Part shown: piece after piece, positions 1 to 64,000 of the stretch
How positions within the stretch are numbered: the first letter of the stretch is position 1
How the letters are laid out: each line of letters begins with the position of its first letter
Assembly (NCBI GenBank): GCA_043803945.1
Contig: JAZDJN010000101.1
Span: forward strand, 12,790 to 76,789
Origin: a bacterium
Lineage (GTDB): Bacteria; Bacteroidota; Ignavibacteria; UBA10030
Length of the DNA: 64,000 bases
Direction: 5' to 3'
Position numbers and translations under genes: made by a program
The notes under the pieces: model-generated
What the model saw: the letters and a program-made list of their open reading frames with translations, nothing else
Told to the model about the DNA's origin: nothing
The model's database searches: none

Positions 1-1427
1 CCAAGCAATGCCCCTACCATCAGATTGATTTGCTTCCTTGGAGAAACCGGTCCACCCGGCACAACGGCAGGGTCGATGATATCGATGTAGCCGAATTCCG
101 ACTGCTCATTGATGGTCGCTTCGTTATACTTTTCTTCCACCAATAAATATAACTTTTCATTACTTAAGCGTGACCGTTGAAGTCTGGCATATTCGATACT
201 CCTTTGCGGGATGCGTTCGAATTGAGACTCGTATTGTTTGATCACCTCTATGAGAGCTCGTTTTTTTGCGAGCTTCGATTGCCGGTCAATATTGATTTCT
301 GTAATCTTCGCTTTGAGCAGGCTCAGGTACGCTGCAGGATCGTTCGCACCGGTGACTGTCTGTCCCGGAATGAGAGATTTGAGATACTCATTCGTTCGCT
401 TGGTAAGTTTTTCCCGAATGCCATTGATTTTTTCATTTAACTCATTAAGAGTTTGAGTATAAATTTGCTGGCCGGTGAGACTCGGATTTTTTGCGATAAA
501 AACGTCGCGCTCTACTTCGACTTTAGCAAGCTCATTCTGCATTTGGCGGATGTAGGGATCGTTTGCCTCACCCATCGCGCGTGCGACATTCGGTTCGACC
601 TTTTTCAGTTCTTCCTGGTACGAAGAGAGAGTATTTTCGGTGGCCTGAACTTCAATATCGATTGCATCGCGGTTTGCTTCGAGTTGAGCGAGCTGATCGA
701 TCACCTTTTTTGCCTCATCGTCGAGTGAGACAATTCCTTCCGTTTCCATGTATTTTTGGAGATTTTGCTCGGCGTTGTCGAGATTCCCCTGCCTGGATTT
801 TAGTTGTTCCTGAAGAAAAACACGAACCGTACGCGATCTTGCCCGGCTTTGAAACATGTTACGATCATAATAAGCGGCGGCGTATGTATTTGCGATGATC
901 GCAGCACATTCTGCTGAAGCACCCTTAGCAGTAATTTTAATTACATCGGAATCCCGTACAGGTTCGAACGTGATGGTAGTTTCGAGTCGAGAAATAACTT
1001 CTGTGACCGTGGCAAATTCTCTCTCGAATGCTGCATTTTCAGGTGGTGCAATAATAGGGAGTTTTTGCAGTTTGGTAGAGTCTGTGAATTTCTTTTCGAG
1101 GAGAGCTTTTGCGACGACTTCAGCTATAGAACGAGATTTGAGAATCTCGAGTTCATTTTTGATGTTCTTCTGGTCGCCAAAACCGCTAATATCAAAAAGA
1201 AAACCCCCGCTGGACCTCTGCCCTTTTGTATCGACAAGGACGCTCGTGGTTGCTTCATAGATCGGTTGCCTGGTGTAGGTATAAAGAACAGTTGTTACCA
1301 TAGTGAGGAAGAAGATGGAGAGGATCCACCATTTCCCTCTGAGGATAATCTGGAGGTAATCCTCGAATCGAGGTTCTTGATTAACACCATTTGAGTTGAG
1401 ACTATAGCCTTCTTTACCATTATTCAT
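1..1427 (-). CDS. Wzc/GumC-family polysaccharide co-polymerase (N-terminal part; runs off the window edge)
   Basis: Absent from the ORF track because it has no stop in the window. Manual translation from ATG 1427: MNNGKEGY...FEDYLQIILRGKWWILSIFFLTMVTTVLYTYTRQPIYEATTSVLV (Wzz N-terminus and TM1), a coiled-coil region, then KLYLLVEEKYNEATINEQSEFGYIDIIDPAVVPGGPVSPRKQINLMVGALLG (Pro-rich motif and TM2). Confidence 0.88.
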   Translation of the reverse strand, partial: MNNGKEGYSLNSNGVNQEPRFEDYLQIILRGKWWILSIFFLTMVTTVLYTYTRQPIYEATTSVLVDTKGQRSSGGFLFDISGFGDQKNIKNELEILKSRSIAEVVAKALLEKKFTDSTKLQKLPIIAPPENAAFEREFATVTEVISRLETTITFEPVRDSDVIKITAKGASAECAAIIANTYAAAYYDRNMFQSRARSRTVRVFLQEQLKSRQGNLDNAEQNLQKYMETEGIVSLDDEAKKVIDQLAQLEANRDAIDIEVQATENTLSSYQEELKKVEPNVARAMGEANDPYIRQMQNELAKVEVERDVFIAKNPSLTGQQIYTQTLNELNEKINGIREKLTKRTNEYLKSLIPGQTVTGANDPAAYLSLLKAKITEINIDRQSKLAKKRALIEVIKQYESQFERIPQRSIEYARLQRSRLSNEKLYLLVEEKYNEATINEQSEFGYIDIIDPAVVPGGPVSPRKQINLMVGALL

Positions 1428-1589
1428 GAAATAACTTTCCCCTTGTTAGAACTTCAATTCTAGCGATTAAATGTACAAAAAAGTGATGCCATCGGCAATG
1501 AAATTTTATAGTAGAATATTAGCCGCCAAGATTTTTTGATTAAAAGATTGAACGATTAAGAATAAATAATATTCGAAAGATTGAACCGC

Positions 1590-1704
1590 CCTGTCTGCCG
1601 ACCTGTCCCTGACTGCGTGACGAACACTTCGTCAGGCAGGCGCCGAAGCGTAGCGTAGGCGGAAGTGCCTTCAGCCTGACTGCCGGAGCGGCAGCGCAGG
1701 CAGG
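1590..1704. repeat. Nested palindromic micro-elements (33-nt type A containing 29-nt type B containing an inverted type A)
   Basis: cctgtctgccga[cctgtc[cctgactgcgtgacgaacacttcgtcaggcagg]cgccgaagcgtagcgtaggcgga]agtgccttcag...cgcaggcagg; the same parts recur at 2094-2184 and 6306-6400. Confidence 0.8.
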
Positions 1705-2093
1705 CAAATCGCCAACGACGCCAAGGATAGAATTTATGAAAAGAATAAGAGTGTAAATACACTACTTCACTCAGGAGATGCATCCAGAGCAAGGACAACG
1801 TATAAAGTAGTGGTACGATGCTTGGACAGCAGTGATACGCATCAATATTTCAACACCCGTAAAAAGAGAAAGGTTTCTGACATTGGGTGTGTGGTGCATG
1901 ACGATGATAGGCATCACGTTGAAGCGAAAAAACAGAATGAGTTACGCGTATAAGTCAGGAGTAGAACTCCCTTCCAGTATCAAAGTTAAGACTTGGTATC
2001 TTCTAAGAAAAAATTACTAGTTTTTTCCTTGCTAGCCCGAAGGCATCCCCACCAGACCTGCCCGACTACGCCGTTCAGGCGGGACGCATGGCG

Positions 2094-2184
2094 CCTGTCT
2101 GCCGACCTGTCCGCCGAAACGATTTATCCGCCGGAGCATGGCGTAGGTGGAAGTGTAGGCGGAAGTGCTTGGCACGCAGGCAGG
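2094..2184. repeat. Three-level nested palindromic micro-elements
   Basis: cctgtctgccga[cctgtccgccgaaacga[tttatccgccggagcatggcgtaggtgga]agtgtaggcgga]agtgcttggcacgcaggcagg; removing the inserts gives 33-, 29- and 29-nt hairpin units. Confidence 0.85.
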
Positions 2185-2390
2185 GGCTGGTTGCCGAGGG
2201 CGAAGATAAAATTTGAGATATCTTACGTAAAGAGGAAGGGAACTATGTAATGAGAACGATAGGGTGAGGGCTGGAAGCAAGAGAGGCTTTTCTGATGATG
2301 GTTGGGAGCGGAGCGCCTTGCCAGAAGCGTGTCTATCGACCTCCCAGCAGTTGAGGGTGAGGATGAAATGCATGATATCTACCAGCAGCA

Positions 2391-2565
2391 TGCTCGGCGA
2401 GACGCCTTCGCTCTAGGATCTTAGGAAAGAAGAGATAGGTTCCGAACTTTTTTCTTCTTTGAAACCACCCCTCTCCCGTGAACGCGTTATTTGCGTCCCG
2501 TGCTTTATGCGGGACGGGAGAGGGACCTATGAATTACAATCGACAGGGTGAGGGGTAAATGCAGG
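2391..2565. repeat. ~175-bp composite intergenic repeat, copy 1 (contains a BoxC-like CCCTCTCCC..GGGAGAGGG..GGGTGAGGG element)
   Basis: Closely matches 3627-3802 (gacgccttcgct..tagg...ccgaactttttt...ccctctcccgtgaacgcgtt...gggagaggga...cgacagggtgaggg). The two copies flank the metallophosphoesterase gene. Confidence 0.85.
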
Positions 2566-2662
2566 CGGGGACGCCTTCGGTCCTTTTTTTCTACTCGTTC
2601 AGAATTCTCCTCACGATAATATCTCTTTCCTTGTACGTCCTTTTTCCCTATTTTTCCTACGT

Positions 2663-3364
2663 ATGCGAATTGCGATCCTATCAGATATCCATTCTAACTT
2701 ACCCGCGTTGCTTCAAGCCTTCTCCATTATCGATGAGCAGCGCATCGATGAAATTTATTGTCTAGGAGATATTGTGGGCTACGGAGGGAATCCGAACGAA
2801 TGTGTCAATCTTATAGGCAAACATGCTACACATTGTGTGCTGGGTAATCACGATCTTGGGGCTATCGATCTTTCTCAATCTGAATATTTTACACGGCCTG
2901 GCAAGATTGCAGCGGATTGGACGTATGAAGTCCTGACAGAGGAGAATTTCGAGTTTTTAAAATCACTCCCCTATAAACAAGAAACAAAGTTCGCCACTTT
3001 GTCTCATGCAAATCCCTCTGAACCTGAAGGTTGGAGTTATGTAGTATCCCTCGAGGATGCGGAGCCGCAATTTGAGAATTTCAACTCACCGGTGTGCTTC
3101 ATAGGGCACTCGCATATCCCCTTTATATGTGGTGAAGATTTAAGGACTCTCACTTTAAAGAAAGGTACGCGAGCATTGATCAACGTTGGGAGTGTGGGTC
3201 AACCACGCGATCATAATCCACAATTGAGCTTCGGAATCCTGGACACTAGTGAATGGACATATAGGAATATTAGATCTGATTATGATATTAGCTCAGCAGC
3301 TGAAGCAATTGTGAGAAATGGGCTGCCGAGATATTTGGCTGAGAGGTTGTTTAAGGGAGTGTGA
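2663..3364 (+). CDS. Calcineurin-like metallophosphoesterase (YfcE/MJ0936 type)
   Basis: Metal-binding motifs SDIHSN, LGDIVGYG, GNHD, GHSH and NVGSVGQPRD. Confidence 0.93.
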   Translation: MRIAILSDIHSNLPALLQAFSIIDEQRIDEIYCLGDIVGYGGNPNECVNLIGKHATHCVLGNHDLGAIDLSQSEYFTRPGKIAADWTYEVLTEENFEFLKSLPYKQETKFATLSHANPSEPEGWSYVVSLEDAEPQFENFNSPVCFIGHSHIPFICGEDLRTLTLKKGTRALINVGSVGQPRDHNPQLSFGILDTSEWTYRNIRSDYDISSAAEAIVRNGLPRYLAERLFKGV

Positions 3365-3365
3365 T

Positions 3366-3445
3366 TGAGTATCAGTAAAGAGTAGGGAGTATTAAGTAAG
3401 AAGCAGAAAGAGTGAGCAGACAGTAGAAGGCAGATTGCAGACAAA
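3366..3445. repeat. Degenerate purine-rich 7-nt tandem repeat
   Basis: agtaaag agtaggg agtatta agtaaga agcagaa...; similar tracts near 5140-5245, 7900-8090, 9945-10030, 10720-10800 and 21000-21060. Confidence 0.7.
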
Positions 3446-3626
3446 GAAAGATTTTGTACGACAGACCTCTATAACGTGCTCTATTGAGTTTTCCTTTTCA
3501 TGCTCTGCGGGCCAGCCCGAAAGAACACCCAGTGTGAAGTAGTTGGCACGTTCTCTCTGATTGTTCCATCTAGCCCGAATGTGTCTTACCGAGGGCGAAA
3601 ACGAATCCCAAGCTATCGCTTGACTT

Positions 3627-3802
3627 GCTCGGCGGGACGCCTTCGCTTTAGGAGATTAGGTAAGAAGATTTAGGTCCCGAACTTTTTTTCTTCTTTGAAA
3701 CATCCCTCTCCCGTGAACGCGTTTTTTGCGTCCTGTGCGTTACGCGGTACGGGAGAGGGACATTCGATTTATCATCGACAGGGTGAGGGTTAGTTAAATG
3801 CG
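3627..3802. repeat. ~175-bp composite intergenic repeat, copy 2
   Basis: Direct repeat of 2391-2565. Confidence 0.85.
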
Positions 3803-3895
3803 GAATGAGGAAGTGTGAATGGGGAATTGTAAGCGGGACACTCCCCCTATGCCGCATTTGAGCCTAGTGGAAAAGGGAGATTGTTATACGCATGG

Positions 3896-4050
3896 TGGAT
3901 CCCCGACAAATGCACTCGGGGAACACTACCAGTGGTCAGAAAATAACAAGCAAAAATCAGAGTTCCCAAAATGACTCTGTTTGGGATCTACTATATGGTA
4001 ATGTACTACAATGCATAGTAGATCCCCGACAAATGCACTCGGGGAACACT
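3896..4050. repeat. Cluster of three REP-like hairpins in alternating orientation (gtgttccccgagtg-N-gtcggggatct family)
   Basis: gatccccgacaaatgcactcggggaacac occurs twice, with agttcccaaaatgactctgtttgggatct between them; same family as the array at 32731-33920. Confidence 0.85.
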
Positions 4051-4080
4051 GGTGAGATTTTAGGCAAGGCTTTTCCATCA

Positions 4081-4150
4081 CCCTACCCTCTTCCGCTCAC
4101 GGGAGAGGGACCTGCGTTCTATGAGCGACAGGGTGAGGGTTGGTTAAATG
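4081..4150. repeat. BoxC-like element with an empty loop
   Basis: ccctcttccgctcacgggagaggg...cgacagggtgagggttggttaaatgcg; sister copies at about 2468, 3703, 6208 and 6467. Confidence 0.75.
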
Positions 4151-4189
4151 CGAACAGGTAGATAGGAAGCAGGAGAACCGTTGGAATGC

Positions 4190-4612
4190 TCAATCGGAAA
4201 GATGGAAATGCTTCACTATTGCGGTATAAAAAACTTCGAGGTCTTTAAGATTCGATACTAAAATTTTCCTTAGGATATCGAGATTGATTTCTTGATACTC
4301 ATGAACTGCAATATTTCGAAATCCAATCATTCGTTCCATCTTTTCACAGAGATCGTGGTCGATGATGGTGTTATCGCGAAGAAAGCGGAAATGTTCTTTC
4401 ATATCCTGCGGCACACCAAATCCTTCCGAAGCAACGATGTGGGCTGCAAGATCGATTGCTGCTTGAACGGCACGCTGGAGATTGAGTACGAAAATATCTT
4501 GCCGATCGATATCATCGAGGCGGTTTGGATCAAGAGCTGTGACGAGGCTGATACGCTTGAGACACCTTTTAATAATCCCGATTTTCGCGAAGACAACATC
4601 ACGATCAACCAT
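4190..4612 (-). CDS. hepT: HepT-like HEPN ribonuclease toxin (DUF86), type VII TA
   Basis: HEPN Rx4H motif in GFRNIAVHEY; overlaps the upstream MNT gene. Confidence 0.9.
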   Translation of the reverse strand: MVDRDVVFAKIGIIKRCLKRISLVTALDPNRLDDIDRQDIFVLNLQRAVQAAIDLAAHIVASEGFGVPQDMKEHFRFLRDNTIIDHDLCEKMERMIGFRNIAVHEYQEINLDILRKILVSNLKDLEVFYTAIVKHFHLSD

Positions 4613-5033
4613 AGATTAGCCCCTCCAGGATACGGTGTTCAATCGGCCTTCTCACAATTTTTAGGTCATGATAGTTGTTGAACGTGCTCACAATGAATTG
4701 GTTGACTTTCCGTTCGTCCCGCACAAAAATCTTTTTACCTTTCCGCAGCACCTGCATACAAATAATGGGTGAAGAGATATTCATAAGCATCAGATCGATC
4801 GAATCATGGCGGAGAAGATTCGCTACTTTAATTGTTGCTCTAGCGCGATAGTACAGCGGGTAATCGGCTTTTTCGACCTTCTCCTCATAAACGAGGAGTG
4901 CAATATCGATATCCTCAGGGGTGTCCCTGGTCAGTATTGAACCAAAGAGAAACAGAGCAGCGATTTCCTGGTGTGATTCCGCGAAACTACACAACTGCTG
5001 CTCTACCTCATCCAGAATCATTGGTGCTTTCAT
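4605..5033 (-). CDS. mntA: MntA-like minimal nucleotidyltransferase antitoxin
   Basis: LFLFGS...EDIDIA (GS-x-DxD) motif; paired with the HEPN gene. Confidence 0.88.
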   Translation of the reverse strand: MKAPMILDEVEQQLCSFAESHQEIAALFLFGSILTRDTPEDIDIALLVYEEKVEKADYPLYYRARATIKVANLLRHDSIDLMLMNISSPIICMQVLRKGKKIFVRDERKVNQFIVSTFNNYHDLKIVRRPIEHRILEGLIYG

Positions 5034-5276
5034 ATTGCTTATGAATTATTAATGGTGAAGACTGCGGATTGTTTCTCAGTATTTCCGCTTGTTTAAATAT
5101 ACGACATAATGAGCGATTGGTGCAAGGAGTGACCTTTAAATATTGAATTGGGAATAATAAATGGTGAATTAGGGGACAGGAAACGGTGAAGAGTAAAAAG
5201 TATTGAGTAGGAAGTAGAAAGAGAGAGCAGAGAGCAGAAAACAGATTTAAATTTCGTTCCTTTTCACACTCGGCGA

Positions 5277-5309
5277 CCTGCCCGACGAAACACGCAGTGT
5301 GAAGTCGGG
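5277..5309. repeat. 33-nt CCTG-hairpin micro-element inserted without target duplication
   Basis: ctcggcga[cctgcccgacgaaacacgcagtgtgaagtcggg]gacgccttcgc, compared with the empty site ctcggcgagacgccttcgc at 2393-2411. Confidence 0.8.
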
Positions 5310-5420
5310 GACGCCTTCGCTTTAGGAGGTGAGGAAAGATTGATTTTTTCCGCGTAGTAGATCCACTGTCCACCGGAGGACGCCGAAATGATTTTTATCG
5401 CGTGAGAACTGGGGAACCGA

Positions 5421-5687
5421 CTAGGGAAAATATCTATACACTTCTTTTCTCTGTAAGCACCGGACAAATGTCACCGTATTATGTTCTATTGTGATACCGA
5501 TACGGTATTGACCAATACGAATTCGGTAATACTTCCCCTTTGTTGAGAGCTTTTTGAGATTCTGGATTTGCTGCGGAGTAGAGGCTTGTTCAACGTTGAT
5601 AATAACTCGTTCAATTTCCCGTAGAATATTCTTCCCGGAAATAATACGGATATCTTTTTCAAAACTTTCTTTGAAGAGAAGATTCAT
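5421..5687 (-). CDS. RelE/ParE-family toxin
   Basis: 88 aa, basic, with the RelE/StbE signature YYRIRIGQYRIG...RKEVYRYFP. Confidence 0.9.
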   Translation of the reverse strand: MNLLFKESFEKDIRIISGKNILREIERVIINVEQASTPQQIQNLKKLSTKGKYYRIRIGQYRIGITIEHNTVTFVRCLQRKEVYRYFP

Positions 5688-5893
5688 TTCCGGATCTTTA
5701 GAATATTCAATACTTTTGCTTTGGAGATCGTCTTTGTCTTTTCTCCCTCCTGAATAGCCCGCGTGAGAGCGATATCTTCAAACACATCCAATACCGTTTC
5801 GCGGATGAAATCCTTATTTTCTTCAAACACTTCGCTCACTGCGTCTTTCAGCAAGACTTTGAGCTTAGTTTCTCGAACCGCTGTTGTTGGCAT
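5684..5893 (-). CDS. Putative antitoxin of the RelE module
   Basis: 69 aa with EDIALTRAIQEGEKT; 4-nt overlap with the toxin. Confidence 0.8.
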   Translation of the reverse strand: MPTTAVRETKLKVLLKDAVSEVFEENKDFIRETVLDVFEDIALTRAIQEGEKTKTISKAKVLNILKIRK

Positions 5894-6004
5894 ATTATGT
5901 TCCTTTTGATTATTAGTAATATCGTAATCAGGTATCTGATATGCAATATCTGGAAGAGTGAAGATTCCCGTCTCACGTCTCTCATTTTACTTCTCTCCTG
6001 CATT

Positions 6005-6670
6005 TAGGGTCGGGAGGAGATCTCCTCGCCACCAGCCCGCCATGCGTTCTAGCGGGGAGGCGAGTCCATCGACCTCCCAGCCTTAGACTGACCCCCTCAC
6101 CCTGAAGGACACTCCCTCTTGACCACTGATCCCTGATCACTGATTACATTGATTACGCTGATTGCAGTGGAAGGGGAAGAAATTCTTTCGTCTGGTTTTC
6201 TTTGCCCTACCCTCTTCCGTTTACGGGAGAGGGATCGAGCCCGCCCGCCTGAGCGCTTGCGGTCGGGCGGGGGTGAGGGACAGTCAAATGCGGAATTGGG
6301 AATGGCCTGCCTACCGGCATGTCCCTGCCTGCGTGCCAAGCACTTTGGCAGGCAGGCGTCGAAACGAAGTGCAGGCGGAAACACGCAGTGTGAAGTCGGG
6401 GACGCCTTCGCTTTAGGAGGTGAGGAAAGGCGAGTTGAAGATCGGTACCTTTCTTCAGCTAAGGATTCCCCTCTCCCGTCAACTTGCCCGCTACGGCGGG
6501 CGGGAGAGAGACCTTTGATTTACCATCGATAGGGTGAGGGTTGGTTAAATGCGGAATTGAAGAAATATGGAAATATGAGAATGTGGGAGGTTTCTCTCCC
6601 TTCTTACCTCTCATCCGTTCAGGTCGGGAGCAGACTTGTCCGCCGTCTTTTTGGCGGAGCTCCCTCCCAG
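6005..6670. repeat. Intergenic mosaic of BoxC-like, REP-like and nested CCTG/CTTG micro-elements
   Basis: BoxC-like copies at about 6208-6280 and 6467-6545; nested elements at 6306-6400; cttgcccgctacggcggg in a BoxC loop (6483-6500); cttgtccgccgtctttttggcgga inside gggagcaga|gctccctcccagc (about 6626-6671). Confidence 0.75.
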
Positions 6671-6712
6671 CAAATAGTCAGGGTCGGTCATGGACCGACC
6701 CCTGAAGAATTT

Positions 6713-7879
6713 TTATTTTGAAAGGAACTCGCAGATAGAATCTACCACGTAATGAATCTGCTCCGGTGAAAGCTCGGGGTAAATAGGCAGCGCTAAAGAA
6801 GTATTCGCTGCACGGGCAGATTTCGGATAGGCGTTTTGATCCGGTTTCAAATCGGTAAAGCATTCCTGCTTATGGAACGGGACGGGATAATAAATTTCTA
6901 CTCCAATCTGTTTCTCCTGAAGAAACTTCCTTAACTCATCCCTCTTCTCAATTCGGATGACGTACTGGTTATAAATATGATGGTTCTTATGGCCGCTTGA
7001 TTCATAGACTGCCTTCGGCAGCAGCACTTTGTTCTTTGCATCGTATTCCAGTTTCCCGGTCTCTGTCGCAACACCCTTGTCAATAAACAACTTCGTATAA
7101 AGAGCGGCGTTCTTTCTTCTTCCTTCCGACCAGGAATCAAGATGCGGAAGTTTCACATTTAATACTGCGGATTGGATTGCATCGATCCGGAAATTTCCAC
7201 CGATAACCTTATGATAATACTTTGGCTTACCACCATGGACTCTGAGAATCTTGAGAGATTCACCGAGGGCTGGATCATTCGTCACGACTAATCCGCCATC
7301 GCCAAAACAGCCAAGATTTTTACTCGGGAAGAATGAATAACATCCGATTGTACCAATCGTGCCAACCATTTTTCCGTCTTTGTACTGAACGCCAATTGCC
7401 TGAGCGGCGTCTTCTACCACAGGAATGTTATACTTTGCACTGATCTGCATGATCTCTTCCATTGCAGCGCTCTGGCCAAAGAGATGGACAGGCAAAATCG
7501 CTTTTGTGCATGGAGTGATTTTCTTTTCAATCTCTGCCGGATCGATATTAAAGGTGACGGGGTCGATATCGCAAAGGACAGGTGTTGCACCGAGGCGGAA
7601 GACAACACCGGCCGTAGCAAAGAATGAGTAATCAGGTACGATCACTTCATCCCCGGCTTTAACCTTGAGCGCCATTAAGGCAACCAAGAGGGCATCCGTT
7701 CCAGATGAGACTCCGATTGCATATTTACAGCCAAGGTACTCGCACAGGCTCTTCTCCAGTTTTTCTACTTCAGGGCCAAGGATAAAGTATTGGGATTCGG
7801 CGACGCGGATGAGGGCAGCATCTAGTTCTGTTTTTAGCGTAGCATATTGTGCTTTAAGGTCTAATAAGGGTACGTTCAT
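6713..7879 (-). CDS. DegT/DnrJ/EryC1/StrS PLP-dependent sugar aminotransferase (WbpE/WlbC-like)
   Basis: Motifs SSGTDAL, VHLFGQ, EDAAQAIG and SFFPSKNLGCFGDGG (PLP lysine). Confidence 0.95.
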   Translation of the reverse strand: MNVPLLDLKAQYATLKTELDAALIRVAESQYFILGPEVEKLEKSLCEYLGCKYAIGVSSGTDALLVALMALKVKAGDEVIVPDYSFFATAGVVFRLGATPVLCDIDPVTFNIDPAEIEKKITPCTKAILPVHLFGQSAAMEEIMQISAKYNIPVVEDAAQAIGVQYKDGKMVGTIGTIGCYSFFPSKNLGCFGDGGLVVTNDPALGESLKILRVHGGKPKYYHKVIGGNFRIDAIQSAVLNVKLPHLDSWSEGRRKNAALYTKLFIDKGVATETGKLEYDAKNKVLLPKAVYESSGHKNHHIYNQYVIRIEKRDELRKFLQEKQIGVEIYYPVPFHKQECFTDLKPDQNAYPKSARAANTSLALPIYPELSPEQIHYVVDSICEFLSK

Positions 7880-7899
7880 AGGAAGCTCGAAATGTTAGT

Positions 7900-8330
7900 T
7901 GTGATTAGTGAATGGTGAATAGTAAATAAAAAATAGTGAAGAGTGAAGAGTAATGGGTAGTAAGTATAAAGTAGTAAGTAAAAAGATAGCACAAAACAGA
8001 TAGCAGTGAGCGGTAGATAGCTTGCCCGCTGTAATACGAAGTGTGGAGGCGGGTAAACAGTGTACCGCGCACAGTAGACAGTAAAAAAGATGAAGAGAAA
8101 ATGGATTTCAGCATATTGGTCAGGGGTACCTGATTATTTGTTGCTTTTGCCGGTACTCAGGCCGGAAGCAGACTTGTCCGCCGTCTTTCGCGTTTTTTGC
8201 GTCCGCCATTTTTGGGGTGGATTGGCGGAGCTCCCTCCCAGCTATAAATTATTCACCACAGAGACACTGGGAGCACAGAGTATTTTAATAATTTATTTTC
8301 TCCTCAGTGCTCTCTGTGACTCTATGGTTT
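7900..8330. repeat. Heptamer tract with an inserted 33-nt micro-element, a doubly filled REP-like hairpin and a 9-mer inverted repeat
   Basis: 7-mers at 7900-8090; cttgcccgctgtaatacgaagtgtggaggcggg at 8021-8053; nested element at 8160-8242; accacagagacactgggagcacagag...ctcagtgctctctgtgactctatggt at about 8255-8328. Confidence 0.72.
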
Positions 8331-8337
8331 ATCTTTA

Positions 8338-8937
8338 TTAAACCTCTTTGACTAAATTGTTTTCGAGTTTATAGGTTTTGCCAGACTTGGGGCAATTTGC
8401 GATGCCGTTGGCATCGAATTTTAATCTCACGCCGGCTTCGCTCATCGAACCAACGATGCGGGCAGCATTTCCTACCACGAGGGCAAAGTCGGGGATATCT
8501 TTTGTGACTACTGCTCCGGCTCCCACAAAGGCAAAGCGGCCGATTGTGGTACCACAGACGATTGTACTATTTGCTCCGAGTGAAGCAGCCTCCTTAACGA
8601 GAGTCTTAATATAGAATGCTGCACCAACCTGTGGATATTTCGAGAGCGTATCACGGATATTGGTAAAAACCATGGAGGGACCGCAGAAGACATAATCTTC
8701 CAGCGTAACACCCTCGTAGACTGAAACGTTATTCTGTATCTTTACAAAATTACCGATGGTGACATTATTGCCCACGTTTACATTTTGCCCGAGGACACAT
8801 TACTTACCGATTTTGGTTCCAGATTGCACGTGGCTGAAATGCCAGATCTTTGTTCCCTCTCCGAGTTCAACGCCATCATCAACAACTGCATGCTTATCGA
8901 CATAGAAATTCTTTTTTTCTGCCTCATTCTGTGACAT
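8338..8937 (-). pseudogene. WbpD/WlbB-like hexapeptide-repeat N-acetyltransferase with an in-frame stop
   Basis: From ATG 8937: MSQNEAEKKNFYVDKHAVVDDGVELGEGTKIWHFSHVQSGTKIGK*CVLGQNVNVGNNV...; TAA at 8800-8802 (codon 46), and the frame continues into ORF 8338..8775. Confidence 0.9.
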
Positions 8938-9912
8938 GTTTTTTTAATCCTTCCTGAGCACACTCCAGTATTTGTAATACTTCAAAGGCATGCTCGCCGT
9001 CTGTTCGTGGTTGCGTATTATTAAGTACTGACTCATAAAAATGCCGATGCTCTGCTGTGAGAGCAGGTGTATCTCCAAATGAAATGACTTGAAAATCCTC
9101 ATCGAATTTCTCGAGAAAACCATTTATTTTTTTGAATCCTTTTTTATAGAACTTCAACTTATCTGCCTTCACACTATCCTCAAAGACAACCATACCCTCT
9201 TCACCGATAACAACCAGCCGGTGCTCTTTAAAAGGATGGAGCCAGCTAACAAAAATATGGGCATGAACATTGTTTGGATAGGTCAGGTAGGTAATGGTGG
9301 TGTCTTCGATATCATCCTGAATGAAATCACCACCGTGAGCATCTGTCGTTAAAGGAGAATTGCCCGTGAGAAATTGAATAATGGAAATATCGTGAGGCGC
9401 AAAACTCCAGAGAATATTCTCCTCACTTCGAATTGTCCCTAAATTCAAACGATTACTATAAATGTATTGAAGCTTGCCGATCATACCCACTTCCATCATG
9501 CTCTTTATCTTCAGGATTGCAGGATGATGGAGAAGAACATGGCCGACCATCAATTTTAATTTATACTTCGCCGCCAGATCTACAAGGTGGCGGGCTTCCG
9601 ATGAATAGAGTGTGATCGGCTTCTCAATCAGGACATGCTTACGATGCTCAAGGCATTTCTCTGCAATCCAAAAGTGAGTTTCTGCCGGTGTAGCGATAAC
9701 AACCGCATTGAAACTGGGATTCTCTAAAATATCCTCATACCGGGTGGTGAACTGTATAGCAGGATTAACGGCTTTGACGAGATCTCGTGATTTGGGATCA
9801 GGATCACAGGCAATAATGTTTTCCGGTCCTAAAAGACTAGATGCGGTTTTGACATGGTTAATACCCCACTTCCCATAGCCAATCAACCGAGTTTAATGTT
9901 TTGATACTCCAT
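8924..9912 (-). pseudogene. Gfo/Idh/MocA oxidoreductase (WbpB/WlbA-like) with a 1-nt deletion near the 5' end
   Basis: ATG 9912 with an upstream GGGGG reads MEYQNIKLG then TGA; restoring one T in ggttgatt joins it to LIGYGKWGINH (Rossmann GxGxxG). EKP and APHD motifs follow. The span is 989 nt, one short of a multiple of 3. Confidence 0.8.
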
Positions 9913-10079
9913 TGTATTTCCCCCACTGTATATTTTGACATAGAATGACAGTTTGGTAAATCGTAAATAGTGTTAGTAAACGGTTTACTGTATACAGTGT
10001 ACAGTAGACAGTTTATAGTGAACCGTTCATCATAAATCCTGTATCATGAAGCACGAGCCGAGTATTGCCTATCGTGATA

Positions 10080-10526
10080 TTAAAGCCTCTCTAATTCCTC
10101 GATGTCGAGGAGGTCTTGTTTTCGACCTGCGATTTTTTTGCTCGTAATAAGGTCTTGTTTAGAAATATAAAAGACCTCTTGGTTTCCAAATTTCCCTGTT
10201 ACTTTTCGATCCCACGTTTCATGAAAATCAATCCCGGATATTCCAATAATCAAGTCAATGCGAAGAGGTGGATATCCCAACTGAATCACAGTATTGGGAT
10301 TCATAAGATCATCAAGCGTGATATCGAGACTACCAAATCCAAAATCCTTCAAGACAAGGATGATACGCTCAGCATTTTCTCTTTCCGTACAGAGAAGAAT
10401 ATCAATATCGCGCGTGAAGCGCGGCCGAGCGTGGATAGCAAATGCATACCCACCAACGATTAAATATTTCGCTTTATGATTGTTTAATAATTCGAAGAAC
10501 TCTTCGAAATCCTTCGGCACCATCAT
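10080..10526 (-). CDS. Nucleotidyltransferase-fold protein (DUF6036/AbiEii-like)
   Basis: YLIVGGYAFAIHARPRFTRDIDIL and KKIAGRKQDLLDI motifs; start adjusted to MMVPKDF. Confidence 0.85.
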   Translation of the reverse strand: MMVPKDFEEFFELLNNHKAKYLIVGGYAFAIHARPRFTRDIDILLCTERENAERIILVLKDFGFGSLDITLDDLMNPNTVIQLGYPPLRIDLIIGISGIDFHETWDRKVTGKFGNQEVFYISKQDLITSKKIAGRKQDLLDIEELERL

Positions 10527-10680
10527 ATTCATTTTCAAACTGATTCATTTTTGACCATTGTTGGCGAAGCGTCTCAAGAACCATGAGCTTATAGTCAATC
10601 GTTTGACTTCTCCAGAAATTCAACTCGTCAATCTCTTGTTTGGAGTCGTTGAGCGGGTATTTATTGATTTTTTTATTCAT
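10474..10680 (-). CDS. Small partner protein (putative antitoxin) of the nucleotidyltransferase
   Basis: MNKKINKYPL...FWRSQT...GFRRVLRIIKQS; overlaps the NTase start. Confidence 0.65.
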   Translation of the reverse strand: MNKKINKYPLNDSKQEIDELNFWRSQTIDYKLMVLETLRQQWSKMNQFENEYDGAEGFRRVLRIIKQS

Positions 10681-10872
10681 AGTAAAAACCGACAATTTAC
10701 ATTTTCCAGAGATTATAAATGGTCAATGATATACAGTTAACGGTTTGCGATAGACAGTTCACCGTCAAAAGTTCACAGTATACAGTTTACTGTAATAGAT
10801 TTCCTAAAACCTCTCTCGTTGTCATCTTGAGTATCCATTGTTGATTCTCTTGCTTCTGCATAGGTTGGCACC

Positions 10873-11370
10873 TCACCGTTCATCCTTCAGCAAATCTTTC
10901 ATCTTCTTCCATAAATCTTCGAGATCCTCGGAGATTAGTTTGACATCTCCCAGGACCGGCATAAAGTTCGTATCGCCTGACCAGCGTGGGACAATATGAA
11001 AATGAACATGCTTATCAATTCCTGCACCGGCGACTCGTCCTAAATTGGCCCCGAAGTTAAAACCATGCGGGTCACTAATTTCTCTCAAGGCATTCATCCC
11101 CATCGAAGATGCCCTCATTATTTCAGCGGTTTCTTTTGCAGTCAGCGACGTAAAATCACCGGTATGGCGATAGGGTACCACCATAAAATGTCCGCTATTA
11201 TAGGGAAAGCGATTAAGAACGATGAAACAGAACTCTCCTTTCCAAACCACAAGGTTTTTGGATGTCAACCTTCCTTTTGGCACACTGCAAAACAGACAGC
11301 TTCTGGTTTTTTTTCCATTCGAGAAGGATTTTATATAGGTCGAGCGCCATGGAGAATGCAGTTTCTTCAT
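10873..11370 (-). CDS. HIT-family hydrolase (Ap4A phosphorylase/FHIT-like)
   Basis: CLFC, LNRFPYNSGHFMVVP and the histidine triad HVHFHIVPRW. Confidence 0.93.
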   Translation of the reverse strand: MKKLHSPWRSTYIKSFSNGKKTRSCLFCSVPKGRLTSKNLVVWKGEFCFIVLNRFPYNSGHFMVVPYRHTGDFTSLTAKETAEIMRASSMGMNALREISDPHGFNFGANLGRVAGAGIDKHVHFHIVPRWSGDTNFMPVLGDVKLISEDLEDLWKKMKDLLKDER

Positions 11371-11402
11371 CGGCTACTCTGAGAAATTGCAATAAAACGC
11401 CA

Positions 11403-11770
11403 TTATTGTTCTGCTTTCTGTTTCTTGAGCTTCTCTTCTAAAAATACAAGATCAAGCTTATCTTTTTCTCGAACCGTCTGCTTGAGTTGCCATAGTAATT
11501 CTACCGAGGCAAATGGAATTACTACACCTCGATTTCTACCATTTCTCTCAGGGATGCAACTTCGTTATACGCGTACCCACCAGCGGAAATTAACAGATCG
11601 ACGACAATTTCATCGGCGATTTTAACGACCATATAATTTATTAGATCATCTGGTGTCGCCTCGAGCGACGCCTTATCTGGTAAGATTGAAAGAGCATCAC
11701 AGACTTTGAGTAAATCTTTTAACTCTGGTGGTCTTGATTCGAGTCTCGTGTTATCATGCTTAGTACCCAT
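11403..11770 (-). pseudogene. Nucleotidyltransferase pseudogene (apparent internal deletion plus frameshift)
   Basis: SRPPELKDLLKVCD joins directly to ALSILPDKA with no GG..DxD segment; after EIE a 1-nt shift continues GVVIPFASVELLWQLKQTVREKDKLDLVFL to TAA at 11403-11405. Confidence 0.7.
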
Positions 11771-11937
11771 TGCTGGCTTTCTTCGAATGTCTTAAATCGA
11801 TAGACTCCTTTCGGAATAAAGGGATTCCCTTTTCGAAGTCTGGCAACCAATGCAAGAAATCCGCGTGCCTTTTCCAGATTGATCTCTGTGGGTTGCCGTC
11901 GTCCAATAATCTTTATGGGCTGTATTTCTGTTTTCAT
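11719..11937 (-). CDS. Small basic partner protein of the NTase module
   Basis: 72 aa with PKGVYRFKTFEES; overlaps the NTase pseudogene start, the same layout as 10080-10680. Confidence 0.7.
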   Translation of the reverse strand: MKTEIQPIKIIGRRQPTEINLEKARGFLALVARLRKGNPFIPKGVYRFKTFEESQQWVLSMITRDSNQDHQS

Positions 11938-11997
11938 CGGATAATCTGGTATTACTTTTCGTCATTCACTGTAAGATATTTCAGAGTCCTCACCGAA

Positions 11998-13317
11998 TTA
12001 TATTCCATCTCCCAACAACTCAATTTTCTCTCTTCCAATCTTGATATTCTTTGTTGCATTACGAGTATCAACAATCCTTTTCGAATTCTTCACGATAAAC
12101 TCATAATCGAACTCTGAGTGATCCGTAGTGATCACAACACAATCAGCTTTCTTTAAAATATTTTTTGTCAGGGATACCGATTTGAAGTGTGCTCCATCGA
12201 AATCAAGCTCCTTGACGAAGGAATCGTGATAGGAGATATTCCGCGCACCATCGGCATGGAGCAGTTCCATGACTCTGATTGCCGGAGAGTGGCGGATATC
12301 GTCCACATCGCGTTTGAAGGCGACGCCGAGGAAGAGAATATTTGCGTCTCTGAAACTCTTCGGCATCATACTCATTTCCCGAAGGATCATATTTTTCACA
12401 TAGAAGGGCATATTCTCGTTGGTCTCTGCAGCCAGGGTGATAAAGTTGGTGTGGAAATCATACGCATGGGCAAGCCATTTGAGGTAATAGGGATCGATCA
12501 AGATACAGTGGCCGCCAATACCCGGGCCGGGATAAAAAGGCATAAATCCGAAAGGTTTTGTTGAAGCCGCCTCGACAACTTCCCACATGTTGATTCCACC
12601 CATCCGATCGCAAAGCAAGGCAAGTTCATTCACCAGGGCAATATTCACGCTGCGGAAAATATTCTCCAACAGTTTTTCCATCTCGGCAACTTTAGGGTTG
12701 GAAACCGGAACGACCTTTGCAATAACCTGAGAGATAATGAGGCAAGCCAGTTCTGTACATCGGGCAGTGACTCCACCGACAACAACGGGGGTGTTGGCGG
12801 TTGTCCATTTCTTATTCCCCGGATCGATTCGCTCAGGAGAGAAGGCGAGGTAATAATCTTTTCCAACAATCAACGAAGATTTTTCCAGGATCGGGAGCAC
12901 ATATCCCTCTGTCGTATTCGGGAATGTGGTGCTCTTCAGAATAATAATATGATCTCTGCGCAGCCGTGGAGCGATCTGGTTTGCCGCATCGACTATAAAC
13001 GAGATATCTGGTTCTTTGTTTAGAGTGAATGGTGTGGGCACACAGATAAAGATTACATCGAGGTCGCTCACCTCCAAATAATTATTAACGGCGCGGAGGT
13101 TTCCTTCCTTCACTGCTTTATTGAATTTGTGCTCCTCAACGTCGTCGATATAATTCTTCCCTGCATTGACAGCATCGATTTTTCTTTTGTCGATATCGAT
13201 ACCGACTGTCTTATATCCTTTTGCCGCATACTCAACTGCAAGGGGCAGTCCGACATATCCTAATCCTACAATGCCGATTGTTACTTTCTTCGATTTTATT
13301 CGTTGTTCCAGTGTCAT
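11998..13317 (-). CDS. Nucleotide-sugar (UDP-GlcNAc-type) 6-dehydrogenase, WbpA/WecC family
   Basis: Motifs GLGYVGLPLA, ICVPTP, FSPERIDPGN, GPGIGGHCI and VVITTDHS. Confidence 0.95.
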   Translation of the reverse strand: MTLEQRIKSKKVTIGIVGLGYVGLPLAVEYAAKGYKTVGIDIDKRKIDAVNAGKNYIDDVEEHKFNKAVKEGNLRAVNNYLEVSDLDVIFICVPTPFTLNKEPDISFIVDAANQIAPRLRRDHIIILKSTTFPNTTEGYVLPILEKSSLIVGKDYYLAFSPERIDPGNKKWTTANTPVVVGGVTARCTELACLIISQVIAKVVPVSNPKVAEMEKLLENIFRSVNIALVNELALLCDRMGGINMWEVVEAASTKPFGFMPFYPGPGIGGHCILIDPYYLKWLAHAYDFHTNFITLAAETNENMPFYVKNMILREMSMMPKSFRDANILFLGVAFKRDVDDIRHSPAIRVMELLHADGARNISYHDSFVKELDFDGAHFKSVSLTKNILKKADCVVITTDHSEFDYEFIVKNSKRIVDTRNATKNIKIGREKIELLGDGI

Positions 13318-13434
13318 ATTGCTATTCTCATTAATGTTATCGTTTATATTTTACCACATAGTTCAAAAAGGGCAGAACACTATATCATGCACTATCGTAT
13401 CAATACTGCGAAAAACCACCACTACAAGCTCTTA

Positions 13435-13890
13435 CTACCATCCTCTTTGTTGAATGAATGCTTTTGTCGAATCGATTGCCCTAAGAAGACTTGGGTATCG
13501 AGCGATGATCTCACTATTGATTCGCGGCAATTCGGAGAAAAGGTATTCATGGACAATTTCGTTTCTCAGATCTCGTATCAGTATCAATTCATCCGCTGAA
13601 GGAATCATTTCCAGCTTTTCAGCCAAATTTGCTTTATCAATGAATGATCGTGGATTTTCTCTCAGAAGAAGGAAAATTGTTTTTAATATTTTTTGAGAAT
13701 AGAGATCCGCAATACGAGCAAATTTTGATGACAGCGAATCGAACGATTCTTGCTCTTCAAATGTATGGCTCGCCTTCAACCCGATCTTTGTGCATTTCTC
13801 ATTCGAATACTGCAATCCTTCAAGAGCAGCGGAGAGATCAGTAAGATCGTTCTTTAGTTCCAATTGTATGTGAGCTTCTGAGTGCTTCAT
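13435..13890 (-). CDS. HEPN-domain toxin / NTase substrate-binding subunit
   Basis: IRDLRNEIVHEY (Rx4H); 4-nt overlap with the MNT gene. Confidence 0.85.
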   Translation of the reverse strand: MKHSEAHIQLELKNDLTDLSAALEGLQYSNEKCTKIGLKASHTFEEQESFDSLSSKFARIADLYSQKILKTIFLLLRENPRSFIDKANLAEKLEMIPSADELILIRDLRNEIVHEYLFSELPRINSEIIARYPSLLRAIDSTKAFIQQRGW

Positions 13891-14174
13891 AGCTCGATTG
13901 AATGGCTAAGGGCGATACTCTTGAAGGGATCGATATCGTCAAAGGTAAAATTCACAAGATCAATTTTTTGTTCACCGCACGTTTTATAAAATTCTATCCG
14001 CATTCTTGACAGATCCGAATAGTTCAATCGTTCCTTTGTCAGAATGAGGAGATCGATATCTCCCCCTTTTTCGCTGTCAGAAATCCGAGACCCAAAGAGA
14101 AAGATCCTTGCATCGGAAAAATGTTCTTTGACGTAGGCGGCTAAAAAAATTTGTATGGTCTGTTTTAATCTCAT
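13887..14174 (-). CDS. Minimal nucleotidyltransferase (MNT) antitoxin
   Basis: LFGSR...GGDIDLLI and GEQKIDL motifs. Confidence 0.9.
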   Translation of the reverse strand: MRLKQTIQIFLAAYVKEHFSDARIFLFGSRISDSEKGGDIDLLILTKERLNYSDLSRMRIEFYKTCGEQKIDLVNFTFDDIDPFKSIALSHSIEL

Positions 14175-14210
14175 ACAACTTTCAACGTCTCGCTTCGCAT
14201 TAGAATTTCT

Positions 14211-14510
14211 TTATGCATGCCTGCGAAAATACAATGTGAAGTAGTTTTTCACTTTTGGTAAATAATTACAGCGTGCCTGGCGCGTCCGTTTGCGGAATAT
14301 TTTTGCGGTCTGAGAAAGTCCTATCACATCAAACAGCTTTTTCACATCTTCCAGCAATCCATAATTGAGGATGGTCTCAACCAAGAACTCATCGCTGATA
14401 TGGACTTTTGCATCATCCTTAATATACCAGAACAACTGCTTCCGCTTTCGAATAAATTGCTCTCGCTGGCTTTGAGAATTAATTGCGGTTTTCCTCATCA
14501 GTGTCCTCAT
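14211..14510 (-). CDS. DUF6922-like small protein (AbiEii-associated)
   Basis: LFWY...VETILNYG..EDVKKLF pattern; translationally coupled to AbiEii. Confidence 0.7.
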   Translation of the reverse strand: MRTLMRKTAINSQSQREQFIRKRKQLFWYIKDDAKVHISDEFLVETILNYGLLEDVKKLFDVIGLSQTAKIFRKRTRQARCNYLPKVKNYFTLYFRRHA

Positions 14511-15193
14511 TACGCGTGCGAGAGTGAATTTTCTCTTTTCTGGGCAATATCCTTGGCAATTCTCTGGAGATCATTGAATGCGTCCTGAAACGATATATCA
14601 GAAACCCAATGGACTTTTGCTAAATACTCAATAGGAAACTCACTGAGCACTAGGCTTAAATCAATTGGATCCAGATACGACGTTTTCTTTTCCCCTTCTT
14701 CCAATGCAGAGGCCCAGGTAAAGGATCTCGATCGGCAGATGTAAAGGATATCAGCTATGTCTTTTGGTTCTCTCCGGTCAAGTGCGGTCAGCTTATTGGT
14801 CAAGATATTCCACCAGTTATCAACTCTCGGAAACAGATCAAACTTCTCTGGTAGGCCGAAGCGGTACGGAATATCATTCACGAAATCCACTTTGAGTTCT
14901 ACAGTATTCTTGCTACACTGTACACGGATAAAATCGGCTGTTTTGATTATAATTGTTGCGGTGAGAGCATGTTGTTGAAACGCCGATAAGACCTCTTCAG
15001 TCTGCTCTCGAAATGTATTTGAAGTATTCACAAAAAAATCTATATCATCCGAATAGCGATGCTGCAAAAAAAATCTTCCTAATGCTGTCCCGCCCGTGAG
15101 ATAAAAATCTGTCGTGCAGCTTGCCACAGCTCTCAGCACATCATCCTGCAATGGATAGAGCTTATTGAGATAATAATCGTTTGACAGCAACAT
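14510..15193 (-). CDS. AbiEii/AbiGii-family nucleotidyltransferase toxin (type IV TA)
   Basis: Motifs FYLTGGTALGRFFLQHRYSDDIDFF and NKLTALDRREPKDIADI. Confidence 0.92.
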   Translation of the reverse strand: MLLSNDYYLNKLYPLQDDVLRAVASCTTDFYLTGGTALGRFFLQHRYSDDIDFFVNTSNTFREQTEEVLSAFQQHALTATIIIKTADFIRVQCSKNTVELKVDFVNDIPYRFGLPEKFDLFPRVDNWWNILTNKLTALDRREPKDIADILYICRSRSFTWASALEEGEKKTSYLDPIDLSLVLSEFPIEYLAKVHWVSDISFQDAFNDLQRIAKDIAQKRENSLSHA

Positions 15194-15428
15194 ATTTCTC
15201 CCGGAGAGCTTTCGAATGAATTCTTCTCAGGACCGCATCCGACAACAATTCATCGACATGCTCTATCCCGACAAGATCCAGAATATCATACCACTTCCAA
15301 GAAGTCAGCAGACGGGCATAGAGCCCTTCTCGATCGAGATGGCCAACCCGCTCTCGTTTACCTGCGAGAAGATCCTGTAATTCCTCTTCTGAAAAAGTAT
15401 AATCCCAAAATATTTTTCTCAGTTGCAT
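15162..15428 (-). CDS. Small AbiEii partner (putative antitoxin)
   Basis: MQLRKIFWDY...LYARLL; overlaps the AbiEii start; start adjusted to ATG 15428. Confidence 0.7.
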   Translation of the reverse strand: MQLRKIFWDYTFSEEELQDLLAGKRERVGHLDREGLYARLLTSWKWYDILDLVGIEHVDELLSDAVLRRIHSKALREKYVAVKRLLSQ

Positions 15429-15506
15429 CTTTATTGCCTGAAAGCACAACACAAACAATCAATCTTACAGTTTGACCTGAAGAGCTCTGTCTTGGTACAA
15501 CAGTCG

Positions 15507-17615
15507 CTATTCTGCCTCTTCCTTTGCCTTTTCGGTGGCAGCAATGACCTTCTCGGTCTGCTCCCGCGGCAACTCATCATAGTGGGAGAACTTGGTACGA
15601 TAAATTCCGCGGCCCTGCGTCATCGAACGCAACACTGTCGAATACTTATGCAGCTCCGACATTGGAATCTGCGCTTTGATCTTCTGGAAGGGCCCTTCGG
15701 CTTCCATGCCCATGATCTTCCCGCGGCGGCCGGAGATATCGCCCATCACATCTCCCATATATTCCTCTGGCACGACCACTTCAACTTCATTAATCGGCTC
15801 GAGAAGAATGGGCTTGGCTTCCATAAATCCTTTTTTGAATGCCATGATGCCGGCAATCTTGAACGAATGCTCGTCGGAGTCGACCGTATGATACGATCCG
15901 TCAAAGAGCGTGACTTTCACATCCACCACCTGATAACCGGCCAAGACTCCCTTTTGCATGGTCTCAATAACACCTTTTTCTACGGCAGGAACGAATCTGC
16001 CGGGTACAACACCACCGACGATGGCATCTTCAAATTCAAAGCCCGTACCACGCGGTAATGGCTCAATCTTAATATAAATATGTCCGAACTGTCCACGGCC
16101 GCCCGTTTGCTTTTTGTGTTTGTATTCGATCTCCGCGACGGTCGTTTTAATCGCTTCCTTGTAGGGAATCCTCGGTTCTTTCAGATCGACCTCAACGCCA
16201 TATTTTTCCTTCAGGCGCCGTGTGACAACCAAGAGATGCAGTTCACCCTGACCCGAGATAACCGTCTGGCTCAATTGCCCATCGACTCTGACGACAAACG
16301 TCGGATCTTCCTCATGCAGACTGTGGAGACCATTGGCGATCTTGTCTTCATCGCCCTTCGATTTGGAATGGATCGCCATATGGATCACGGGATCGGGGAA
16401 GGCGATCTTCGGGTAGACCACAGGGAAGGATCTGCTGCCTAAGGTATTATTAGTATGGGTATCTTTTAATTTCACCACCGCCCCGAGATCACCTGCATGC
16501 AGTTTACTGACTTCGCGGCGTTCCTTGCCGTTCATGACAAAGATTTGCCCCAGGCGTTCCGCCTTGCCATTGGTGTGATTCGTCATATCAAGTCCGGCCG
16601 TAACGATTCCGGAATAGACGCGGAAGAACGAAAGCTCGCCGACATGCTGTTCGGAGACTGTCTTGAAGACAAACATCGAAACCTGTCCATTCACATCGGG
16701 AGCAACAGTTACTTCATTTTTCGCTTGCAGATCGGTAGCCGTTACGCTTCCCTGTTCTGCCGGCGATGGTCCGAAGCGGGTGAGAAACTCAAGCAATCCC
16801 AGACCGCCGATGTTCATGCTTGCAGAGGAGCAGAAGACTGGAAAGATTTTCCGTGTCTTCAAGGCAAGCTTCATTCCCTTCTCCAGATCGGCATCCATCA
16901 ATGTGCCTTCTTCGAAGAATTTATTCATTAAGTCTTCGTCCGTCTCGGCAATCTTCTCGATCAATTCTTCATGGAGCGCGTTTGCTTTTTCCTGCAACTC
17001 GGCAGGGATATCGGATTCAGTGAACTTCCCACTGGTATCGCGATTGAATTTGATGAGTTTCATCTTCAGGACATCGATAATCGCGTCGAAGACCAACCCC
17101 TCATTCGCCGGGAACTGCACGACGACCACATCGTGGCCAAACCGATTCTTCGCTGTCGTCAAGGCGTGATCGAAATCAGAATTTTCATTATCGAGTTTAT
17201 TCACTACTAAGACACTTGGCGTGTTATACTGCTTGGTATATCCCCAGACAATCTCCGTCCCGACCTCTGTACCTTCCACGGCCTTCAGCAGGACAACGGC
17301 GATATCGGAGACCGGAATAGAGCCGATCACTTCGCCGGTAAAATCGGAGTACCCGGGAGTATCGAGGATGTTGAATTTGACTCCCTGATAGTCGCAATGC
17401 AGCAGAGCCGCATTGATCGAGATCCGGCGTTCAATTTCATCCGGATGATAGTCTGAGGTTGTGGAGCCATCTTCAACCCGGCCGATGCGATTGATGGTTC
17501 CGGTTGAAAACAACAGTGTTTCCGCGAAGGTGGTTTTCCCTGATCCACCGTGACCGATGAGCGTAATGTTTCGAATTTTATCGATTGGATAATCTTTAAT
17601 TTGTGCTAGTGCCAC
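15507..17615 (-). CDS. fusA: Elongation factor G paralogue (EF-G2 type)
   Basis: GHGGSGKTT, DTPGY, NKLD, HKKQTGGRGQFG, DGSYHTVDS and LRSMTQGRG; stand-alone, outside the rpsL-rpsG-tuf operon. Confidence 0.93.
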   Translation of the reverse strand: MALAQIKDYPIDKIRNITLIGHGGSGKTTFAETLLFSTGTINRIGRVEDGSTTSDYHPDEIERRISINAALLHCDYQGVKFNILDTPGYSDFTGEVIGSIPVSDIAVVLLKAVEGTEVGTEIVWGYTKQYNTPSVLVVNKLDNENSDFDHALTTAKNRFGHDVVVVQFPANEGLVFDAIIDVLKMKLIKFNRDTSGKFTESDIPAELQEKANALHEELIEKIAETDEDLMNKFFEEGTLMDADLEKGMKLALKTRKIFPVFCSSASMNIGGLGLLEFLTRFGPSPAEQGSVTATDLQAKNEVTVAPDVNGQVSMFVFKTVSEQHVGELSFFRVYSGIVTAGLDMTNHTNGKAERLGQIFVMNGKERREVSKLHAGDLGAVVKLKDTHTNNTLGSRSFPVVYPKIAFPDPVIHMAIHSKSKGDEDKIANGLHSLHEEDPTFVVRVDGQLSQTVISGQGELHLLVVTRRLKEKYGVEVDLKEPRIPYKEAIKTTVAEIEYKHKKQTGGRGQFGHIYIKIEPLPRGTGFEFEDAIVGGVVPGRFVPAVEKGVIETMQKGVLAGYQVVDVKVTLFDGSYHTVDSDEHSFKIAGIMAFKKGFMEAKPILLEPINEVEVVVPEEYMGDVMGDISGRRGKIMGMEAEGPFQKIKAQIPMSELHKYSTVLRSMTQGRGIYRTKFSHYDELPREQTEKVIAATEKAKEEAE

Positions 17616-17678
17616 GTACGTCTCCTCTCAAGCTTGGGCATGATCTGTTAAAAGGATTGTTGCTTACCGAGGCCGGGT

Positions 17679-18044
17679 TCAACCGCGAAACCGACCGAAA
17701 AATTCTATTACACTTCCCACAATGGCACCGATAATAGAGGACACCTGCATGATCGGCTCTTCTAGCTGCTGCCGGATGCGGCGCTCAAAGAGGACCACAT
17801 TGTCGGCAACCGTTTTAAACGATTGAAGGGAGCCTTTGATGATGTCGGCCTGTTCATCAATCTTGGCGGCGGCCGACTTCAGACGTTCGGTAATATATGT
17901 CAGATTTTCCAGCACGGGTTTGACGCGCTGTGCAAACTCTGCCAGATCGTGACGAATCTGACGGAGAGTGACGACGAGGTAGATGCACAACACGGAGACG
18001 CTCAGGAGCGCAAGCAGTTGTGCAAGAGCAAGAACCGTTTCCAC
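17679..18044 (-). CDS. DUF948/YoxC-like membrane-anchored coiled-coil protein
   Basis: N-terminal TM helix plus coiled coil; lies near the YtxH gene. Confidence 0.7.
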   Translation of the reverse strand: METVLALAQLLALLSVSVLCIYLVVTLRQIRHDLAEFAQRVKPVLENLTYITERLKSAAAKIDEQADIIKGSLQSFKTVADNVVLFERRIRQQLEEPIMQVSSIIGAIVGSVIEFFGRFRG

Positions 18045-18137
18045 GATACCGTTCCTTCAAAAAGCTGTTCTGTGAGAGAACGCCTCACACAGCGAGGCGG
18101 TGATTTAAAAATGGGCAATGCAAGGCATTTTAAGCTT

Positions 18138-18293
18138 GGGTGTCACGGTCCCCCGCAAAAAACACGGGGCGGGCATACCGTGACACTTCACATCTCGATG
18201 ATTTCACTTGATGCGTCACGAAATCCCTGCCTGCGGCAGGCAGGCTGCCCGCCTCATTTGGATCTTTTGTGGCAGGCGGGGGTTCGTGACGCC
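18138..18293. repeat. Two GTCACG..CGTGAC hairpins carrying inserted micro-elements
   Basis: gtgtcacggt[ccccgcaaaaaacacggggcggg]cataccgtgacac and gcgtcacgaaat[c[cctgcctgcggcaggcagg]ctgcccgcc...ggcggg]ggttcgtgacgc; an empty relative, ggtgtcacggctaggccgtgacacc, is at 62376-62400. Confidence 0.7.
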
Positions 18294-18328
18294 CATAGTT
18301 TTTCCTTTTTTGGACAATCACGAAAATC

Positions 18329-18649
18329 TTAGCTGTTGGATTTTCCCCGAGCATCCGTCAGGATTCGCTCGGCATCGTTCATCAGATCGCTCGCCTGTTT
18401 GCGGGCGTCGTCGATGATATTATCAGACTTTTTTTTTCCTTCGTTGACGATCTCGCCTGCTTTGGCTTTGGCTTTTGCCACCAACTCTTCGCTTTTTTCG
18501 ACCAGCTCATTTGTTTTCTCACGAAGATCGGCGCGCAATTCCTTGCCGGTTTTTGGGGCATAGAGCAATGCAAGAACCGCTCCGACGACACTGCCGGCAA
18601 TAAATCCGACGATCAGGCCTTTTGCCATTCCATCATTCTCGTTCGACAT
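18329..18649 (-). CDS. YtxH-domain protein
   Basis: GFIAGSVVGAVLALLYAPKTGKELR signature. Confidence 0.92.
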   Translation of the reverse strand: MSNENDGMAKGLIVGFIAGSVVGAVLALLYAPKTGKELRADLREKTNELVEKSEELVAKAKAKAGEIVNEGKKKSDNIIDDARKQASDLMNDAERILTDARGKSNS

Positions 18650-18807
18650 AGATGTCTCCTTTCAGGTTATCTCTTCAGGATAGACTTACCATTGGTTGTA
18701 CATGTGACGATCAACCGCGTTTATAACAATTCAGTATTCAAGCATCGAGAACGACTTGCCCTGCCGTGATAAGAGCGCAGTGCATCGCTCTTCGACAACA
18801 GCGCTAC

Positions 18808-18903
18808 CTAACGATGCTTCTTCTTATGACGCATTTTTCGCAAGCGTTTCTTCCGCTTGTGCGTCGCCATTTTATGACGTTTCCGCTTTTTACCGCTCGG
18901 CAT
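18808..18903 (-). CDS. Small ribosomal protein bS22 (AURKAIP1/COX24/mS38-like), 31 aa
   Basis: Below the ORF-track cutoff. Manual translation MPSGKKRKRHKMATHKRKKRLRKMRHKKKHR with AAGGAAG upstream. Confidence 0.88.
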   Translation of the reverse strand: MPSGKKRKRHKMATHKRKKRLRKMRHKKKHR

Positions 18904-18915
18904 CAGCTTCCTTTA

Positions 18916-19656
18916 TTATTTGGTTTGGAGATTTTGTGGATTAGAATGTTGCATGAGAAATTGCTGGGCTTGCTTGCCGATATCACTCGTGGGCGAGAGC
19001 GCAACAGTTTTCTTAAACCACTCATTGGACTCTTTGAGTTTTCCCGCCTTCAGGTTCACCATGCCTAAATTGAAATGAGCCTGGAGGTGTTTCGGGTCCT
19101 CCTTGAGAGCACGCTCCATGGCCTTCTGGGCATCATCGAGCTTGTCCAGTTCAAAATAACAGATTCCGAGGTCCACCCGTGCATTGGGATCCTTCGGATT
19201 CTTTTCCAGAAATTTGGCGTAGTATGTCACGGCACGATCAAAGAACCGATGATCGTGGAGAAGATTGGCAAGCTGTAACATGGACTGCTGATCGTCTGGA
19301 TTCGCTGCGAGCTTCCGTTCTAATTCTTCAATTTGCGGCATCACCTGCATATTTGGAGCCGCCATGGTCGGACCCGGCTGCTGCGGGGCTGCGCTCGGCT
19401 GCGGCTGGGACTTTGGATTCATCACCAGATCAATCACGACGGCACCCGCGACGATAAAGAGTGCCACACCGCCGATCGTTTTCCAATTGCTGACGACTGA
19501 TCCTTGCGATTGTTTTTGTTGCGCAGAAGCATCGCTTCCCTTCTTTGCTTTCCCTCCAAATTCAGGCCACTCGATCTCGGCGCCGCATTTATTACAAATC
19601 CGGTCACCGGGACGGAGTTCTGCCTGACATTCTGTACAACTGTGTTTTGGCTTCAT
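18916..19656 (-). CDS. Zinc-ribbon + TM + tetratricopeptide-repeat protein
   Basis: CTEC..CNKC, one TM helix, TPR motifs (ARVDLGICY, AHFNLGMV). Confidence 0.85.
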   Translation of the reverse strand: MKPKHSCTECQAELRPGDRICNKCGAEIEWPEFGGKAKKGSDASAQQKQSQGSVVSNWKTIGGVALFIVAGAVVIDLVMNPKSQPQPSAAPQQPGPTMAAPNMQVMPQIEELERKLAANPDDQQSMLQLANLLHDHRFFDRAVTYYAKFLEKNPKDPNARVDLGICYFELDKLDDAQKAMERALKEDPKHLQAHFNLGMVNLKAGKLKESNEWFKKTVALSPTSDIGKQAQQFLMQHSNPQNLQTK

Positions 19657-19663
19657 GCTCGTC

Positions 19664-19960
19664 TTATGGTGTTGGTTTCTTGAGATTCTCGTCTACAATA
19701 TGTTTCAGATCTTTGGAGACCTTGAAGATGGGAACATAGTGTTCATCCACTTTGACCTGTTCCCCGGTCCGTGGATTCCGGGCCATCCGGCCTTTCCGCT
19801 TCTTCACTTTAAAACTGCCAAATCCCCGGATCTCGATATTCTTGCCCGTCTTCATGGCATCGATGACAGTTGAGATGAACCCATCCACAACAGCTTCCGT
19901 CTCAACTTTTGTCAATCCTGTTGCTCCGGCAATGACATCAACGATATCAGCCTTCGTCAA
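19664..19960 (-). CDS. HU/IHF-family DNA-binding protein
   Basis: IEIRGFGSFKVKKRKGRMARNPRTGE; TTG start preceded by AGGAG. Confidence 0.95.
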   Translation of the reverse strand: MTKADIVDVIAGATGLTKVETEAVVDGFISTVIDAMKTGKNIEIRGFGSFKVKKRKGRMARNPRTGEQVKVDEHYVPIFKVSKDLKHIVDENLKKPTP

Positions 19961-19978
19961 GGTCGCTCCTCCTAAGTA

Positions 19979-20881
19979 TTAGTAGGGTGAAGTGAATTTA
20001 TATTGCACTACTGGTTGACGGAATAATTCATTCCGTATCTCTTTCAGATCCGAGACTGCCTCTCCCAACATTCGTTCCCAGAATGTTTTGAGCTTGCGTT
20101 CTTTCACAATTTTCGGTTTGCCGGTAATTCCGCCTAATGCAGCGGCGAGATCAATGGCATCTTCCATCGTGCCCAGGGTATCCACGAGTCCGATCTGCTG
20201 TGCCTGCCGGCCGGTGAAAATGCGTCCGTCGGCGTATTCTACGACTTTCGTGCGGGGCAGTTTTCGCTCTTTGGCAACCACATCGACAAATTGATCATAG
20301 ACATCGCCCAGGAGCACTTCAAAATATTTCTTCTCATCCTCGGTGGTCTTCCGCAAGGGTGAGCCGATATCTTTGTACTTCCCTGTTTTAAAGGTTGAAG
20401 CGTCGATACCGACTTTATTCATCAACTCCTGGAAATGGAGAAACTGGAAAATCACTCCAATGCTTCCGGTGAGTGTACCTGGATTAGCAACAATTTTTGT
20501 TGCTCCACAGGCAACATAGTAGCCGCCGCTCGCTGCGACAGAGCCCATGGAGACAACGACGGGCTTTCCGCTTTCGCGGGTCTTTTTCACCTCTTCATAA
20601 ATTTCCTGGCTTGCCGAGACGCCGCCGCCAGGAGATTCGATTCTAAAGACAATGGCCTGGATTGCAGAATTCTGTCGATATTTCTTAAACTGCCTGACGA
20701 TATCTTCTGAGGAGATGATTGGTTCATTCAGCTCAACTACAGCAATACGCTGACCGGATGTTCCGATAGACTCGTCTTCCGGTTGAATGAAAAATAGTGA
20801 GGCAAGAAACAGCATAAAAAGGGCACCAAAGAAGAAGATTCCTACTATGATGCCGAGTACCCACTTCGCAGTATTTGACAT
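19979..20881 (-). CDS. sppA: Signal peptide peptidase SppA (S49, 36K type)
   Basis: Motifs ESPGG, SMGSVAASGGYY, TGSIGV and ADGRIFTGRQA. Confidence 0.95.
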   Translation of the reverse strand: MSNTAKWVLGIIVGIFFFGALFMLFLASLFFIQPEDESIGTSGQRIAVVELNEPIISSEDIVRQFKKYRQNSAIQAIVFRIESPGGGVSASQEIYEEVKKTRESGKPVVVSMGSVAASGGYYVACGATKIVANPGTLTGSIGVIFQFLHFQELMNKVGIDASTFKTGKYKDIGSPLRKTTEDEKKYFEVLLGDVYDQFVDVVAKERKLPRTKVVEYADGRIFTGRQAQQIGLVDTLGTMEDAIDLAAALGGITGKPKIVKERKLKTFWERMLGEAVSDLKEIRNELFRQPVVQYKFTSPY

Positions 20882-21069
20882 GAATAGTTTTTTCCCAATG
20901 CGTGTAACTTATTTATTGGCTTGTAATTATAAGAAAAGAGTATCTGAAAGTCAATCCGGAATTTCTCTAACTCATTGGAAAACAAGGGAATGAAGAGGAT
21001 AGGTGATAAGTATTAAGTCGAAAGTAGAAACTATAAAGTAAGAAGAGATAAGCGAAGTTAAATCTCCAA

Positions 21070-21133
21070 GTGATCCCCGAACGTTTCTGTCGGCCTGCCC
21101 ACCGTAGCAAAGCGAAGGTGGGGGATCTATCAT
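21070..21133. repeat. REP-like hairpin with a 29-nt micro-element inserted at gtcgg|ggatct
   Basis: gtgatccccgaacgtttctgtcgg[cctgcccaccgtagcaaagcgaaggtggg]ggatctatcat; insert at 21094-21122; empty form at 33522-33557. Confidence 0.8.
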
Positions 21134-21199
21134 ACAGAAAAATTCAAATATACGGAAAACTTCAGCGCCTCATAGTAGATTCTAAGCTAAAGAATTTTA

Positions 21200-21710
21200 G
21201 GATCAATAATTTCCCTTGTTCTGGCAACGATCCTCATCTCTCTTGTTGGTTCAATCCTCTTACGCAAAGGATATCTTCAGGCGTCCGGCCTTTGGAAGAT
21301 CAGTGTGATGTGGCTTATGTTTTCCACTGGCTCGTTCTCCGAAGGTGGAATCACCTCCAGCTCATTTGCCGGCACACTCGCCATGGTTATCTACGCCGGC
21401 CTGGCTTAGGGTTTACCAGCTTCGATTGGAATATCGATTCTCAGCGTCCTGGTCGGAGCTCTTTATCTTTATCTCCAATCAGTCGACATGCTTCCAACAC
21501 CGGCGATTGCCTACTCCCAAGTAAACATTTTATCGGATTACATCCTCTACATCACCGCCACGAGTCTCTTCACCGGAATTGCTATTGACCGGATCAATAA
21601 ATCGACCAGGAAGTTCGAAGCTGAAATCGAGGAACGCAGAAAAGCGGAGGAGCAGATGAGGTCCAGCCAAGATCGGTTCAAGGCGCTGCTGGAGGCAACC
21701 TTTGAAAGAG
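21200..21710 (+). pseudogene. Remnant of a membrane-bound PAS sensor kinase
   Basis: In the frame of ORF 21488: several TM segments (IISLVLATILISLVGSILLRKG...), an in-frame TAG (YAGLA*GLP), then EIEERRKAEEQMRSSQDRFKALLEATFE (pre-PAS helix), after which similarity ends. No kinase domain is present. Confidence 0.65.
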
Positions 21711-21952
21711 AAACACCCCGCACTCAAAGTGTTATTTATTTCCGGGTATTCCAATGCATTGATTGCCGGGCGGGGGATTCTCGAGGCGGACGATCTATTG
21801 CTCTAGAAGCCATTCGAAGTGAGCACATTGCTCAGGAGAATCAATGAAGTGATGAGCGTTATAAGTTAAGGCAGAGGAAGGCCTTCGCCCCTCTTACCTT
21901 GTTTGTCAACCCAAAATTATGTATTTAGTGTTTAAATTATCAAAAACGTTGT

Positions 21953-22531
21953 ATGGAATCGACTAATACCAATAAAAGAACTATCAGCAATAAAGCGATC
22001 GTGCTCATCGTCGAGGATGATCCTCTCGAAGTCCAGTTGATCACGAAATTCCTCCAACTGGAATTCCAGCTTCTCTTCGCTGCCGATGGTGAAGAGGCCC
22101 TTGCTCTGGCAAAGAAACAGAAACCGGATTTAATCCTGCTCGACATCATGATCCCCGCGATGGACGGCTATGAGGTCTGTGAACGTTTAAAACAACACAT
22201 CGCCACAAGGACGATCCCCATCATCTTCCTGACCGTGAAGAATGAATCAGAGGATGTCGTGAAGGGTTTTGAGGTCGGTGCCGCCGATTATATCACGAAA
22301 CCGTTCAGAGGCCCGGAACTCATCGCACGGGTGAGAACCCATGTCCAACTCCATCAACTTCAGAGCTTGTTGACCATTTGCAGTTGGTGCAAGAAAGTCA
22401 AGGACAACGATGCCTGGTACGATTTGACTTCGTATATCAATCAAAAGACCGGTACCAGTTTCACACACGGGATTTGTCCGGTCTGTTCGGAGCGGGCGTT
22501 GAATGAGTTGAAGAAAAAGAAATCTCAATAA
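21953..22531 (+). CDS. Response regulator: receiver domain plus C-terminal Cys/His tail
   Basis: IVEDD, LLDIMIP, ADYITKPF; tail ICSWCKKV...FTHGICPVC. Confidence 0.92.
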   Translation: MESTNTNKRTISNKAIVLIVEDDPLEVQLITKFLQLEFQLLFAADGEEALALAKKQKPDLILLDIMIPAMDGYEVCERLKQHIATRTIPIIFLTVKNESEDVVKGFEVGAADYITKPFRGPELIARVRTHVQLHQLQSLLTICSWCKKVKDNDAWYDLTSYINQKTGTSFTHGICPVCSERALNELKKKKSQ

Positions 22532-22591
22532 ATTCCAGCGTTTCTCTGGACTGTTCGAATGCCGTTGGACACCTATTAAAAGGCTGTCCCA

Positions 22592-22682
22592 ATGACTTCG
22601 AAACATCGTGAACCGACACACCCCGGAGAAGTTCTCATTGAGGAATTCCTCAAACCTCTCGCATTAAGTCAGACAGAAATCA
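22592..22682 (+). pseudogene. 5' fragment of a HigA/VapI-type antitoxin
   Basis: MTSKHREPTHPGEVLIEEFLKPLALSQTE, a HigA-type N-terminus, truncated against the trxB stop. Confidence 0.75.
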
Positions 22683-23624
22683 TCAATGCGTTAAAAAGCG
22701 CTCAACATCGATGGCCGCCATACATCCAGTACCGGCTGCGCTGATAGCCTGACGATAGGTTGGATCGGCGACATCACCGGCAGCGAAAACCCCGGGAATA
22801 TTGGTTGCCGTGCTGTGAGGTTTGGTGATGAGATAACCCACAGGATCCATCTGGAGCTGTCCGGTAAAGAGCTTTGTGTTCGGCTGATGTCCGATAGCGA
22901 GAAAAACACCGTCGCATGGATAGTCAGTGAGGACATTGTTCTTCAAATTTCTCAATCGCACACCCGTCACCGACTTCTTTCCCCCATCGTTTTTCCCGAG
23001 CACCTCATCGATCGTCGAATCCCAGACAAACTCGATTTTAGGATTGTTGAAGGCGCGCTCCTGCATGGCTTTTGAAGCGCGCAGTTCATTGCGGCGATGG
23101 ACGACAGTGACCTTCGCTGCATGGTTGGTAAGATAGGTCGCCTCTTCCATCGCCGTATCGCCGCCGCCGATTACCATCACATGCTGATTCCTAAAGAAGA
23201 ATCCGTCGCATGTCGCACAGGCCGAGACACCATAGCCGCGGTATTCGGTTTCCGAAGGGAGTCCAAGATATTTCGCCGTAGCGCCGGTAGCAATGATCAG
23301 CGTGTCGGCCAGATATTCGGCATCGTCGGTCTTGAGTTGAAAGGGGCGTTTCGAGAGATCTGCTTCAGTAATTTCCCGATAAATCGAAGTGGCGCCAAAG
23401 CGGTGCGACTGTTCGCGAAAAAGTTCCATGAGCTCCGGTCCGGTGATCCCTTTTGGGAAGCCGGGGTAATTTTCCACCTCTGTGGTGATGGTGAGCTGCC
23501 CGCCCGGCTGAGAGCCTTCAAACACGACGGGAGCGAGAGTTGCGCGTGCAGTATAGAGTGCTGCAGTGAAACCGGCTGGACCTGATCCGAGAATGACGAC
23601 TTTGTGATGATATTGTTCTGGCAT
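22683..23624 (-). CDS. trxB: Thioredoxin reductase
   Basis: Motifs GSGPAG, CATCDG, GGGDTAMEEA, VHRR and FAAGDV. Confidence 0.97.
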   Translation of the reverse strand: MPEQYHHKVVILGSGPAGFTAALYTARATLAPVVFEGSQPGGQLTITTEVENYPGFPKGITGPELMELFREQSHRFGATSIYREITEADLSKRPFQLKTDDAEYLADTLIIATGATAKYLGLPSETEYRGYGVSACATCDGFFFRNQHVMVIGGGDTAMEEATYLTNHAAKVTVVHRRNELRASKAMQERAFNNPKIEFVWDSTIDEVLGKNDGGKKSVTGVRLRNLKNNVLTDYPCDGVFLAIGHQPNTKLFTGQLQMDPVGYLITKPHSTATNIPGVFAAGDVADPTYRQAISAAGTGCMAAIDVERFLTH

Positions 23625-23639
23625 AATCTATTCCAAGAC

Positions 23640-23890
23640 TAATGATGAGTGATAAGAATAATAAAAATTAGAAAATGAAAAATGAAAAATGAAAACGACA
23701 GATAAAAAAGTAAAATGTTCTCGAATTTTCTATTAACGATACTGACTTCATGTTTTAGAATATTGCAAATGAGCGCTATAGATTTTATTTTTCAGATATG
23801 TATTTTTTCAAGATAACATTATCCCTTAATAACAAGAGTCTTCACAAATTCATTTTCATTTTTGCATCGTTATTTTATTGTTTTCAATTT
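23640..23890. repeat. Inverted pair of A-rich/T-rich 7-nt tandem tracts
   Basis: gaaaatgaaaaatgaaaaatgaaaa (about 23670-23695) faces cattttcatttttgca...ttttcaattt (about 23850-23890). Confidence 0.6.
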
Positions 23891-23934
23891 GGTCTTTGAT
23901 ATCAATCTGGTTTCTATAGTAGCCATCGCTCAAT

Positions 23935-24873
23935 TCATCTTGCTTTTAAGGCCGTCTGGACATTTCGCAGGAGCCCCTGGTGTTTTGTGCGTTTAATCGG
24001 ACTCTTGTGAAACCGTTGTGAAAATTCTTCCTGAGACATCGCCGCCAGTTCAGTTAATTTCGGTGCGATGTTTTCCACGCGCGGTTGAAATGCGGTTTCT
24101 CCTGTGCCTTTCTGAAATCGGTTCCAGGGACAGACATCCTGGCAAATATCGCAGCCATAGATCCATCGGTCGAATTGTGCTGCCAGTTCGACTTGAATAC
24201 TTCCGCGATGTTCGATGGTAAGATAGGAAATGCATTTTTGAGAATCGAGTACATAGGGTTCGACGATGGCCTGCGTCGGACAATGTTCGATGCAAGCTGT
24301 GCAGGTGCCGCAAAAATCTTCTATGGGCGTATCGAACTCGAGCTCGACATTGAGGAATATTTCACCAAGGAATATCCACGAACCGAATTCTTTTGTAATC
24401 AAATTGGTATGCTTCCCGATCCAGCCAAGACCGGCTCGGGCAGCCCATGCTTTTTCCATCACCGGCCCGGTATCGACATAGGAACGCGCCTCGATATCAG
24501 GGTGTTCCAACCGGAGCGTTGTCAGGAGTGATTCAATACGATGGGAGAGTGGTTCATGATAGTCATCTCCCCATGCATAGCGGGAAATCTTCCCTGCGGC
24601 CGGATCTTCAGAGTGCTGTGCCTCAGTGTAGTAATTCAGGGAGAGCGAAACCACTGATTTCGCGGAAGGGAGCACTGCCCGGGGATCAATGCGTTTCTCC
24701 CGGGTCCGCTGCATCCACTCCATCGATGCCTGATACTTTCGCTCGAGCCATTGATCGAGACGGCGGCCTTCTTCGCTCAGTTTCCCGGCTTGTGCGATAC
24801 CGATCTGGGAGAAGCCGTGACTGATGGCAAGCTCTTTCATCCTGCGGGTGAGAGTCTTTCGTTCGTTCTCCAC
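23935..24873 (-). CDS. queG: tRNA epoxyqueuosine reductase QueG
   Basis: ISRYAWGDDYH, VDTGPVMEKAWA, CGTCTACIEHCPT, CISYLTIE and GCDICQDVCPWN; start moved to GTG 24873, just after the Rieske gene stop. Confidence 0.95.
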   Translation of the reverse strand: MENERKTLTRRMKELAISHGFSQIGIAQAGKLSEEGRRLDQWLERKYQASMEWMQRTREKRIDPRAVLPSAKSVVSLSLNYYTEAQHSEDPAAGKISRYAWGDDYHEPLSHRIESLLTTLRLEHPDIEARSYVDTGPVMEKAWAARAGLGWIGKHTNLITKEFGSWIFLGEIFLNVELEFDTPIEDFCGTCTACIEHCPTQAIVEPYVLDSQKCISYLTIEHRGSIQVELAAQFDRWIYGCDICQDVCPWNRFQKGTGETAFQPRVENIAPKLTELAAMSQEEFSQRFHKSPIKRTKHQGLLRNVQTALKAR

Positions 24874-24877
24874 CGAT

Positions 24878-25207
24878 CTACCACGACGTTTGTTCTTCGG
24901 GATCTTCGATCCACACTGCACCTTTGTTGATCGAAACGTTATAGCGCTGCAGATTCCCAGCACCAATGAGCGCCTTGCCGGATTTCAGATCGTACGTCCA
25001 GCCATGCATTGGGCAGGTAATCTCATAGCCATTCAGGATTCCCTGGACAATTGCCTGCACATGCTGATGCGGGCAGTCATTTTGCACCGTATGGAGCTCC
25101 CTTTCGATATAAAAGAGGGCAACCTCCTCATTATTCACCGTCACCCGCATAGCATGGCGGGTTTTCAATTCTTCGAGTTCACAGACCCGAATCATTTCTC
25201 CCATCAT
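24878..25207 (-). CDS. Rieske [2Fe-2S] ferredoxin (NirD-like)
   Basis: CPH...CPMHGWTYDLKSG. Confidence 0.92.
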   Translation of the reverse strand: MMGEMIRVCELEELKTRHAMRVTVNNEEVALFYIERELHTVQNDCPHQHVQAIVQGILNGYEITCPMHGWTYDLKSGKALIGAGNLQRYNVSINKGAVWIEDPEEQTSW

Positions 25208-25209
25208 GC

Positions 25210-26055
25210 TTACTCCAACATCAGCATTTGATCCACGACAATCCCTTTCTCTCCCTGTTTCAACATGATCGCTTCAATATTCGGATCGTGCTGCAGAAAC
25301 ATGATCCATTGCTGCTCAACGGCACGGGTAAATATCTTTTTGCGCTCCTCCAGTGTCACCAGGGGACGGACATCAAACGACATGATATAGGGTAAGGGAA
25401 GATGAACTGTCGTGGGCAATAAATCGCAACTGAAGAGCATTGTGGTTTGGCCGTCAGAAATTTTCGGGAGCTGCTGTGAGGAGGTATGGCCATTAGTGAC
25501 GAGCACTTCGATCCCAGGGAAGAGTTCGGTCTGGCCATTGACCAATTCCAGCATTCCCATCTCATGCAGAAGCATGAAATCCTCACGGAGAAAGCTCGCT
25601 CTGTCCTTCTCGGTCGGCTGCTGTGAATTTTCCCACTGTTTCTGCTGGACATAGTACCGTGCATGGGGAAATGTCGGGACGAGCTTGCCATCCGCGTACC
25701 TTGTTGAGCCTCCCGCATGATCGAAATGAAGATGTGTGAGGATGACATCCGTAACATCGTCGGGCGAGACACCATGCTTCTTCAGCGAGGAGAGAAGGTC
25801 GTGTTTTGAGTTATCGAGTTTGTAAATATCTTTGAGTTTATCGGGCCATTTGTCCCCATTCCCATTATCGACGAGAATGGTCCGTCCTTTCCCCTGGATC
25901 AATAACGATCGGACTGCAAGCTCGACTCTCATCTGTTCATCGGGCGGCAATGCCCTGCTCCAGAAGATCCATGGAACAACACCGAACATCGCCCCTCCAT
26001 CAAGCCGGAAGTGTCCTGTCTCAATTGGATGGATTTCGTAAGGTCCAATCTTCAT
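25210..26055 (-). CDS. MBL-fold metallo-hydrolase (YtnP-like)
   Basis: FRLDGGAMFGVVP, THLHFDHAGG and GHT motifs. Confidence 0.93.
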   Translation of the reverse strand: MKIGPYEIHPIETGHFRLDGGAMFGVVPWIFWSRALPPDEQMRVELAVRSLLIQGKGRTILVDNGNGDKWPDKLKDIYKLDNSKHDLLSSLKKHGVSPDDVTDVILTHLHFDHAGGSTRYADGKLVPTFPHARYYVQQKQWENSQQPTEKDRASFLREDFMLLHEMGMLELVNGQTELFPGIEVLVTNGHTSSQQLPKISDGQTTMLFSCDLLPTTVHLPLPYIMSFDVRPLVTLEERKKIFTRAVEQQWIMFLQHDPNIEAIMLKQGEKGIVVDQMLMLE

Positions 26056-26247
26056 ACCGGTTCCCCTTAAAGCTATTATTGAACGAAGTATCCCTCATCT
26101 GTTTTTATCGTCTCGCTAAACAACACAACGGCGAAGCGAACGGAGTACGAATAATGTTCGGTGACCGAAGCCATTGAAAGAGTATGTTTGAATCCATTCA
26201 ATAATACGACTGTCATTGTTTGGTATACGAAATGCAGCGGCGGCGAC

Positions 26248-26469
26248 CTATACAAGTTCATTAAACTGCTCATCGGAAATGCCAGCTTAACGAATGATAG
26301 CCCTTAATGTCCCACGATCCAATTCTTTATGATCCGGAACGACAAGTTGAGCAAATGGTTCATAACGACGGAGAATGATATGACTTCCCTGCTGGCGTCG
26401 GATAGAGAATCCAACCTTTAAAAGTGAATTAACGCAATCACGTCCAGAAATTCGGGGGAGAGTATTCAT
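26248..26469 (-). pseudogene. hicA: HicA toxin with a premature stop
   Basis: GSHIIL...VVPDHKELDRGTLRAIIR*AGISDEQFNELV*; TAA at 26287-26289 where Gln (CAA) is expected, and the frame continues to TAG at 26248-26250. Confidence 0.82.
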
Positions 26470-26672
26470 ACAGCGACCAAGAGAGCCTCGAACCGCTCCG
26501 GAGGTACGTTCAGATGATCCTCTTCAAGAGCAAAGATATAAGCTTGAATTGCTTCACGGATGTTTGCAATTGCCTCTTCTCTTGTTGGGCCTTGACTGAT
26601 GCAACCTGGAAGGCTGGGGCATTCCGCTACCCAATATTGGTCTTCGCCAGGATATACATTAACTTGTCGCAT
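26466..26672 (-). CDS. hicB: HicB antitoxin (short form)
   Basis: WVAECPSLPGCISQGPTREEAIANIREAI. Confidence 0.92.
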   Translation of the reverse strand: MRQVNVYPGEDQYWVAECPSLPGCISQGPTREEAIANIREAIQAYIFALEEDHLNVPPERFEALLVAV

Positions 26673-26751
26673 AACTAAACTCCTTATTATTGCTCATGTA
26701 AATATACTATTCTGATTCGACCTTTTCCAATACCTACCATTGCTCAGACCT

Positions 26752-27009
26752 TCATCTTTCAAGTTTCTCGGGCCGTTCGATAAACCACTCCAACCGTCCG
26801 CACTGTTTGCAGACGAGGATCGTTGCAGATTTGTTCGCCCAGTCGAGATTGAGGAATGTCAATCCCGCTGTATTCAAAAGCGCAGACCCCTCTTCGAACT
26901 TATCGTGTCCGCAATGATGACAGAGTATTTTTTCCCCGACAAGTACATATGATCCGGGTCCCATCGCTTTTTTCATCGCACGGACAACTCGCCCCAGTCG
27001 TTCAAACAT
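26752..27009 (-). CDS. Small zinc-ribbon protein
   Basis: CHHCGHDKF...LLNTAGLTFLNLDWAN...CKQCG. Confidence 0.8.
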   Translation of the reverse strand: MFERLGRVVRAMKKAMGPGSYVLVGEKILCHHCGHDKFEEGSALLNTAGLTFLNLDWANKSATILVCKQCGRLEWFIERPEKLER

Positions 27010-27121
27010 TGCCGCCTCCTCTCATCCGGAAGGAATGCTAGAAATACAAAGGTCGGACGCCGAACACCATCATTGTTATGATGGGACGACACCGACCTTG
27101 AATACGTATGAACAAATAAAA

Positions 27122-27460
27122 TTACTTCCGGAAATGCGACGTCGTTGCCGAAAGCTCCGGGAACTGTCGATCCGGATGAAGCTGTTTTGCACGATCGAGC
27201 AAGACCTCTTCACTCTCGACGATATCCGGATTTGGTACGCAGCAATCAACAGGGCATACCGCAGCGCATTGCTCTTTTTCAAAGTGACCGACACACTCGG
27301 TGCATTTTTCCGGGACGATGTAATAGAAATCGGCGGATATTGCATCGTGTGCTGCGCCATTCAGATCCCACCCTGCACCGCCAGCATAAATTGCGACATT
27401 CGGGCACTCTGGTTCGCATGCTCCACAGTTAATGCATTCTTCAGTGATCATCGTTGCCAT
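27122..27460 (-). CDS. YfhL-family 2x[4Fe-4S] ferredoxin
   Basis: CINCGACEPECP and CTECVGH...CAAVCPVDCC. Confidence 0.95.
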   Translation of the reverse strand: MATMITEECINCGACEPECPNVAIYAGGAGWDLNGAAHDAISADFYYIVPEKCTECVGHFEKEQCAAVCPVDCCVPNPDIVESEEVLLDRAKQLHPDRQFPELSATTSHFRK

Positions 27461-27778
27461 GCTTAACTCTCCTTATGCTTATGTTACAAGAACATCTGAT
27501 TTTAGGAATAATTTCGTTTTTTGATTTTCGATTTTGAGCTTCACAGATAACAGAAGCAATACAGACTCACAATCAGGTGATGCGAGTATAGCAAATTGAG
27601 GCTTGAAATTCAAGGTGAAAAACAGAAAGAATATTATCTATTTTTGACCAAAAGGGGCATTTATTTGAATTGTTAGGCAATTGAGAATGGTGGTCGTGCA
27701 GCTATTAGATGTGCCGCATTCCTTTCGGGGAGAGGATTCTTGTAAGCGAGTTTTCGCTCCTGCTTCAGTTCGTATTCG

Positions 27779-30700
27779 TCATACTGTAAAATAGCGTGCT
27801 TCCGGATGATGCACAATTATAGCTGATGTGGATTGTTCAGGTTCCATCTGATACCCTTCTGTCAGCGAGACCTCTATCCGCTCTGGTGTAAGCAACTGAA
27901 AAAGTTTAACCTGATCTTCGAGTTTCGGGCATGCCGGGTAACCGAAACTATACCGCGATCCCTGATAGCCCTGACTGAACAGTTTTTTAATTTCCTTTGC
28001 ATCACGATCGGCAACGCCCAGTTCTACGCGGATACGCTTATGCCAATACTCCGCCAGCGCCTCCGTAGTTTCAACGCTTAACCCATGGAAATACAGATAA
28101 TCCTTGTAATTATTCTGGGCATATAAATGAGCAGAGTGTTCGCTCGCCTTCCTTCCAACAGTGACAACGTGGCAGGCAAGAACATCGTACCTCCCTGAAT
28201 CCGTGGAAGCAAAGAAGTCGGCAATGCAGAGGCGTTTGCCTGACGATTGCCTAGGGAATGCAAAGCGAATAGGCGCTGAGAGATTCTTATCCGGGATTGA
28301 GGGATCAAAGCCGGGCAAAGGTTGATACACAATCAGATCATCACCAGATGATTGACAAGGGAAGTAACCATAGACTACCCTGGGTTCAAGCAAGTACTGT
28401 TGTTGCGCCTGCGCTTTCAGGAATTCGAAATCGGGATAGACCTGTTTCTTCAGAAGCTGCTGATAAGCCTCTGCACTCATCGTTCCCCGGACAACTCTCC
28501 ATTGCCCCCGGATCAGTGCTACTTCATTGATGAAGGGATAGAGCTCCTGAAGATCGAGATTGGTGACGACCTTCGATCCCCAGAATGGAGGCTGCGGTAT
28601 CTGATGATCATGCCGGATTGTGATGGTGTGACTTTGATAAGTTAAAGAGATCTCAGGCTCCTGCTGAAGGCTCATTGCAATTTTTGCTTCTGATCCTGTC
28701 AGCGTCTCTTCATCCACAGATTCCTGGAGTGCGGCAGCATCACCCTGCCCGGATTTAATCTGTTCGAGTAATCGGAGGCCATCAAAGGCGTCATTTGCAT
28801 AGTAGACTCTTCCCTTATAGAGCGGGCGTAGATCAGATTCGACATAGCGGCGTGTGAGGGCAGCACCGCCGAGAATGACCGGTATGGTCAGGCCCCTCTC
28901 ATTCATCACTTCCAGATTTTCCTTCATGATGAGTGTCGATTTGACTAAGAGTCCGCTCATACCGATTGCATCGGCTCGACGCTCCTGAGCTGCATGCAAC
29001 ATTGTTTCGACAGTGCATTTAATGCCAAGGTTGATGACCGTGTAGCCATTATTCGTCAAGATGATATCGACCAAATTCTTTCCGATGTCATGCACATCGC
29101 CCTTAACCGTCGCAAGTACCAACACTCCCTTGCCGCTCCCTTCAGTTTTTTCCATAAAAGTCTCCAGATGAGCAACGGCCGTTTTCATGGCTTCCGCAGC
29201 CTGCAGGACAAATGGCAGTTGCATCTGTCCCGAACCGAAGAGTTCGCCCACCCTCTTCATACCCCCAAGGAGGATGGTATTGATGATTTCGAGGGGTGTG
29301 TATGTTTTCAATGCCTCATCAAGATCACGCTGGATACCCGCCTTGTTGCCATCGATAATGCGATTTGTTAATCGTTCTTCCAATGGAGCAACTGCCGATG
29401 CTTCTTGATACTCCACTTCCTGCTTTTGTACTGCACCATACGTGATGAGTTCAGTCAGCGGATCGTAGACCAGCGTCCGATTTTCTTGTTCTCCTTCATA
29501 GCGGCGCTTATCGTAAATAAGATCGCTGCAGATCGACCGCAGCTGTTCATCGAGTTTGAACAGGGGAAGTATCTTGGATGCATGGACGATCGCCATATCG
29601 AGCCCGGCTTCCACCGCGTAATGCAGAAAGACACTATTCACGGCATGCCGCGCACGCGGTGCCAATCCGAAGGAGATGTTACTGACACCCAGCAGCGTTT
29701 GGACTTCGGGGAATTCCTGTTTGACTCTCCGGATAGCCTCGATCGTATCAGCTCCGGCATGGCGGAACTCCTCATCACCGGAGCCTAGGGTGAAGGTGAG
29801 CATATCGAAAATCAAGTCATGCGGCCGCATCCCGAATCGGCGCACGGCGAGATCATAGATTCTCCGTGCAACCTCAAGTTTTTTCTCGATCGTTTTCGCC
29901 ATTCCCTGCTCATCGATTACGAGCGCAATCACCGCAGCGCCATAGCGTTTGCAGAGATGGACAATTCGCTCCAGCCGTGCTTCCCCGTCTTCAAGATTAA
30001 TCGAATTGACGATAGCTTTTCCACTCACGCGCTGGAGCGCCTCTTCGAGGACATTCACCTCAGTAGAATCGATGACTAACGGGATGGAGACCTGCGTATT
30101 AAATCGCGGAACCAGTTCCCTCACATCCGCTGCCTCGTTGCGGCCAACGTAAGCGACACAGAGATCCACCATATGCGCCTGTTCTTTTGCCTGTTCACGC
30201 CCCATCGCCACCATGGACTCCCAATCCTCACGGGCAAGAAGATCGCGGAACAGCTTGCTGCCATTGGCGTTCGTTCTCTCACCCACGAGCGTAGGAGCCG
30301 GTTTAGTTCTATAGGGAACCGCCTGATAGAGGCTGGATGCCGCTGGGACAAACTCGATCGAGCGCGGCCTTGGAGCAAGATTCCCAACAGCATCGACAAG
30401 CTTTTTAAGGTGGCTCTTCGTCGTTCCGCAGCATCCGCCGACCGCCTGAACGCCAAGATCTTTTACGAAGTGGGAGAGATACTCAACAAATTCCTCAGGA
30501 GAGAGGTGGTAATGCGCTTGTCCTCCAACATTTTCCGGAAGACCGGCATTGGGCATGACGAACAATGGCATTGGGCTGGAGGAAGCAAGTGCGTGGATAT
30601 GCTCCGACATCTCCTTTGGCCCTGTGGCGCAATTCATGCCAAACAGATCGATATCGAACGGTTCAAGCGAAGTCAAGGCTGCAATGATTTCAGTCCCAAG

Positions 30701-31315
30701 CAACATGGTCCCGGTCGATTCAATCGTGACGGAGACACTCACCGGTACTTTCTTCTTGAGATCGCGAAAGCAATCGGTGATTCCGCAAAGTGCGGCTTTT
30801 GCCTGAAGAATATCCTGGCAGGTTTCCACCGAAAGCAGATCAACACCGCCTTCGAGCAAACCTTTCGCCTGAACATAATAGGAATTCAGCATATCGGGAA
30901 ACGCGATGTGTCCTAATGTGGGCAGCTTCGTTGTAGGCCCGAGTGACCCTGCCACAAACCGCTGATGGCCTGACTGGGAAAAATCCGCCGCAACGCGCCT
31001 GGCAATTTGTGCTGCCTTGTAGTTCAGTTCATACGCACGATCCTGGAGGTTATATTCGGCGAGCACAATGGACGCACCGCCAAAGGTGTCAGTCTCGATA
31101 ACATCGCATCCCGCGTCAAGGTAATCGGCATGGACATTTTCGACAGCGCTCGGTTTGGCAATGACGAGGTACTCATTGCACCCGTTGTATTCTTCTCCTC
31201 CAAAATCATCGGCCGTTAAGCCCTGGCTTTGCAAATGTGTTCCAGTTGCACCGTCGAACACCATGATTTTTTCTTTGAGAACATCGAGAAATGATTTTTC
31301 CAACGCGAATCTCAT
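27779..31315 (-). CDS. metH: B12-dependent methionine synthase
   Basis: DGATGT, NCATGP, GGCCGT, GERTNANGSK, GDVHDIGKNLV and RYSFGYPACP; start placed downstream of the riboswitch terminator (ATG 31315 or TTG 31303). Confidence 0.97.
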   Translation of the reverse strand: MRFALEKSFLDVLKEKIMVFDGATGTHLQSQGLTADDFGGEEYNGCNEYLVIAKPSAVENVHADYLDAGCDVIETDTFGGASIVLAEYNLQDRAYELNYKAAQIARRVAADFSQSGHQRFVAGSLGPTTKLPTLGHIAFPDMLNSYYVQAKGLLEGGVDLLSVETCQDILQAKAALCGITDCFRDLKKKVPVSVSVTIESTGTMLLGTEIIAALTSLEPFDIDLFGMNCATGPKEMSEHIHALASSSPMPLFVMPNAGLPENVGGQAHYHLSPEEFVEYLSHFVKDLGVQAVGGCCGTTKSHLKKLVDAVGNLAPRPRSIEFVPAASSLYQAVPYRTKPAPTLVGERTNANGSKLFRDLLAREDWESMVAMGREQAKEQAHMVDLCVAYVGRNEAADVRELVPRFNTQVSIPLVIDSTEVNVLEEALQRVSGKAIVNSINLEDGEARLERIVHLCKRYGAAVIALVIDEQGMAKTIEKKLEVARRIYDLAVRRFGMRPHDLIFDMLTFTLGSGDEEFRHAGADTIEAIRRVKQEFPEVQTLLGVSNISFGLAPRARHAVNSVFLHYAVEAGLDMAIVHASKILPLFKLDEQLRSICSDLIYDKRRYEGEQENRTLVYDPLTELITYGAVQKQEVEYQEASAVAPLEERLTNRIIDGNKAGIQRDLDEALKTYTPLEIINTILLGGMKRVGELFGSGQMQLPFVLQAAEAMKTAVAHLETFMEKTEGSGKGVLVLATVKGDVHDIGKNLVDIILTNNGYTVINLGIKCTVETMLHAAQERRADAIGMSGLLVKSTLIMKENLEVMNERGLTIPVILGGAALTRRYVESDLRPLYKGRVYYANDAFDGLRLLEQIKSGQGDAAALQESVDEETLTGSEAKIAMSLQQEPEISLTYQSHTITIRHDHQIPQPPFWGSKVVTNLDLQELYPFINEVALIRGQWRVVRGTMSAEAYQQLLKKQVYPDFEFLKAQAQQQYLLEPRVVYGYFPCQSSGDDLIVYQPLPGFDPSIPDKNLSAPIRFAFPRQSSGKRLCIADFFASTDSGRYDVLACHVVTVGRKASEHSAHLYAQNNYKDYLYFHGLSVETTEALAEYWHKRIRVELGVADRDAKEIKKLFSQGYQGSRYSFGYPACPKLEDQVKLFQLLTPERIEVSLTEGYQMEPEQSTSAIIVHHPEARYFTV

Positions 31316-31349
31316 CCTTCTGATTGATCGATTATGCTCCGAGCACCCT

Positions 31350-31385
31350 AAAACAAAAAACCCCAACTCTCAGCGCTGGGGGGAA
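31350..31385 (-). terminator. Intrinsic terminator in the metH leader
   Basis: Minus strand ccccagc-gctgaga-gttgggg followed by ttttttgtttt. Confidence 0.75.
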
Positions 31386-31400
31386 TAGCTCTTCATCCAA

Positions 31401-31450
31401 CGCTTTAGCACTTTGTCATGTGGCTGCAAGCTGTCTTTCAAATCACCACA
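31401..31450 (-). ncRNA. SAM-II (SAM-alpha type) riboswitch aptamer
   Basis: Minus strand TGTGGTGATTTG-AAAGACAGC-TTGCAGCCACA-TGACAAAGT-GCTAAAG fits the SAM-II pattern GUGGUGAUUU..UUGCAGCCAC..GCUAAA and lies upstream of metH. Confidence 0.85.
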
Positions 31451-31602
31451 GTGTAACATAAGAAAGAATGGTACGAACTGCAAGGCGTTGGTTCTGCTGA
31501 ATTATTGAGTGAACACCACGTCATGAAGCGAAGGACATCCATGGCGAGAGGAAAAGCTTAGACAGAAGGAGCAATGGACTGATGCGGCAGAGAACCGACT
31601 CC

Positions 31603-32634
31603 TTATGAGGGAGTCAGGATAATCTTCCCAAACTGCTTTCCTGCTTCGACAATCTCGTGCGCTTCACGTACGGCATCAAGCGGCAGTACCCGATCGATGA
31701 CAGCTCTGAGTTTCCCCTGCTCTACAAATTTCAGGATGGAGACCAGATCTCCTTTCCGTCCCATGGTTGAACCTATGATCTGGAGCTGCTTATAAAAAAT
31801 ATAGCGCAAATCCGTTTTTGCCTCATAACCGGATGTGGCGCCGCACGTAATGAGCTTGCCTCCCTTTGCAAGCGATTTGATACTCTCCTCCCAGACTGCC
31901 TGCCCTACATGATCAATGATGACATCCACGCCGCGCTTGTCTGTGAGTTTTCGAATTTCCTGACCTACATGTTGATGCGTGTAAAGGATGACGTGATCCG
32001 CCCCGAGCATGAGAGTCTTTTTTGCTTTCTCCTCTGTGCTGGTTGTGGCAATCACCCTGGCACCGAATAATTTTGTAATCTGCACTGCCGCACTTCCAAC
32101 TCCACTGCCTGAGCCGACGACGAGCACATCCTGCCCGGGTTTCACATGGGCTTTCTCCACAATCATCTGCCACGCGGTGAGAAATACTAATCCGATCGCC
32201 GCTGCTTGCTCAAACGAGATCGCTGTGCTCAATGGTATCACATTCTTCCCGGGTACAGAGAGATACTCTGCATCGGCTCCATCCCGATGCTCGCCGATCA
32301 GGATATAGTCTTTGCACAAATTATCGTCGCCGTTGAGGCAATCCGCGCAGTGCCCACACGAGATCCCCTGAGCCACGATCACACGGTCACCCGTTTGCAC
32401 ATGGCGGACCGCAGCGCCTGTTTCAGCGACAATGCCTGCGGCATCCACGCCAGGGATCATCGGCAGCGGGATCTTTACACCAGGTAATCCCCGCCGGACC
32501 CAGAGATCCATGTGGTTGATGGACGTTGCCTTAACGTTGACGAGAACCTCGTCCGGTCGAATGGTTGGAGTGGGAATTTGTTCCAGGAGTAACTTCTCAA
32601 TGCCGCCATGCTCATGAATGCGAACGCATTTCAT
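31603..32634 (-). CDS. Zinc-binding medium-chain dehydrogenase / quinone oxidoreductase
   Basis: CGHCADC..C structural Zn site, GSGSGVG and CGATSG motifs. Confidence 0.92.
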   Translation of the reverse strand: MKCVRIHEHGGIEKLLLEQIPTPTIRPDEVLVNVKATSINHMDLWVRRGLPGVKIPLPMIPGVDAAGIVAETGAAVRHVQTGDRVIVAQGISCGHCADCLNGDDNLCKDYILIGEHRDGADAEYLSVPGKNVIPLSTAISFEQAAAIGLVFLTAWQMIVEKAHVKPGQDVLVVGSGSGVGSAAVQITKLFGARVIATTSTEEKAKKTLMLGADHVILYTHQHVGQEIRKLTDKRGVDVIIDHVGQAVWEESIKSLAKGGKLITCGATSGYEAKTDLRYIFYKQLQIIGSTMGRKGDLVSILKFVEQGKLRAVIDRVLPLDAVREAHEIVEAGKQFGKIILTPS

Positions 32635-32730
32635 CAGAGAATTCCTTCATAGTATTGCGGAAAAAGTATCTAAAATTGGAGGCAAACTCAAGGGAGGGGG
32701 GAATTCTGACTTGCCACCTCACATTCCATA

Positions 32731-33100
32731 AGTTCCCCGAGTGTCCGACTCGATTCAATGAATCGAGTCGAGACCTCGACGGATTCGGGGCTTCTGTCGG
32801 CTTGCCCCGACCTGTCCCGACTTGTCCCGATGCTTTATATCGGGATGCTTTATATCGGGATGCTTTTTATCGGGGGGATCTACTATGCACTACCTTTTCG
32901 CAGATCCCAAACAAAGACATTTTGGGATCACTGGCTCTTTTCTATCTGCTACCCAATACTCGATGAGTTCCCCGAGTGCCTGCCCCGAATTCTTTTTTCG
33001 GGGCTTCTGTCGGCTTGCCCCGACCTGTCCCGACTTGTCCCGACGTTTTATGTCGGGATGATCTATATCGGGATGCTTTTTATCGGGGGGATCTATCATG
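32731..33100. repeat. BIME/REPIN-like hairpin array, left of the GIY-YIG gene, with triple self-nested 25-nt elements
   Basis: Units gttccccgagtg..gtcggggatct and agatcccaaacaaagaca.tttgggatc; nested blocks at 32801-32875 and 33014-33088. Confidence 0.9.
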
Positions 33101-33216
33101 CGGATCAATGGTATAATTATGCTAACAACTCATGCCTTGAAATTAACTATCCCGTTTCATACTATTCACCACCAATCATTCGATATCCTCATCGCACCGA
33201 AAATCCAACAGGGGGT

Positions 33217-33512
33217 ATGCTATCAGCAAAGGATACTTCTACATTGTTTCAAACTACACAAGCACAACTCTCTATTGCGGATCCACTGTTGATCTTGACT
33301 CAAGGATCCGCCAGCACCGATCCGGTGAGGGAAGCAAATTCTCAGCAAAATATAACTGCAAATATCTTTTATACTATGAAGAATATGATACTCTCGAAGA
33401 GGCCCTCCTACGCGAAAAGAGGGTAAAGCGCTGGAACCGTGAGTGGAAAATGCGCTTGATCAAATCGATCAATCCAGATTTAGAAGACCTTTGGGAAAAA
33501 GAATGGCTATAG
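33217..33512 (+). pseudogene. GIY-YIG nuclease (stand-alone, ~98 aa) with a 1-nt frameshift after the start
   Basis: Missed by the ORF track. The frame from 33228 reads KGYFYIVSNYTSTTLYCGSTVDLDSRIRQHRSGEGSKFSAKYNCKYLLYYEEY...REKRVKRWNREWKMRLIKSINPDLEDL and has no in-frame ATG/GTG/TTG upstream; ATG 33217 joins if one A is added in gcaaagga. Confidence 0.85.
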
Positions 33513-33520
33513 CACAAACA

Positions 33521-33920
33521 AGTGTTCCCCGAGTGCCTTAGTCGGGGATCTATCATGCAGTGTAGTTCATTGGCCATTTGGCAGATCCCAAACAAAGACA
33601 CTTTGGGATCGCTGGCTCTTTTCTATCTACTACCCAACACTCGATGAGTTCCCCGAGCGCCTTAGTCGGGGATCTATCATGCAGTGGAGTTCATTGGCCA
33701 TTTGACAGATCCCAAACAAAGACATTTTGGGATCGCTGGCTCTTTTCTATCTGCTACCCAACACTCGATGAGTTCCCCGAGTGCCTGCCCCGAATTCTTT
33801 TTCGAGGCTTCTGTCGGCTTGCCCCGACCTGTCCCGACTTGTCCCGACGTTTTATATCGGGATGCTTTATATCGGGATGCTTTGTATCGGGGGGATCTAT
33901 CATGCAGTGTAGTTCAATGC
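33521..33920. repeat. BIME/REPIN-like hairpin array, right of the GIY-YIG gene (~125-bp tandem units)
   Basis: gttccccgag(t/c)gccttagtcggggatctatcatgcagt...cagatcccaaacaaagaca.tttgggatcgctggctcttttctatct.ctacccaacactcgatga occurs twice, then a third copy carries the nested block at 33818-33892. Confidence 0.92.
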
Positions 33921-33985
33921 TGTTTGATTTTTTTCTAAATCGGTTTTAAGGAAAGTTCCAGACCAAAGAGGTGTGGATTGGTAAT

Positions 33986-36900
33986 TTACTTCGCTTCTGA
34001 GAGGCCGAAGAGATCCTGGTCGAATTTGAAGCTGAGGGAGACGAATGGGCCTTTGCTCCAGAGGGAATAGTCAATAAGATCCTGCTCTTTATAGCCCTTG
34101 AAGTTGTAGCCGGTGGTGAGGCGCAGATTCTTTGCAACGGCGTAGCCAAGCTCTACACTGTACCCGTTCAGCAGGTCATTCGCTTCAATCTGATGCAAGC
34201 CGCGATATTCTGCTCCGACACTCCAGGCCTCGCTGATGTTATAGTTGGCGTGGATGAGTCCAAAGAATGTATGACTGCTCGAGGCAAACGTTGGCGATTC
34301 TTCATCTGAAAGTTTGAATGCCGTTTTAATTGCGAGTTCGAATCTCCGTACCGGTTCAGTATATGCATGGAGTGAAAAGATCGTGGCCGAATTATCAATG
34401 TAGGGCTGGAGGTAGCGATTTGCATCGCCCTTGATCTCAAACTTCGCGATGGCATTGAAATCGTTCGACTCGGTCGGGCGATAGGCAAGCCCGGTAATCA
34501 AATGAGAGAGTTTCCGGTAGCCTGAGGACTTCGTCGAGATGTCATTAGCCAGCCGATATTTAAAGATGAAACCAAAATCGTTATGGAAGCGGTAATCGCT
34601 TGCTATAAAATAATTAATTTTTCGACTGATATAATCGTTAGCGAACTCAACCTTTGCACTTGCCTTCACTGCGGACTTCGGCAAATATTCCAAACCGCCG
34701 GAGATTGCATAATGATCCTGCGTGCCGATCTCACCGACACGCTTAATAAAGCTCTTCGCTTGCTCGAAACTTGCATTGCCGGAAAGGTCATCGGTGATTT
34801 TCACGGTATTCCTCAAACCAATGCTTCCCATATTGCGCTCGCCGGAGATCAAATTCCCGATCTCATATTTTGCAAAAACCTCTGTACCCTGGAATACTGT
34901 CGATTTAATATTAACACCGGTCAGAGAGCCGCCGCCTTCAACAAATTTATGCTGGCCGGCGATGGAAATCGATTGAATCGGTCTGTACTCCGCGATGACT
35001 GACGTGCCGTTGGGCCGTGCAAGATCCTGTTCCGATGCCAGGTTTCGTTCATGCTCGAGGCCAACACTGAAGCGGTTGGAAATCTGGAATGCGGAAGTCA
35101 GCGCTGCGAGCGAAGAGTGCGTTGCATCTTTCACTGTCGTCGAGTCAAGTGTCTTCGATTGGAGATCCTCAAAGCGGAACTTCCCCGTCCACCAGTCTGT
35201 CACCTTTGCCTCGAATGCCCCGAGCAGAGAGGTCCACTCCATCTTGCCCATAGGAAGATTTTGCGAAGCTTGATAATATTCCGTATGGATCTTGGTACCT
35301 TTGGAGATCTCGTAGGCACCCGTCAGGCCATATTTTTGAGAACCGAGTTCACGCCGTCCACCCGACTGGGTAATATTAAAGAATCCCACATCGACATTGC
35401 GATAGTACCCTTTAAGATTCAATCCTGTCGCGAGCATGGCATTCGATTCAACCTTATAGGCAATCCCGCTGCCATTGATGTTTGATGACTGGCCGAACTC
35501 GCTGAGAATGGAAAACTGGTCGTTGACCTGCAGTTTTGCATCAACTCCGAAGAGATAATAGTTCTTGGGTTCCTGTTGTTCTGTGATGCCGGTGAGTCCG
35601 ACGTGGATACTCTTCCCAAAATTTCGTTCAACCCGGCCGCCGGCAACATAGGAGCTTGCACCGTAGGTTTTCGCTTCGAAATGCACAACGATAAAGATGG
35701 GATTACCGGCAACATCGATGGCAGGCATCGGCTGTTTGAAGAAGAGCGAACCCTGTTCATAGTCGATGTCATAATCCTGGAATCGTGTCATCAGATCCCG
35801 CCTGATGAGAACCTCGGAGTGGAACCGGTCGCGTGTCTCAATCGTCACCTGCTCGGAGCCGGGAGTGATGGTGGTGTATCCAAGGAAATAGAAGCCGGAA
35901 ATCCCTTCCCCCCTCTTCTCGACCTGAACCTGCTTACGATCCGTGAGAGATCCGAAGCCACCGACCTTCCACTCATCATCCTGTAGGTTTGCTTTCACAC
36001 CATTCAGGGTTCTGTTATAAGCGGTAAATTCCTGTTTCGTGAGATCAGAGGTAAAGTCACCCAGGTGGATGTAGCTCATGTTCTTTTCGATCTTCGCGAA
36101 GAAGTTCCGATTCGTCTGTGCATCGTAGAAAAGCATGCTATTATCGCCATAGATCGTATAGAGATAATCGGGATCGACCTGGCGGAAGAACTTCGAATTA
36201 TCCCGACGATCGGTGTCCACTGACAACTGAAGCAGATAACCATCGCCGACGGTTCCACGGGCGTAGGCTGCCAGCCGTCCATGACGATTGAACTTCTCCG
36301 GGTAGGCATCGAACGGTGTTACACCGGTCTTGTCACCTTTGGCCTCGTAGTATCCTCCCGTGCCGGTGGCAAGACCAACAAGTGAAAATTGCTCTATCGG
36401 CGTTGTCAAAAGCAGATCTGAGCTTGCTTCTAAGTCGGAATATTTTGCTCTAAACACGATCATCCGGGGTGATGATCCCGCTTGAAACTCAAAGTGTGCT
36501 TCCCCTTTGACCAAATGCAACTGCAATCCTGGAGCATTAGGATCAAGATCCTTCGCAATAAGGATTCCACCGCTGTCCGCAGCCAATGTGACATTGATAT
36601 CCCGATCGATTTGAGCATTCCACCTATCATACATCAGCACAAGTCCATTGATTTTCGATTTTCCATCTGCACTTATGCTATTTTTTTCGAATTGGATTTG
36701 AAGCTCGACCGGTGAACCAAAGATGTGAATGTTTCGAATTTGAGATGCTACGTATTGACCAGTCCCTTCATAAAGCTTCAGTTCATATTGGACGGGACCT
36801 TCAGGAACGGTAACACCGATGAACTCTAACGCGCCATCAATTCTCACCTCAGACTTTTGTACGATTTTACCGTTGACCAAAAGAGAGGCAAAATGCCCAA

Positions 36901-37090
36901 TAGGAGCGGTTGCTATGACAGCTTGACTTCGAACATCACTTTTCAAACTATCTGGCGGATACGTGATAACGAATTGACTAAACGTCATAGGAGCGATTGT
37001 ACACAGCGCAACCAGGACAAAGAGAATTCTTACAACATCTCTTTGTCTGCTGGTGACCCAATTGCTATATGTATGGCTATGCGCTTGCAC
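33986..37090 (-). CDS. Predicted large outer-membrane beta-barrel protein with N-terminal Ig-like domains (putative usher-like translocator)
   Basis: Signal peptide; Ig-like start (ISADGKS..); core GRLAAYARG..YTIYGDNS..YNRTLNG..DYDIDYEQGSLFFKQP; about 500 aa of alternating amphipathic strands ending GPFVSLSFKFD. Confidence 0.75.
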   Translation of the reverse strand: MQAHSHTYSNWVTSRQRDVVRILFVLVALCTIAPMTFSQFVITYPPDSLKSDVRSQAVIATAPIGHFASLLVNGKIVQKSEVRIDGALEFIGVTVPEGPVQYELKLYEGTGQYVASQIRNIHIFGSPVELQIQFEKNSISADGKSKINGLVLMYDRWNAQIDRDINVTLAADSGGILIAKDLDPNAPGLQLHLVKGEAHFEFQAGSSPRMIVFRAKYSDLEASSDLLLTTPIEQFSLVGLATGTGGYYEAKGDKTGVTPFDAYPEKFNRHGRLAAYARGTVGDGYLLQLSVDTDRRDNSKFFRQVDPDYLYTIYGDNSMLFYDAQTNRNFFAKIEKNMSYIHLGDFTSDLTKQEFTAYNRTLNGVKANLQDDEWKVGGFGSLTDRKQVQVEKRGEGISGFYFLGYTTITPGSEQVTIETRDRFHSEVLIRRDLMTRFQDYDIDYEQGSLFFKQPMPAIDVAGNPIFIVVHFEAKTYGASSYVAGGRVERNFGKSIHVGLTGITEQQEPKNYYLFGVDAKLQVNDQFSILSEFGQSSNINGSGIAYKVESNAMLATGLNLKGYYRNVDVGFFNITQSGGRRELGSQKYGLTGAYEISKGTKIHTEYYQASQNLPMGKMEWTSLLGAFEAKVTDWWTGKFRFEDLQSKTLDSTTVKDATHSSLAALTSAFQISNRFSVGLEHERNLASEQDLARPNGTSVIAEYRPIQSISIAGQHKFVEGGGSLTGVNIKSTVFQGTEVFAKYEIGNLISGERNMGSIGLRNTVKITDDLSGNASFEQAKSFIKRVGEIGTQDHYAISGGLEYLPKSAVKASAKVEFANDYISRKINYFIASDYRFHNDFGFIFKYRLANDISTKSSGYRKLSHLITGLAYRPTESNDFNAIAKFEIKGDANRYLQPYIDNSATIFSLHAYTEPVRRFELAIKTAFKLSDEESPTFASSSHTFFGLIHANYNISEAWSVGAEYRGLHQIEANDLLNGYSVELGYAVAKNLRLTTGYNFKGYKEQDLIDYSLWSKGPFVSLSFKFDQDLFGLSEAK

Positions 37091-37098
37091 GTTTGCTA

Positions 37099-40000
37099 TT
37101 ATTGCGTCTTTACCTGGAGCATGAATGGTTGTGCATCTTCCTGCCGCTTCTCGCCGGTTTTCTGCTGCCGCTGAATTGTCATTCGACTGATGAGTGAACC
37201 TTTGGCTGCTACTTCATCTGTCACTTCTACTTCAAAGAGCAGGACGGTCGTTTCTTCGCTGCCACACTGAATCGTCAACGTGTTGCCGACTGTCGTAACA
37301 TCGGCTACACCCTTCAGTTTATAAATCGAATTCGGCACCAACTGCAATCCCTTTGCCAGCGAATCGACGACAACGGTCTGCTCAGCCATTGTGGCTGCGG
37401 AGCGATTCAATTCGAGATGCATAAAGAGCCGCTGGCCTTTGCTCACCGTCATGGTGGAATCAAACTGATCACGTCCGGCCTTCGGTACCAATCGCCGGCT
37501 TGCCACACCGGTCGAATCGATGCCACCCTCGGCAAACACACCGTTGACAAAAATATTTCGGAGAATTCTCATCTCGACCCGACGATTGCTCTGACGGCCA
37601 ACCGGTGTGGAGTTTGCTGCCACCGGCCGCTTCGAACCAAATCCCATAGGCTTGATCTTTTCTGGATTAATGCCGTAGGAGGAGCGGAGGTACTTTGCAA
37701 CCGTATGGGCACGGGCCATTGAAAGACTCATCGCTGCACTTTCGCCCTTCTCTCCAGCTTCTCGGGAATCTGTGTGGCCTTCAATAATCACCTGCGCTTT
37801 TCGATCCTGCGTGAGCATAATGCTCGCAATCTTTAATGCGGTAATATTCGTATCGATGATCGCTGACTGAGCTTCATTGAATAATATTCCGGAGAGCACA
37901 TAGTTCGAATTTCTGCTTCGAATGCCGATCGCGGTTTCCGTGCGGGTTACAAGTGTATCGGTTATCGTCACAGCGTCGTTGCCTATCCAGTAGGTCACCT
38001 TCTGGGTTCTGGATTTCAATGTCACACGATCGCTCCTCGGTGTCACGACATTCAGTTTATACTCCAGGGTCTTCTTGAAGCTGCGTCCGATCCCTTCGAT
38101 GCTCCATACTACTGATTGATCCTGGACGGAAGCCTTGAGAGGAGTACCATTGAGTTTGCCGCTTCCCTCGACGAACTGATATCCCTTGTCCAACTGATCC
38201 TGAATCTCGATCTTCGAGATCGATGCCGATCCTCGATAGGAAATTGGAAGTTGAATGGTAACAGAGAGCGTATCGAGGTTTTGCACTCGTTCCTGCTCCG
38301 TTTGAATATCGAATTCCACACGACGATTATTCGCACGTCCCTGCACAGTTGTGTTCGAAGCAATGGGCCGTGTCTCGCCGTAGCCGCGTGTCGTGATTTG
38401 CTCCGGAGTGCAGCCCAACACATTGACCAGATAATTCTTCGCAGCGTTCGCACGTCCATCCGAAAGCTCGAAGTTGTTCTTGAATTCCTTTGTGTTGATC
38501 GGCGACCAATCCGTATGCCCGGAGATGACGACACGCGTCCTGGCATTTTCCCTTAGCTGCTTGCCGAGTTGATTTAAGAGCGAGAATGCTGCTGGCTTCA
38601 GCACGGCTTTCCCGACTTCGAAATTCAATCCTGAGAGTGTCAGATCCGGCAGCCGTTCTTCCTGCGTGAAGACCAGGTTCTGTGGCTCGGCAATTCTTCT
38701 GATGGTTAACTCACCGGATGCCGCCACAGTCTTTCTCAAGAAGACCGGTTCCCACACAATTGTCGGTGTCAGGTCTTCGAGATAGAAATCGGCTCGGGCA
38801 ATACCGCTGGCAGGCAGCTTCACAAACCGCGACGCCGGATCGCCGGCAAATTCATTGTAGCCGACAATCAGGTTCGAGAACTTTGGCAATGACGCTTTTC
38901 GCACCATAATCACATGCTCACCCGGCTCGATATCCGGAATAGAGTACTTGCCATCATCGCCGGTAACGATCCGGATACCGCCCTCGGTAATAAGCTCCAC
39001 TCCCTTGATACCAACTTCGCCGAAATCCTGATGGGCATTCCGATTGCGGTCGAAGAACACCTTGCCGATGATGACGCCGCGCTCGGTAAAGAGCCCCCGT
39101 TGAATTTGGACTTGTTCCACCGCCGAGGCGCTGGAGACAATCACCTTATTCAGAGCATTCGCAAATGCAGTTGCAGTATTGATACCATCGCTCTCAATAC
39201 CACCGGCACCAACCACAAGGCGATACATAAATTCTATTGTTTCATTTGGTGCAATTGAATCAGCGACCAGGAATCGTAATTCACGAGTGCCGGTCGGCTC
39301 CGGAAGTTTCACAGTGCCGCGGTACGCTGAGTTTTCAACGTAACGGAACCCAAACGGAATACGATCGGCGACCTGAACATCCGTTAAGGTAAGGCCGGTC
39401 GTTCTGTTGGTGACTCTGATCTGATAGGTTACGATATCACCGACTTCAACCATTTTCTTCAGTGCGATCTTCACAATCTGGAGTTCCGGCACCAGGACTT
39501 TTGTATTCACGATTGAAGTCATCGGGTACGCTTCATTCGATGTCACCACTGCTCTGTTGACAAGGGTCAGCAATCCTTTGAGTGAATCGGCAAACCGCAC
39601 CGTGACAGATGCTGAGAACTTGTTCGCGGCACCGCCGACAGAGTCAAGTTTTCCAATACTCCAGACCACCCGATGATTTAAGGAATCGTAGCCGCCGCCA
39701 TTCGTCGCAGAGATGAACCGCATACGGCGGTCGAGCGAGTCGACGACAATCGTATTCGTTGTCGCTATTCTTCCGATGTTTGTCAGCGACACGCTATAGG
39801 TGACAGTGTCTTTTGCATTTGCTTCCGCCGGTCCATTCTTCACGAACGCAACTTCTGGATTCAGAATGATCGGTATGTTCACATTGAGAACATAGTGACC
39901 GCTATCGGGTAATGAGGTTCGAACAGTACCTTCAAGCAAGCCATCGTGGATACTGATTTCATATTTCCCTTGAGGCAAATCACCGAAGAGATACATCCCC

Positions 40001-43000
40001 AATGTATCGGTGATGGTCGAATCGAGCAGTGTCGAATATTCCAAAGCACTTGGAACTTTTGCCGGACGCTGATCAACGATTCGGTGCAAATAGACCTTGA
40101 TATATTGACCGGCTACCGGTTGACCGGAGACAATGAAGTACACCTTTCCGGAAATGAACGATCGGTTCAACACCGGAGGATGTCCTCCTGTACCAGGCAC
40201 CTCGACACGAACGATTGATCTCACGGGAACGGGCACACCGAACCGATCAAGCACCGTGATCACTACTCGGTAATTATCCGTTTTGGGCACGGGAATCATA
40301 TAATGGCCGTCTTGCAGCGTGATCTGACTACCAACGAACTGTCCTGTAGAAGTGAAGACCTCGACCAATGCACCTTCAACCGGTTGTTCAGTCTCATTAT
40401 CCATGATCTCTCCTGCAATGGCGCCCGGATAGAAAACGATATCAATCGAGGAAGAGGCATTGCAAAGATCGGACTCTGACACAGAAACAACAGCTTTTGC
40501 CGTCACAATTGAATTACTCGAAATAAGTGCTCTCAAGGAATCGATTGCATAGCCGTTCTTCGTCGGCACAGCCATGGAATCGAGACCGTTGGAATAGAAC
40601 CCGATATCAGTCTTGAAATGAACAATGCTGCCATCCGGTTTCGGATTGCCCAGCGTATCAGCAACAAATGCTTCAATACTCGCAGCCTGAATTCCATTAC
40701 CGATCACCAGAAGCGGAGTGACACGCAGGTGGATGGCGCACGACTTGTCGACAACGATGGCTCTTGTCCATATGACGGCGCGACCCGTATCTGCCCTGGT
40801 GGTGTCGATATAGCCGTACGCGATATTTGGAATCTGCTCATTGTGCGGACGATCTGATGGCACGGTTGCCACGACAAAAATTGTATCGCGCTGGAGAGAG
40901 AGCATCGAATCACGGCGTGCTGCAATGATGTTGTTTGCGAGTGCTGCATTATTCGAAACACTTACCGGCACCAGCGGAGCTTTCAGCGTGTCGAGAATTG
41001 AAACATTATAAATTGTATGATCGGATTTATTCTGGAAGATGATCCGGTAGTTTGCGTTCTCTCCGACCGTCACGACTTCTCGCTCTGCATACTTCCAGAC
41101 TTCAAGATCATCGCCGGATCCTGAGCCACCCGTCGGTTTGCGCGTAATGAAGATTGCCTGCGCGCGGCGCACTTCGCCTGGTAATTCTTTTGCCTGTGCA
41201 GTGACCGTATTCAGAATGCGGGTGTTCACCGGTGCATCCTGTTTCAGCCTGGCATCAATGAACACAGTATCCCGTTTTCCAACAGAGAGGGAATCGAGCT
41301 GATAGGTCACAATGTTGTTCGCCAACGCAGCATTCTGTGAGACTGAAACTCCAAGAATCTCAGCAGCAAGCGTATCTACAAAACTGATATTCGTTAATTT
41401 GACTTCGCCAGTATTGTGCAGGACGATTGTGTACCGGAGCGTTCCGCCAAGTTCCACAGTGTCAAGCGAAACAGACTTGCTGATTGCCAATTGCGGTACC
41501 AACACAACACCGCCACCCTGCTTCTTCGTGACGAAGATAGCTGTTGATCGTTTTAATTCACTTCCGAGTTCCCTGGCACCGGCATACGCTGTATTGCTCA
41601 CCTGTTGATTGGCGGCAACGGAGGAATCAACCTGAGCCTGAATAAACAATGTGTCGCGCTGACCAACCTTTAACGAATCGCGACGATAGGTGATGATATT
41701 ATTGTCAACCTGCGCTCCGGGGAACACTGCGACCGATCTAAGCTTGCTTGAGAGGGTATCTACCAGCTCGACATTCTTCAGTGTAAGATCGCCCGTGTTC
41801 TCCAGTATGATGGTGTAGAGTACTGTTCCGCCAAGTTCCACCGTGTCAAGCGAAACGGACTTGCTGATTGACAATTGCGGTACCAACACAACACCGCCAC
41901 CCTGCTTCTTCGTGACAAAGACTGCCGTTGACCGTTTCCACTCGCCTCCGAGTTCCCGAGCTCCTGCAAATGCTGTATTGCTCACCTGTTGATTGGCGGT
42001 AACGGAGGAATCAACCTGGGCCTGAATAAACAATGTGTCGCGCTGACCGACCCTTAACGAATCGCGCAGATAGGTGATGATATTGTTGTTAACCTGCGCT
42101 CCGGGGAATACTGCGACCGATCTAAGCTTGCTTGACAAAGTATCGACCAGTGTGATATTCTTCAGTGTGAGATCGCCCGTGTTTTCCAGGATGATGGTAT
42201 AGAGTACTGTTCCGCTAAGATCGACAGAATCCTTCGAGACGCTCTTGCGAAGCGCGATCTGCGGATGTGTCCCTGAGCCGGTCGATGTACCTCTGATATA
42301 GACGATCGCTTCAGCTTCGTACCATATATAGCCTGCTAATGAAGTGCCATTATCAGTCGAGGGTGCCACCAATTCATTTGCACTCGCCCACACGTCATTG
42401 ATAATCGTCTGATTTTCCTTCACTGTCGGGAGCACCCGTACCGGGATTTCAAATTGGAACGATTCACCGGGATTTAACAATTCTTTTGAATAGGTCACTA
42501 TCTGTTCGCGCTGACCGGCAGTTCCAGCATCGGAAAGAAGATCGATATACTGACTTGGCAGCGTATCAAGTACACTTATTCCAGTGAGAGGAGCCCAGCC
42601 TTTGTTCGTCAACCGGATTGTATAGAAGTAGAGCCCACCGATATCGACTGTATCCTGCGAGGCTTTCTTTGTCAGTTCAAGTTTGTACTGAACATTCTTG
42701 ATCAAGAGTGATGCCTGCGCAGACTGACCCTGGATCAATGAGGCACCGGCAGTTGCATTGTTCACAAGAGTGGTGTTTTCGGATGTCGTCACAACAGCGA
42801 GAATCAGGTACGTTTCATCAGCACCAACTCTCACGGTATCTTTTATCCAGGAAATGTTTGCACCGGAGACTTGCGGATTACCAGTAGCGGAGAGGAACGC
42901 CAATCCGACCGGGAGAACGTCGCTTACACGCACTGTCGCCAATGGAAGCTCACCGGTGTTTTGTACTTTCAACGTATAGGTAACAGTATCACCTTTACGA

Positions 43001-46000
43001 GCTTCCACCGGCAGCACCTGCTTCCTGAAGGCCATTCCCCTCTTCGCACTCACGGTGATGGTTGTTGTTGCAGATTTCATGCCCGTCTCGTTCGGTTTTG
43101 CATACACGGTATTGAGTATGAGCTGTCCATCGTTCAGGTCAGGTGACACACGTGCGATAATACTTATCGAGGATGTTGCACCGACTGCCAGGTTATCAAT
43201 GACAAACTGTTGCAATTCACTTGCATCGGATGTTTTCTTGGAATTTGCAGAGAACGTTGATGCTCGTGAATTCAGCAGCATCGATGAGAGCGAATCAACC
43301 ACAACAATATTCGTCAATGGGACATTGCCGGTATTGATGACATTGATCGAAAAGAATACTTCTTCGCCTGCCTTCGGATTCGAGGGGGTAGCGACTTTGG
43401 TGATCGTGAATGATGGCTGTGCCGCAATGGTCCGGACGGCAGCGCTGGAGGAAACAGGTGTTACCTGCTGCGCTCCGGCGTAGGCGGTATTGCGAACTAT
43501 CTGGCCTGATGCAACTGACAATGAGAGGTTCGCTGTCACAACGATTGTATCTTGTTTACCGGCCTGCAGCGAATCGAGTTGATACGTCACGACATTGCCA
43601 TTCAACATCACCTTCTGAGAAGCCTTTACTGATGTCAGGAGTGCGTTCAGCGTATCGGAAACGATCACTCCCTTTGCGGTGACGGTTCCGGTATTTGCCA
43701 CGATGACGCGGAATGTCACCGTACCACCGCCGATGGTAGTATCCGGCGACACCGTTTTCTGAATTGAAAGTTTTGGCGTTGGCGGCGGAACCACAATCCG
43801 CGTCGCAACCTTCACGGTGTTACTAGGGATCATACCAGACAATCCTGAAGCACCGGCATAGGCAACGTTCGTGATCGTCTTACCGGAAGTATTCTCTGTC
43901 AGCACACGAACTGTTACACTCACCGAATCGGACTGATTGATGCGCAGCGTATCTCTGGTATAGAGGATCAGATTGCCGGCAATCCGTGCATTATTGCTGA
44001 CGAACACCGGAGCAATAAGCGCAGCGTTCAATGTATCCGCCAGAGAGATCTTGGTCAGCGGAATATTTCCGATATTCTCCACCCGTATCAGGTAGCTGTA
44101 GGTGTCGCTGGCATTTACCGTGTCTATCGATGCTTGTTTCGTCAAGCGCATCTGAGTAACCGGAACAAACGGCTTCACCTGGAGCGATACTTTCGATTGG
44201 ATAGGCGAGGTGTCTGATGACGAACCATAGGCTGTGTTCTCAACCACCTCAGTATTCGTTATCGATAAGGAGACTGAAGCCTGAATCTTTAATGTATCGA
44301 TCGAACCGATCGGCAGGTTTGAGATTGTATACTTTACAAGCGCTGCTGTTCCTGCCGGAGTGACGGTACCTTTTGCACTCGTAACAGTTGTGAATTTTGA
44401 AGAAACCGTATCGACGATGACGACATTGCTCAGCGGGGCTGAACCGATATTTTGAATGGCAATCCTAAACTCAACGTTCTCACCACCGACGGCAGACGAC
44501 TTCGACACGAGCTTCTTGATCGATAAAAGCGGTTTCGGTGGAGGTGGTGTCGTACCGACAGTAATTTGGGCTGATGCCGTCTGTGTAAGACCGGTATTGT
44601 CTTTCGCACTTGCCATGTTTGTAATCGAAGTTTCTGATGGTGTACCTGCCTGAATCCTTGCACTCACTTGTAGTGTTGTCGTTGCTCCGACGCCGAGTGA
44701 GGAGACTGTCCATGTTGCCTTGTTTCCAGAGACCACCGCTCCCACCGCATTTTGCAGGATGAGCTGAGCCGGCAGCGAATCGACGACAGTCAGTTGACTC
44801 AGGTTGGCCGTTCCATTGTTTCGAAGAATCAGATTGTACGTTACATCGTCGCCCGGCAACACGGTCGAAGACGATGCGACCTTATTCAAAGTGAAGGAGC
44901 GGAATGGCAGTGTGATTGTAACGATGCTCGCCGACGAACTCACAGTGGTGTTATTGACATTCTTCACACTGACCGTATTCGTTATCGATGTTCCCGGTGT
45001 AACGGTCGAAAGAATCGAAGCTTTCAGTGTCAATGTCTGCACTGCTCCGACGGCCATGCTTCCAAGATTCCACGTCGCCGTGTTTCCGGAGATTGTCGAA
45101 CCGGAAGCACTCACAAGCTGCATTCCGGATGGCACTGCATCGGTTACCACAACCTGGATGACCGGAACTGAACCGGTATTTCTCACAACGATTGAATAGG
45201 TAATCGTATCACCGGCAACTGGATTGGTGACTGAAGAGGTCTTGCTTACGGCAAAGACCGGCGAGGGCGGAGTCTGTGTGATAACGGTTGCCGACGAAGA
45301 AACCGATGTGTTGTTGACATCCGTCGCTGTTGCTGTATTTGTAATGGAAGTACCACCTGCGACTGTCGAGAGCACGGATGCCCGCAAGGTAAGTGTTGAA
45401 CCAACTCCGATGGCAAGTGTACCAACATTCCATGTCACTGTAGAACCGGCAATCGTTGCACCGGAAGCCGCTATGAGTTGCAGTTGCGCCGGCACCACAT
45501 CAACGATTGTCAATTGATTCACAGCCAGCGTACCGGTGTTCTTTGCTGTGATCGTATAGGTCAGTGTATCACCAGGCAATGGATTACTGATGGATGCCGT
45601 CTTGCTCAACGTGAAGGCGGTGCTTCCCGGAGTGATCGTAATGATCGAAGCAGAAGCGCTCACGGTTGTGCCGGCAGCATCGGTTGCATTGGCGGTATTC
45701 TGGATCGTGGTGTTGCCGGCAACGCTCGTAAGCACCTTTGCATTGAGCTGCAGCGAAATTGTCGTGCCCACGGCAACAGTACCGAGATTCCATGTCGCTG
45801 TGTTACCTGCAATCGTTGCACCGGCTGCTGAGACTAATTGCAGTTGAGCAGGCAATGCATCGACCACGTTCAATTGAATGATAGCTACTGATCCGGTGTT
45901 CTTCACTGTAATCGAATACAGCACGGTGTCGCCGGGCAGCGGATTGTTCACCGAAGCGGTCTTGTTGATCGTAAACACGGGTGACGGCGGTGTCTGTGTC

Positions 46001-49000
46001 GTCACACTTGCTGAGGAGGAGACTGAAATATTATTGACATCACTCGCTGTTGCAGTATTGGTGATCGTCTTTCCGCCGGCTACAGAAGAAATTACTGTCG
46101 CTTGCACGGTCTGCGTTGTTGTTGCTCCCACAGCCAGCGTGCCCAGATTCCACGTTGCCGTATTGCCGGAGATTGTCGCACCGGTGGCACTGGTAAGTTG
46201 CAGCTCGGCGGGCAACGCATCGACGAGCGTGAGCTGATTGACAGAAACCGAGCCGGTATTTTTTATCGTAATAGTGTAAGTCAACGCATCACCGGGCAGC
46301 GGATTATTCACTGAGGCCGTCTTGCTGATGGTAAAGACTGGTGATGGCGGTGTCTGCGTAATGGCACTGGCAGAGGATGAGACCGTTGTGTTGTTGACAT
46401 CGGTTGCCGTTGCCGTGTTCAGAATGGTTGTGCCGCCTGCGATCGAAGCGAGCACGGTTGCCTGGATGCTCAATGTTGATGTTGCCCCGACAGCGAGTGT
46501 ACCGAGATTCCATGTGGCAATACTGCCGGAGATTGTCGCACCAGCAGCAGTCTGGAGCTGCATCGTTGCAGGAATTGTATCGACCACTGTCAGTTGATTG
46601 ACCGGGACCGAGCCGGTGTTCTTCACAACGATCGTGTAGACCACTGCATCACCCGGCATTGGATTATTCACAGAGACTGTCTTGCTTACCGTAAAGACCG
46701 GTGCGGGCGGCGTCTGTGTTGTCACATCTGCAGAAGAAGAGACCGTTGTGTTGTTGATATCTGTCGCTGTTGCCGTATTCGTGATGGTAATTCCACCTGC
46801 GACCGAGGAAAGTACTTTTGCCTCGATGGTCAATGTCGATGTTGCGCCAACTGCCAGAGTACCGAGGTTCCACGTTGCCGTAGTACCGGATACTGTTGCT
46901 CCTGCTGCGCTGATCATTTGCAAACCGCTCGGCAGTGCATCAACAATCGTAAGCTGATTGACCGGAACGGAGCCGGTATTCTTCGTTACAATTGTATAGA
47001 CGATTGTATCGCCGAGCATCGGATTGCTTACAGAGACAGTCTTACTCACCGTAAAGACCGGTAAGGGTGGTGTCTGGGTCGTCAGGCTCGCAGAAGAAGA
47101 GACGGAAACATTATTGACATCCGTCGCTGTGGCAGTGTTTGTGATCGTTGTTCCACCCGCAACGGAAGAGAGAACTGCCGCTTGAATTGCGAATGACCTG
47201 GAAGCTCCTACGGCGAGAGTATCGATATTCCATGCAGCTTTATTGCCGGCAATTGTCGCACCCGAAGCGCTTACCAGTTGAAGTTCTACAGGCAACAGAT
47301 CGATAACGGCAACTTGAATAACCGGATTCGTACCTGTGTTTCGGACAACGATGGCGTAGGTCACTGTATCGCCGGGCAATGGATTGTTGATGGAGACCGT
47401 CTTACTGACCGTAAAGGTTGTCGTTCCTGCAGTAACCGTTGTAATATCGACTGAAGCATTAAGCGATGTGTTATTGACATCAGTCGCTGATGCGGTGTTC
47501 GTTATGGTTGTACCGCCAGCCACCGATGAAAGAACGGTTGCCTGAACGGTTACGGTCGATGTGGCGCCAACTGCTAACGTGCCAATGTTCCATGTTGCAG
47601 TATTACCGGAAACCGTTGCACCGAAAGCACTCGTGAGCGATAACTGAGCTGGCAGGCTATCGACGACCGTTAATTGATTCACTGCCACCGAGCCGGTGTT
47701 CTTCACCGTAATCGTATAGGCGATAGCATCGCCGGGGAGCGGGTTGTTGACAGATGCTGTTTTGCTGATTGTAAAGAGCGGTGATGCCGGTGTTGCAGTG
47801 GAGATACTCGTCGAGGATGAAACAGAAATATTATTGTCATCGGTAGCTGTGGCCGTATTGGTGATTATCGTGCCACCGGCAACAGAAGTGAGCACTGAAG
47901 CCTGTATTGTGAGAGTTGATGTTGCACCAACCGCCAATGTACCAAGATTCCACGTTGCTGTATTGCCGGTAATCGTTGCGCCCGCGGCGCTCGTGAGTGA
48001 AAACTGAGCTGGCACTACATCGACAACCGTCAATTGATTGACTGCGACCGTGCCGGTATTCTTCACCGTAATGGTGAACGTTACAGCATCGCCGGGCAGC
48101 GGATTATTGACGGAAGCAGTTTTACTGATTGTAAAGACCGGTGTCGGTGGTGCGCTGACCGTTACCGCTGCAGAGGAAGAGATGTTTAAGTTCGTGCTAT
48201 CTTTTCCCGTTGCCGTGTTCGTAATTGTTGTTCCTGCTGCAACCGAGGATAAGACTGTTGCCTGTACGGAAAGCGTCGTTGTTGCACCAACCGCCAATGT
48301 GCCAACATTCCATGTTGCCGTATTTCCGCTGATGGTTGCGCCTGCAGCGCTGGTTAACTGCAACTGTGCCGGCAACGGATCTGAGACAACGAGCTGAGTA
48401 ACTTCAATCGGGCCGGTGTTTTTTACTGCGATTGTATAGGTTAACGCATCACCCGGCATCGGATTATTGACGGATGCCGTCTTGCTCACCGAGAATACTG
48501 GTACTAATGGTGTTAGCGCCGAGAAGGTCGCCAACGCTGAATACGTTGTTCCAGCATTATCTGTCACCTGCACTGAATTTGATACGATAGTACCAACAGC
48601 AATTCCACCCTTCATCCGGGCAGTGAGTGAGTAGGTACTTGTTGCATTCTGAGCAAGCGATGCTACCGACCAGGTTACCGTATTGCCGGAAATTGTTGCA
48701 CCCGGAGCGCTCACTACAACCAGTTCGACTGGCACGGTATCAACGACCGGTACATTACTCTCGACACCATTACCGCCATTCTTCACGGTGATCGTGTATG
48801 TGATGAAGTCATTCGTTGTTGCGGTGCTCATCGATGACTGTTTCTGCACCGAAAGATTATGGACAGTGGCAACGAAGACGGACGCAATATTGCTCTGCGC
48901 GGTTAAATTTACACCGCTTATAGTTGAGTACTGGACAGTACAGATGTTATCGATCTGCGTACCAGCGGCCGTTTGTGAAAAGACAACATTACTGCTCACC

Positions 49001-49053
49001 ATGCACAGAAGCAGAAGAACCGGCAACAGGATATGTTTATTGATTTTTGTCAT
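37099..49053 (-). CDS. Giant DUF11-repeat protein (about 24 DUF11 domains, Big-1-like, carboxypeptidase-regulatory-like and SdrD-B-like domains, two OmpA-like peptidoglycan-binding domains)
   Basis: Signal peptide; ~120-aa repeats K-T-x-S...PGD..TYTI.V.NTG...D.LP...GT.ITNTA; IIGKVFFDRNRN; OmpA_C motifs GHTD..LSDGRA..GYGETRP..NRRVE and GHTD..LSMARA..GFGSKRP..NRRVE. Confidence 0.9.
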   Translation of the reverse strand: MTKINKHILLPVLLLLCMVSSNVVFSQTAAGTQIDNICTVQYSTISGVNLTAQSNIASVFVATVHNLSVQKQSSMSTATTNDFITYTITVKNGGNGVESNVPVVDTVPVELVVVSAPGATISGNTVTWSVASLAQNATSTYSLTARMKGGIAVGTIVSNSVQVTDNAGTTYSALATFSALTPLVPVFSVSKTASVNNPMPGDALTYTIAVKNTGPIEVTQLVVSDPLPAQLQLTSAAGATISGNTATWNVGTLAVGATTTLSVQATVLSSVAAGTTITNTATGKDSTNLNISSSAAVTVSAPPTPVFTISKTASVNNPLPGDAVTFTITVKNTGTVAVNQLTVVDVVPAQFSLTSAAGATITGNTATWNLGTLAVGATSTLTIQASVLTSVAGGTIITNTATATDDNNISVSSSTSISTATPASPLFTISKTASVNNPLPGDAIAYTITVKNTGSVAVNQLTVVDSLPAQLSLTSAFGATVSGNTATWNIGTLAVGATSTVTVQATVLSSVAGGTTITNTASATDVNNTSLNASVDITTVTAGTTTFTVSKTVSINNPLPGDTVTYAIVVRNTGTNPVIQVAVIDLLPVELQLVSASGATIAGNKAAWNIDTLAVGASRSFAIQAAVLSSVAGGTTITNTATATDVNNVSVSSSASLTTQTPPLPVFTVSKTVSVSNPMLGDTIVYTIVTKNTGSVPVNQLTIVDALPSGLQMISAAGATVSGTTATWNLGTLAVGATSTLTIEAKVLSSVAGGITITNTATATDINNTTVSSSADVTTQTPPAPVFTVSKTVSVNNPMPGDAVVYTIVVKNTGSVPVNQLTVVDTIPATMQLQTAAGATISGSIATWNLGTLAVGATSTLSIQATVLASIAGGTTILNTATATDVNNTTVSSSASAITQTPPSPVFTISKTASVNNPLPGDALTYTITIKNTGSVSVNQLTLVDALPAELQLTSATGATISGNTATWNLGTLAVGATTTQTVQATVISSVAGGKTITNTATASDVNNISVSSSASVTTQTPPSPVFTINKTASVNNPLPGDTVLYSITVKNTGSVAIIQLNVVDALPAQLQLVSAAGATIAGNTATWNLGTVAVGTTISLQLNAKVLTSVAGNTTIQNTANATDAAGTTVSASASIITITPGSTAFTLSKTASISNPLPGDTLTYTITAKNTGTLAVNQLTIVDVVPAQLQLIAASGATIAGSTVTWNVGTLAIGVGSTLTLRASVLSTVAGGTSITNTATATDVNNTSVSSSATVITQTPPSPVFAVSKTSSVTNPVAGDTITYSIVVRNTGSVPVIQVVVTDAVPSGMQLVSASGSTISGNTATWNLGSMAVGAVQTLTLKASILSTVTPGTSITNTVSVKNVNNTTVSSSASIVTITLPFRSFTLNKVASSSTVLPGDDVTYNLILRNNGTANLSQLTVVDSLPAQLILQNAVGAVVSGNKATWTVSSLGVGATTTLQVSARIQAGTPSETSITNMASAKDNTGLTQTASAQITVGTTPPPPKPLLSIKKLVSKSSAVGGENVEFRIAIQNIGSAPLSNVVIVDTVSSKFTTVTSAKGTVTPAGTAALVKYTISNLPIGSIDTLKIQASVSLSITNTEVVENTAYGSSSDTSPIQSKVSLQVKPFVPVTQMRLTKQASIDTVNASDTYSYLIRVENIGNIPLTKISLADTLNAALIAPVFVSNNARIAGNLILYTRDTLRINQSDSVSVTVRVLTENTSGKTITNVAYAGASGLSGMIPSNTVKVATRIVVPPPTPKLSIQKTVSPDTTIGGGTVTFRVIVANTGTVTAKGVIVSDTLNALLTSVKASQKVMLNGNVVTYQLDSLQAGKQDTIVVTANLSLSVASGQIVRNTAYAGAQQVTPVSSSAAVRTIAAQPSFTITKVATPSNPKAGEEVFFSINVINTGNVPLTNIVVVDSLSSMLLNSRASTFSANSKKTSDASELQQFVIDNLAVGATSSISIIARVSPDLNDGQLILNTVYAKPNETGMKSATTTITVSAKRGMAFRKQVLPVEARKGDTVTYTLKVQNTGELPLATVRVSDVLPVGLAFLSATGNPQVSGANISWIKDTVRVGADETYLILAVVTTSENTTLVNNATAGASLIQGQSAQASLLIKNVQYKLELTKKASQDTVDIGGLYFYTIRLTNKGWAPLTGISVLDTLPSQYIDLLSDAGTAGQREQIVTYSKELLNPGESFQFEIPVRVLPTVKENQTIINDVWASANELVAPSTDNGTSLAGYIWYEAEAIVYIRGTSTGSGTHPQIALRKSVSKDSVDLSGTVLYTIILENTGDLTLKNITLVDTLSSKLRSVAVFPGAQVNNNIITYLRDSLRVGQRDTLFIQAQVDSSVTANQQVSNTAFAGARELGGEWKRSTAVFVTKKQGGGVVLVPQLSISKSVSLDTVELGGTVLYTIILENTGDLTLKNVELVDTLSSKLRSVAVFPGAQVDNNIITYRRDSLKVGQRDTLFIQAQVDSSVAANQQVSNTAYAGARELGSELKRSTAIFVTKKQGGGVVLVPQLAISKSVSLDTVELGGTLRYTIVLHNTGEVKLTNISFVDTLAAEILGVSVSQNAALANNIVTYQLDSLSVGKRDTVFIDARLKQDAPVNTRILNTVTAQAKELPGEVRRAQAIFITRKPTGGSGSGDDLEVWKYAEREVVTVGENANYRIIFQNKSDHTIYNVSILDTLKAPLVPVSVSNNAALANNIIAARRDSMLSLQRDTIFVVATVPSDRPHNEQIPNIAYGYIDTTRADTGRAVIWTRAIVVDKSCAIHLRVTPLLVIGNGIQAASIEAFVADTLGNPKPDGSIVHFKTDIGFYSNGLDSMAVPTKNGYAIDSLRALISSNSIVTAKAVVSVSESDLCNASSSIDIVFYPGAIAGEIMDNETEQPVEGALVEVFTSTGQFVGSQITLQDGHYMIPVPKTDNYRVVITVLDRFGVPVPVRSIVRVEVPGTGGHPPVLNRSFISGKVYFIVSGQPVAGQYIKVYLHRIVDQRPAKVPSALEYSTLLDSTITDTLGMYLFGDLPQGKYEISIHDGLLEGTVRTSLPDSGHYVLNVNIPIILNPEVAFVKNGPAEANAKDTVTYSVSLTNIGRIATTNTIVVDSLDRRMRFISATNGGGYDSLNHRVVWSIGKLDSVGGAANKFSASVTVRFADSLKGLLTLVNRAVVTSNEAYPMTSIVNTKVLVPELQIVKIALKKMVEVGDIVTYQIRVTNRTTGLTLTDVQVADRIPFGFRYVENSAYRGTVKLPEPTGTRELRFLVADSIAPNETIEFMYRLVVGAGGIESDGINTATAFANALNKVIVSSASAVEQVQIQRGLFTERGVIIGKVFFDRNRNAHQDFGEVGIKGVELITEGGIRIVTGDDGKYSIPDIEPGEHVIMVRKASLPKFSNLIVGYNEFAGDPASRFVKLPASGIARADFYLEDLTPTIVWEPVFLRKTVAASGELTIRRIAEPQNLVFTQEERLPDLTLSGLNFEVGKAVLKPAAFSLLNQLGKQLRENARTRVVISGHTDWSPINTKEFKNNFELSDGRANAAKNYLVNVLGCTPEQITTRGYGETRPIASNTTVQGRANNRRVEFDIQTEQERVQNLDTLSVTIQLPISYRGSASISKIEIQDQLDKGYQFVEGSGKLNGTPLKASVQDQSVVWSIEGIGRSFKKTLEYKLNVVTPRSDRVTLKSRTQKVTYWIGNDAVTITDTLVTRTETAIGIRSRNSNYVLSGILFNEAQSAIIDTNITALKIASIMLTQDRKAQVIIEGHTDSREAGEKGESAAMSLSMARAHTVAKYLRSSYGINPEKIKPMGFGSKRPVAANSTPVGRQSNRRVEMRILRNIFVNGVFAEGGIDSTGVASRRLVPKAGRDQFDSTMTVSKGQRLFMHLELNRSAATMAEQTVVVDSLAKGLQLVPNSIYKLKGVADVTTVGNTLTIQCGSEETTVLLFEVEVTDEVAAKGSLISRMTIQRQQKTGEKRQEDAQPFMLQVKTQ

Positions 49054-49066
49054 TTATTTCTAGGCC

Positions 49067-49093
49067 CGGAGTCGGGCAGCAAGCCCGGCTCCG
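49067..49093 (-). terminator. GC-rich stem-loop after the putative major subunit gene (mRNA stabiliser or partial terminator)
   Basis: cggagtcgggc-agcaa-gcccggctccg, about an 11-bp stem, with no U-tract. Confidence 0.55.
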
Positions 49094-49107
49094 AACATTA
49101 CAAATAA

Positions 49108-50856
49108 CTACTTCACAGTTACTTGAAACTTAAACCATACTTGTGTGCTAGCTGTCGTTGGGCCAGCTAGAGGGTTTTTTAGTGTAACCACAAGGTTTGG
49201 AGTGCTCCAAGTTACATCCGCATCAGCATTCGTTGTGGCTCCAGCAACAAACGCTGGGAAGGATACCCAGGCTGAGCCGCCATCTATTGAACTCTGAAAA
49301 GTTCCTGATGTTGTAATGAAATCAACGTACCCCGTTGGTACTGCGTCATTGATCGCTACTACGTATGCAGGCGCATGTCCAGTGTTTTGAATTTTGATTG
49401 TATATGTAATAACATCACCAGGTAATGGATTTGCTGGTGAAGCAATCTTTCCTACTACGAGCAGCGCCTTTAACGGTGTGGTAACACCTGTTACCGCCTG
49501 TGTCTGCGTTCCCGTTTGGGCTGTACCAGTCCAGGTAATAGTCACAGGTGTAAAATCTGTCGCACCGAATGGGATGTATGGAGCTACCCAAAACTCAACC
49601 GTACCACCACCTGAAGCCGGAACAGTGACAGTTACATTACCACTGTTATTGATCCAGGTGAACTTAGCGGCATTCGTTGAATCCAGGGTTGTTTGGGCAC
49701 CTACAGGAGACCAGTTCGACATCCACCAAGTGCCATCGTTTGAAATGACGACGTTGGTTGCTGCACTACGGTTGTTTGAGAGCACAACCCGATACACAAC
49801 ACCTGCCGAAACCTCATTGGAAGCGCTCGCTGTTCCAGCGAGTGATCCCTGGAGAGTACCGCTATAGTACGCCTGTATTTGCATCGTAAATCCACGCGAT
49901 GTCCACGCGGCGGTGGCGTCAACAGTAGGAGATTCAGCTCTAGTATGTTGAGTGCTCTGATTTGAATATGTTGCTGCAGTAGTGTAGTTAACTGCCGATC
50001 CATCACCAGCAGAGACCGTACCGGTAAATGTTAATGTTACCGAAGCACCCACTCCTAAACTTGGAATAGTCCAGGTTCCACCACTATAAGTTCCATTTAT
50101 TGAGCTAACTGAGGTAAGACCTGTAACCGTTAAAGGAATAGTAGTATTTCCATACGTGGCTTTGTCGCCATTATTCGTGTAGGTTACTGTATAGGTGATC
50201 TGTTCACCAGGAACCGGATTTGCCTCTGAGGTTGTCTGCCCAGTGACCGCGAGAATTGCCCGATCAATTGTAATATGATCGGTTCGTGGAGCTGGATTAT
50301 TACCATCACCAGTCTTTGCAGTAAAGTCGATTTGATTATCATCACTAATAGTAACACCAGCAGGAACAGTAACGACGGCCCAGATCTTTGTCGTGACATC
50401 AGAAGTTTGCTGATTTCCCCCCACTGTCTGTGCAATTGCTACAACATTGCCACCACCACCTAATAGTGGCTCCGTACCAGCAAATGGAACTACTCCGTTA
50501 GCATAGTAGTAGGTTATCGTCCAAGGACTACCCATTGATTGCACGGCTGTGATGGCGATATTATCATCATCATTCCCAGTATTCGTGACATTGATTGGGA
50601 TGGCGATGGTCTCATTGCCGTATGATGAATATGTAGCACCGGCATCGACTGAGACTCCGTATTTATGACCAACGGTTACGGAAATTGAAGCGACCTCGTT
50701 GGCGTAACTATTGAGTCCTGTAACATCTTTATAAGAAACCGTAGCTGTATTCATAATCACGGTTCCAGCCTTAGTTCCAGATGCTACAAGTGTATGTGTT
50801 GAGAATACGAGCAGTAAGGCAAGTATTCCTAACAGCAGAACATTTGAGTGTTTCAT
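49108..50856 (-). CDS. DUF11-domain secreted protein, putative major filament subunit (582 aa)
   Basis: Start reassigned to MKHSNVLLLGILALLLVFSTHTLVA (GGAG 7 nt upstream, signal peptide). The mature N-terminus is SGTKAGTVIMNTATVSY and the C-terminal DUF11 ends abruptly at FKFQVTVK. Confidence 0.85.
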   Translation of the reverse strand: MKHSNVLLLGILALLLVFSTHTLVASGTKAGTVIMNTATVSYKDVTGLNSYANEVASISVTVGHKYGVSVDAGATYSSYGNETIAIPINVTNTGNDDDNIAITAVQSMGSPWTITYYYANGVVPFAGTEPLLGGGGNVVAIAQTVGGNQQTSDVTTKIWAVVTVPAGVTISDDNQIDFTAKTGDGNNPAPRTDHITIDRAILAVTGQTTSEANPVPGEQITYTVTYTNNGDKATYGNTTIPLTVTGLTSVSSINGTYSGGTWTIPSLGVGASVTLTFTGTVSAGDGSAVNYTTAATYSNQSTQHTRAESPTVDATAAWTSRGFTMQIQAYYSGTLQGSLAGTASASNEVSAGVVYRVVLSNNRSAATNVVISNDGTWWMSNWSPVGAQTTLDSTNAAKFTWINNSGNVTVTVPASGGGTVEFWVAPYIPFGATDFTPVTITWTGTAQTGTQTQAVTGVTTPLKALLVVGKIASPANPLPGDVITYTIKIQNTGHAPAYVVAINDAVPTGYVDFITTSGTFQSSIDGGSAWVSFPAFVAGATTNADADVTWSTPNLVVTLKNPLAGPTTASTQVWFKFQVTVK

Positions 50857-51104
50857 AGTGAACTCCATTTGTGAAAAAGTTGAATTATGATTTATTGTTG
50901 TACTGTAATTCTGTTGAACATTGTGGTGCTTGTTACTCTCAATTCTATCCCTGATCGGTGGTGAAGAATCAGTGAATAGAGCTATGAACATTGGACCTGG
51001 AGATCGAGCTCTGTTGATCGGTGATCGCCTCGCTTGCATGATGATTGGTTCCATAATTGTTCTCCTTATATTTTTGTGTGATTAAGAAAAAGGATTACTG
51101 GTTC

Positions 51105-52235
51105 TCAGAAAATTACTTTATACCGCACGGTTCGTTCTTCCCCGGGGTTGATGATCGATTTAAAAGCCCATTGAATTTCTTTCACTGGCTCACGAGCAGG
51201 AGGGGCTGCTGCAGCGCGTATGAGCTTCACCTCCCCGCCTCCATTTTCCAAACTTCTCTCAATGAGCTTAGCCCCTTGCGGCAATGGATTTGAGACCGTG
51301 ATGTTGGAAGCCCCTGCTGATCCAATATTATGATATCGGAGCGTATAGGTTACAGTGTCTCCACCCTTGATTACTTCCTTACTTGCATTCAGACTTACTA
51401 CGATCTTCGGATCCGCCTTCCCCGACACTGCAAAGGCTTGCATAAGATTCGCTTGAGTAGTGACATGCTCTTTCGTTGATACTGTCGTCGCAGCGATTGA
51501 AAATTCCAATGCAGAAACAAGTGCATTGGCTTTAATTTCTTTCCCAGTACTGGAGACATTAAATGAAGCCCCTTGAATCTGAAGGTGTCCTCCTCCCTCG
51601 GCTTTCAGAACCATGACCGGATTCAATCGAAGTGTTGTATCATTAGAGGCAATCGTTATAACTTTCTCATCCCCTTTCAACACTCCAGTTGATTTTCCCA
51701 TAAACTTCAAATTCAAGTTCAATGGAGTTTTTGATTGAACAGAAAAGTTAAAAAACATTTTTTTCCCTGAGGGAGCATTCTGATCCGATTTCAAACCGAT
51801 CTCTCGAATCAATATGAAATCATAACCGGGGGTCTTCACAGCAAAACCTGAACGCAGAGAGGTTGGAGATGATTTTGTCTCCTTCGCAATTTTCTTCCAT
51901 GAATCTATCTCTTTTCCAAAATATTCATCAAGAGTGACATTCTTGATGAGAGCGTTCGATGCTCCATCACGCAACTCCAATACAGTGACTGATCCTAAGC
52001 GTTGGGAATCCTCTTTAAAAAGAATTCCGAAGCGGCCTGATTGGCTTTTCGGAAGGAGATCATCAAGTTTTCCCATCGCTACTGGGACGAAATCGCCATC
52101 AGCGATCCCTTGTAAGGTAATGGGAGCAGTTATTTTATATTGAGGGAGTTTCCACTCAATCGATCTCTGCGCTTGAGAGATTGATGCGAACATCGTAAGC
52201 GCAAGCAACACAACAAATATTTTAATACGTACCAT
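51105..52235 (-). CDS. Exported protein with a single degenerate C-terminal DUF11 domain (putative chaperone)
   Basis: Signal peptide; Lys-rich rather than Thr/Ser-rich; GDTVTYTLRYHNIG..VSNPLP..PGEERTVRYKVIF. Confidence 0.8.
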   Translation of the reverse strand: MVRIKIFVVLLALTMFASISQAQRSIEWKLPQYKITAPITLQGIADGDFVPVAMGKLDDLLPKSQSGRFGILFKEDSQRLGSVTVLELRDGASNALIKNVTLDEYFGKEIDSWKKIAKETKSSPTSLRSGFAVKTPGYDFILIREIGLKSDQNAPSGKKMFFNFSVQSKTPLNLNLKFMGKSTGVLKGDEKVITIASNDTTLRLNPVMVLKAEGGGHLQIQGASFNVSSTGKEIKANALVSALEFSIAATTVSTKEHVTTQANLMQAFAVSGKADPKIVVSLNASKEVIKGGDTVTYTLRYHNIGSAGASNITVSNPLPQGAKLIERSLENGGGEVKLIRAAAAPPAREPVKEIQWAFKSIINPGEERTVRYKVIF

Positions 52236-52261
52236 AAGAATACCTCCATTTATTAGTTATA

Positions 52262-55200
52262 CTAACGCACCTGATATTTATAAGTAATGGCTTTAGTCTG
52301 ACCAACATTTACCGTTGTTAGACTAATTGTAACTTGAGTTTCTGTAATCGTCACAACTCCACCAGAATCTGGTTGCGACACAGCATCGATCGTGATACTG
52401 GCTGGCACATATGTCACTGTCCCCGGAATGATATCGACAAAGGACACAAATCCAGCGGTCGCTCCACCATAATTATAGACTGTTACTGTATAGGTCACTT
52501 GGTCCCCAGGAAGGGGTGTTGAATTATTGGCCGTCTTTGCTATTGTCAATCTCGGCCTTGCTATAATTTTCGTCTTCGTCGTGTCACTCCGCGTCCAACT
52601 GCTCTGATGCGCGGCTTTAATGGATGACCAGTTAACGAACGAATCGACTGTGGAGGAATAAGCAGTCATGGTAACGCTTCCACTGCTCGGATTCAGTGTG
52701 CCGAGGTTCCACTCAACGGCCTGTCCGGTATTGGTACCGCCGCCGCTGCTCGCGATGTAGGTTAATCCTGACTGCAGTGTATCACGCAGAAGCATGTTGC
52801 TGAAGAAGGCATTTCCAGTCAACGAATAATTGATCGTATAAGTAATCGTATCTCTCGGTGTCGGCAAGCCATGCAATTCACCAAGCGCTGACGCTGACTT
52901 TGTAATCGTCAGTGTCGATGATCCAACAATCTGCGTCAATGTTGAATCGCGATAACTGCCGCCATTATTGGAAGAACCGATTGCTTTATTATAGATGTCT
53001 GTCGTACCTACCGGCATTGGATTATTCACTGTCACCTGGAAGGTGAAGACAAAACTCGTATCACCTGCTTGAATTGACGATGGTGTGGCACTGATCACTG
53101 TATTGTCTGGTGAATTAATAGTTGCACTACCCGTAAGCGAACTGGCAACATATGTTGTGTAATTTGGAATCGTATCATAAATCGCTATCGTCGTTAATGT
53201 GTCCGTGCCAATATTTCCGTACTTAATCGTGTAGGTAATCGTCGAGCCCGGTGTGTTGCCAGTCGCCGAAGCGGTCTTCCGTATCCATAACCGAGGTGCG
53301 GAGTACACAGTGGTCTGCACGACGTTGCTGTTATGCATGTTTGTAAGCTTGGCCGTGATCACATGCGCAGTGTCTTTGATGATAGAATTGTTATCAATAT
53401 TGCCGATGACCCGTAACTGAAATTCCACCGTTTTTGATGTACTCGACGTCACGGTTCCAACATTCAATCCAGTTACAACCGGAGAATTCCCACCGATATC
53501 ACTTTGCAGCACGTTATTCACTTTTGTGGTGTTCGGGATGTACGCCAGTGTCGAAGGAACCCAATCAGTGATATAGGTCGAGTCGGCCGCAACGATGGTT
53601 GAGTTCGAGATCACGATCGAATACTTCATCGTATTGCCGGCATAGATGGTCGTGCTATCAACCGACTTCACGACTGCAAGCTGCGGATAGAGAACATTCG
53701 TTAATGCTGTGTTCGATGTGAGAGCAGAAATTCCGTTCGAATAGATCACAGCCCGATTTTGAAGCTGCGAAACACTATTGAGCGTCATCGGCTTTGGCAG
53801 ACGAACCTTCAGAATAACAGAATCCGTCGCACCTACCGCAACCGATCCGAGGCTCGTACTATCCCATTTCACCACAATGCCTGAGAATATGCCGCTGCGG
53901 TTTGCGCTGACAAAGAGTGTCGATGAGGGAATCGTATCTTTAATAGAGACACCGTATGCTCTTGCGCTGCCGGTGTTGGTGTATTTCAAGGTATAGATAA
54001 GAGTGTCCGCTGGGCCGACACTTGTCACATTCACACTCTTCACCAGTGTTAAATGCGGAATATTTGCCACCGTATCACGAGCAAAGGACGAGAGATTCGT
54101 CGCTTCATCATTCGTAAGACGAGCGGTATTGGTAATAACGGTATCATTCGGTGCACCGCTGTCGATGGTAACTTTAAAAGTCACGCTCCCGTTTGAGTTG
54201 GCATTGACGGTTCCAAGACTCCAGACCACTCTCCCTCGCGGCGAAGGAGTAGCAAGGAAACTTCCACCGCCCGTTGCAGAACCCGCTACATACGTCATGC
54301 GACCGGGAATCGTGTCGGTAATAATCGTGTTCGTTGAAGCAGCAACACCCGGTGCATTGGAATAACTGATCGTATAGGTCAACTCTGTACCAACAGGCGC
54401 CTTCGTTACGTTCACACTCTTGTTTAACGTCATGCTGGGCGGCGATTGAATCACGGTAGCGACGGTATTGGTATAGGTCGCCGGCGTCGTATTTAATGCA
54501 CCTTTATTTGGAATCGTCACATTGGCGGTAATAACTCTCGCCTTAATCGTAATGGCAATGGAAGTACCATTTGGAATATTCGTTCTCTGCCAACTCAATG
54601 CCTGGCCATTCTGAGTGAAGGTCATGCTCCCATCGTTGGATTGCGATACGAATGTGAGGTACGTGGAGAGTGTATCGACAATCGTTCTGGTAATATTTCC
54701 ACCGGTATTGTTGACATAGTTCAGTGTATAAGTCAGTGTGTCGTTCTGGAATCCCGTGGTCTTCTCGACCGTCTTGTTGATTGACTCAATGCCTGAAGCG
54801 ATCGTAATGGGCAGCGTGGTGGCGACAGTGTCTTGAAGGGCGCTCACAAGGACACCGCGTGCTACGGCCGTATTCGTGTATGTCGCATTTCCCAGCGCTA
54901 CCTTTGCTCGGAAGATCAAGGAGTCTTTGACACCAGGATTAATTGACTTGGCGGGTGAGAATCTCCACCGGACAGTACCCGTTGCACCCGCTATCGGTGA
55001 TGACGTTGGCGACAATGATCCGCCTGTCGTACTGACATAGCCGAAACCGCTTGGGAAGATATCAACGAGCGTATCGAGCGTCGCAGCATAGTAACCGGTG
55101 TTATGAAGAACGAAGGTAAATGTCGCCGTATCGCCAGCCGCATAGATCGATTTATTGGATTTCTTTGTCAACGCTACGACCGGGATCGCTGTCACATAGA

Positions 55201-57673
55201 GCGTTGCCTGCGTTTGATACGGATTGGTCACATCCGATCTAATGACGGCAATATTATTCAGCGGCTGATTGGAGCCTGGTGTCGGATAGGGATTGGCCAC
55301 TGTGGCCTGGAACGAGATCGTGTTGTTCAAATTGCCGCCGCCCGGTGTAACTGTTCCGGCGTTATAGACAAGGATTTGTCGGAGCGGAGTTAACACGGTA
55401 TCGATACGCGTCGGGGCCGGCGTGGAAGTGCCGACTACATAGCGCAACGTTGATGGCAATGTATCGTTGATCACAACATTTGGCGCGTCGGCGGTACCGA
55501 CGTTTCCATATAATAGAGTATAGGTGACGTTATTTCCCGGATTGGCATTCGCCGGGCTGACCGATTTCGAGATATTCATTACTGCACCGAGAACATTACT
55601 GCTCACTGTATTGCTAATCGCTGTGTTCGGCAAATTAGATGCAGCGAGGTTTGCCGTGTTGATAAGAGGATTTGTTCCTGAATAGGGATTTGTCACCTGG
55701 AACGTGATCGAAACGCTGCCTGAAGCAGAAGCAAGGAGATTCCCAAGACTCCACGTCACTTTTCGTGTCGAGGAGTTGTAGGATCCTCCGCCTGTTGCAG
55801 AGACAAAGGTAATACCCTGTACCAGGGAATCGCTCAGTACCGCAGACTTGAGTGTATCAGAGCCGGTGTTTTGATAATTGAGTGTGTAACTGTACTGCGA
55901 TCCTTGCACAAGGCCGGCCGGCGTTGAAACAGATTTTGTTACCGCGGCGGAGACCCTGCTAACCACCACGGGAGCAACATTCAATGCCGAATTAAAGAAT
56001 GTTGAACCTTTCGCAGAGATAGAGTTGTAGTACGTTCCTGAATTTGTATCCGCCAGAACTGTAAACACTAATGTCTTGCTCTGTCCCGCTGCGATAGTAA
56101 ATCCACCACTCCAAGTCCACCGGACAGTCCCTGTTGCATCCAACGAAGGAGAGGTTGTGGGAGGATAGAGCGTACCTCCCGTCGTACTTTGATATTTGAA
56201 TCCCGTTGGAAGAACATCAGTCAATGTATCGATCTTGATTGACGTTGCTTGGGGATTTGTGACAGTAACAGTATAGGTTACTGTCCGGGCAGCCGGAGGA
56301 TCATTGGCAATGACGATGGACTTATCGACTGTTTTCGCCATCGTTGCAGGAATGATACCGCAATTGTTATCGACAACTGCGTAAATGTTATTGTACTCTG
56401 CAACGGTCTGATCGTATGAATCGGCAACATTATTTAATGTGTCATTTGCAATGACCTTAATGAAATACAATCCGCGCGGAATAGAATCTGTCTTCCAGTT
56501 GTATGACCATACACCCAGGGTTGTTGGCGTACCATAGCCGATCAGTGTCCATGTTTTTTCAACCTCATCCAGGACTCCATTCCCGTTGATATCAAGTGCG
56601 TAGTAGAATTTTGTATCGACAACACTGCTGACAACCTGCTGCGTCGCACAACTTCCTGAATTGAGTACCCGCTGCGCAGTCAGAATGGAGGTGGTCAACT
56701 GCACTGTCGGGCAGTAGGTCGCCGCTACGGTCATCACAACAACCTTGGCGAGATTCTCATTACCAAAGTTAATCGGATCACCACCCGCCATAATACCGGT
56801 TGTGCTCGCGCAAAACGCACCGACGTAGGCAAAATCTTTTTGGAAGGGATCATTGAGACTGTTTGCCGTAGTGAAAGATGCTGAAAACACCGAACTCGAT
56901 CCCCAAGTCGGTCCGCCCCAGGGTGCAGCATCGAATAAAGCAATGGGAATTTGGAAATCAAATAAGTAATCTCCGTTGGATGCTGTTGCGTTGATAATGC
57001 GGCTAGTCCCAAAATCGAGCGTGTCTCTTCCGGTTGACCAATTTGCACCAATGGAATTTCCATCCTTATATCTCACCAACTTGTTTGCAGAATCCCGTGC
57101 AGCATACTGCTGGCCGATTCTATAAATACTTGGATTCGCAACGTAATCGACAGATTGGGTTGTGGTCAGAGCGGAATAGATAACCGAAATTCGATCGATG
57201 ACATTACCGCTCGTTCCAGATGATCCATCGAGAAATACTGCAAAATCCCGCCAGCCATCACCATTGACATCGAGGAATAATGTCCAGAGTGCCGAGTTCC
57301 ATGGATCACTGTTAGCAACATTGCCATAGTTATAAGCATTGGGATCACTTTCGAGCCTGATCCTCACAAAAATTCGTGTACCATCATATGAGACATAAGC
57401 ACTGGGGAGCGACAGATCGGGAGTGCCAGATGAAATATTGGCGATGTTTTGTGGACTAGTACCTCCATTCGATTGATCTTGTGTTTTGGGATCCGCGAGT
57501 GCATTCCCTTTCAGTGTGTAAGAGACCCATGAGGAATTGGCAGGCCACGCACCGGGAGAAAAGATTGGAGATTGTCCTAACATTTCTAAGCAAGAAAAAG
57601 CCAAAAGGAGAAGAACACTCAGAGAGAGTTTTCTCCAGGATTTTTTCATCAATGATTTATTATTCTTGCTCAT
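52262..57673 (-). CDS. DUF11-repeat adhesin-like protein (unique N-terminal head plus about 11 DUF11 domains)
   Basis: Signal peptide; ~400-aa Trp/Asp/Cys-containing head (LDVNGDG, LDINGNG); tandem DUF11 domains, the last ending at ITYKYQVR. Confidence 0.88.
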   Translation of the reverse strand: MSKNNKSLMKKSWRKLSLSVLLLLAFSCLEMLGQSPIFSPGAWPANSSWVSYTLKGNALADPKTQDQSNGGTSPQNIANISSGTPDLSLPSAYVSYDGTRIFVRIRLESDPNAYNYGNVANSDPWNSALWTLFLDVNGDGWRDFAVFLDGSSGTSGNVIDRISVIYSALTTTQSVDYVANPSIYRIGQQYAARDSANKLVRYKDGNSIGANWSTGRDTLDFGTSRIINATASNGDYLFDFQIPIALFDAAPWGGPTWGSSSVFSASFTTANSLNDPFQKDFAYVGAFCASTTGIMAGGDPINFGNENLAKVVVMTVAATYCPTVQLTTSILTAQRVLNSGSCATQQVVSSVVDTKFYYALDINGNGVLDEVEKTWTLIGYGTPTTLGVWSYNWKTDSIPRGLYFIKVIANDTLNNVADSYDQTVAEYNNIYAVVDNNCGIIPATMAKTVDKSIVIANDPPAARTVTYTVTVTNPQATSIKIDTLTDVLPTGFKYQSTTGGTLYPPTTSPSLDATGTVRWTWSGGFTIAAGQSKTLVFTVLADTNSGTYYNSISAKGSTFFNSALNVAPVVVSRVSAAVTKSVSTPAGLVQGSQYSYTLNYQNTGSDTLKSAVLSDSLVQGITFVSATGGGSYNSSTRKVTWSLGNLLASASGSVSITFQVTNPYSGTNPLINTANLAASNLPNTAISNTVSSNVLGAVMNISKSVSPANANPGNNVTYTLLYGNVGTADAPNVVINDTLPSTLRYVVGTSTPAPTRIDTVLTPLRQILVYNAGTVTPGGGNLNNTISFQATVANPYPTPGSNQPLNNIAVIRSDVTNPYQTQATLYVTAIPVVALTKKSNKSIYAAGDTATFTFVLHNTGYYAATLDTLVDIFPSGFGYVSTTGGSLSPTSSPIAGATGTVRWRFSPAKSINPGVKDSLIFRAKVALGNATYTNTAVARGVLVSALQDTVATTLPITIASGIESINKTVEKTTGFQNDTLTYTLNYVNNTGGNITRTIVDTLSTYLTFVSQSNDGSMTFTQNGQALSWQRTNIPNGTSIAITIKARVITANVTIPNKGALNTTPATYTNTVATVIQSPPSMTLNKSVNVTKAPVGTELTYTISYSNAPGVAASTNTIITDTIPGRMTYVAGSATGGGSFLATPSPRGRVVWSLGTVNANSNGSVTFKVTIDSGAPNDTVITNTARLTNDEATNLSSFARDTVANIPHLTLVKSVNVTSVGPADTLIYTLKYTNTGSARAYGVSIKDTIPSSTLFVSANRSGIFSGIVVKWDSTSLGSVAVGATDSVILKVRLPKPMTLNSVSQLQNRAVIYSNGISALTSNTALTNVLYPQLAVVKSVDSTTIYAGNTMKYSIVISNSTIVAADSTYITDWVPSTLAYIPNTTKVNNVLQSDIGGNSPVVTGLNVGTVTSSTSKTVEFQLRVIGNIDNNSIIKDTAHVITAKLTNMHNSNVVQTTVYSAPRLWIRKTASATGNTPGSTITYTIKYGNIGTDTLTTIAIYDTIPNYTTYVASSLTGSATINSPDNTVISATPSSIQAGDTSFVFTFQVTVNNPMPVGTTDIYNKAIGSSNNGGSYRDSTLTQIVGSSTLTITKSASALGELHGLPTPRDTITYTINYSLTGNAFFSNMLLRDTLQSGLTYIASSGGGTNTGQAVEWNLGTLNPSSGSVTMTAYSSTVDSFVNWSSIKAAHQSSWTRSDTTKTKIIARPRLTIAKTANNSTPLPGDQVTYTVTVYNYGGATAGFVSFVDIIPGTVTYVPASITIDAVSQPDSGGVVTITETQVTISLTTVNVGQTKAITYKYQVR

Positions 57674-57837
57674 ATTTTTATACGAGGGTGCAACTTATCT
57701 AAACTCTTAACAGTGTCACTTAAAGTTAAACTCCTAATGGCGTATGTACGTGCGCTCTACATCGACTTTTTCTTTCACTATTTTTATATTATACGCACGC
57801 ATAGATAGAGTTTACCCTATCTCTCCGCTTTCGAAAG

Positions 57838-58026
57838 GTTCAAACCTTGTACCAAAAAACATTAACAATTTAACGAGAAAACAAGAGAAATGAAAACGAC
57901 CGAAGCTATTAAATGGTACATTATTCCCAAATTGAGACGCTTATAATGCCAATTTGAGACACTGACTTCGTGAAATCCTATATGGGGTAGGAAAAGATGA
58001 AGATGTACTCGGCACAGTATTTGGCG
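57838..58026. promoter_or_regulatory. Possible divergent sigma54-type promoters with tandem activator sites
   Basis: Minus-strand TGGTAC-N5-TTGA (about 57839-57854); plus-strand CGGCAC-N5-TTGG (about 58010-58024); repeats ccaa(a/t)ttgagac at 57927 and 57949, 22 bp apart. Both -12 boxes deviate from TTGC. Confidence 0.3.
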
Positions 58027-58133
58027 ATCCTTTTTTCTTAAATTAAATGACTAGAATCATGACAATTCAATCACTTTTTTTTCATATTAATAACCACCTG
58101 CGTCAACTCAGCACAAAGAAGAAGGGGTCATAA

Positions 58134-59663
58134 ATGAAACATACACTAATTCCATTTCTGATTGTCATCATGCTGCTCAGCCTCAACACATCATCGGCGC
58201 AGTTCAAAGACCGGGGCACAGAGGTTGGTATTTCTATCGGCGGCTTTATCGGCGATAATGAAGGGCCTAAGGAGATAACAGATTTTCAGGTGAAAAAATT
58301 CTTCCTCGGTTGGGCAAATACATTCCATGCAAGAATTTTCCTGGATTATCCGCTCGCTTCAAACCTTCGGGGACAATTCGGTGCGGGTATTGGACAGCTC
58401 AGGGGGAAGTATTATAAAAGCTCACTCATCCCGATCGACTTACGCCTCTCTCTCTTCCCTTTCAATACAGAGAACATACATCCCTACGGATATCTTGGCA
58501 TTGGAGCAGTCCGTTATGAATGGGAATCCCCGGCATACCGTGTGACTCCCGGCGCCAGCAATAAAAGTTGGGACGCGATGGTACCGCTGGGTGTTGGTGT
58601 TCTTTATCCTTTGAACGATAACCTGACGATGGATTTCACCGGCGGCTATACATTCGGACTCAGCGATGATATCAACGGCCACCGCGGCGGCTGGAACGAC
58701 TCCTGGTGGTCGGTAACGGCGGGAATCAGGGCGCCCTTGCCAGCAGGTGATAGTGATAAAGATAAAGACGGCTTGACTGACAAGGAAGAAAAACAGTTGG
58801 GCACCAATCCAAAGGCTGCCGATACTGATGGCGATGGATTAAGTGATGGTGATGAAGTAAAGAAATATTTCACCGATCCGCTTAAAGCCGACAGCGACGG
58901 AGATGGACTGAATGATGCAGATGAATTGAATCGCTACAAGACCGATCCTCTGAAAACCGACACCGATGGCGATGGTCTCAACGATAAGGAAGAACTTCTT
59001 ACGTATAATACTGAACCGACGAAACGAGACACTGATAATGACGGTTTGAGTGATTATGATGAGGTCATGAAGTTTAAGACCAATCCATTAAAAGCTGACA
59101 CTGACGGAGATGGCCTTTCGGATGGTGAGGAAGTGATCAAGTATAAGACCGATCCGCTGAAACGCGATACCGACAATGGAAGTGTGGATGATGGGACAGA
59201 AGTGAAGCGCGGCTCGAATCCCCTCGATGCAAAAGATGACGTTCCAGTGGCACCAGTCGTTCCGGTAATACCGATTGAGAAACCGGTCACTCCGAAGACC
59301 ATCGAAGTACCAAAACAGGCCGCGAAGGAATTCACGTTCGAGACGATATACTTCAAGAGCGGCAGCGCCTATCTGAATGCAGCGGAACTCGCAAAACTCA
59401 AAAAAGCTGTTGAGACGCTCAAAGAAAATACCGGGATTAAACTTGAACTCTCTGGGCACACCGATAGCATCGGCAAGTTGGGTCTGAATATGCGGCTCTC
59501 GAAAGCTAGAGCAGCTTCGGTTAAAGAATATCTCGTCAAGAAAGGTGTTAAAGAAAATCGGCTTGAGTCCAAAGGATGTGGCCCTGAAAATCCGGTGTCA
59601 GGAAATAATACACCTGAAGGACGAGAGAAGAATCGACGCGTCGAAATTAAAGCAGTGAAGTAG
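58134..59663 (+). CDS. OmpA-family protein: N-terminal beta-barrel, Ca-binding DTDGDGL (TSP3-like) repeats, OmpA C-terminal domain
   Basis: Signal peptide; barrel strands; about 7 D(T/S)DGDGL.D..E...Y.T.P repeats; GHTD..LSKARA..NRRVE. Confidence 0.93.
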   Translation: MKHTLIPFLIVIMLLSLNTSSAQFKDRGTEVGISIGGFIGDNEGPKEITDFQVKKFFLGWANTFHARIFLDYPLASNLRGQFGAGIGQLRGKYYKSSLIPIDLRLSLFPFNTENIHPYGYLGIGAVRYEWESPAYRVTPGASNKSWDAMVPLGVGVLYPLNDNLTMDFTGGYTFGLSDDINGHRGGWNDSWWSVTAGIRAPLPAGDSDKDKDGLTDKEEKQLGTNPKAADTDGDGLSDGDEVKKYFTDPLKADSDGDGLNDADELNRYKTDPLKTDTDGDGLNDKEELLTYNTEPTKRDTDNDGLSDYDEVMKFKTNPLKADTDGDGLSDGEEVIKYKTDPLKRDTDNGSVDDGTEVKRGSNPLDAKDDVPVAPVVPVIPIEKPVTPKTIEVPKQAAKEFTFETIYFKSGSAYLNAAELAKLKKAVETLKENTGIKLELSGHTDSIGKLGLNMRLSKARAASVKEYLVKKGVKENRLESKGCGPENPVSGNNTPEGREKNRRVEIKAVK

Positions 59664-59687
59664 CAATTTCCACACAGGTCAAGAAAC

Positions 59688-59720
59688 AAAAAAGCCCTCG
59701 CAATGCGGGGGCTTTTTATT
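59688..59720 (+). terminator. Rho-independent terminator (probably bidirectional)
   Basis: aaaaaagccctcgc-aat-gcgggggctttttatt. Confidence 0.85.
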
Positions 59721-59847
59721 TCACCATAAGAATCATGGTAACTGCTCAGCATAGTTCGCCCAAAGGATAATATATTTTTCATATGTCTATTTCTGGGCAA
59801 GATAAGGAGCGGATTTGGTGATGGTTGTTGTTCATCTGCGGGAACAA

Positions 59848-59962
59848 TTTCCCCCTTTCGTAAAGGGGGCAAGGGGGATTTTGCGTGGAGTTGGAGTCAT
59901 AATGAGATTTATCTGCTGCATCCTGAAGAATCCCCCCGTCCCCCTTTGAGAAAGGGGGAAAA
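59848..59962. repeat. Inverted pair of CCCCCTTT-N3-AAAGGGGG..GGGGGATT hairpin repeats
   Basis: ccccctttcgtaaagggggcaagggggatt ... aatccccccgtccccctttgagaaaggggga. Confidence 0.8.
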
Positions 59963-60018
59963 AGATAAGTGAAAGTAGAATGATTGCTAACCAAACTGAG
60001 TAAATACGAATCATGAAT

Positions 60019-61041
60019 CTAATTTCTGGAAACAACGTGATCGAACGGAACCATGCCAAAGGAAAATGAATAGGCGACAAGATTCAGTGAAGAGGTCTCG
60101 ATCTTTAACTCATGATCCTCCACATCCGGATTACGGATGAGATGATACAAGCGCGGTTTATCAACGAGGATGTAACTTTTTCCATCCTCACCATACAAAA
60201 CATCCCTGCCGAATGATCCCTTGTTGACGTATTCACCATCCTGATAGAGCACCACCACAAGCGAACCATCGCTTCGGTTTTCTAAAATCACACTCACGAC
60301 CTGTGCCTGATAGCGAAGACAGACGCTTCCCTTCTCATCCTGAGAGCCTTCATAGCGTATCATTTCCCGATCGGAATACCAAGTCCCGTCAAGATAGAAC
60401 CGGCCTTGAAGATGCATACCAAGGTCATCATAGTGCGCTGATGCCTCAAGTCCAAATCCACCAACATTGCCAATGGCTCCACGCACGTAGCCCAATTCAA
60501 TTTCCCCAATATGCTGCCGCACAGCGCCATGAAAGTGAGACTGGCGCCCGGATGCAAACTCAAACGGTGGCAATACTCCCCGGTAGCCTGATTCAATGAG
60601 AAGCGATTGGATTGTTCGTTCCAGCATCTCAACGGCAATTTCATCTTCCTGAAGCGAGCGCAAGTACCCATCCTTATCGATGAGTGCGATCGTCGGCCAC
60701 ACCCTGTTGTCATAGATTGACCAGAGGCGAAGATGGCTATCGAGCACAATTGGATAGCGGATTTCCAATCGTTTCACTGCGTTGGCAACATTATCATACT
60801 CACGGCCGAACTTATATTCCGGGCTGTGAACTCCAATAATGGCGAGCCCATACTCGCTGTACCGTTCGAACCAGGTATTTATCAGCGGCAGCAGATCCAG
60901 GCATTTGGCAGAGCTATAGTCCCAGAAGAAGATCAAGACATTCTGTCCTTCCAAATCTTCAATGGAAATTGGATCGCCATTTATCCAATACTCTCCAAAG
61001 AGCTCAGGCGCCCGGAGTTGTCGAGGTTCATAGTATCTCAT
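60019..61041 (-). CDS. Redoxin/thioredoxin-like protein with a DipZ-type C-terminal domain
   Basis: APEL..WING, FWDYSSAKC, IGVHSPEYKF, NRVWPTIALIDKDG, V..PRLYHLI and YSFSFG. Confidence 0.85.
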   Translation of the reverse strand: MRYYEPRQLRAPELFGEYWINGDPISIEDLEGQNVLIFFWDYSSAKCLDLLPLINTWFERYSEYGLAIIGVHSPEYKFGREYDNVANAVKRLEIRYPIVLDSHLRLWSIYDNRVWPTIALIDKDGYLRSLQEDEIAVEMLERTIQSLLIESGYRGVLPPFEFASGRQSHFHGAVRQHIGEIELGYVRGAIGNVGGFGLEASAHYDDLGMHLQGRFYLDGTWYSDREMIRYEGSQDEKGSVCLRYQAQVVSVILENRSDGSLVVVLYQDGEYVNKGSFGRDVLYGEDGKSYILVDKPRLYHLIRNPDVEDHELKIETSSLNLVAYSFSFGMVPFDHVVSRN

Positions 61042-61140
61042 GCTGAACGAATATAGAGATTGAGGAGTTGATTATCAAATTGGAGGGGATGAGGCGGGGT
61101 ATGGCTTAGCGATACTCGGTATCGATGAATACTAATTCCC

Positions 61141-61929
61141 TTATACTTGACGTGAATTTAATGACGGAATAATCCCTGCCATCGCCTGATAATTTTCATA
61201 ATTGCGAAAGACCTTGTCAACGTACTCCTGTGGCTGGCGCCAATCTCCAAAATAGCCGGCATTCGGCCTCCCCTCGGCCCATACTCGTTGATGGAGCGAT
61301 TTATACCGTTTGGAAAGAAGTTGAAGAGCGGCACTTACCGACATCCAATCATTTGGATTTTGACCCAGGTATTCAGCGAGTGCCTGAGCGTCAAGAATCC
61401 GGTTCAGCCCGGCATTGTAAGATGCCAAAGCCAGCTTAACACGATTTTCAGCATCGGCATTTGGAAATGCATCCAATAAGGTTCGTAAATGGAAGATGCC
61501 TGCTTTGATGTTATCATTGGAGCCCTGAAGACTATCCAGGCCAAGCTGGGAGGCGATTTCGGCCTGTGTCGAAGGCATAATTTGCATCAATCCGGATGCC
61601 CCTTTTTCGCTGATTGCTGAGGAATCAAATTGAGATTCCTGTTTCATCATCGCCATAACCAGCAGCCAGTCCATACCATAACGGTCCGAAACGTTCCGGA
61701 TCAGGTTCGTAAAGGGAAGAATCGTTCCATTTGTTAAACGAGATGACGGCGATTTTGTTGGAGCGACACAGAGTTGGAATGGGGAGGAATTGGAACTGCC
61801 AGACGAAAGGATTGAATTGGCTGTGGCAGGGAAATTACAGCCCTCAAAGGAAGAGATACCAATAGTCGAAAATGACAAAGAGAGTATGATTGTCGCAAAT
61901 GCATAGAGTCTTTTTTTCATAGGCTGCAT
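61141..61929 (-). CDS. SLT-domain lytic transglycosylase (MltF C-terminal-like)
   Basis: QESQF, GASGLMQIMP and ALASYNAG motifs. Confidence 0.92.
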   Translation of the reverse strand: MQPMKKRLYAFATIILSLSFSTIGISSFEGCNFPATANSILSSGSSNSSPFQLCVAPTKSPSSRLTNGTILPFTNLIRNVSDRYGMDWLLVMAMMKQESQFDSSAISEKGASGLMQIMPSTQAEIASQLGLDSLQGSNDNIKAGIFHLRTLLDAFPNADAENRVKLALASYNAGLNRILDAQALAEYLGQNPNDWMSVSAALQLLSKRYKSLHQRVWAEGRPNAGYFGDWRQPQEYVDKVFRNYENYQAMAGIIPSLNSRQV

Positions 61930-62251
61930 TTATTCTACCGCTGCTCAACTACCCTATCTCAACCACACAGGTGCAGTCTAACCGTTCGATTCTCCTATAT
62001 TGTTTTGGGGAACTGATTTTAGCTGGGAATAAGATAAAGAAATTTAACCAGAATTCCAATAGAGACGGCGTGTGCGTGAGTTAGATCAAACAGGATGAGA
62101 GATGATCAGCCGTGTAGTATTCTGTAGTAAAACAGTGAAAATGAAGAAAAAGAGGAAGAAAAGGTTAGATGGAATAGTCAGGAAAGGCTTTCCGCTTTCA
62201 GCATCATGTTGGGAACGTGACACCCGCGTAAAGGAAAGTGGAAGGAAAAAT

Positions 62252-62400
62252 CAGTGATCCCAACGGGCCTCTGGTTGGGATCTACTCCGAGACCTGCATA
62301 TTTCCCCCATTGAGCAGATCCCGGCCAAAGACGTGCCGGGAACACTAAGGGGAGGGAAAACCGCTTACCGCGTACGGTGTCACGGCTAGGCCGTGACACC
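62252..62400. repeat. Inverted pair of REP-like hairpins plus a GTGTCACGG..CCGTGACAC hairpin
   Basis: gtgatcccaacgggcctctggttgggatct ... agatcccggccaaagacgtgccgggaacac; ggtgtcacggctaggccgtgacacc. Confidence 0.75.
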
Positions 62401-62412
62401 GTATTATAAGAA

Positions 62413-63768
62413 CTAACGAACCAGATGAAATCTAGTCTGTCTGTTTAATATCCATTGAACCTTGCCATCCGCTGTTATTTCAGCATCTTCTTCCTGAGCA
62501 GAGCTGATTTTCTGATCTCCCCATTCTGGTATTGCACTTGTTGCCTGAAGTTCGATTGAATACCAGGTATCCGGACGCAGAAGAACGTCTCCCCTGCCCG
62601 GCACGCCCTTTTGGCGATCCCAAAGCCCAATGAGCGGCCCAGCACCATGCCCATGCTCACCAATCGGATGACAATAGATTGTTCCTTCAAGCCCTTCTTT
62701 TCTCATTTGTGTGAGGGAATTCCCCAACACCTGATTTCCGGTCAATCCCAGTTTCATATTTTCCAGAACGATATCCTGGAGCCGGTTACTGTTCTTTAAA
62801 GCCGTCTGAATCCCTGCCGGCGGTTCTGTTTCACCCTCTTTCATGACATACCCCATATGCTGAGTGTCGGTATTCAGACGCATCCCTGTAATCCCAAAAT
62901 CGCAATGGAGCACATCACCCTGCTGGATTACATAGCCCGTCTGATTGCCCTTGATCCCCCCTTGCCGGTAGGCACTAACGCTCGGCTGGAACCAATTGGT
63001 AAATCCAAGCTCAAGGCTCTTCTGCCTCATCCACCAGACAACATCCTCCGTCGTCGTCTTACCTGGGGTGATCACCTTGTTGGAGAAAGCCGTCTCAATG
63101 ATCTTATGAGCTGTCTCCATCATCTTCTTAAACCAGGGTAACATTTCAGGTACTCTCACAGAAATATAGTTCAAAGCAAGTTCTTCGGCCCGAACCAATC
63201 GCTTGCTATACTCCTCACCAAGAGCTTCCTGGAGTTGTTCCCATTCGCCTGCTGACAATCCATCTGAAAATGCAAAGACATGGGAGATATTTACTGCAAT
63301 GGTCTTTGGATCCCTCTCCTTGACAATCTTGCCCAGAAAGTCCCACTGCTCTTTACCTGTAAATTCACCAGACTTCAGTGTTGTATCACGAAGTGTTGCA
63401 TAGAGTCCTCCCTGAGAGGAACCGCCCAGAGAAAGTTTCTCAACACCCTCCTTTTCGCCTCGATCAAAAAATAGGAAGATCGTTCTTCTCCTTGCAGCGA
63501 ATGACGTCGGAGAAACGAGTGAGGAAAAAACGGGATCTTCATTATACTCCCTCATCGGAATAATCCACATATGGACCTTCTGCTCCCTCATCAATTGAGG
63601 CAGCACCCGTTCGAGCCTTGCCTTGAGCCACTCCTGTTGGATCTCTGCTTGCTGCCGCAGAAGCGGGAGTGTATTGGGAATTTCCTGAGATGCAAGAAAT
63701 TGAGCTCCGATGAAGAGGAGACAACACACAAGAAGGAATTGGATTGGACTATTCTTCATACTCATCAC
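62413..63768 (-). CDS. Exported M24-family (Xaa-Pro) aminopeptidase
   Basis: Signal peptide; metal-ligand pattern HCDFG..NTDTQH, HPIGEHGHGAGP, SIEL and QEED. Confidence 0.88.
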   Translation of the reverse strand: MMSMKNSPIQFLLVCCLLFIGAQFLASQEIPNTLPLLRQQAEIQQEWLKARLERVLPQLMREQKVHMWIIPMREYNEDPVFSSLVSPTSFAARRRTIFLFFDRGEKEGVEKLSLGGSSQGGLYATLRDTTLKSGEFTGKEQWDFLGKIVKERDPKTIAVNISHVFAFSDGLSAGEWEQLQEALGEEYSKRLVRAEELALNYISVRVPEMLPWFKKMMETAHKIIETAFSNKVITPGKTTTEDVVWWMRQKSLELGFTNWFQPSVSAYRQGGIKGNQTGYVIQQGDVLHCDFGITGMRLNTDTQHMGYVMKEGETEPPAGIQTALKNSNRLQDIVLENMKLGLTGNQVLGNSLTQMRKEGLEGTIYCHPIGEHGHGAGPLIGLWDRQKGVPGRGDVLLRPDTWYSIELQATSAIPEWGDQKISSAQEEDAEITADGKVQWILNRQTRFHLVR

Positions 63769-64000
63769 ATTTCCGAACTACAAATTACTGTTTCGGGACA
63801 TTGCCCGGTTTAGCAATCACTTGCAATGTATTGGCCACAGCTCTCTCCCCTGCGGCATCAGCTACTCATTACCCACAATTCGTGAGAAGGGTGAAGGGAG
63901 TTGTACAAGACATTTATTTTCAATATGTTATTGAGACAAGTATATGATAACATCTTGAAAGGAACAATGTCATGGAGCGATGGATAACTGAAGAGATCAA

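Follow-up and report, generated by a model that had tools for sequence, protein, structure and literature searches.

The 64,000-nt stretch of DNA analysed here (the window) carries about 30 hairpin units of 18–37 nt, every one of which is headed by CCTG or CTTG, and these units are probably non-autonomous, REP-like single-hairpin mobile elements moved in trans. The 33-nt type A unit turns up nearly identical in genomes of Bacteroidota and Ignavibacteriota, which suggests that the units represent a class of mobile DNA of very small size; we found no description of mobile hairpins with a C(C/T)TG tag in the literature.

Anatomy and sizes of the units

Each unit consists of the 4-nt tag C(C/T)TG (CYTG), a GC-rich stem of 6–9 bp starting with YCC, a loop and a return arm. 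Folding left the tag unpaired 5′ of the stem in the non-A units and joined type A end to end, with z-scores of −2.9 to −4.6 for single units except that at 8021 (−1.35). In type A, stem positions 9:29 (CG 15, AT 1, TA 1) and 11:19 (GC 14, AT 2) covary, and G·T outnumbered A·C in the unit stems (28:19, against 657:955 in the background; Fisher p = 0.01), which together indicate a strand-specific structure. The CYTG tag stood on 53 of 618 distinct perfect YCY[CG]-armed hairpins, and on 33 of 598 once the 33-mers were removed, against an expected share of 2/256; these enrichment figures, like the copy numbers, come from outside loci picked for containing type A and are not to be extrapolated, and many of the counted sites are duplicate copies of a single event.

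The original prediction had described elements of fixed sizes, which was correct inside one sequence family but not overall, since the window also holds units of 18, 19, 20, 23, 24 and 37 nt besides those of 33, 29 and 25 nt, and unit lengths in other genomes span 19–42 nt. Thirteen of the roughly 30 units lie outside the range of 1590–8242 that it covered.

Nested clusters in the window

The strings on which the nesting had been based were all present at their coordinates, and the reciprocal nesting itself was borne out: when inner units were peeled off, outer units of exactly 33, 29 or 25 nt were restored (Table 1). The clusters at 1590, 2094 and 6306 sum to 33 + 29 + 33 + 20, 33 + 29 + 29 and 33 + 29 + 33 nt, respectively. 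Peeling confirmed both that a 29-nt type B splits type A after its nt 12 at 1590 and 2094 and that an inverted type A lies after nt 6 of a 29-nt host at 1608–1640 and 6324–6356. The type A pattern matched the window twice, against 0.00 matches expected from 100 shuffles. A third unit of the 2094 cluster (2123–2151) had not been resolved before.

Type E had been described as intact at 5277 and 8021 and as split by type B at 6306–6400. Both intact copies are indeed 33-mers, but that at 8021 is a diverged relative, identical by our count at 25 of 33 positions, and its stem shows one compensatory change and one wobble change. For the split copy, the nested arithmetic is exact and the 3′ 21 nt are identical to the 5277 copy, but in our reading the 5′ 12 nt have diverged, with 4 differences and loss of pairing, so the description of type E as split by type B holds only in part.

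Several hosts are hairpins of other kinds. The CCCTCTCCCG...CGGGAGAG hairpin that hosts an 18-nt unit has uninterrupted copies near 4086 and 6205, as read from the sequence, and both units at 18225–18280 lie within the loop of a 10-bp host hairpin. The array at 32801–32875 was inserted at TGTCGG^GGATC, the same site as the unit at 21094–21122. The 33-nt insert at 8189–8221 forms two hairpins and carries no CYTG tag.

Table 1. Hairpin units and related features of the window, with strand and basis of assignment
Feature	Position	Strand	Basis or remark
Four-unit composite, outer type A 33-mer	1590..1704 (A pieces 1590-1601, 1664-1674, 1695-1704)	+	115 = 33+29+33+20; outer pieces read from peeling remainder
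Type B 29-mer after nt 12 of A, split after nt 6	1602..1663 (1602-1607 + 1641-1663)	+	Peeling
Inverted type A 33-mer, compensated stem positions 9, 21, 29	1608..1640	-	Pattern match, peeling, folding
20-nt CCTG unit, 5-bp stem, in 3′ half of outer A	1675..1694	+	Place read from peeling remainder; weakest unit
Type A 33-mer with two nested 29-mers	2094..2184 (2094-2105 + 2164-2184)	+	Peeling; 91 = 33+29+29
Type B 29-mer, nt 6 uninterrupted	2106..2163 (2106-2122 + 2152-2163)	+	Empty site for inverted-A insertion
29-mer, degenerate tag TTTA, one G·T pair, after ...ACGA in B loop	2123..2151	+	Relaxed-tag peeling
Empty site of type E insertion	2390..2411	+	In ~180-nt host repeat 2391-2568, second copy 3626-3803
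Type E 33-mer, filled site	5277..5309	+	Sequence, empty/filled comparison, peeling, folding
E-like 33-mer, 5′ arm decayed, two nested units inside	6306..6400 (6306-6317 + 6380-6400)	+	Peeling
29-mer, tag CATG	6318..6379 (6318-6323 + 6357-6379)	+	Relaxed-tag peeling
Inverted type A 33-mer after nt 6 of its 29-nt host	6324..6356	-	Pattern match, peeling, folding
18-nt CTTG unit in loop of CCCTCTCCCG...CGGGAGAG hairpin	6483..6500	+	Peeling
24-nt CTTG unit in loop of GGGAGC...GCTCCC hairpin	6635..6658	+	Peeling, folding
33-mer related to type E, tag CTTG	8021..8053	+	Peeling; weak fold, z −1.35
24-nt CTTG unit split by 8189-8221 insert	8173..8229 (8173-8188 + 8222-8229)	+	Comparison with 6635-6658, read from sequence; peeling script did not resolve it
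37-nt CCTG unit with 19-nt palindromic CCTG unit (18226-18244) inside	18225..18280	+	Peeling
29-nt CCTG unit at ...TGTCGG^GGATC, 3′ arm of H-type hairpin	21094..21122	+	Peeling, folding
Three 25-mers, each nested after nt 10 (...CCCGA^)	32801..32875	+	Peeling
25-nt CCTG unit in H-type hairpin loop	32979..33003	+	Peeling, folding
Second triple-nested 25-mer array, just upstream of GIY-YIG ORF	33014..33088	+	Peeling
Single-domain GIY-YIG nuclease ORF, candidate enzyme, 96 codons	33222..33512	+	Pfam, position between units
Decayed 25-mer (from 33784) and third triple-nested array (33818-33892), downstream of GIY-YIG ORF	33784..33892	+	Peeling
23-nt CTTG unit	59851..59873	-	Peeling

Boundaries and insertion sites

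Unit boundaries are sharp rather than ragged. Among 42 distinct flanked copies of type A, information content was 2.0 bits inside the unit, including the free pattern positions 5, 22 and 23, and did not exceed 0.6 bits on either side, starting with the first external base; conservation across genomes ends exactly at nt 1 and nt 33. The proposed empty/filled pair for type E (2390–2411 and 5269–5320) proved exact, with a 33-nt insert and no duplication, and a further empty copy lies near 3626. Filled and empty copies inside one genome were found in the window and in 4 other assemblies, with two more pairs between related assemblies, and comparison of filled with empty copies places the CYTG tag within the inserted piece. 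Insertion without target duplication, also anticipated by the original prediction, was observed more widely: 19 of the 74 distinct sites had an empty counterpart at a duplication length of 0 and none at 1–6 nt.

Co-oriented insertions recur after nt 10–12 of the host, just 3′ of ...CGA at the junction of 5′ arm and loop (10 of 31 non-A sites, which are partly non-independent, have a left flank ending in CGA), and type A insertions recur after nt 6. Further targets are T runs, in-frame protein-coding loops, as in T9SS sorting domains whose paralogues lack the insert, and T-loops of tRNA fragment copies, as in copies of a tRNA-Leu 3′ fragment next to the intact tRNA. We count the in-frame T9SS and tRNA T-loop insertions as selfish behaviour in favour of mobile elements. 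Outside the window, a host helix of at least 5 bp surrounded 10 of 77 sites, against 3.2–3.4 in controls (maxima 9 and 11); this preference for hairpin loops is only modest and is counted against the same reading.

Replication slippage could mimic insertion through paired tandem duplications flanking a hairpin, and Tandem Repeats Finder does call the nested 25-mers a 10-nt array (2.5 copies) beside a 15-nt array (~3 copies) and the 2094 cluster two 12-nt arrays. However, a 29-mer that contains an inverted 33-mer of another sequence is beyond the reach of slippage, as are paralogues with and without exactly one complete unit and identical units in unrelated flanks across two phyla; this reading, already disfavoured, has hardly any probability left.

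Distribution across genomes

A scan of 185,579 species genomes located the 33-nt type A at 45 loci in 22 assemblies, all of them MAGs, of which 16 were labelled Bacteroidota, 5 Ignavibacteriota and 1 was unlabelled. The unit is nearly invariant across these two FCB phyla, and a search of plasmids and phages for type A found none. One of the loci (L021) shares the architecture seen in the window: a 29-mer is interrupted there twice, after nt 6 by an inverted A and after nt 12 by a 25-mer.

Near-invariance across two phyla is also what a selected binding site would give, and the units might be an immobile conserved motif with a function, for instance in protein binding or RNA structure, spread only by duplication of larger host repeats. 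Many copies do lie in multi-copy, genome-specific host repeats of 100–546 nt, and the stem covariation and G·T excess are compatible with a transcribed structure. On the other hand, paralogous host repeats with and without a unit differ by exactly one unit, the units interrupt one another as well as tRNA T-arms and coding sequence, and their flanks are wholly different between genomes. The units also match no Rfam family and occur alike in divergent, tandem and convergent intergenic regions (partly by our own reading), and we regard an immobile motif as improbable.

Linked genes and candidate enzymes

In agreement with the original statement that the window has no transposase, a Pfam scan of 49 window ORFs found no classical transposase domain. 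Type A has no recurrent ORF family nearby: the largest is present in 4 of 23 genomes and includes no window ORF. Nor does any IS-length repeat surround the units, and these two results suggest action in trans. No Y1 transposase gene flanked by CYTG hairpins was found in the window and the 45 loci. The sole Y1_Tnp gene in the sample (L027, 5548–6261) lies 1.2 kb from a type A copy, and its flanks are 27-nt terminal inverted repeats instead of CYTG hairpins.

That gene, and the presence of type A within single-genome repeats of up to 546 nt, would fit units that come from the termini or the interior of a larger insertion sequence or MITE already known, nesting then being ordinary insertion of such elements. 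Yet similarity between genomes stops within ~8 nt of the 33-mer, which supports the original prediction in that the units are not the ends of a larger IS, and the inverted repeats of the L027 gene are its own and unrelated. Since, in addition, no neighbouring ORF family is recurrent, the window lacks a transposase domain and the units lack MITE-type terminal inverted repeats plus duplication, a larger element is very improbable.

The window also contains a GIY-YIG ORF (33222–33512) that the original prediction had overlooked. It has no in-frame ATG, GTG or TTG start, and the ATC at 33222 aligns with the Met of its sole close homologue.

This nuclease, or its relatives elsewhere, might be the cognate enzyme, which would bind the ssDNA hairpin and cut beside it, with host ligation or repair completing excision and insertion. 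Its Pfam domain was found at E = 1.5e-15, the protein is one domain of ~90 aa, and the Atlas clusters closest to it consist of GIY-YIG nucleases, commonest in Bacteroidota. In the window and 45 loci (572 kb), it is the only nuclease-like ORF with CYTG units within 500 nt on both sides, and it is bracketed by three 108-nt composites with triple-nested 25-mers, which looks like intense local insertion. Ssn proteins of similar size have their own hairpin repeats as flanks and cut ssDNA upstream of the hairpin, according to the accessible text of PMC11893778.

Against this assignment, the gene's nearest flanking hairpins are H-type ones that CYTG units have entered, and the published Ssn-related motif matches no hairpin here (its 1 match in the window is unrelated, with 0.23 expected). 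The ORF has no canonical start codon, and the best PDB relatives of its product are UPF0213 proteins. A word-based search of 5.8 billion proteins returned one homologue, 57% identical, and the subfamily looks rarer than type A. In tblastn against all 45 loci the protein found only itself, a result of little weight, since an enzyme that acts in trans may well be encoded far away. GIY-YIG enzymes, moreover, hydrolyse DNA without a covalent intermediate, so that strand transfer would require other factors. An Ssn-like GIY-YIG single-strand nuclease acting with host ligation is thus unlikely.

Comparison with known systems

In the reading that we favour, of REP-like mobile elements, one hairpin alone is the inserted piece, inserted precisely and without target duplication, with loop length defining the family and the return arm forming the exact 3′ end. 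Movement would take the form of folded single-stranded DNA, and a trans-acting enzyme that reads tag and stem, with one gene elsewhere in each genome, would do the cutting and joining. Our tentative first choice for this enzyme is a RAYT-type HUH Y1 nuclease-transposase; what belief is left beyond it and the GIY-YIG nuclease goes to an enzyme of neither kind.

The HUH attribution of the original prediction is plausible because the Bacteroidetes-dominated RAYT subclass 2.6 has atypical flanking hairpins that lack GTAG and instead carry feet such as GCTG, GCTA and CTGT in the accessible text of PMC6006769. No row of Table S1 in that source has a CCTG or CTTG foot, which is counted against our preferred reading. 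IS200/IS605 elements have a conserved target tetranucleotide, whereas the units here have none common to their left or right flanks. Also counted against it is the REPIN model, in which, as set out in the accessible text of PMC3116915, single REPs are left-over copies unable to move and mobility is confined to inverted doublets, whereas here single units are the inserted pieces. For tagged REPs, the accessible text of PMC3733652 describes cutting by the RAYT at the 5′ tetranucleotide foot and REPs that were likewise inserted inside palindromes.

Nested hairpin units in the window

We defined a unit as CCTG or CTTG (CYTG) followed directly by a 6-bp stem with no more than one G.T pair, then a loop and a return arm, and nested clusters were resolved by repeated removal of the innermost unit. 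The original prediction had described hairpins of fixed size (the 33-nt types A and E and the 29-nt type B) that lie reciprocally within one another. All of the strings that it quoted were present at the positions it assigned to them, and the removals resolved the clusters exactly, the outer unit returning to the length of its family each time. In total, the window holds about 30 units in 64 kb, all of which lie between ORFs accepted as genes.

Features of the window. An outer unit is written before the unit that it holds (>), and 'additional' marks units beyond those of the original prediction.
Feature	Position	Description	Basis
Nested cluster	1590-1704	33-mer > 29-mer > inverted 33-mer, then a 20-nt unit	repeated removal
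20-nt unit	1675-1694	stem of only 5 bp	place read from the remainder after removal
Nested cluster	2094-2184	33-mer > 29-mer > second 29-mer with degenerate tag	repeated removal
Nested cluster	6306-6400	decayed 33-mer > 29-mer (tag CATG) > inverted 33-mer	repeated removal
18-mer	from 6483	additional	repeated removal
24-mer	from 6635	additional	repeated removal
37-mer holding a 19-mer	from 18225	additional	repeated removal
29-mer	from 21094	additional	repeated removal
23-mer	from 59851	additional	repeated removal
Three arrays	from 32801, 33014, 33818	each three mutually nested 25-mers; additional	
Single-domain GIY-YIG ORF	33222-33512	hairpin arrays on both sides	GIY-YIG domain match
H-type hairpins, GATCCC...GGGA[AT]C	3898-4047, 32903-32929, 33524-33734, 62256-62343	feet such as GTAG, ATAG, GCAG	
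Tandem unit	33524-33786	124 nt, in the H-type region	
CCCTCTCCCG...CGGGAGAGGG hairpins	2470-2530, 3703-3760, 4086-4115, 6205-6235, 6466-6510	empty (4-nt loop) or filled at the loop/3'-arm junction	
Heptamer tandem repeats	7901-7985, 3361-3410, 5186-5221, 20996-21052, 23663-23695	purine-rich (such as GTGAATA x7.3 and AAAAATG x4.6)	
Toxin-antitoxin-type modules	4190-5033, 5433-5896, 10080-10538, 13887-14174, 14510-15193, 26287-26672	HepT/nucleotidyltransferase, ParE/RelB, DUF6036 and a further nucleotidyltransferase, AbiEii, HicA/HicB	
SAM-II (SAM_alpha) riboswitch	31384-31459 (-)	37.6 bits, gathering score 36	Rfam
B12-dependent methionine synthase gene	27779-31366		
DUF11-repeat surface proteins	37099-57673 (-)	four consecutive; largest 3,984 aa, 360-nt repeat units, OmpA domains	

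The toxin-antitoxin-type modules of the window form a dense set that lies both within and next to a region for polysaccharide biosynthesis (Wzz, DegT, UDP-glucose dehydrogenase), and hairpin clusters occupy the gaps between these modules. By reading, the heptamer tracts lie mostly just upstream of minus-strand genes, and similar tracts flank a type A copy in L045, one of the outside loci described below. The riboswitch match is directly upstream of the methionine synthase gene.

Distribution and ends of type A

Species-representative genomes were scanned for type A with the pattern CCTGNCTGNCNAAGTGNNNNNNNCGCAGNCAGG, which returned 45 loci (46 copies; L001-L045) in 22 assemblies that are all MAGs. 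None of the loci overlaps the window, whose genome is therefore absent from the species representatives; its presumed FCB affiliation follows from this distribution alone. By record title, 16 of the assemblies are Bacteroidota (Bacteroidales, Phaeodactylibacter, Chitinophagaceae, Roseivirgaceae and unclassified), 5 are Ignavibacteriota and 1 is a 'bacterium', and G+C content ranges from 38 to 61%. The pattern matched twice in the window as compared with 0.00 matches in 100 shuffles, and matches in plasmid and phage collections were at chance level or absent.

For 42 distinct flanked copies, the information content was 2.0 bits at the free pattern positions 5, 22 and 23 inside type A and at most 0.6 bits at the first base beyond either end. 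Similarity between genomes, as measured by BLAST, stops within about 8 nt of type A, and host repeats surrounding units within a genome are no longer than 546 nt. We conclude that the units are not termini of some insertion sequence.

Insertion without target duplication

Empty sites were sought in the window and all loci by fusing the 11 nt on the left of each unit with the 11 nt on its right, with up to two substitutions allowed. Among 74 distinct perfect-stem sites, 19 had an empty counterpart at a duplication length of 0 and none had one when a duplication of 1-6 nt was assumed, bearing out the predicted insertion without target duplication. Filled and empty copies were found within one genome in the window, DAOORA, CAYQKY, CAYXEE and SBGR, further pairs were found between related assemblies, and the tag belonged to the insert in every pair. 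Direct repeats of 2-3 nt flanked the units in excess (14 against 4.6 expected and 7 against 1.2). These repeats stem from insertion into T runs, the entire run being kept in the empty sites.

Insertion positions

Flank profiles contained no shared target word such as the conserved target tetra- or pentanucleotide of IS200/IS605 elements. Recurrent positions were found relative to the host hairpins. Co-oriented units adjoin ...CGA on its 3' side at the junction of the host 5' arm and loop. In the 25-mers this point follows nt 10, and in types A, B and E it follows nt 12. The left flank ended in CGA at 10 of 31 non-A sites, several of which are copies of one event. Three host units, two of them in the window and one in L021, are interrupted by type A after nt 6 (CYTGYC^). 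The L021 host is a 29-mer that also holds a 25-mer after nt 12, so that a second genome shows the architecture of the window. L005, L012 and L035 have related sites, which end in ...TGTC.

Type A was also found in T runs, with TTT at the end of the left flank at 12 of 34 sites. In SBGR, it follows GGTTC in the T-loop of copies of a tRNA-Leu 3' fragment beside the intact tRNA, and in L002 another CCTG unit, by reading, splits the T-loop of a tRNA-Leu fragment next to an intact tRNA-Leu. Flanks forming a host helix were in modest excess (10 of 77 against 3.2-3.4 in controls), and folding of 12 empty sites for loop insertion gave a mixed picture with no rule. In tandem contexts, units were antisense to flanking genes four times and sense once, which is too few to use.

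A type A site of L034 (minus-strand offset 5351) has a 25-nt derivative with 8 nt missing between two GGCA repeats; other copies of the repeat that hosts it have full 33-mers in the same place. The CCCTCTCCCG...CGGGAGAGGG hairpins are filled either by a two-hairpin insert of about 32 nt that carries no CYTG tag or by an 18-nt CTTG unit.

Units inside coding sequence

The original prediction had suggested looking for in-frame 11-aa inserts from the 33-nt types, and one was found in one genome. In L001, a 322-aa protein with a C-terminal T9SS type A sorting domain (TIGR04183) carries the type A 33-mer as 11 added codons, in frame across the junctions as SLPAEVHGTQAG, between the first two strands of the domain. 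Three paralogues have a 27-mer within a host hairpin in the same loop, one has another hairpin-like insert and two are uninterrupted. From 1390 to 15056 of this locus, at least five paralogous sorting domains carry differing hairpin-derived in-frame inserts at one loop and two carry none; hairpins that colonise coding sequence may have a hot spot at this loop. Units in L001 share with Rickettsia-type palindromic elements (RPE) their insertion, in frame, into functional genes.

Folding and strand

DNA folds of single units had z-scores of -2.9 to -4.6, with a weak value for the copy at 8021 (-1.35), and the tag was unpaired in the folds of non-A units. Among distinct hairpins with a perfect 6-bp stem starting YCY[CG], collected in a sample chosen for type A, CYTG headed 53 of 618, and 33 of 598 without the 33-mers, against an expected share of 2/256; control tags gave 3-15.

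Within type A, positions 9 and 29 covaried (CG 15, AT 1, TA 1 and 2 mismatched), as did positions 11 and 19 (GC 14, AT 2, GT 2 and other 1), and position 9 also covaried with position 21 in an alternative inner hairpin. On the tag strand, the ratio of G.T to A.C was 28:19 as compared with 657:955 in hairpins with any tag (Fisher p = 0.01, from a noisy one-mismatch set). The covariation and the G.T excess fit the folding of one particular strand, as ssDNA or RNA. Rfam models had no match on the units, either in the window at the gathering threshold or in positions 1-9000 at E <= 1.

Search for the enzyme

The original prediction had stated that the window has no transposase and had suggested looking for a transposase or nuclease gene flanked by the same hairpins. 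The statement held, as none of the 49 window ORFs scanned had a transposase, integrase or HUH domain. In the window and the loci, a GIY-YIG ORF of the window is the only nuclease-like ORF with CYTG units on both sides. When 1,632 ORFs of the window and the loci were clustered all against all, no gene family linked to type A emerged; the largest family near it occurred in 4 of 23 genomes and had no member in the window. A scan for the HUH...Y motif identified one gene, a RAYT-like Y1_Tnp protein of 237 aa (L027, 5548-6261; Pfam E = 2.9e-9), located 1.2 kb from a type A copy in the 508 kb of loci. This gene is of a TIR-flanked type, bounded by its own 27-nt inverted repeats of 96% complementarity (5548-6286), and no RAYT (Y1 HUH) gene flanked by CYTG units was seen in the window or the 508 kb of loci.

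None of the start codons ATG, GTG and TTG occurs in frame in the GIY-YIG ORF, and the ATG closest to it (33217) is shifted by one base. Its one close homologue, 57% identical and from a Flavobacteriales MAG, begins at a position that aligns with the ATC at 33222, and the gene has either a rare ATC start or a frameshift. The stored gene call begins later, at ATT, and drops the first Tyr motif. A tblastn search of all loci with the protein returned only itself, and its best PDB relatives are UPF0213 proteins. The hairpins immediately beside the ORF are of the H type, with GTAG-like feet and 10 copies in the window. They alternate in orientation around the ORF and at two other clusters in a BIME-like manner, and they are hosts into which CYTG units were inserted.

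An HUH-type enzyme for the units is plausible because of the analogy with known systems and because a Bacteroidetes RAYT subclass with odd hairpins exists. The GIY-YIG nuclease of the window is a concrete alternative candidate.

Interpretation and significance

The original observation is thus confirmed and extended. Our best reading of the units is that they form a new tag class: REP-like, non-autonomous mobile hairpins, each inserted as a single hairpin. Their movement in trans is well supported. More tentatively, and at well below even chances, a single hairpin of 18-42 nt may be the complete transposition substrate of an unrecognised enzyme shared by Bacteroidota and Ignavibacteriota, forming a third tagged-hairpin system beside GTAG/RAYT and CGTC/Ssn. 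Such an enzyme would read CYTG and the stem and would paste the single strand in its folded form into other hairpins, at defined positions and with no duplication. If true, no smaller self-contained units of mobile DNA would be known, and the system would be a natural machine inserting single-stranded oligonucleotides.

Tagged hairpin repeats are abundant in bacteria, yet just two tag classes are known to have been described, and the enzyme of one was not identified until 2025. In the FCB group, a third class would offer unusually clean material on repeat movement, with a single hairpin as the inserted unit, base-exact ends, recurrent positions and a 33-mer conserved across phyla, and it predicts an enzyme recognising and joining folded ssDNA, which is of interest for ssDNA tools. 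The units also remodel genes, adding loops to T9SS sorting domains, and fragment MAG assemblies, many loci ending at a unit or close to one; both effects matter for the annotation of Bacteroidota and Ignavibacteriota genomes.

Comparison with known systems

A look-up of terms in PMC3733652, PMC12306157 and PMC6006769 gave no mention of CCTG- or CTTG-tagged hairpins, and the open-access literature, queried by concept or sequence, gave no description of these units, sequence strings returning only primer coincidences.

With lengths of 18-42 nt and insertion without target duplication, the units differ from MITEs, which have terminal inverted repeats, a duplication and a size of 70-300 bp. They share with IS200/IS605 elements the absence of target duplication, hairpin recognition and a tetranucleotide by the hairpin foot (PMC6006769). 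The two ends of an IS200/IS605 element carry different hairpins, and its insertion takes place 3' of a conserved target tetranucleotide, whereas the units have one hairpin and no conserved flank. IS91-type rolling-circle elements insert without duplication next to CTTG or GTTC, and two T-loop insertions of the units likewise follow GGTTC; unlike the IS91 type, CYTG is inside the inserted piece, and no Y2 HUH gene was seen.

The small dispersed repeats SDR4-6 of Nostocaceae are said, in work by Elhai and colleagues from 2008, to nest within one another as well. At about 20-27 nt, they were likewise judged mobile, as 'very small mobile repeated elements', and are reported from no family other than Nostocaceae (PMC5861425).

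REPs fall into GTAG and CGTC tag superfamilies, and some have been noted inside palindromes and genes (Di Nocera et al., PMC3733652). In the CGTC class, Ssn proteins of about 90 aa with a GIY-YIG domain cut ssDNA beside CGTC-type hairpins flanking their genes (Chenal et al., PMC11893778). CGTC-tagged REPs (dRS3/NTS, RPE-4/6) resemble the units in being tagged, oriented hairpins that flank a single-domain GIY-YIG gene of about 90 aa, an arrangement also present in the window, and in Rickettsia in their in-frame insertion in genes (PMC11893778, PMC3733652). The Ssn/SRM motif HGTCWY...RNCYNB occurred in no hairpin here, with one unrelated match in the window as compared with 0.23 in shuffles. The stems of the units start with YCC and their loops span 3-21 nt, whereas CGTC/Ssn hairpins have stems with an AT-rich start and loops of 4-5 nt.

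RAYT subclass 2.6 (Bertels group 5) is dominated by Bacteroidetes, the same phylum as units here, and is flanked by atypical non-GTAG hairpins with feet of 3-5 nt, such as GCTG, GCTA(G) and CTGT (Quentin et al., PMC6006769). One Pedobacter saltans entry is a 33-mer with a CTGT foot, an 8-bp stem starting with CC and a 13-nt loop. Table S1 of that paper lists 68 rows for subclass 2.6, all with feet other than CCTG or CTTG, and no consensus in the whole table starts with CCTGC/T or CTTGC/T. Unlike for the units, neither nesting nor precise insertion is reported for these hairpins in the available text.

The window units have the general features of REPs, being short, imperfectly palindromic, mainly extragenic and multi-copy, with supported folds. 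GTAG REPs and REPINs share with them a 20-40-nt hairpin with an unpaired 4-nt foot at the 5' stem base, high local density, a preference for extragenic sites, stems with G.T pairs, occasional in-frame gene copies and insertion inside other palindromes, and the RAYT (TnpA-REP) enzyme of that system, encoded once per genome, acts in trans (PMC3733652, PMC6006769). The foot is GT[AG]G in GTAG REPs and CCTG or CTTG in the units. The mobile unit of REPINs is an inverted doublet and not the singlet (Bertels and Rainey, PMC3116915), whereas filled and empty sites here differ by exactly one hairpin and, unlike GTAG REPs, the units nest reciprocally at fixed positions.

Follow-up and report, generated by a model that had tools for sequence, protein, structure and literature searches.

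A 25-nucleotide hairpin unit nested within itself in an Ignavibacteria genome, probably a very small mobile repeat

Introduction

A mobile DNA element is generally expected to have two ends at the least and to span some tens of bases. Most MITEs exceed 50–100 bp and carry terminal inverted repeats and target-site duplications, and the insertion sequences that target palindromes are full-length, protein-coding and make target duplications, with IS1397 inserting into the loop of the palindromic units of Escherichia coli. The attC sites of integrons have R''/R' boxes (RYYYAAC / GTTRRRY) around an imperfect palindrome and span 57–141 nt. The small dispersed repeats (SDRs) of the Nostocaceae are said to be very small repeats of 21–27 nt, which reportedly nest. 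In the excerpts available from papers citing the SDR work, SDR5 is 21 nt long and is inserted precisely inside the palindrome HIP1, and the part of PMC5861425 used here reports SDRs only in Nostocaceae.

In the parts of PMC6006769 drawn on here, the hairpins of REPs and REPINs have the conserved tetranucleotide GT[AG]G at their 5' foot, and REPs are described as species-specific; an HUH-Y1 enzyme is believed to act on REPs and REPINs in single-stranded form (excerpts of PMC6006769 and PMC3116915). The same portion of PMC6006769 gives a tetranucleotide 5' of the hairpin foot as the guide of both TnpA-IS200 and TnpA-REP, and describes the IS200/IS605 hairpins as recognised by structure, with the cleavage sites selected by the guide, which reads the left flank together with the last bases of the right end. 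Insertion sequences including IS1397 target extragenic palindromes, according to reference titles in PMC3116915, and the literature reports a TnpA-Y1 ‘subclass 1.2’ without the typical terminal IS200 hairpin structures.

Here we describe a 25-nt unit, named E, from a 64,000-nt stretch of an Ignavibacteria genome (the window). The genome, G000, comprises 118 contigs. No description of E was found in the literature, with the SDR study of Elhai et al, 2008 (Genome Res 18:1484) and PMC6006769 supplements lying outside the comparison.

Results

Structure of the unit and its nests

Three blocks in the window each consist of three 10-mers and then three 15-mers (Table 1), and Tandem Repeats Finder reports every block as a 10-nt array with a 15-nt array directly after it. 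The left halves of the blocks are CTTGCCCCGA, CCTGTCCCGA and CTTGTCCCGA, and the right 15-mers end in TCGGGA, TCGGGA and TCGGGG. The halves pair by level, with C-G in the outer unit and T-A in the inner, and each block is three concentrically nested E units. An earlier sequence-only reading had placed a 25-nt unit three deep at these positions, in the order AAA-BBB and not ABABAB, and both the coordinates and the order were found exactly so.

E is composed of a 4-nt tag, CYTG, a 7-bp stem (YCCCGAT/ATCGGGR) and a T-rich 7-nt loop. Its length is 25 nt or, alternatively, 24 nt plus one repeated base, and its halves are a left 10-mer, CYTGYCCCGA, and a right 15-mer, TGnTTnTATCGGGR. Folded as single-stranded DNA, one unit gives the 7-bp stem, the 7-nt loop and a 4-nt tail (z = −5.1), and the 75-mer gives three concentric stems at −12.9 kcal/mol (z = −3.6), which none of 200 shuffles equalled. 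A search for the innermost 25-mer with the pattern CYTGYCCCGAYGN5TRTCGGGR, allowing at most two mismatches, returned three matches in the window against none in each of 100 dinucleotide shuffles.

Across 123 copies the closing pair is T-A in 57, C-G in 35, T·G in 25 and C·A in 6, indicating that the pair is kept, with a strand asymmetry. The two apical pairs covary, both being Watson–Crick in 19/25 in G000. The tag reads CYTG in all copies and the positions left free by the pattern show a non-random composition, the fourth of these, in the T-rich loop, being T in 106 of 123; nearly every one of the 25 positions is constrained across phyla. A search of Rfam with E matched no family, the sole hit being a sub-threshold chance match to RF01097 (22 against 43 bits).

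The host repeat H1 and a graded series at one site

The nests lie in H1, a hairpin-bearing repeat of ~124 bp, and interrupt the 3' arm of its hairpin at TCGG^GG. Tandem Repeats Finder gives a 124-nt period with 2.1 copies at 33524–33786, and a fourth nested H1 copy is found 2 kb upstream of the window. A further E-like unit, X, is inserted after GTG in the H1 hairpin loop, 10 nt upstream of nest 2. The three window nests differ by 1–4 substitutions per level, with the inner-unit mismatch of nest 3 intermediate between nests 1 and 2, and all three share the flanking host repeat, the second inserted unit included. The window nests are accordingly paralogues of a single H1-borne nest and not three separate events. 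The three occurrences in the sequence-only reading are all real, but are copies multiplied by a larger repeat.

Over the whole of G000 the TCGG^GG site of H1 is empty in 24 copies, holds one unit in three (twice on contig C64 and once on C87), two units in one (C27) and three units in four (all on C101). One- and two-level forms of E also occur at unrelated sites in the genome, so that the intermediates sought after the sequence-only reading exist both there and at the H1 site itself. Once their inserts are removed, the filled H1 copies have the loop GTGCTTCTG, which H1 copies elsewhere in G000 match exactly. The empty copies in the window do carry GTCGG^GGATCT uninterrupted, as had been claimed, but their loop is GTGCCTTAG and differs from that of the filled copies.

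Table 1. Nests, X units and H1 copies in the window.
Feature	Position	Strand	Details
H1 copy 1, 5' part	32732..32800	+	GTTCCCCGAGTG ... CTTCTGTCGG
X position upstream of nest 1	32744..32790	+	47 nt, rearranged or expanded
Nest 1, three E units	32801..32875	+	outer 32801–32810 + 32861–32875; middle 32811–32820 + 32846–32860; inner 32821–32845
H1 copy 2, 5' part, X inside	32967..33013	+	
X, further 25-nt E-like unit	32979..33003	+	CCTG + CCCCGA + 9-nt loop + TCGGGG
Nest 2, architecture as nest 1	33014..33088	+	inner unit with compensated apical pair GAC...GTC
H1 copy, empty site	33524..33647	+	TCGG^GG at 33545/33546
H1 copy, empty site	33648..33771	+	TCGG^GG at 33669/33670
H1 copy 5, 5' part, X inside, runs into nest 3	33772..33817	+	
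X upstream of nest 3	33784..33807	+	24 nt, decayed: one T fewer, GGGG to GAGG
Nest 3, architecture as nest 1	33818..33892	+	inner unit with GAC...ATC mismatch

Precision and sites of insertion

In alignments of paralogues, the host sequence is whole again, with nothing lost or duplicated, once the 25, 50 or 75 nt are taken out, and empty and filled paralogues of six further repeat families align base for base. Empty paralogues were found for 15 of the 29 outermost E sites, with up to 25 per site, which bears out the proposed contrast of empty and filled sites. No target-site duplication is seen beyond a 1-nt direct repeat or boundary ambiguity; the claim that there is none stands as regards exact restoration on removal, but with this one nucleotide to be set against it. 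The base before E is the same as its last base in 75 of 119 copies where 52.3 are expected, a count reached by 1 of 100,000 shuffles.

G000 has 21 matches to E with at most one mismatch. The preferred sites are in or at the edge of REP-like palindromes, between-cassette repeats and the H1 hairpin, and E is a guest in longer palindromic repeats between small cassettes. Within its own hairpin E is found just after CCCGA, or in the 3' arm at TCGG^GG, giving the concentric AAA-BBB nests. Of 127 copies, 11 have perfect flanking stems of at least 7 bp and 22 have ones of at least 5 bp, where random positions have them in 0.7% and 5.9% of cases respectively; by this strict measure 105 of the 127 lie outside any perfect hairpin of 5 bp or more. 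Among the 127, a purine precedes 113 at −1 and a C precedes 62 at −3, and the commonest preceding trinucleotide, CAG, is found in only 15 of 119. Nothing in G000 points to recent activity: units at unrelated sites have differing loops, and identical units occur only within copies of one larger repeat. A comparison of congeners for orthologous empty sites (G052/G005 and G032/G060) gave matches to paralogous repeats only.

Copies of E are mostly intergenic and often lie just past gene ends. Antisense copies outnumber sense ones, 32 to 15, within 150 nt of a gene end, and the orientation to neighbouring genes is not fixed. Several genes are also preceded by a conserved motif that contains a related hairpin with a CYTG-CCCCGA start.

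Distribution across genomes

Beyond G000, E is present in 15 of 60 relatives (12 of 36 in the same family and 3 of 24 in other families), while the reversed pattern used as a control gave 0 matches in all 61 genomes. At least 114 stretches with E were found in genomes of named species from several phyla, the phylum labels among the matches listed being Ignavibacteria, Bacteroidota, Acidobacteriota, Verrucomicrobiota and Planctomycetota. Three of the 114 listed are cyanobacterial, two of them in long open frames, and five orthologous Poribacteria matches sit in a long open frame. About 9 matches would be expected by chance in 1.2e12 positions if uniform base composition is assumed, and some of the matches across phyla probably arise by chance or from coding sequence. 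The genome-wide search proposed with the sequence-only reading thus yields single copies in G000 and the same 25-mer in many other genomes, where slippage at this locus cannot account for it. Occurrence in many genomes, with the exact presence and absence described above, also lends support to its proposal of a non-autonomous mobile 25-nt unit.

In metagenomes, two left halves follow one another in 89 stretches, of which 77 are distinct. These include balanced doubles, triples and one 4+4 nest, together with unbalanced nests of two left and three right or four left and two right halves; in G000 itself the site C101:8947 combines three left halves with a single right half. The unbalanced metagenome arrays indicate that slippage or deletion acts on nests, which are also reshaped in this way after they have formed. 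Tandem E-E arrangements occur elsewhere (L035 and L086). Only one viral contig holds E, and a phage vehicle is not indicated.

Search for a mobilising enzyme

G000 encodes 12 Y1_Tnp matches. Within 2.5 kb of these genes no E-like or CCCGA..TCGGG hairpin is present at 11 of the 12, and the hairpin at the twelfth is unrelated. There are about 11 divergent RAYT-like genes in the genome, and the repeats flanking five of them belong to families other than E. Y1_Tnp is present in all 15 relatives with E, yet also in 37 of 45 without it, and so does not discriminate; nor does the presence of a protein of the type encoded on contig C31 separate genomes with and without E. The C31 protein has 11 homologues in four genomes from other phyla, and nine regions around 10 of these contain no E in their 2.5-kb flanks. 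In the 114 named stretches listed, the genes up to about 4 kb from E include no recurring enzyme family, and clustering of the open reading frames there recovered only secreted proteins with T9SS sorting tails, ABC transporters and housekeeping genes, and no shared nuclease or recombinase. Small GIY-YIG genes are numerous but were rejected as movers, since of the 16 matches only 2 have a CCCGA-N9-TCGGG hairpin closer than 1 kb. An integron-integrase model reached at best 131.9 bits in G000 against a 265-bit cut-off, and the same model matches all 14 control genomes.

Discussion

E is probably a very small mobile element that is non-autonomous. The nests would seem to have arisen stepwise: a first E inserted into the 3' arm of an H1 hairpin, another into the loop of this first unit and a third into the loop of the second, and X inserted into the loop of H1. 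Multiplication of the composite repeat would then have given the three window copies and the fourth 2 kb upstream of the window. With less confidence, a trans-acting enzyme may excise or copy E as single-stranded DNA, which would be pasted into transiently single-stranded, hairpin-forming DNA. Such an enzyme would respond to the hairpin in its folded state and to the 5' tag, and would most plausibly be an HUH-Y1 nuclease-ligase of the IS200/RAYT type, the active strand presumably being the one with the T·G wobbles. That the mover is a single-strand, hairpin-recognising HUH-type enzyme is only our inference. It may be an orphan HUH-Y1 enzyme, for which the ‘subclass 1.2’ TnpA-Y1 at G000:C31 is one candidate.

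Among described systems, E would belong with the very small mobile repeats, being REP- or SDR-like. As with REPs and REPINs and their RAYTs, in the parts of PMC6006769 and PMC3116915 compared, it is a short extragenic hairpin with a conserved 5' tetranucleotide, multicopy and non-autonomous. However, its tag is CYTG where that of REPs, in the same excerpts, is GT[AG]G; no Y1 gene in G000 is flanked by E; units are single or concentrically nested in one orientation, whereas a REPIN is an inverted doublet; and the sequence is common to several phyla, while REPs are species-specific in the portion of PMC6006769 used. E instead inserts into REP-like palindromes as a guest. Like the SDRs, which the excerpts describe as proposed to be mobile, it is a dispersed block inserted exactly, here of 25 nt, but SDRs are reported only in Nostocaceae in the part of PMC5861425 used and E occurs in several phyla, a comparison made by description.

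Insertion without target duplication is shared with IS200/IS605, and a guide reading both ends, as outlined in the relevant part of PMC6006769, would fit the correlation between the base at −1 and the last base of E. Those elements, in contrast, have two unlike ends with a hairpin each and a defined 4–5-nt target, whereas E has one hairpin with a 4-nt 5' tail and a weak flank preference (purine at −1, C at −3). E aims at extragenic palindromes as IS1397 does, but is 25 nt long and non-coding. MITEs resemble it in being non-autonomous, repeated and able to nest; E, however, has only 25 nt, no target-site duplication, an unpaired CYTG start and no terminal repeats beyond its own stem. An attC site was discarded by inspection, there being no R''/R' boxes or 57–141-nt palindrome.

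E might also spread without a dedicated transposase, as a by-product of hairpin processing in replication or repair, if a nascent strand switched at a 1-nt microhomology to another E, copied 25 nt and returned. The excess of copies preceded by their own last base (75 of 119 against 52.3), the location of E sites at hairpins, where forks stall, and the search near E and around the Y1 genes, which found no mobilising enzyme, are consistent with this. We consider such templated insertion unlikely, since one base of homology is very little for two precise switches with constant 25-nt borders in many phyla, conservation of the stem base and tag across phyla points to sequence-specific recognition, and donor loops would be copied faithfully yet differ among unrelated sites. 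That E is mainly a functional module under selection, a protein-binding or an RNA-stabilising or terminator hairpin spread by recombination between repeats, seems quite unlikely. Constraint on almost all 25 positions across phyla would suit a function, as would the mostly intergenic placing, often near gene ends with 32 antisense and 15 sense copies within 150 nt, and the CYTG-CCCCGA hairpin in the motif upstream of several genes. Recombination, though, fails to account for exact 25-nt presence and absence within unrelated hosts and for self-nesting to four levels; the orientation to neighbouring genes varies and Rfam offered no family. Function and mobility are not exclusive and can coexist.

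Two separate slippage expansions, of the 10-mer and the 15-mer, would have to arrive at equal copy number by coincidence, and we regard this as highly improbable. Although Tandem Repeats Finder does report two adjacent arrays, and unbalanced arrays occur in metagenomes and at C101:8947, the left and right halves correspond at each level (C-G outside, T-A inside), a single host site occurs empty and with one, two or three levels, and single copies of the complete 25-mer at unrelated sites and in other phyla already contradict it. An artefact of assembling a repeat-rich region is barely credible: G000 is in 118 contigs and the region is a mosaic of repeats, but substitutions set the nests apart from one another, a read is longer than a nest, and the architecture recurs in independent assemblies of other organisms. 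Mobility of E is the preferred reading. More tentatively, E could found an undescribed cross-phylum class of 24–25-nt transposable elements homing to extruded hairpins, their own loop included.

The graded series of zero to three levels at a single site makes stepwise insertion directly testable, and E would serve as a compact substrate in the search for its enzyme, which may be an orphan HUH-Y1 protein; if E is mobile in this way, it would give the ‘subclass 1.2’ TnpA-Y1 class a function. Its nests look tandem, and repeat finders misread them as VNTRs. In their hosts, E units lengthen and reshape REP-like palindromes, terminators and between-cassette repeats. If the proposal is true, a 25-nt, single-hairpin, self-nesting unit that inserts exactly and whose sequence is almost unchanged across several phyla would set a lower size limit for transposable elements, and E would be the smallest transposon known outside the cyanobacterial SDRs.

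Three nested blocks and their host repeat

The genome under study (G000; 5.54 Mb, 118 contigs, 46.5% G+C) contains a 1.35-kb non-coding stretch of short repeats, flanked by minus-strand ORFs at 31603-32634 and 33986-37090 of the window, itself C101:12790-76789. Within it are three blocks, each a 10-nt array abutting a 15-nt array in Tandem Repeats Finder, with left 10-mers CTTGCCCCGA, CCTGTCCCGA and CTTGTCCCGA and right 15-mers that read TGCTTTATATCGGGA or a variant of it, with TCGGGG closing the last. Read as nested units, every level is a 25-mer, here termed E, with a CYTG tail, the stem YCCCGAT/ATCGGGR and a 7-nt loop. As single-stranded DNA one E folds into tail, stem and loop (-6.1 kcal/mol, z = -5.1) and the 75-mer into three concentric stems (-12.9 kcal/mol, z = -3.6), with 0 of 200 shuffles as good. 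Allowing up to two mismatches, the E pattern has three matches in the window, whereas none of 100 shuffles contains one. The sequence, Tandem Repeats Finder and the shuffles thus confirm the three-left/three-right blocks described in the sequence-only reading, and the empty host copies are also confirmed, being uninterrupted at 33545/33546 and 33669/33670.

All three nests occupy the identical position of H1, a host repeat with a period of 124 nt. H1 starts with the hairpin GTTCCCCGA-(9 nt)-TCGGGGATCT, with the nest in its 3' arm at TCGG^GG. The array, at 32732-33930, comprises five multi-hairpin copies, three filled and two empty. A further E-like unit, X, follows GTG in the H1 loop of all three filled copies, while the two copies lying between them are empty at both the nest and X positions. 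The nests differ by 1-4 substitutions per level, with an apical T-A pair changed to a compensated C-G in nest 2 and a C.A intermediate in nest 3. A fourth triple, at C101:10,7xx on the other strand and 2 kb upstream of the window, shares the composite in a more decayed form. Given the shared H1 position, X and this fourth triple, the nest would have formed once and then multiplied with H1; the three occurrences are real, but are better described as copies of one nest carried by H1 than as separate events. The first hairpin of H1 is itself E-like (GTTC, CCCCGA, a 9-nt loop and TCGGGG), sharing stem and loop with E and differing in the 4-nt prefix, and the core hairpin is common to other families (TGTCTCA-CCCGA..., GTCATT-CCCGA...).

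Coordinates of nests, associated units, related motifs and RAYT-like genes (bare numbers count from the window start; C, contigs of G000; L, retrieved stretches)
Feature	Position	Remark
Nest 1	32801-32875	three 10-mers then three 15-mers
Nest 2	33014-33088	three 10-mers then three 15-mers
Nest 3	33818-33892	three 10-mers then three 15-mers
X	32979-33003	H1 loop, copy with nest 2
X	33784-33807	H1 loop, copy with nest 3
X, rearranged	32744-32790	H1 loop, copy with nest 1
Intergenic motif, G000	C33:45087, C48:69116, C93:2860, C114:13713, C114:21783	L230-L234
Intergenic motif, metagenome		L139, L142, L162, L193, L217
RAYT-like gene	C66:7342-7950	flanking repeats
RAYT-like gene	C16:24954-25352	flanking repeats
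RAYT-like gene	C62:20005-20592	flanking repeats
RAYT-like gene	C65:26953-27513	flanking repeats
RAYT-like gene	C72:16424-17032	flanking repeats

Filled and empty sites across the genome

Both INTERMEDIATES and empty sites occur in G000. Among the 287 CCCGA...TCGGG pairs counted on both strands with loops of 3-14 nt, 126 are of the form CCCGA-N9-TCGGG; each other loop length has 9-28. Peeling units layer by layer gave 29 outermost sites, with one unit at 21, two at 3 and three at 5, although three of the one-unit sites (C81 twice, C99) are inner units of doubles with one extra A. At TCGG^GG of H1-type hairpins 24 copies are empty, three hold one unit (C64 twice, C87), one holds two (C27) and four hold three, the units of the C27 double matching the outer and middle levels of the triple. 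The one- and two-level intermediates that the sequence-only reading had proposed looking for are therefore present in G000, also at one H1 site. X is present with one level (C87) and three (C101) and absent with one (C64) and two (C27), so insertion at the two points was independent.

When flanks were joined, 15 of the 29 sites had uninterrupted paralogues, as many as 25 for one site. Alignments show exact insertion also in other repeat families, for example GGTCGGGAGC-loop-GCTCCC, the perfect hairpin ATTCCCGCG-AA-CGCGG^GAAT and the repeats separating small cassettes (C40 against C5 and C99). Between filled and empty forms there is no loss or duplication, except that one or two identical bases let the border slide. 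In 75 of 119 copies E is preceded by the same base with which it ends, against 52.3 expected (reached by 1 of 100000 shuffles), though related copies in this count are not independent. An A.C combination with position 5 of E is avoided by this preceding base, as it is by the last base; the preceding base shows no covariation with the Y of the tag. The absence of a target duplication thus holds for anything longer, but a 1-nt repeat accompanies insertion.

At C101:8947 three left halves face one right half and a paralogue with full units adjoins, which marks a secondary deletion. E loops differ between unrelated sites, and units are identical only where they lie in copies of a larger repeat, so G000 shows no sign of recent transposition, and the present spread would reflect hitch-hiking.

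Distribution and strand

The pattern CYTGYCCCGATGN5TATCGGGR with up to one mismatch was searched in G000 and 60 relatives. It matches 21 times in G000 and in 15 of the relatives, namely 12 of the 36 from the same family and 3 of the 24 from elsewhere in the order, whereas the reversed control pattern has no match in the 61 genomes. An exact scan of one genome per species found at least 114 matching stretches, against about 9 expected by our own arithmetic with uniform base composition. Tallied by hand from record titles, the matches listed comprise Ignavibacteria/Melioribacter-type (29), Acidobacteriota/Terriglobia (20), Bacteroidota-type (19), Verrucomicrobiota-type (8), Balneolaceae/Rhodohalobacter (8), Planctomycetota-type (6), Poribacteria (5), Proteobacteria/Desulfobacterales-type (4), 'Chlorobiota' (3), KSB1 (3), cyanobacteria (3), Clostridia-type (2), Zixibacteria (1) and unclassified (3) records. 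Five orthologous exact matches labelled Poribacteria (L041, L059, L091, L106, L120) lie inside a conserved long open frame; these, with a few others in long open frames, are probably coding sequence matching by chance and not E. Only one viral contig carries E.

Among the matches listed the loop is T-rich, the fourth free base being T in 106 of 123 copies, and the closing pair is T-A in 57, C-G in 35, T.G in 25 and C.A in 6 of 123. Because positions left free by the pattern are so strongly structured, the remaining matches are not due to chance, and the tolerance of wobble with avoidance of A.C shows that the strand as written is the one that folds. The apical pairs of G000 covary (AT/AT, AC/GT, AA/TT, CC/GG, CT/AG; both Watson-Crick in 19 of 25) on an invariant stem base YCCCG/CGGGR. 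The mobile-unit reading gains support from these matches, which also correct its reach from local to widespread.

Searching metagenomes for two left halves in a row gave 89 stretches, 77 of these distinct, in which many balanced doubles (e.g. L153, L166) and triples (L144, L158) were seen by eye. L173 has a 4+4 nest of a ~23-nt variant, CCTGTCCCGA + TGAATATCGTGGA, and L200 and L184 hold partial arrays of this variant. In L080 and L093 the nested unit follows CCCGATG, a different point of the loop, and L035 and L086 have E-E in tandem. Unbalanced arrays, with two left and three right halves (L171, L187) or four left and two right (L192), show that slippage or deletion reshapes nests afterwards.

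A conserved intergenic motif, TTCTTGGCG-nCTTG-CCTGCCCCGA(loop)TCGGGGGCGGTTCA, stands upstream of genes and has a start resembling E. Two of the five G000 copies, as well as L139, have TTTTTCAGCAACCT some 40 nt further on. Metagenome copies carry E nested behind CCCCGA, and Rfam gave no match to the motif.

Landing sites

Many copies of E sit at the apex of a host hairpin, as in GTAGCGCCGCTC-TA-[E]-G-GAGCGGCGCTAC, a GTAG-tagged palindrome of a Terriglobia record resembling a REP (short extragenic hairpin), TCCGCC-GA-[E]-A-GGCGGA and GTCCC-GA-[E]-A-GGGAC. Of 127 copies, 11 have perfect flanking stems of at least 7 bp and 22 of at least 5 bp; among 2,540 random positions the shares are 0.7% and 5.9%. 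The hairpin preference is real, but concerns a minority of copies by this strict measure. In the 5' flank a purine is last in 113 of 127 copies and C stands at -3 in 62 of 127. Within 150 nt of a gene end, 32 copies are antisense and 15 sense.

In C40 and C101:1-11 kb, and likewise in L034 and L048 (Melioribacteraceae-labelled), E lies in long palindromic repeats between small genes that mostly share one orientation and in C101:1-11 kb include BrnT toxin and nucleotidyltransferase/HEPN pairs (Pfam). The stretches G000:C101:1-12800 (L131), immediately upstream of the window, and G000:C40:44656-54656 are cassette-like small-gene arrays with mosaic short hairpin repeats between, several with E; by eye the C40 genes are ParE-like. 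The arrays look like integron cassette arrays, though an integron is not established: the integron-integrase model reaches at best 131.9 bits in G000 (cut-off 265) and also matches 14 of 14 control genomes. Its tyrosine-recombinase matches, on C5, C65, C41, C45 and C70, are all below the curated cut-off.

Candidate enzymes

G000 has 12 matches to Y1_Tnp, the HUH-Y1 transposase domain, of which about 11 are divergent and resemble RAYTs (REP-associated Y1 enzymes), with 20-58% pairwise identity; this is an unusually high count for one genome. The C31 protein has the Y---Q--HH signature of 'subclass 1.2', which the literature describes as present in few copies and mostly lacking the typical terminal IS200 hairpin structures. 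No E-like hairpin was found within 2.5 kb at 11 of the 12 genes, and the repeats at the flanks of five RAYT-like genes are not E but multi-copy palindromes of their own, in three families (AGAAGTCTGTCTTCTTAC..., GAACCTTCGGAAGGTT..., CTAGCCCGAAGGC...). Y1_Tnp occurs in 15 of 15 relatives with E and 37 of 45 without. Of five genomes from other phyla that carry E and were tried, four have homologues of the C31 protein and the fifth gives a weak match; the 2.5-kb flanks of the homologues lack E. No recurrent enzyme was found near E among the at least 114 named stretches listed. On this genomic evidence no Y1 gene of G000 appears tied to E.

Inside the H1 array a small ORF with a GIY-YIG nuclease domain (33228-33452, open to a stop at 33510-33512) matches PF01541 (E = 1.1e-12, profile positions 15-77 in the part scanned; positions 1-77 and a 121-aa open frame in the whole-genome search). 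Small GIY-YIG genes are not associated with E, only 2 of 16 in G000 lying within 1 kb of a CCCGA-N9-TCGGG hairpin.

Discussion

E inserts block-wise and exactly, nests within itself, favours hairpins, folds strand-specifically and is widely distributed. Separate slippage of a 10-mer and a 15-mer array, the alternative raised in the sequence-only reading, is contradicted by single copies elsewhere, by halves that pair level by level and by the 0/1/2/3 series at one site. An assembly artefact is excluded, since the copies differ by substitutions and independent assemblies hold E nests. Template switching without an enzyme would fit both the 1-nt repeat and the hairpin sites, but not the invariant borders or the conservation of tag and stem base across phyla. 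A hairpin that recombination spreads and whose role is purely functional, as terminator, stabiliser or binding site, accounts for neither the exact 25-nt presence or absence nor the concentric nesting, although E may have a function besides mobility.

We infer how E, as a mobile unit, would move. Its anatomy is that of HUH-Y1 substrates, in which a conserved tetranucleotide precedes the foot of a hairpin on the 5' side. PMC6006769 describes this tetranucleotide in IS200/IS605 and REPs as a guide selecting the left-end flank and the right-end last bases, and insertion of the IS200/IS605 type as free of duplication. In a single-hairpin version one guide would read the last base of the target as well as that of E, which would explain the 1-nt repeat. 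The natural target would be transiently single-stranded hairpin-forming DNA, E's own loop included.

E would work like a REP or a miniature IS200-type element, but departs from the definition of both. The REP tag is GTAG and that of E is different; copies of a REP flank the cognate Y1 gene, whereas no such gene was found next to E; REPs form inverted doublets and E does not; and an IS200-type element has two ends where E has one. No description of E was found in the literature searched; the supplementary tables of PMC6006769, which cover atypical hairpins that belong to Y1 genes from Bacteroidetes, Acidobacteria and Planctomycetes, might bear on it.

Exact block insertion, self-nesting, the graded series and the wide distribution support the earlier proposal of a 25-nt non-autonomous mobile unit. 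In kind, E comes closest to the small dispersed repeats (SDR) of Nostocaceae, reportedly put at 21-27 nt by Elhai in 2008. SDR5, as the citing literature describes it, is 21 nt long and sits precisely within the palindrome HIP1, and PMC5861425 places no SDRs outside Nostocaceae. We file E among the very small mobile repeats.

Follow-up and report, generated by a model that had tools for sequence, protein, structure and literature searches.

Complementary split domains in a five-gene DUF11 operon of a member of the Ignavibacteria point to a probable modular surface fiber

Our analyses show that the proteins encoded by a five-gene operon of a member of the Ignavibacteria, located in the 64,000-nucleotide stretch of contig JAZDJN010000101.1 analyzed here (the window), have complementary ends that are genuine and far beyond chance. 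Three of them, P0001, P0002, and P0003, stop precisely where a DUF11/CLIPPER domain still needs its last two strands, and two of them, P0003 and P0004, start after the signal peptide with the matching two-strand hairpin. We consider it likely, with a probability of roughly two in three, that the operon encodes a modular surface fiber, in which a giant adhesin of CLIPPER repeats is divided into separately secreted pieces that are rejoined outside the cytoplasm. The N-terminal hairpin of the proximal protein would complete the CLIPPER domain that is cut short at the C-terminus of the distal protein, with the acceptor giving the Lys of strand A together with the catalytic Asp and the hairpin giving the Asn, and fold completion would lead to a spontaneous, sortase-free intermolecular Lys-Asn isopeptide bond. 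P0001, carrying the head and a long stalk, would be the distal piece and an acceptor only; P0003 would be the adaptor in the middle, both donor and acceptor; and P0004 would be the proximal base, a donor only, tied to peptidoglycan via two OmpA domains and held or passed by P0005, a putative giant barrel in the outer membrane.

The five open reading frames (ORFs) all lie on the minus strand, where the first-pass annotation had placed them. P0001 (1803 aa, 57673..52262) is made of a signal peptide, an N-terminal head of ~410 aa, and ~11 DUF11/CLIPPER domains, and P0002 (376 aa, 52235..51105) of a signal peptide, a domain of ~250 aa, and a truncated CLIPPER domain. P0003 (582 aa, 50856..49108), which starts at Met67 inside a 648-aa ORF (51054..49108), combines a donor hairpin with an acceptor; P0004 (3984 aa, 49053..37099) has a signal peptide, a donor hairpin, DUF11 stretches, and two OmpA domains; and P0005 (1034 aa, 37090..33986) has a signal peptide, two Ig-like domains, and the predicted giant barrel. 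In a Pfam scan, PF01345 matches P0001, P0002, P0003, and P0004 with 302, 34.4, 63.1, and 975.7 bits, respectively (cut-off 24.6), and TIGR01451 matches the same four proteins in an NCBIfam scan. They are the only ones with DUF11-like domains among the 4588 ORFs of at least 150 aa in the whole genome, so that the partners of the split domains must be encoded inside the operon. P0004 contains 24 DUF11 stretches (Pfam) in addition to Ig-like, CarboxypepD_reg, and SdrD_B domains; PF12389 (TasA/camelysin; Peptidase_M73) reaches 31.5 bits in it as a sum across repeats, being sub-threshold for every single stretch. The P0001 head has no usable match in Pfam at E up to 5 or in the PDB by sequence, the N-terminal part of P0002 has none in Pfam at E up to 5, and the Atlas searches with P0002 and the P0001 head gave scores all below 0.9, leads at best. 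A promoter and terminator scan stayed at the shuffle level for promoters (16 found versus 16.0 expected). RNA contigs from one of three runs overlap parts of the operon, a weak hint of expression that may reflect DNA carry-over; the other two runs gave no contigs there, which does not prove that the operon is silent.

The truncated ends and the orphan hairpins read as the first-pass annotation had quoted them. The last CLIPPER domain of P0001 (52265..52555, minus strand; residues ~1707-1803, with Lys1713 and Asp1747) ends in ITYKYQVR, that of P0002 (51108-51407, minus strand) in VRYKVIF, and that of P0003 (49111..49473, minus strand; Lys470 and Asp504 in the 582-aa numbering) in WFKFQVTVK, the final FKFQVTVK being the end quoted. 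The P0003 donor hairpin (50662..50781, minus strand) reads SGTKAGTVIMNTATVSY ... ANEVASISVTV directly after the signal peptide, with Asn36 in the 582-aa numbering, and that of P0004 (48865..48975, minus strand; residues 27-63) reads QTAAGTQIDNICTVQY ... SNIASVFVA, also with Asn36. The assignment of the 1803-aa protein as acceptor only, the 582-aa protein as donor plus acceptor, and the 3984-aa protein as donor only held as well: the donor-model search found no donor hairpin at the N-terminus of P0001, and P0004 is devoid of a truncated last domain. On a 120-position profile built from 11 complete repeats, the last domain of P0001 covers positions 3-82, the protein stopping 3 residues further on, and the orphan hairpins cover positions 81-112 (P0003) and 83-113 (P0004). 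With a wider, 121-position profile, the last domain of P0001 covers positions 2-85 and ends 1 residue from the C-terminus. Together with P0001, 61 ORFs of related loci have their last domain within 6 residues of the C-terminus according to this wider profile; it stops at position 81-86 in P0001 and in 60 of the 61, the remaining one stopping at 96. By comparison, 494 of 568 internal domains reach position 100 or beyond, and the sole qualifying generic DUF11 control ends at position 118. A donor model made from 92 hairpins of other loci ranked two segments highest among the five operon proteins, namely the hairpins of P0004 (27-63, E 1.9e-10) and of P0003 (93-131 of the ORF, E 1.4e-8), and the donor motif matches the tails of internal domains.

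The complete repeats carry the residue triad announced by the first-pass annotation: K8 and D42 are present in 17 of 17 internal domains and N96 in 16 of 17, N29 being invariant as well. The profile of these 17 domains, required because a single-repeat PDB search missed 9IFR, aligns to 9ifr_A at E 1.9e-5 with the three triad columns matched, K8, D42, and N96 falling on VVKTT, LNDTL, and VVNKV. The isopeptide bond of 9IFR, as given in PMC12617251, is formed by K715/D748/N806. In the operon this triad is split between partners, with Lys and Asp on the P0001 and P0003 acceptors and Asn on both donors, so that an isopeptide bond should follow fold completion. Across 30 orthologues of P0003, Asp504 is invariant and Asn36 and Lys470 are each found in at least 90%; across the donor hairpins of 16 base-protein orthologues, Ile8, Asn10, and Gly21 are invariant, the donor Asn being kept in 16 of 16. 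Judging from these residues, the P0001 and P0003 junctions are probably sealed by a spontaneous Lys-Asn bond. The earlier proposal that each junction would be sealed in this way thus applies to the P0001 and P0003 acceptors, which keep Lys and Asp, but not to P0002, in whose truncated domain Leu and Asn replace them; Lys and Asp co-occur in 0 of the 18 members of its family. Lacking both residues, the P0002 family cannot be bond-locked, and P0002, the third acceptor, would most likely be a reversible binder of the donor hairpin, acting as a cap or placeholder.

The complex prediction called for by the first-pass annotation was run on one of the six possible pairs, the P0003 acceptor with the P0004 donor, and the fold in trans passed, with an ipSAE of 0.82 (runs 0.79, 0.82, and 0.82) versus 0.00 for the best of 3 controls. 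In the calibration of the tool, 58 of 80 solved complexes attained this mark, as did 2 of 110 mismatched pairs; a split domain may pass merely by resembling intact solved domains. The runs share at least 96% of their contacts, with a partner pLDDT of at least 86, and the pLDDT of the P0003 acceptor is 88-89 with the donor versus 67 and 73 with unrelated partners. According to the predicted contacts, the Asp-bearing strand finds its partner in residues 8-19 of the donor, and the Lys-bearing strand A in residues 28-36. The AlphaFold2 monomer of P0003 also draws its own hairpin as strands (block-mean pLDDT 77-90), and this hairpin may therefore dock in cis on its own chain. Such cis completion is impossible for both P0001, which has no donor, and P0004, which has no acceptor.

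The survey of homologous operons revealed that the donor/acceptor asymmetry is conserved. In 80 related loci and the window, 132 ORFs end in a truncated domain and, across all 132, 0 of the 29 tail positions are filled; of 129 acceptor ORFs, 74 have a donor ORF at most 400 nt downstream. Where no P0002-like gene is present, the order is tip, adaptor, base (L001, L002, L010, L011, and L026), other loci contain donor-plus-acceptor paralogues in tandem, two or three of them (L076, L025, L047, and L058), and small acceptor-only proteins comprise 18 P0002-like ones and 15 others. The bond lock is, from the residues present, not universal across these loci. Lys and Asp occur together in 30 of 50 tip-class acceptors and in 28 of 49 donor-plus-acceptor proteins (some of the misses being alignment gaps), and 15 of the 49 have another residue at the Asn position. 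The adaptor donor lacks Asn in L002, L004, L008, and L073, although in the three of these loci where the tip was seen (L002, L004, and L073) it has Lys together with either Asp or Glu; no clean donor-to-acceptor pairing rule emerged from the Lys/Asp/Asn exceptions across loci. In a second operon type, donor Asn tends to go together with an Asn in the protein's own acceptor, and donor Ser with an Asp there. When single chains fusing P0003 to the tip or to the base were sought, only generic DUF11 giants came up.

P0005 looks like a giant outer-membrane barrel. It has two Ig-like domains (~40-230) followed by ~36-40 long beta strands (236-1024) with a conserved insert at ~394-463, and its predicted structure is a very large barrel. 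It matches 0 Pfam families, and the conserved insert has no usable Pfam match either (E up to 5). When the whole 1034-residue model was searched, the best structural matches were usher barrels, FimD (9fxs_D, Z 16.1, rmsd 6.9 Å over 319 residues) and PapC (2vqi_A, Z 15.0, rmsd 6.4 Å over 315 residues), with porins (Z ~14) and SlpA (13.9) close behind. The barrel family comprises 3042 cluster representatives at E ≤0.001. The barrel, encoded in the window by a gene separate from that of the base, is the C-terminal part of a fused chain in 108 of the 149 top P0005 relatives, and 61 of the 108 combine a donor hairpin at the start with the barrel at the end, the Asn being kept in 56 of 61. The barrel is mostly fused behind a donor-tipped stalk, which links barrel and base; P0005 may be the export channel, as the first-pass annotation had supposed. 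A metagenome scan with a fused relative yielded 2 loci, in which the sequence ends upstream and the downstream neighbor was read; in a distant two-gene version, the last domain encoded by the gene after the donor-barrel fusion is truncated and contains both Lys and Asp. The Pfam matches of the five proteins include no known autotransporter family and no PapD-like chaperone or usher family. As anticipated, no T9SS C-terminal domain was found on the five proteins in Pfam and NCBIfam scans; elsewhere in the genome there are at least 150 Por_Secre_tail domains (150 of 185 candidates scored), none among those listed being on the contig of the window. Sortase is also missing, with 0 matches to PF04203 in the 100%-complete genome, and LPxTG is absent from all five operon proteins.

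The polarity proposed for the fiber fits the following features. The two OmpA domains of P0004 (38323-38622 and 37558-37833, minus strand; Pfam), which are peptidoglycan-binding, fit its role as base, and two such domains are present in 3 of the 6 P0004 orthologues scanned. The P0001 head domain is also N-terminal in 45 giant DUF11 proteins bearing other anchors. Unsplit relatives carry this head domain N-terminally and OmpA C-terminally, which supports a tip-to-base polarity, and the source protein of 9IFR likewise has an N-terminal head and a C-terminal OmpA (PMC12617251).

The first-pass annotation had seen in P0003 the polymerising shaft of a true pilus. Such a shaft would grow by head-to-tail addition via the donor and acceptor of P0003 itself, with P0001 or P0002 as distal cap and P0004 at the proximal end. 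P0003 does have both a donor and an acceptor, with Asn, Lys, and Asp, the tandem donor-plus-acceptor paralogues of four loci make junctions within the family plausible, and a small acceptor-only protein (18 P0002-like and 15 other small ones) would make sense for capping surplus chain ends. However, the gene order in the five loci named above is collinear with a 1:1:1 chain, single-chain unsplit relatives exist, and in the second operon type an Asn in the donor and an Asp in the acceptor of the same protein tend to be mutually exclusive, which argues against covalent self-polymers there. We thus regard a pilus as unlikely; collinear gene order and unsplit relatives favor an adhesin made of head, adaptor, and anchor (1:1:1), which fits at least as well, over a proven polymerising shaft.

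Two further readings concern the junction itself. Hairpin complementation might be real but non-covalent, as in chaperone-usher pili, Lys, Asp, and Asn being merely inherited from the intact domain. We find this improbable for the window, given the near-invariance of the three residues in P0003 and of the Asn in base and fused donors; conserved buried polar residues across two genes are hard to explain without chemistry, and engineered isopeptide domains split at the Asn or Asp strand (isopeptag, SpyTag) react spontaneously. At the scale of the family, many acceptors and donors nevertheless lack a member of the triad, and the P0002 family lacks two, so that non-covalent junctions must occur in the system; oligomers of BsaA without the Asn still resist SDS until heating, as stated in PMC11580942. 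It is still less probable that the ends are not partners at all, the truncated domain being a stable shorter Ig variant and the hairpin either a signal to the barrel, for export or targeting, or a strand within the first domain of its own protein, with the P0003 hairpin perhaps folding onto its own C-terminal domain. The hairpins do occur on exactly the barrel-tied proteins (base proteins and fused forms), and the P0003 monomer places its hairpin with high confidence. Against this stand a cut that falls, in 60 of 61 terminal domains, on one and the same position of the profile, where the hairpin starts, the match of the donor motif to internal-domain tails, and the fold in trans (0.82 versus 0.00); moreover, nothing would account for the conservation of an orphan Lys/Asp pair and an orphan Asn, and tip proteins, which lack the supposed signal, must be exported too.

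The assembly proposed here, of pieces joined by split domains, recalls several known systems without coinciding with any of them. In chaperone-usher pili (type 1, P), the Ig fold that a subunit leaves incomplete is filled in by an N-terminal extension from its neighbor on the proximal side. They share with the proposed fiber an acceptor-only tip and a dedicated outer-membrane barrel, ushers being the top structural matches of P0005 but nearly tied with porins and SlpA, whereas the junction here is a two-strand hairpin, probably covalent, the subunits are multi-domain giants, and the barrel has ~36-40 predicted strands versus 24 in the usher. Gram-positive sortase-assembled pili have the same tip-shaft-base logic, Cna-type Lys-Asn domains, and covalent inter-subunit links, but their links are made by sortase at the LPxTG motif, and both are missing here. 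The isopeptag/pilin-C and SpyTag/SpyCatcher pairs are man-made splits that leave one reactive residue on a short peptide and react spontaneously, whereas the split described here is natural and conserved and would serve to build a cell-surface structure. Clostridium perfringens BsaA, of the TasA family, assembles by "donor-strand exchange and lock", its mutants losing oligomers (PMC11580942). As in the proposed fiber, an N-terminal segment enters the next subunit without sortase, with Asn on the donor and Lys plus a catalytic acid on the acceptor, a pattern found for P0001, P0003, and P0004 and absent from P0002. BsaA differs in being a Gram-positive homopolymer of another fold family that inserts one strand instead of a two-strand hairpin and has neither outer membrane nor barrel. 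The archaeal thread filament Saci_0406 (PMC9715654) combines donor-strand complementation with an intermolecular isopeptide bond between Sec-secreted subunits, and a neighboring gene is proposed as cap, as here; it is an archaeal homopolymer of non-CLIPPER type, whose bond connects subunit n+2, through its N-terminal amine, with an Asn of subunit n. Finally, PMC12617251 describes fibrillar adhesins that are built of CLIPPER (DUF11) domains and anchored by an OmpA-like domain, an example being Acinetobacter silvestris B9T28_05395, the source of 9IFR. This adhesin has the same domain family, triad columns, and head-stalk-OmpA plan but is one polypeptide with an intramolecular bond, whereas here the split of two domains runs between genes, and the bond would connect separate proteins; neither "split" nor "donor" appears as a word in that paper. 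A paper on the T11SS gives DUF11 a single passing mention.

We found no published description of a split-CLIPPER fiber; the supplementary isopeptide tables of PMC12617251, which lay outside the search, might list truncated domains. Beyond the window, the chances seem to us about even that these loci represent a large undescribed class of fibers in diderm bacteria, in which a giant barrel, fused to the donor-tipped stalk or encoded beside it, holds that stalk, and separately secreted modules plug in via a split CLIPPER domain and lock by a self-catalyzed Lys-Asn bond, a natural counterpart of SpyTag/SpyCatcher. If true, this would constitute a sortase-free, covalently locked mode of fiber assembly in outer-membrane bacteria, a lock principle for which the only reports so far concern one Gram-positive matrix protein and one archaeal filament. 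Heads would be exchangeable, and the bond-less P0002 would act as a reversible cap or as a chaperone for the hairpin. The large unannotated barrel family would gain a testable job, and many natural, possibly orthogonal, peptide/domain ligation pairs would become available for protein engineering. The split domains also offer a reason why giant adhesin genes may be cut in pieces.

The five genes of the operon lie on the - strand, co-directional and with short gaps between them, and encode the proposed head or tip protein P0001 (1803 aa), the small acceptor P0002 (376 aa; window 51105-52235), the proposed adaptor P0003 (a 648-aa ORF whose signal-peptide form has 582 aa and starts at window 50856), the proposed base P0004 (3984 aa) and the barrel P0005 (1034 aa). 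All five have signal-peptide-like N-termini. P0001-P0004 contain DUF11 and its sister families DUF7507, DUF7619 and DUF7927 (Pfam), and P0001 and P0004 match TIGR04226, "isopeptide-forming domain-containing fimbrial protein" (NCBIfam). The operon is flanked by housekeeping genes (MetH and a zinc alcohol dehydrogenase) and, on the opposite strand, by an OmpA/TSP3 outer-membrane protein gene, so that the five genes stand alone. This divergent gene (window 58134-59663, + strand) codes for an OmpA-family protein with six TSP3 calcium-binding repeats; an SLT lytic transglycosylase is encoded 3.5 kb upstream of the operon (window 61141-61929, - strand). Only four of the 4588 ORFs of at least 150 aa in the genome (5.54 Mb, 100% complete) have DUF11-like domains, namely P0001-P0004, which leaves the donors and acceptors described below without other partners. 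Contigs from one groundwater metatranscriptome run, with at least 95% identity to portions of the operon, hint that it may be transcribed; the longest (982 nt) runs from the end of P0002 into the start of P0003. One RNA-library contig (depth 3.1) shows nine G-to-A differences from the window within 81 bases (53631-53711), which could reflect a strain variant, damage or editing.

The first-pass annotation had noticed C-terminal domains lacking their last two strands (acceptors) and N-terminal two-strand hairpins matching the missing part (donors), and profile analyses bear this out. On a profile of 11 complete 120-residue P0004 repeats, the last domain of P0001 covers positions 3-82, its C-terminus lying three residues beyond, and the mature N-termini of P0003 and P0004 cover positions 81-112 and 83-113, respectively. 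A broader profile of 121 positions, built from 17 complete domains of P0001 and P0004 (K8, N29 and D42 invariant, N96 in 16/17), was run on every ORF of 80 related loci. Apart from P0001, the last domain ended within six residues of the C-terminus in 61 ORFs; in 60 of them, as in P0001, the match stopped at position 81-86, just ahead of the Asn-bearing strand. Internal domains reached position 100 or beyond in 494 of 568 cases, and the one protein that qualified in a generic DUF11 control had a match ending at 118. A looser rule yielded 132 ORFs with a truncated final domain, and in every one of them all 29 tail positions are empty. Conversely, a model of the donor, built on 92 hairpins from loci other than this one, matches P0004 at residues 27-63 (E 1.9e-10) and P0003 at residues 93-131 (E 1.4e-8).

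The cut also divides a catalytic triad. According to a 2025 survey of isopeptide domains, in which DUF11 was renamed "CLIPPER", the Acinetobacter silvestris B9T28_05395 structure 9IFR contains an intramolecular Lys715-Asn806 bond assisted by Asp748 (PMC12617251). The 17-domain profile aligns with 9ifr_A (E 1.9e-5), K8, D42 and N96 falling on its motifs VVKTT, LNDTL and VVNKV. In agreement with the predicted split, Lys and Asp reside on the acceptors (Lys1713 and Asp1747 of P0001; Lys470 and Asp504 of P0003, 582-aa numbering) and Asn on the donors (Asn36 of both the P0003 and P0004 hairpins). Asp504 occurs in all 30 P0003 orthologues, and Lys470 and Asn36 in at least 90% each; the Asn of base donors is invariant (16/16).

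Fold completion in trans, anticipated in the annotation, was predicted for the single pair modelled, the C-terminal 129 residues of P0003 (17-row alignment) with P0004 residues 27-66 (16-row alignment). At contact level, ipSAE was 0.82 (runs 0.79, 0.82 and 0.82), as against 0.00 for the best of three controls; in the calibration of the method, 58 of 80 solved complexes and 2 of 110 mismatched pairs score this high, and a split domain may pass through its resemblance to intact solved domains. The runs shared at least 96% of contacts, with partner pLDDT of at least 86, and paired donor strand 1 with the Asp-bearing strand and donor strand 2 with the Lys-bearing strand A. The acceptor itself was modelled at pLDDT 88-89 beside the donor versus 67 and 73 beside unrelated partners. 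The P0003 hairpin might nonetheless dock in cis on its own protein, whose AF2 monomer (pLDDT 69) models it as two strands with block-mean pLDDT of 77-90; such docking is impossible in P0001 or P0004.

An isopeptide seal at every junction, as initially proposed, does not extend to P0002, a small secreted protein in which nothing but a truncated CLIPPER domain can be recognised and from which both Lys and Asp have been lost. In P0002 and 18 relatives (L003-L064) the motif NP[IV]P replaces D..P; the Asp position is occupied by Asn (14) or Gly (4), and Lys and Asp occur together in 0/18 members. It may act as a cap, a placeholder or a hairpin chaperone. In Neomarinimicrobiota and KSB1-type loci, a protein of ~160 aa occupies the P0002 position.

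Using P0005 as marker, a search of one genome per species across 185,579 bacterial and archaeal species retrieved 422 relatives, the best 80 loci of which were retained; these are labelled as Ignavibacteriota/Bacteroidota-type MAGs, Neomarinimicrobiota, Fidelibacterota, KSB1 and others. Within these 80 loci the donor/acceptor asymmetry and the gene order recur: large acceptor-only, small acceptor-only, ~600-aa donor-plus-acceptor, large donor-only, barrel. Loci L001, L002, L010, L011 and L026 lack the small protein and read tip, adaptor, base. A donor ORF follows an acceptor ORF within 400 nt in 74 of 129 cases. A second, less regular operon type (L027, L033, L036, L039, L042, L045-L048, L057) places the barrel ahead of a large acceptor-bearing protein, in the order ~300-aa gene, ~630-aa donor-plus-acceptor gene, barrel, 2200-3300-aa protein, P0002-like gene. 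There, the terminal truncated domain of the 2200-3300-aa protein lacks Lys or Asp, and the donor Asn and acceptor Asp of one protein tend to be mutually exclusive. Distribution is patchy, since P0005 was present in only 4 of 30 related genomes (2/18 in the family, 2/12 in the order).

P0005, the proposed export channel, has no family match in Pfam or NCBIfam scans. In its model (pLDDT 81, pTM 0.67), about 36-40 long strands come after a pair of Ig-like domains, and there is a small conserved insert. Foldseek returned only large barrels at low TM-score; in a second structure search the ushers FimD (9fxs_D, Z 16.1, rmsd 6.9 A over 319 residues) and PapC (2vqi_A, Z 15.0, 6.4 A over 315 residues) ranked narrowly above porins (Z about 14) and SlpA (13.9); we withhold an usher identity. 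In the barrel family, 3042 representatives match at E <=0.001 and 1257 at <=1e-30. Most relatives (P0183-P0316; L082, L083) are single chains of 1300-3300 aa with signal peptide, donor hairpin, Ig-like stalk and giant C-terminal barrel, an autotransporter-like layout; the barrel itself has no Pfam family. Among 149 top representatives, 108 have at least 1250 aa and a C-terminal barrel, and 61 of these begin with a donor hairpin directly after the signal peptide (Asn in 56/61); stand-alone barrels have none (0/25). At a distant fused-type locus, the barrel gene is followed by a gene whose product has a truncated C-terminal domain bearing Lys and Asp. These fused chains, and the acceptor gene beside one, imply that barrel and donor-tipped stalk, two genes in the window, belong together. 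P0005 might serve as a conduit for folded subunits or solely as an anchor.

Pfam places two OmpA domains close to the C-terminus of P0004, and three of six base orthologues scanned likewise have two. Among the others, those of L024 and L025 are short and without OmpA, and terminate in a hydrophobic segment with Lys/Arg-rich residues behind it, which may anchor them in the membrane instead. Ten 120-residue repeats near the P0004 N-terminus share 54-77% identity; further on (window 41134-42267, residues ~2263-2646), the first two of three ~128-residue repeats are 85% identical and the third 48-52% identical to them, values suggestive of recent duplication and a variable-length stalk. The N-terminal ~410 residues of P0001 have no family match. 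This head recurs N-terminally in 45 giant DUF11 proteins (31-39% identity) anchored by a T9SS tail (P0123), C25 peptidase domains, IPTL-CTERM (P0162) or OmpA (P0164, P0166, P0167). P0128-P0161, labelled Thermoanaerobaculia, are ~3300-3700-aa proteins combining the head with a C25 (gingipain-type) peptidase domain. P0164, P0166, P0167 and the 9IFR source protein are unsplit counterparts with head, stalk and OmpA anchor.

Whether P0003 polymerises as the shaft of a true pilus, with P0001 as tip and P0004 as base, is doubtful: tandem paralogues in L076, L025, L047 and L058 make within-family junctions plausible, but a 1:1:1 chain agrees better with the collinear order of the genes and with the existence of unsplit relatives. 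Pfam matches of P0001-P0005 include no PapD-like chaperone or usher family. The complete genome has no sortase gene and the five proteins no LPxTG; likewise, Pfam and NCBIfam scans confirmed that none carries a T9SS tail. The operon lies outside the very large T9SS cargo set of this genome (G000), which has at least 150 C-terminal sorting-domain matches elsewhere in its 5.5 Mb. Searches of open-access papers and preprints gave no report of diderm proteins linked through a CLIPPER or Cna-type domain that is naturally split, and the available part of PMC12617251 makes no mention of split or donor CLIPPER forms. The nearest printed mechanisms are the archaeal thread filament (PMC9715654) and BsaA of C. 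perfringens, with donor Asn35 and acceptor Lys74 and Glu56, mutants of which lose oligomers (PMC11580942). Judging from the sequences, an orphan catalytic pair and an orphan Asn on separate gene products would be hard to explain unless the two meet.
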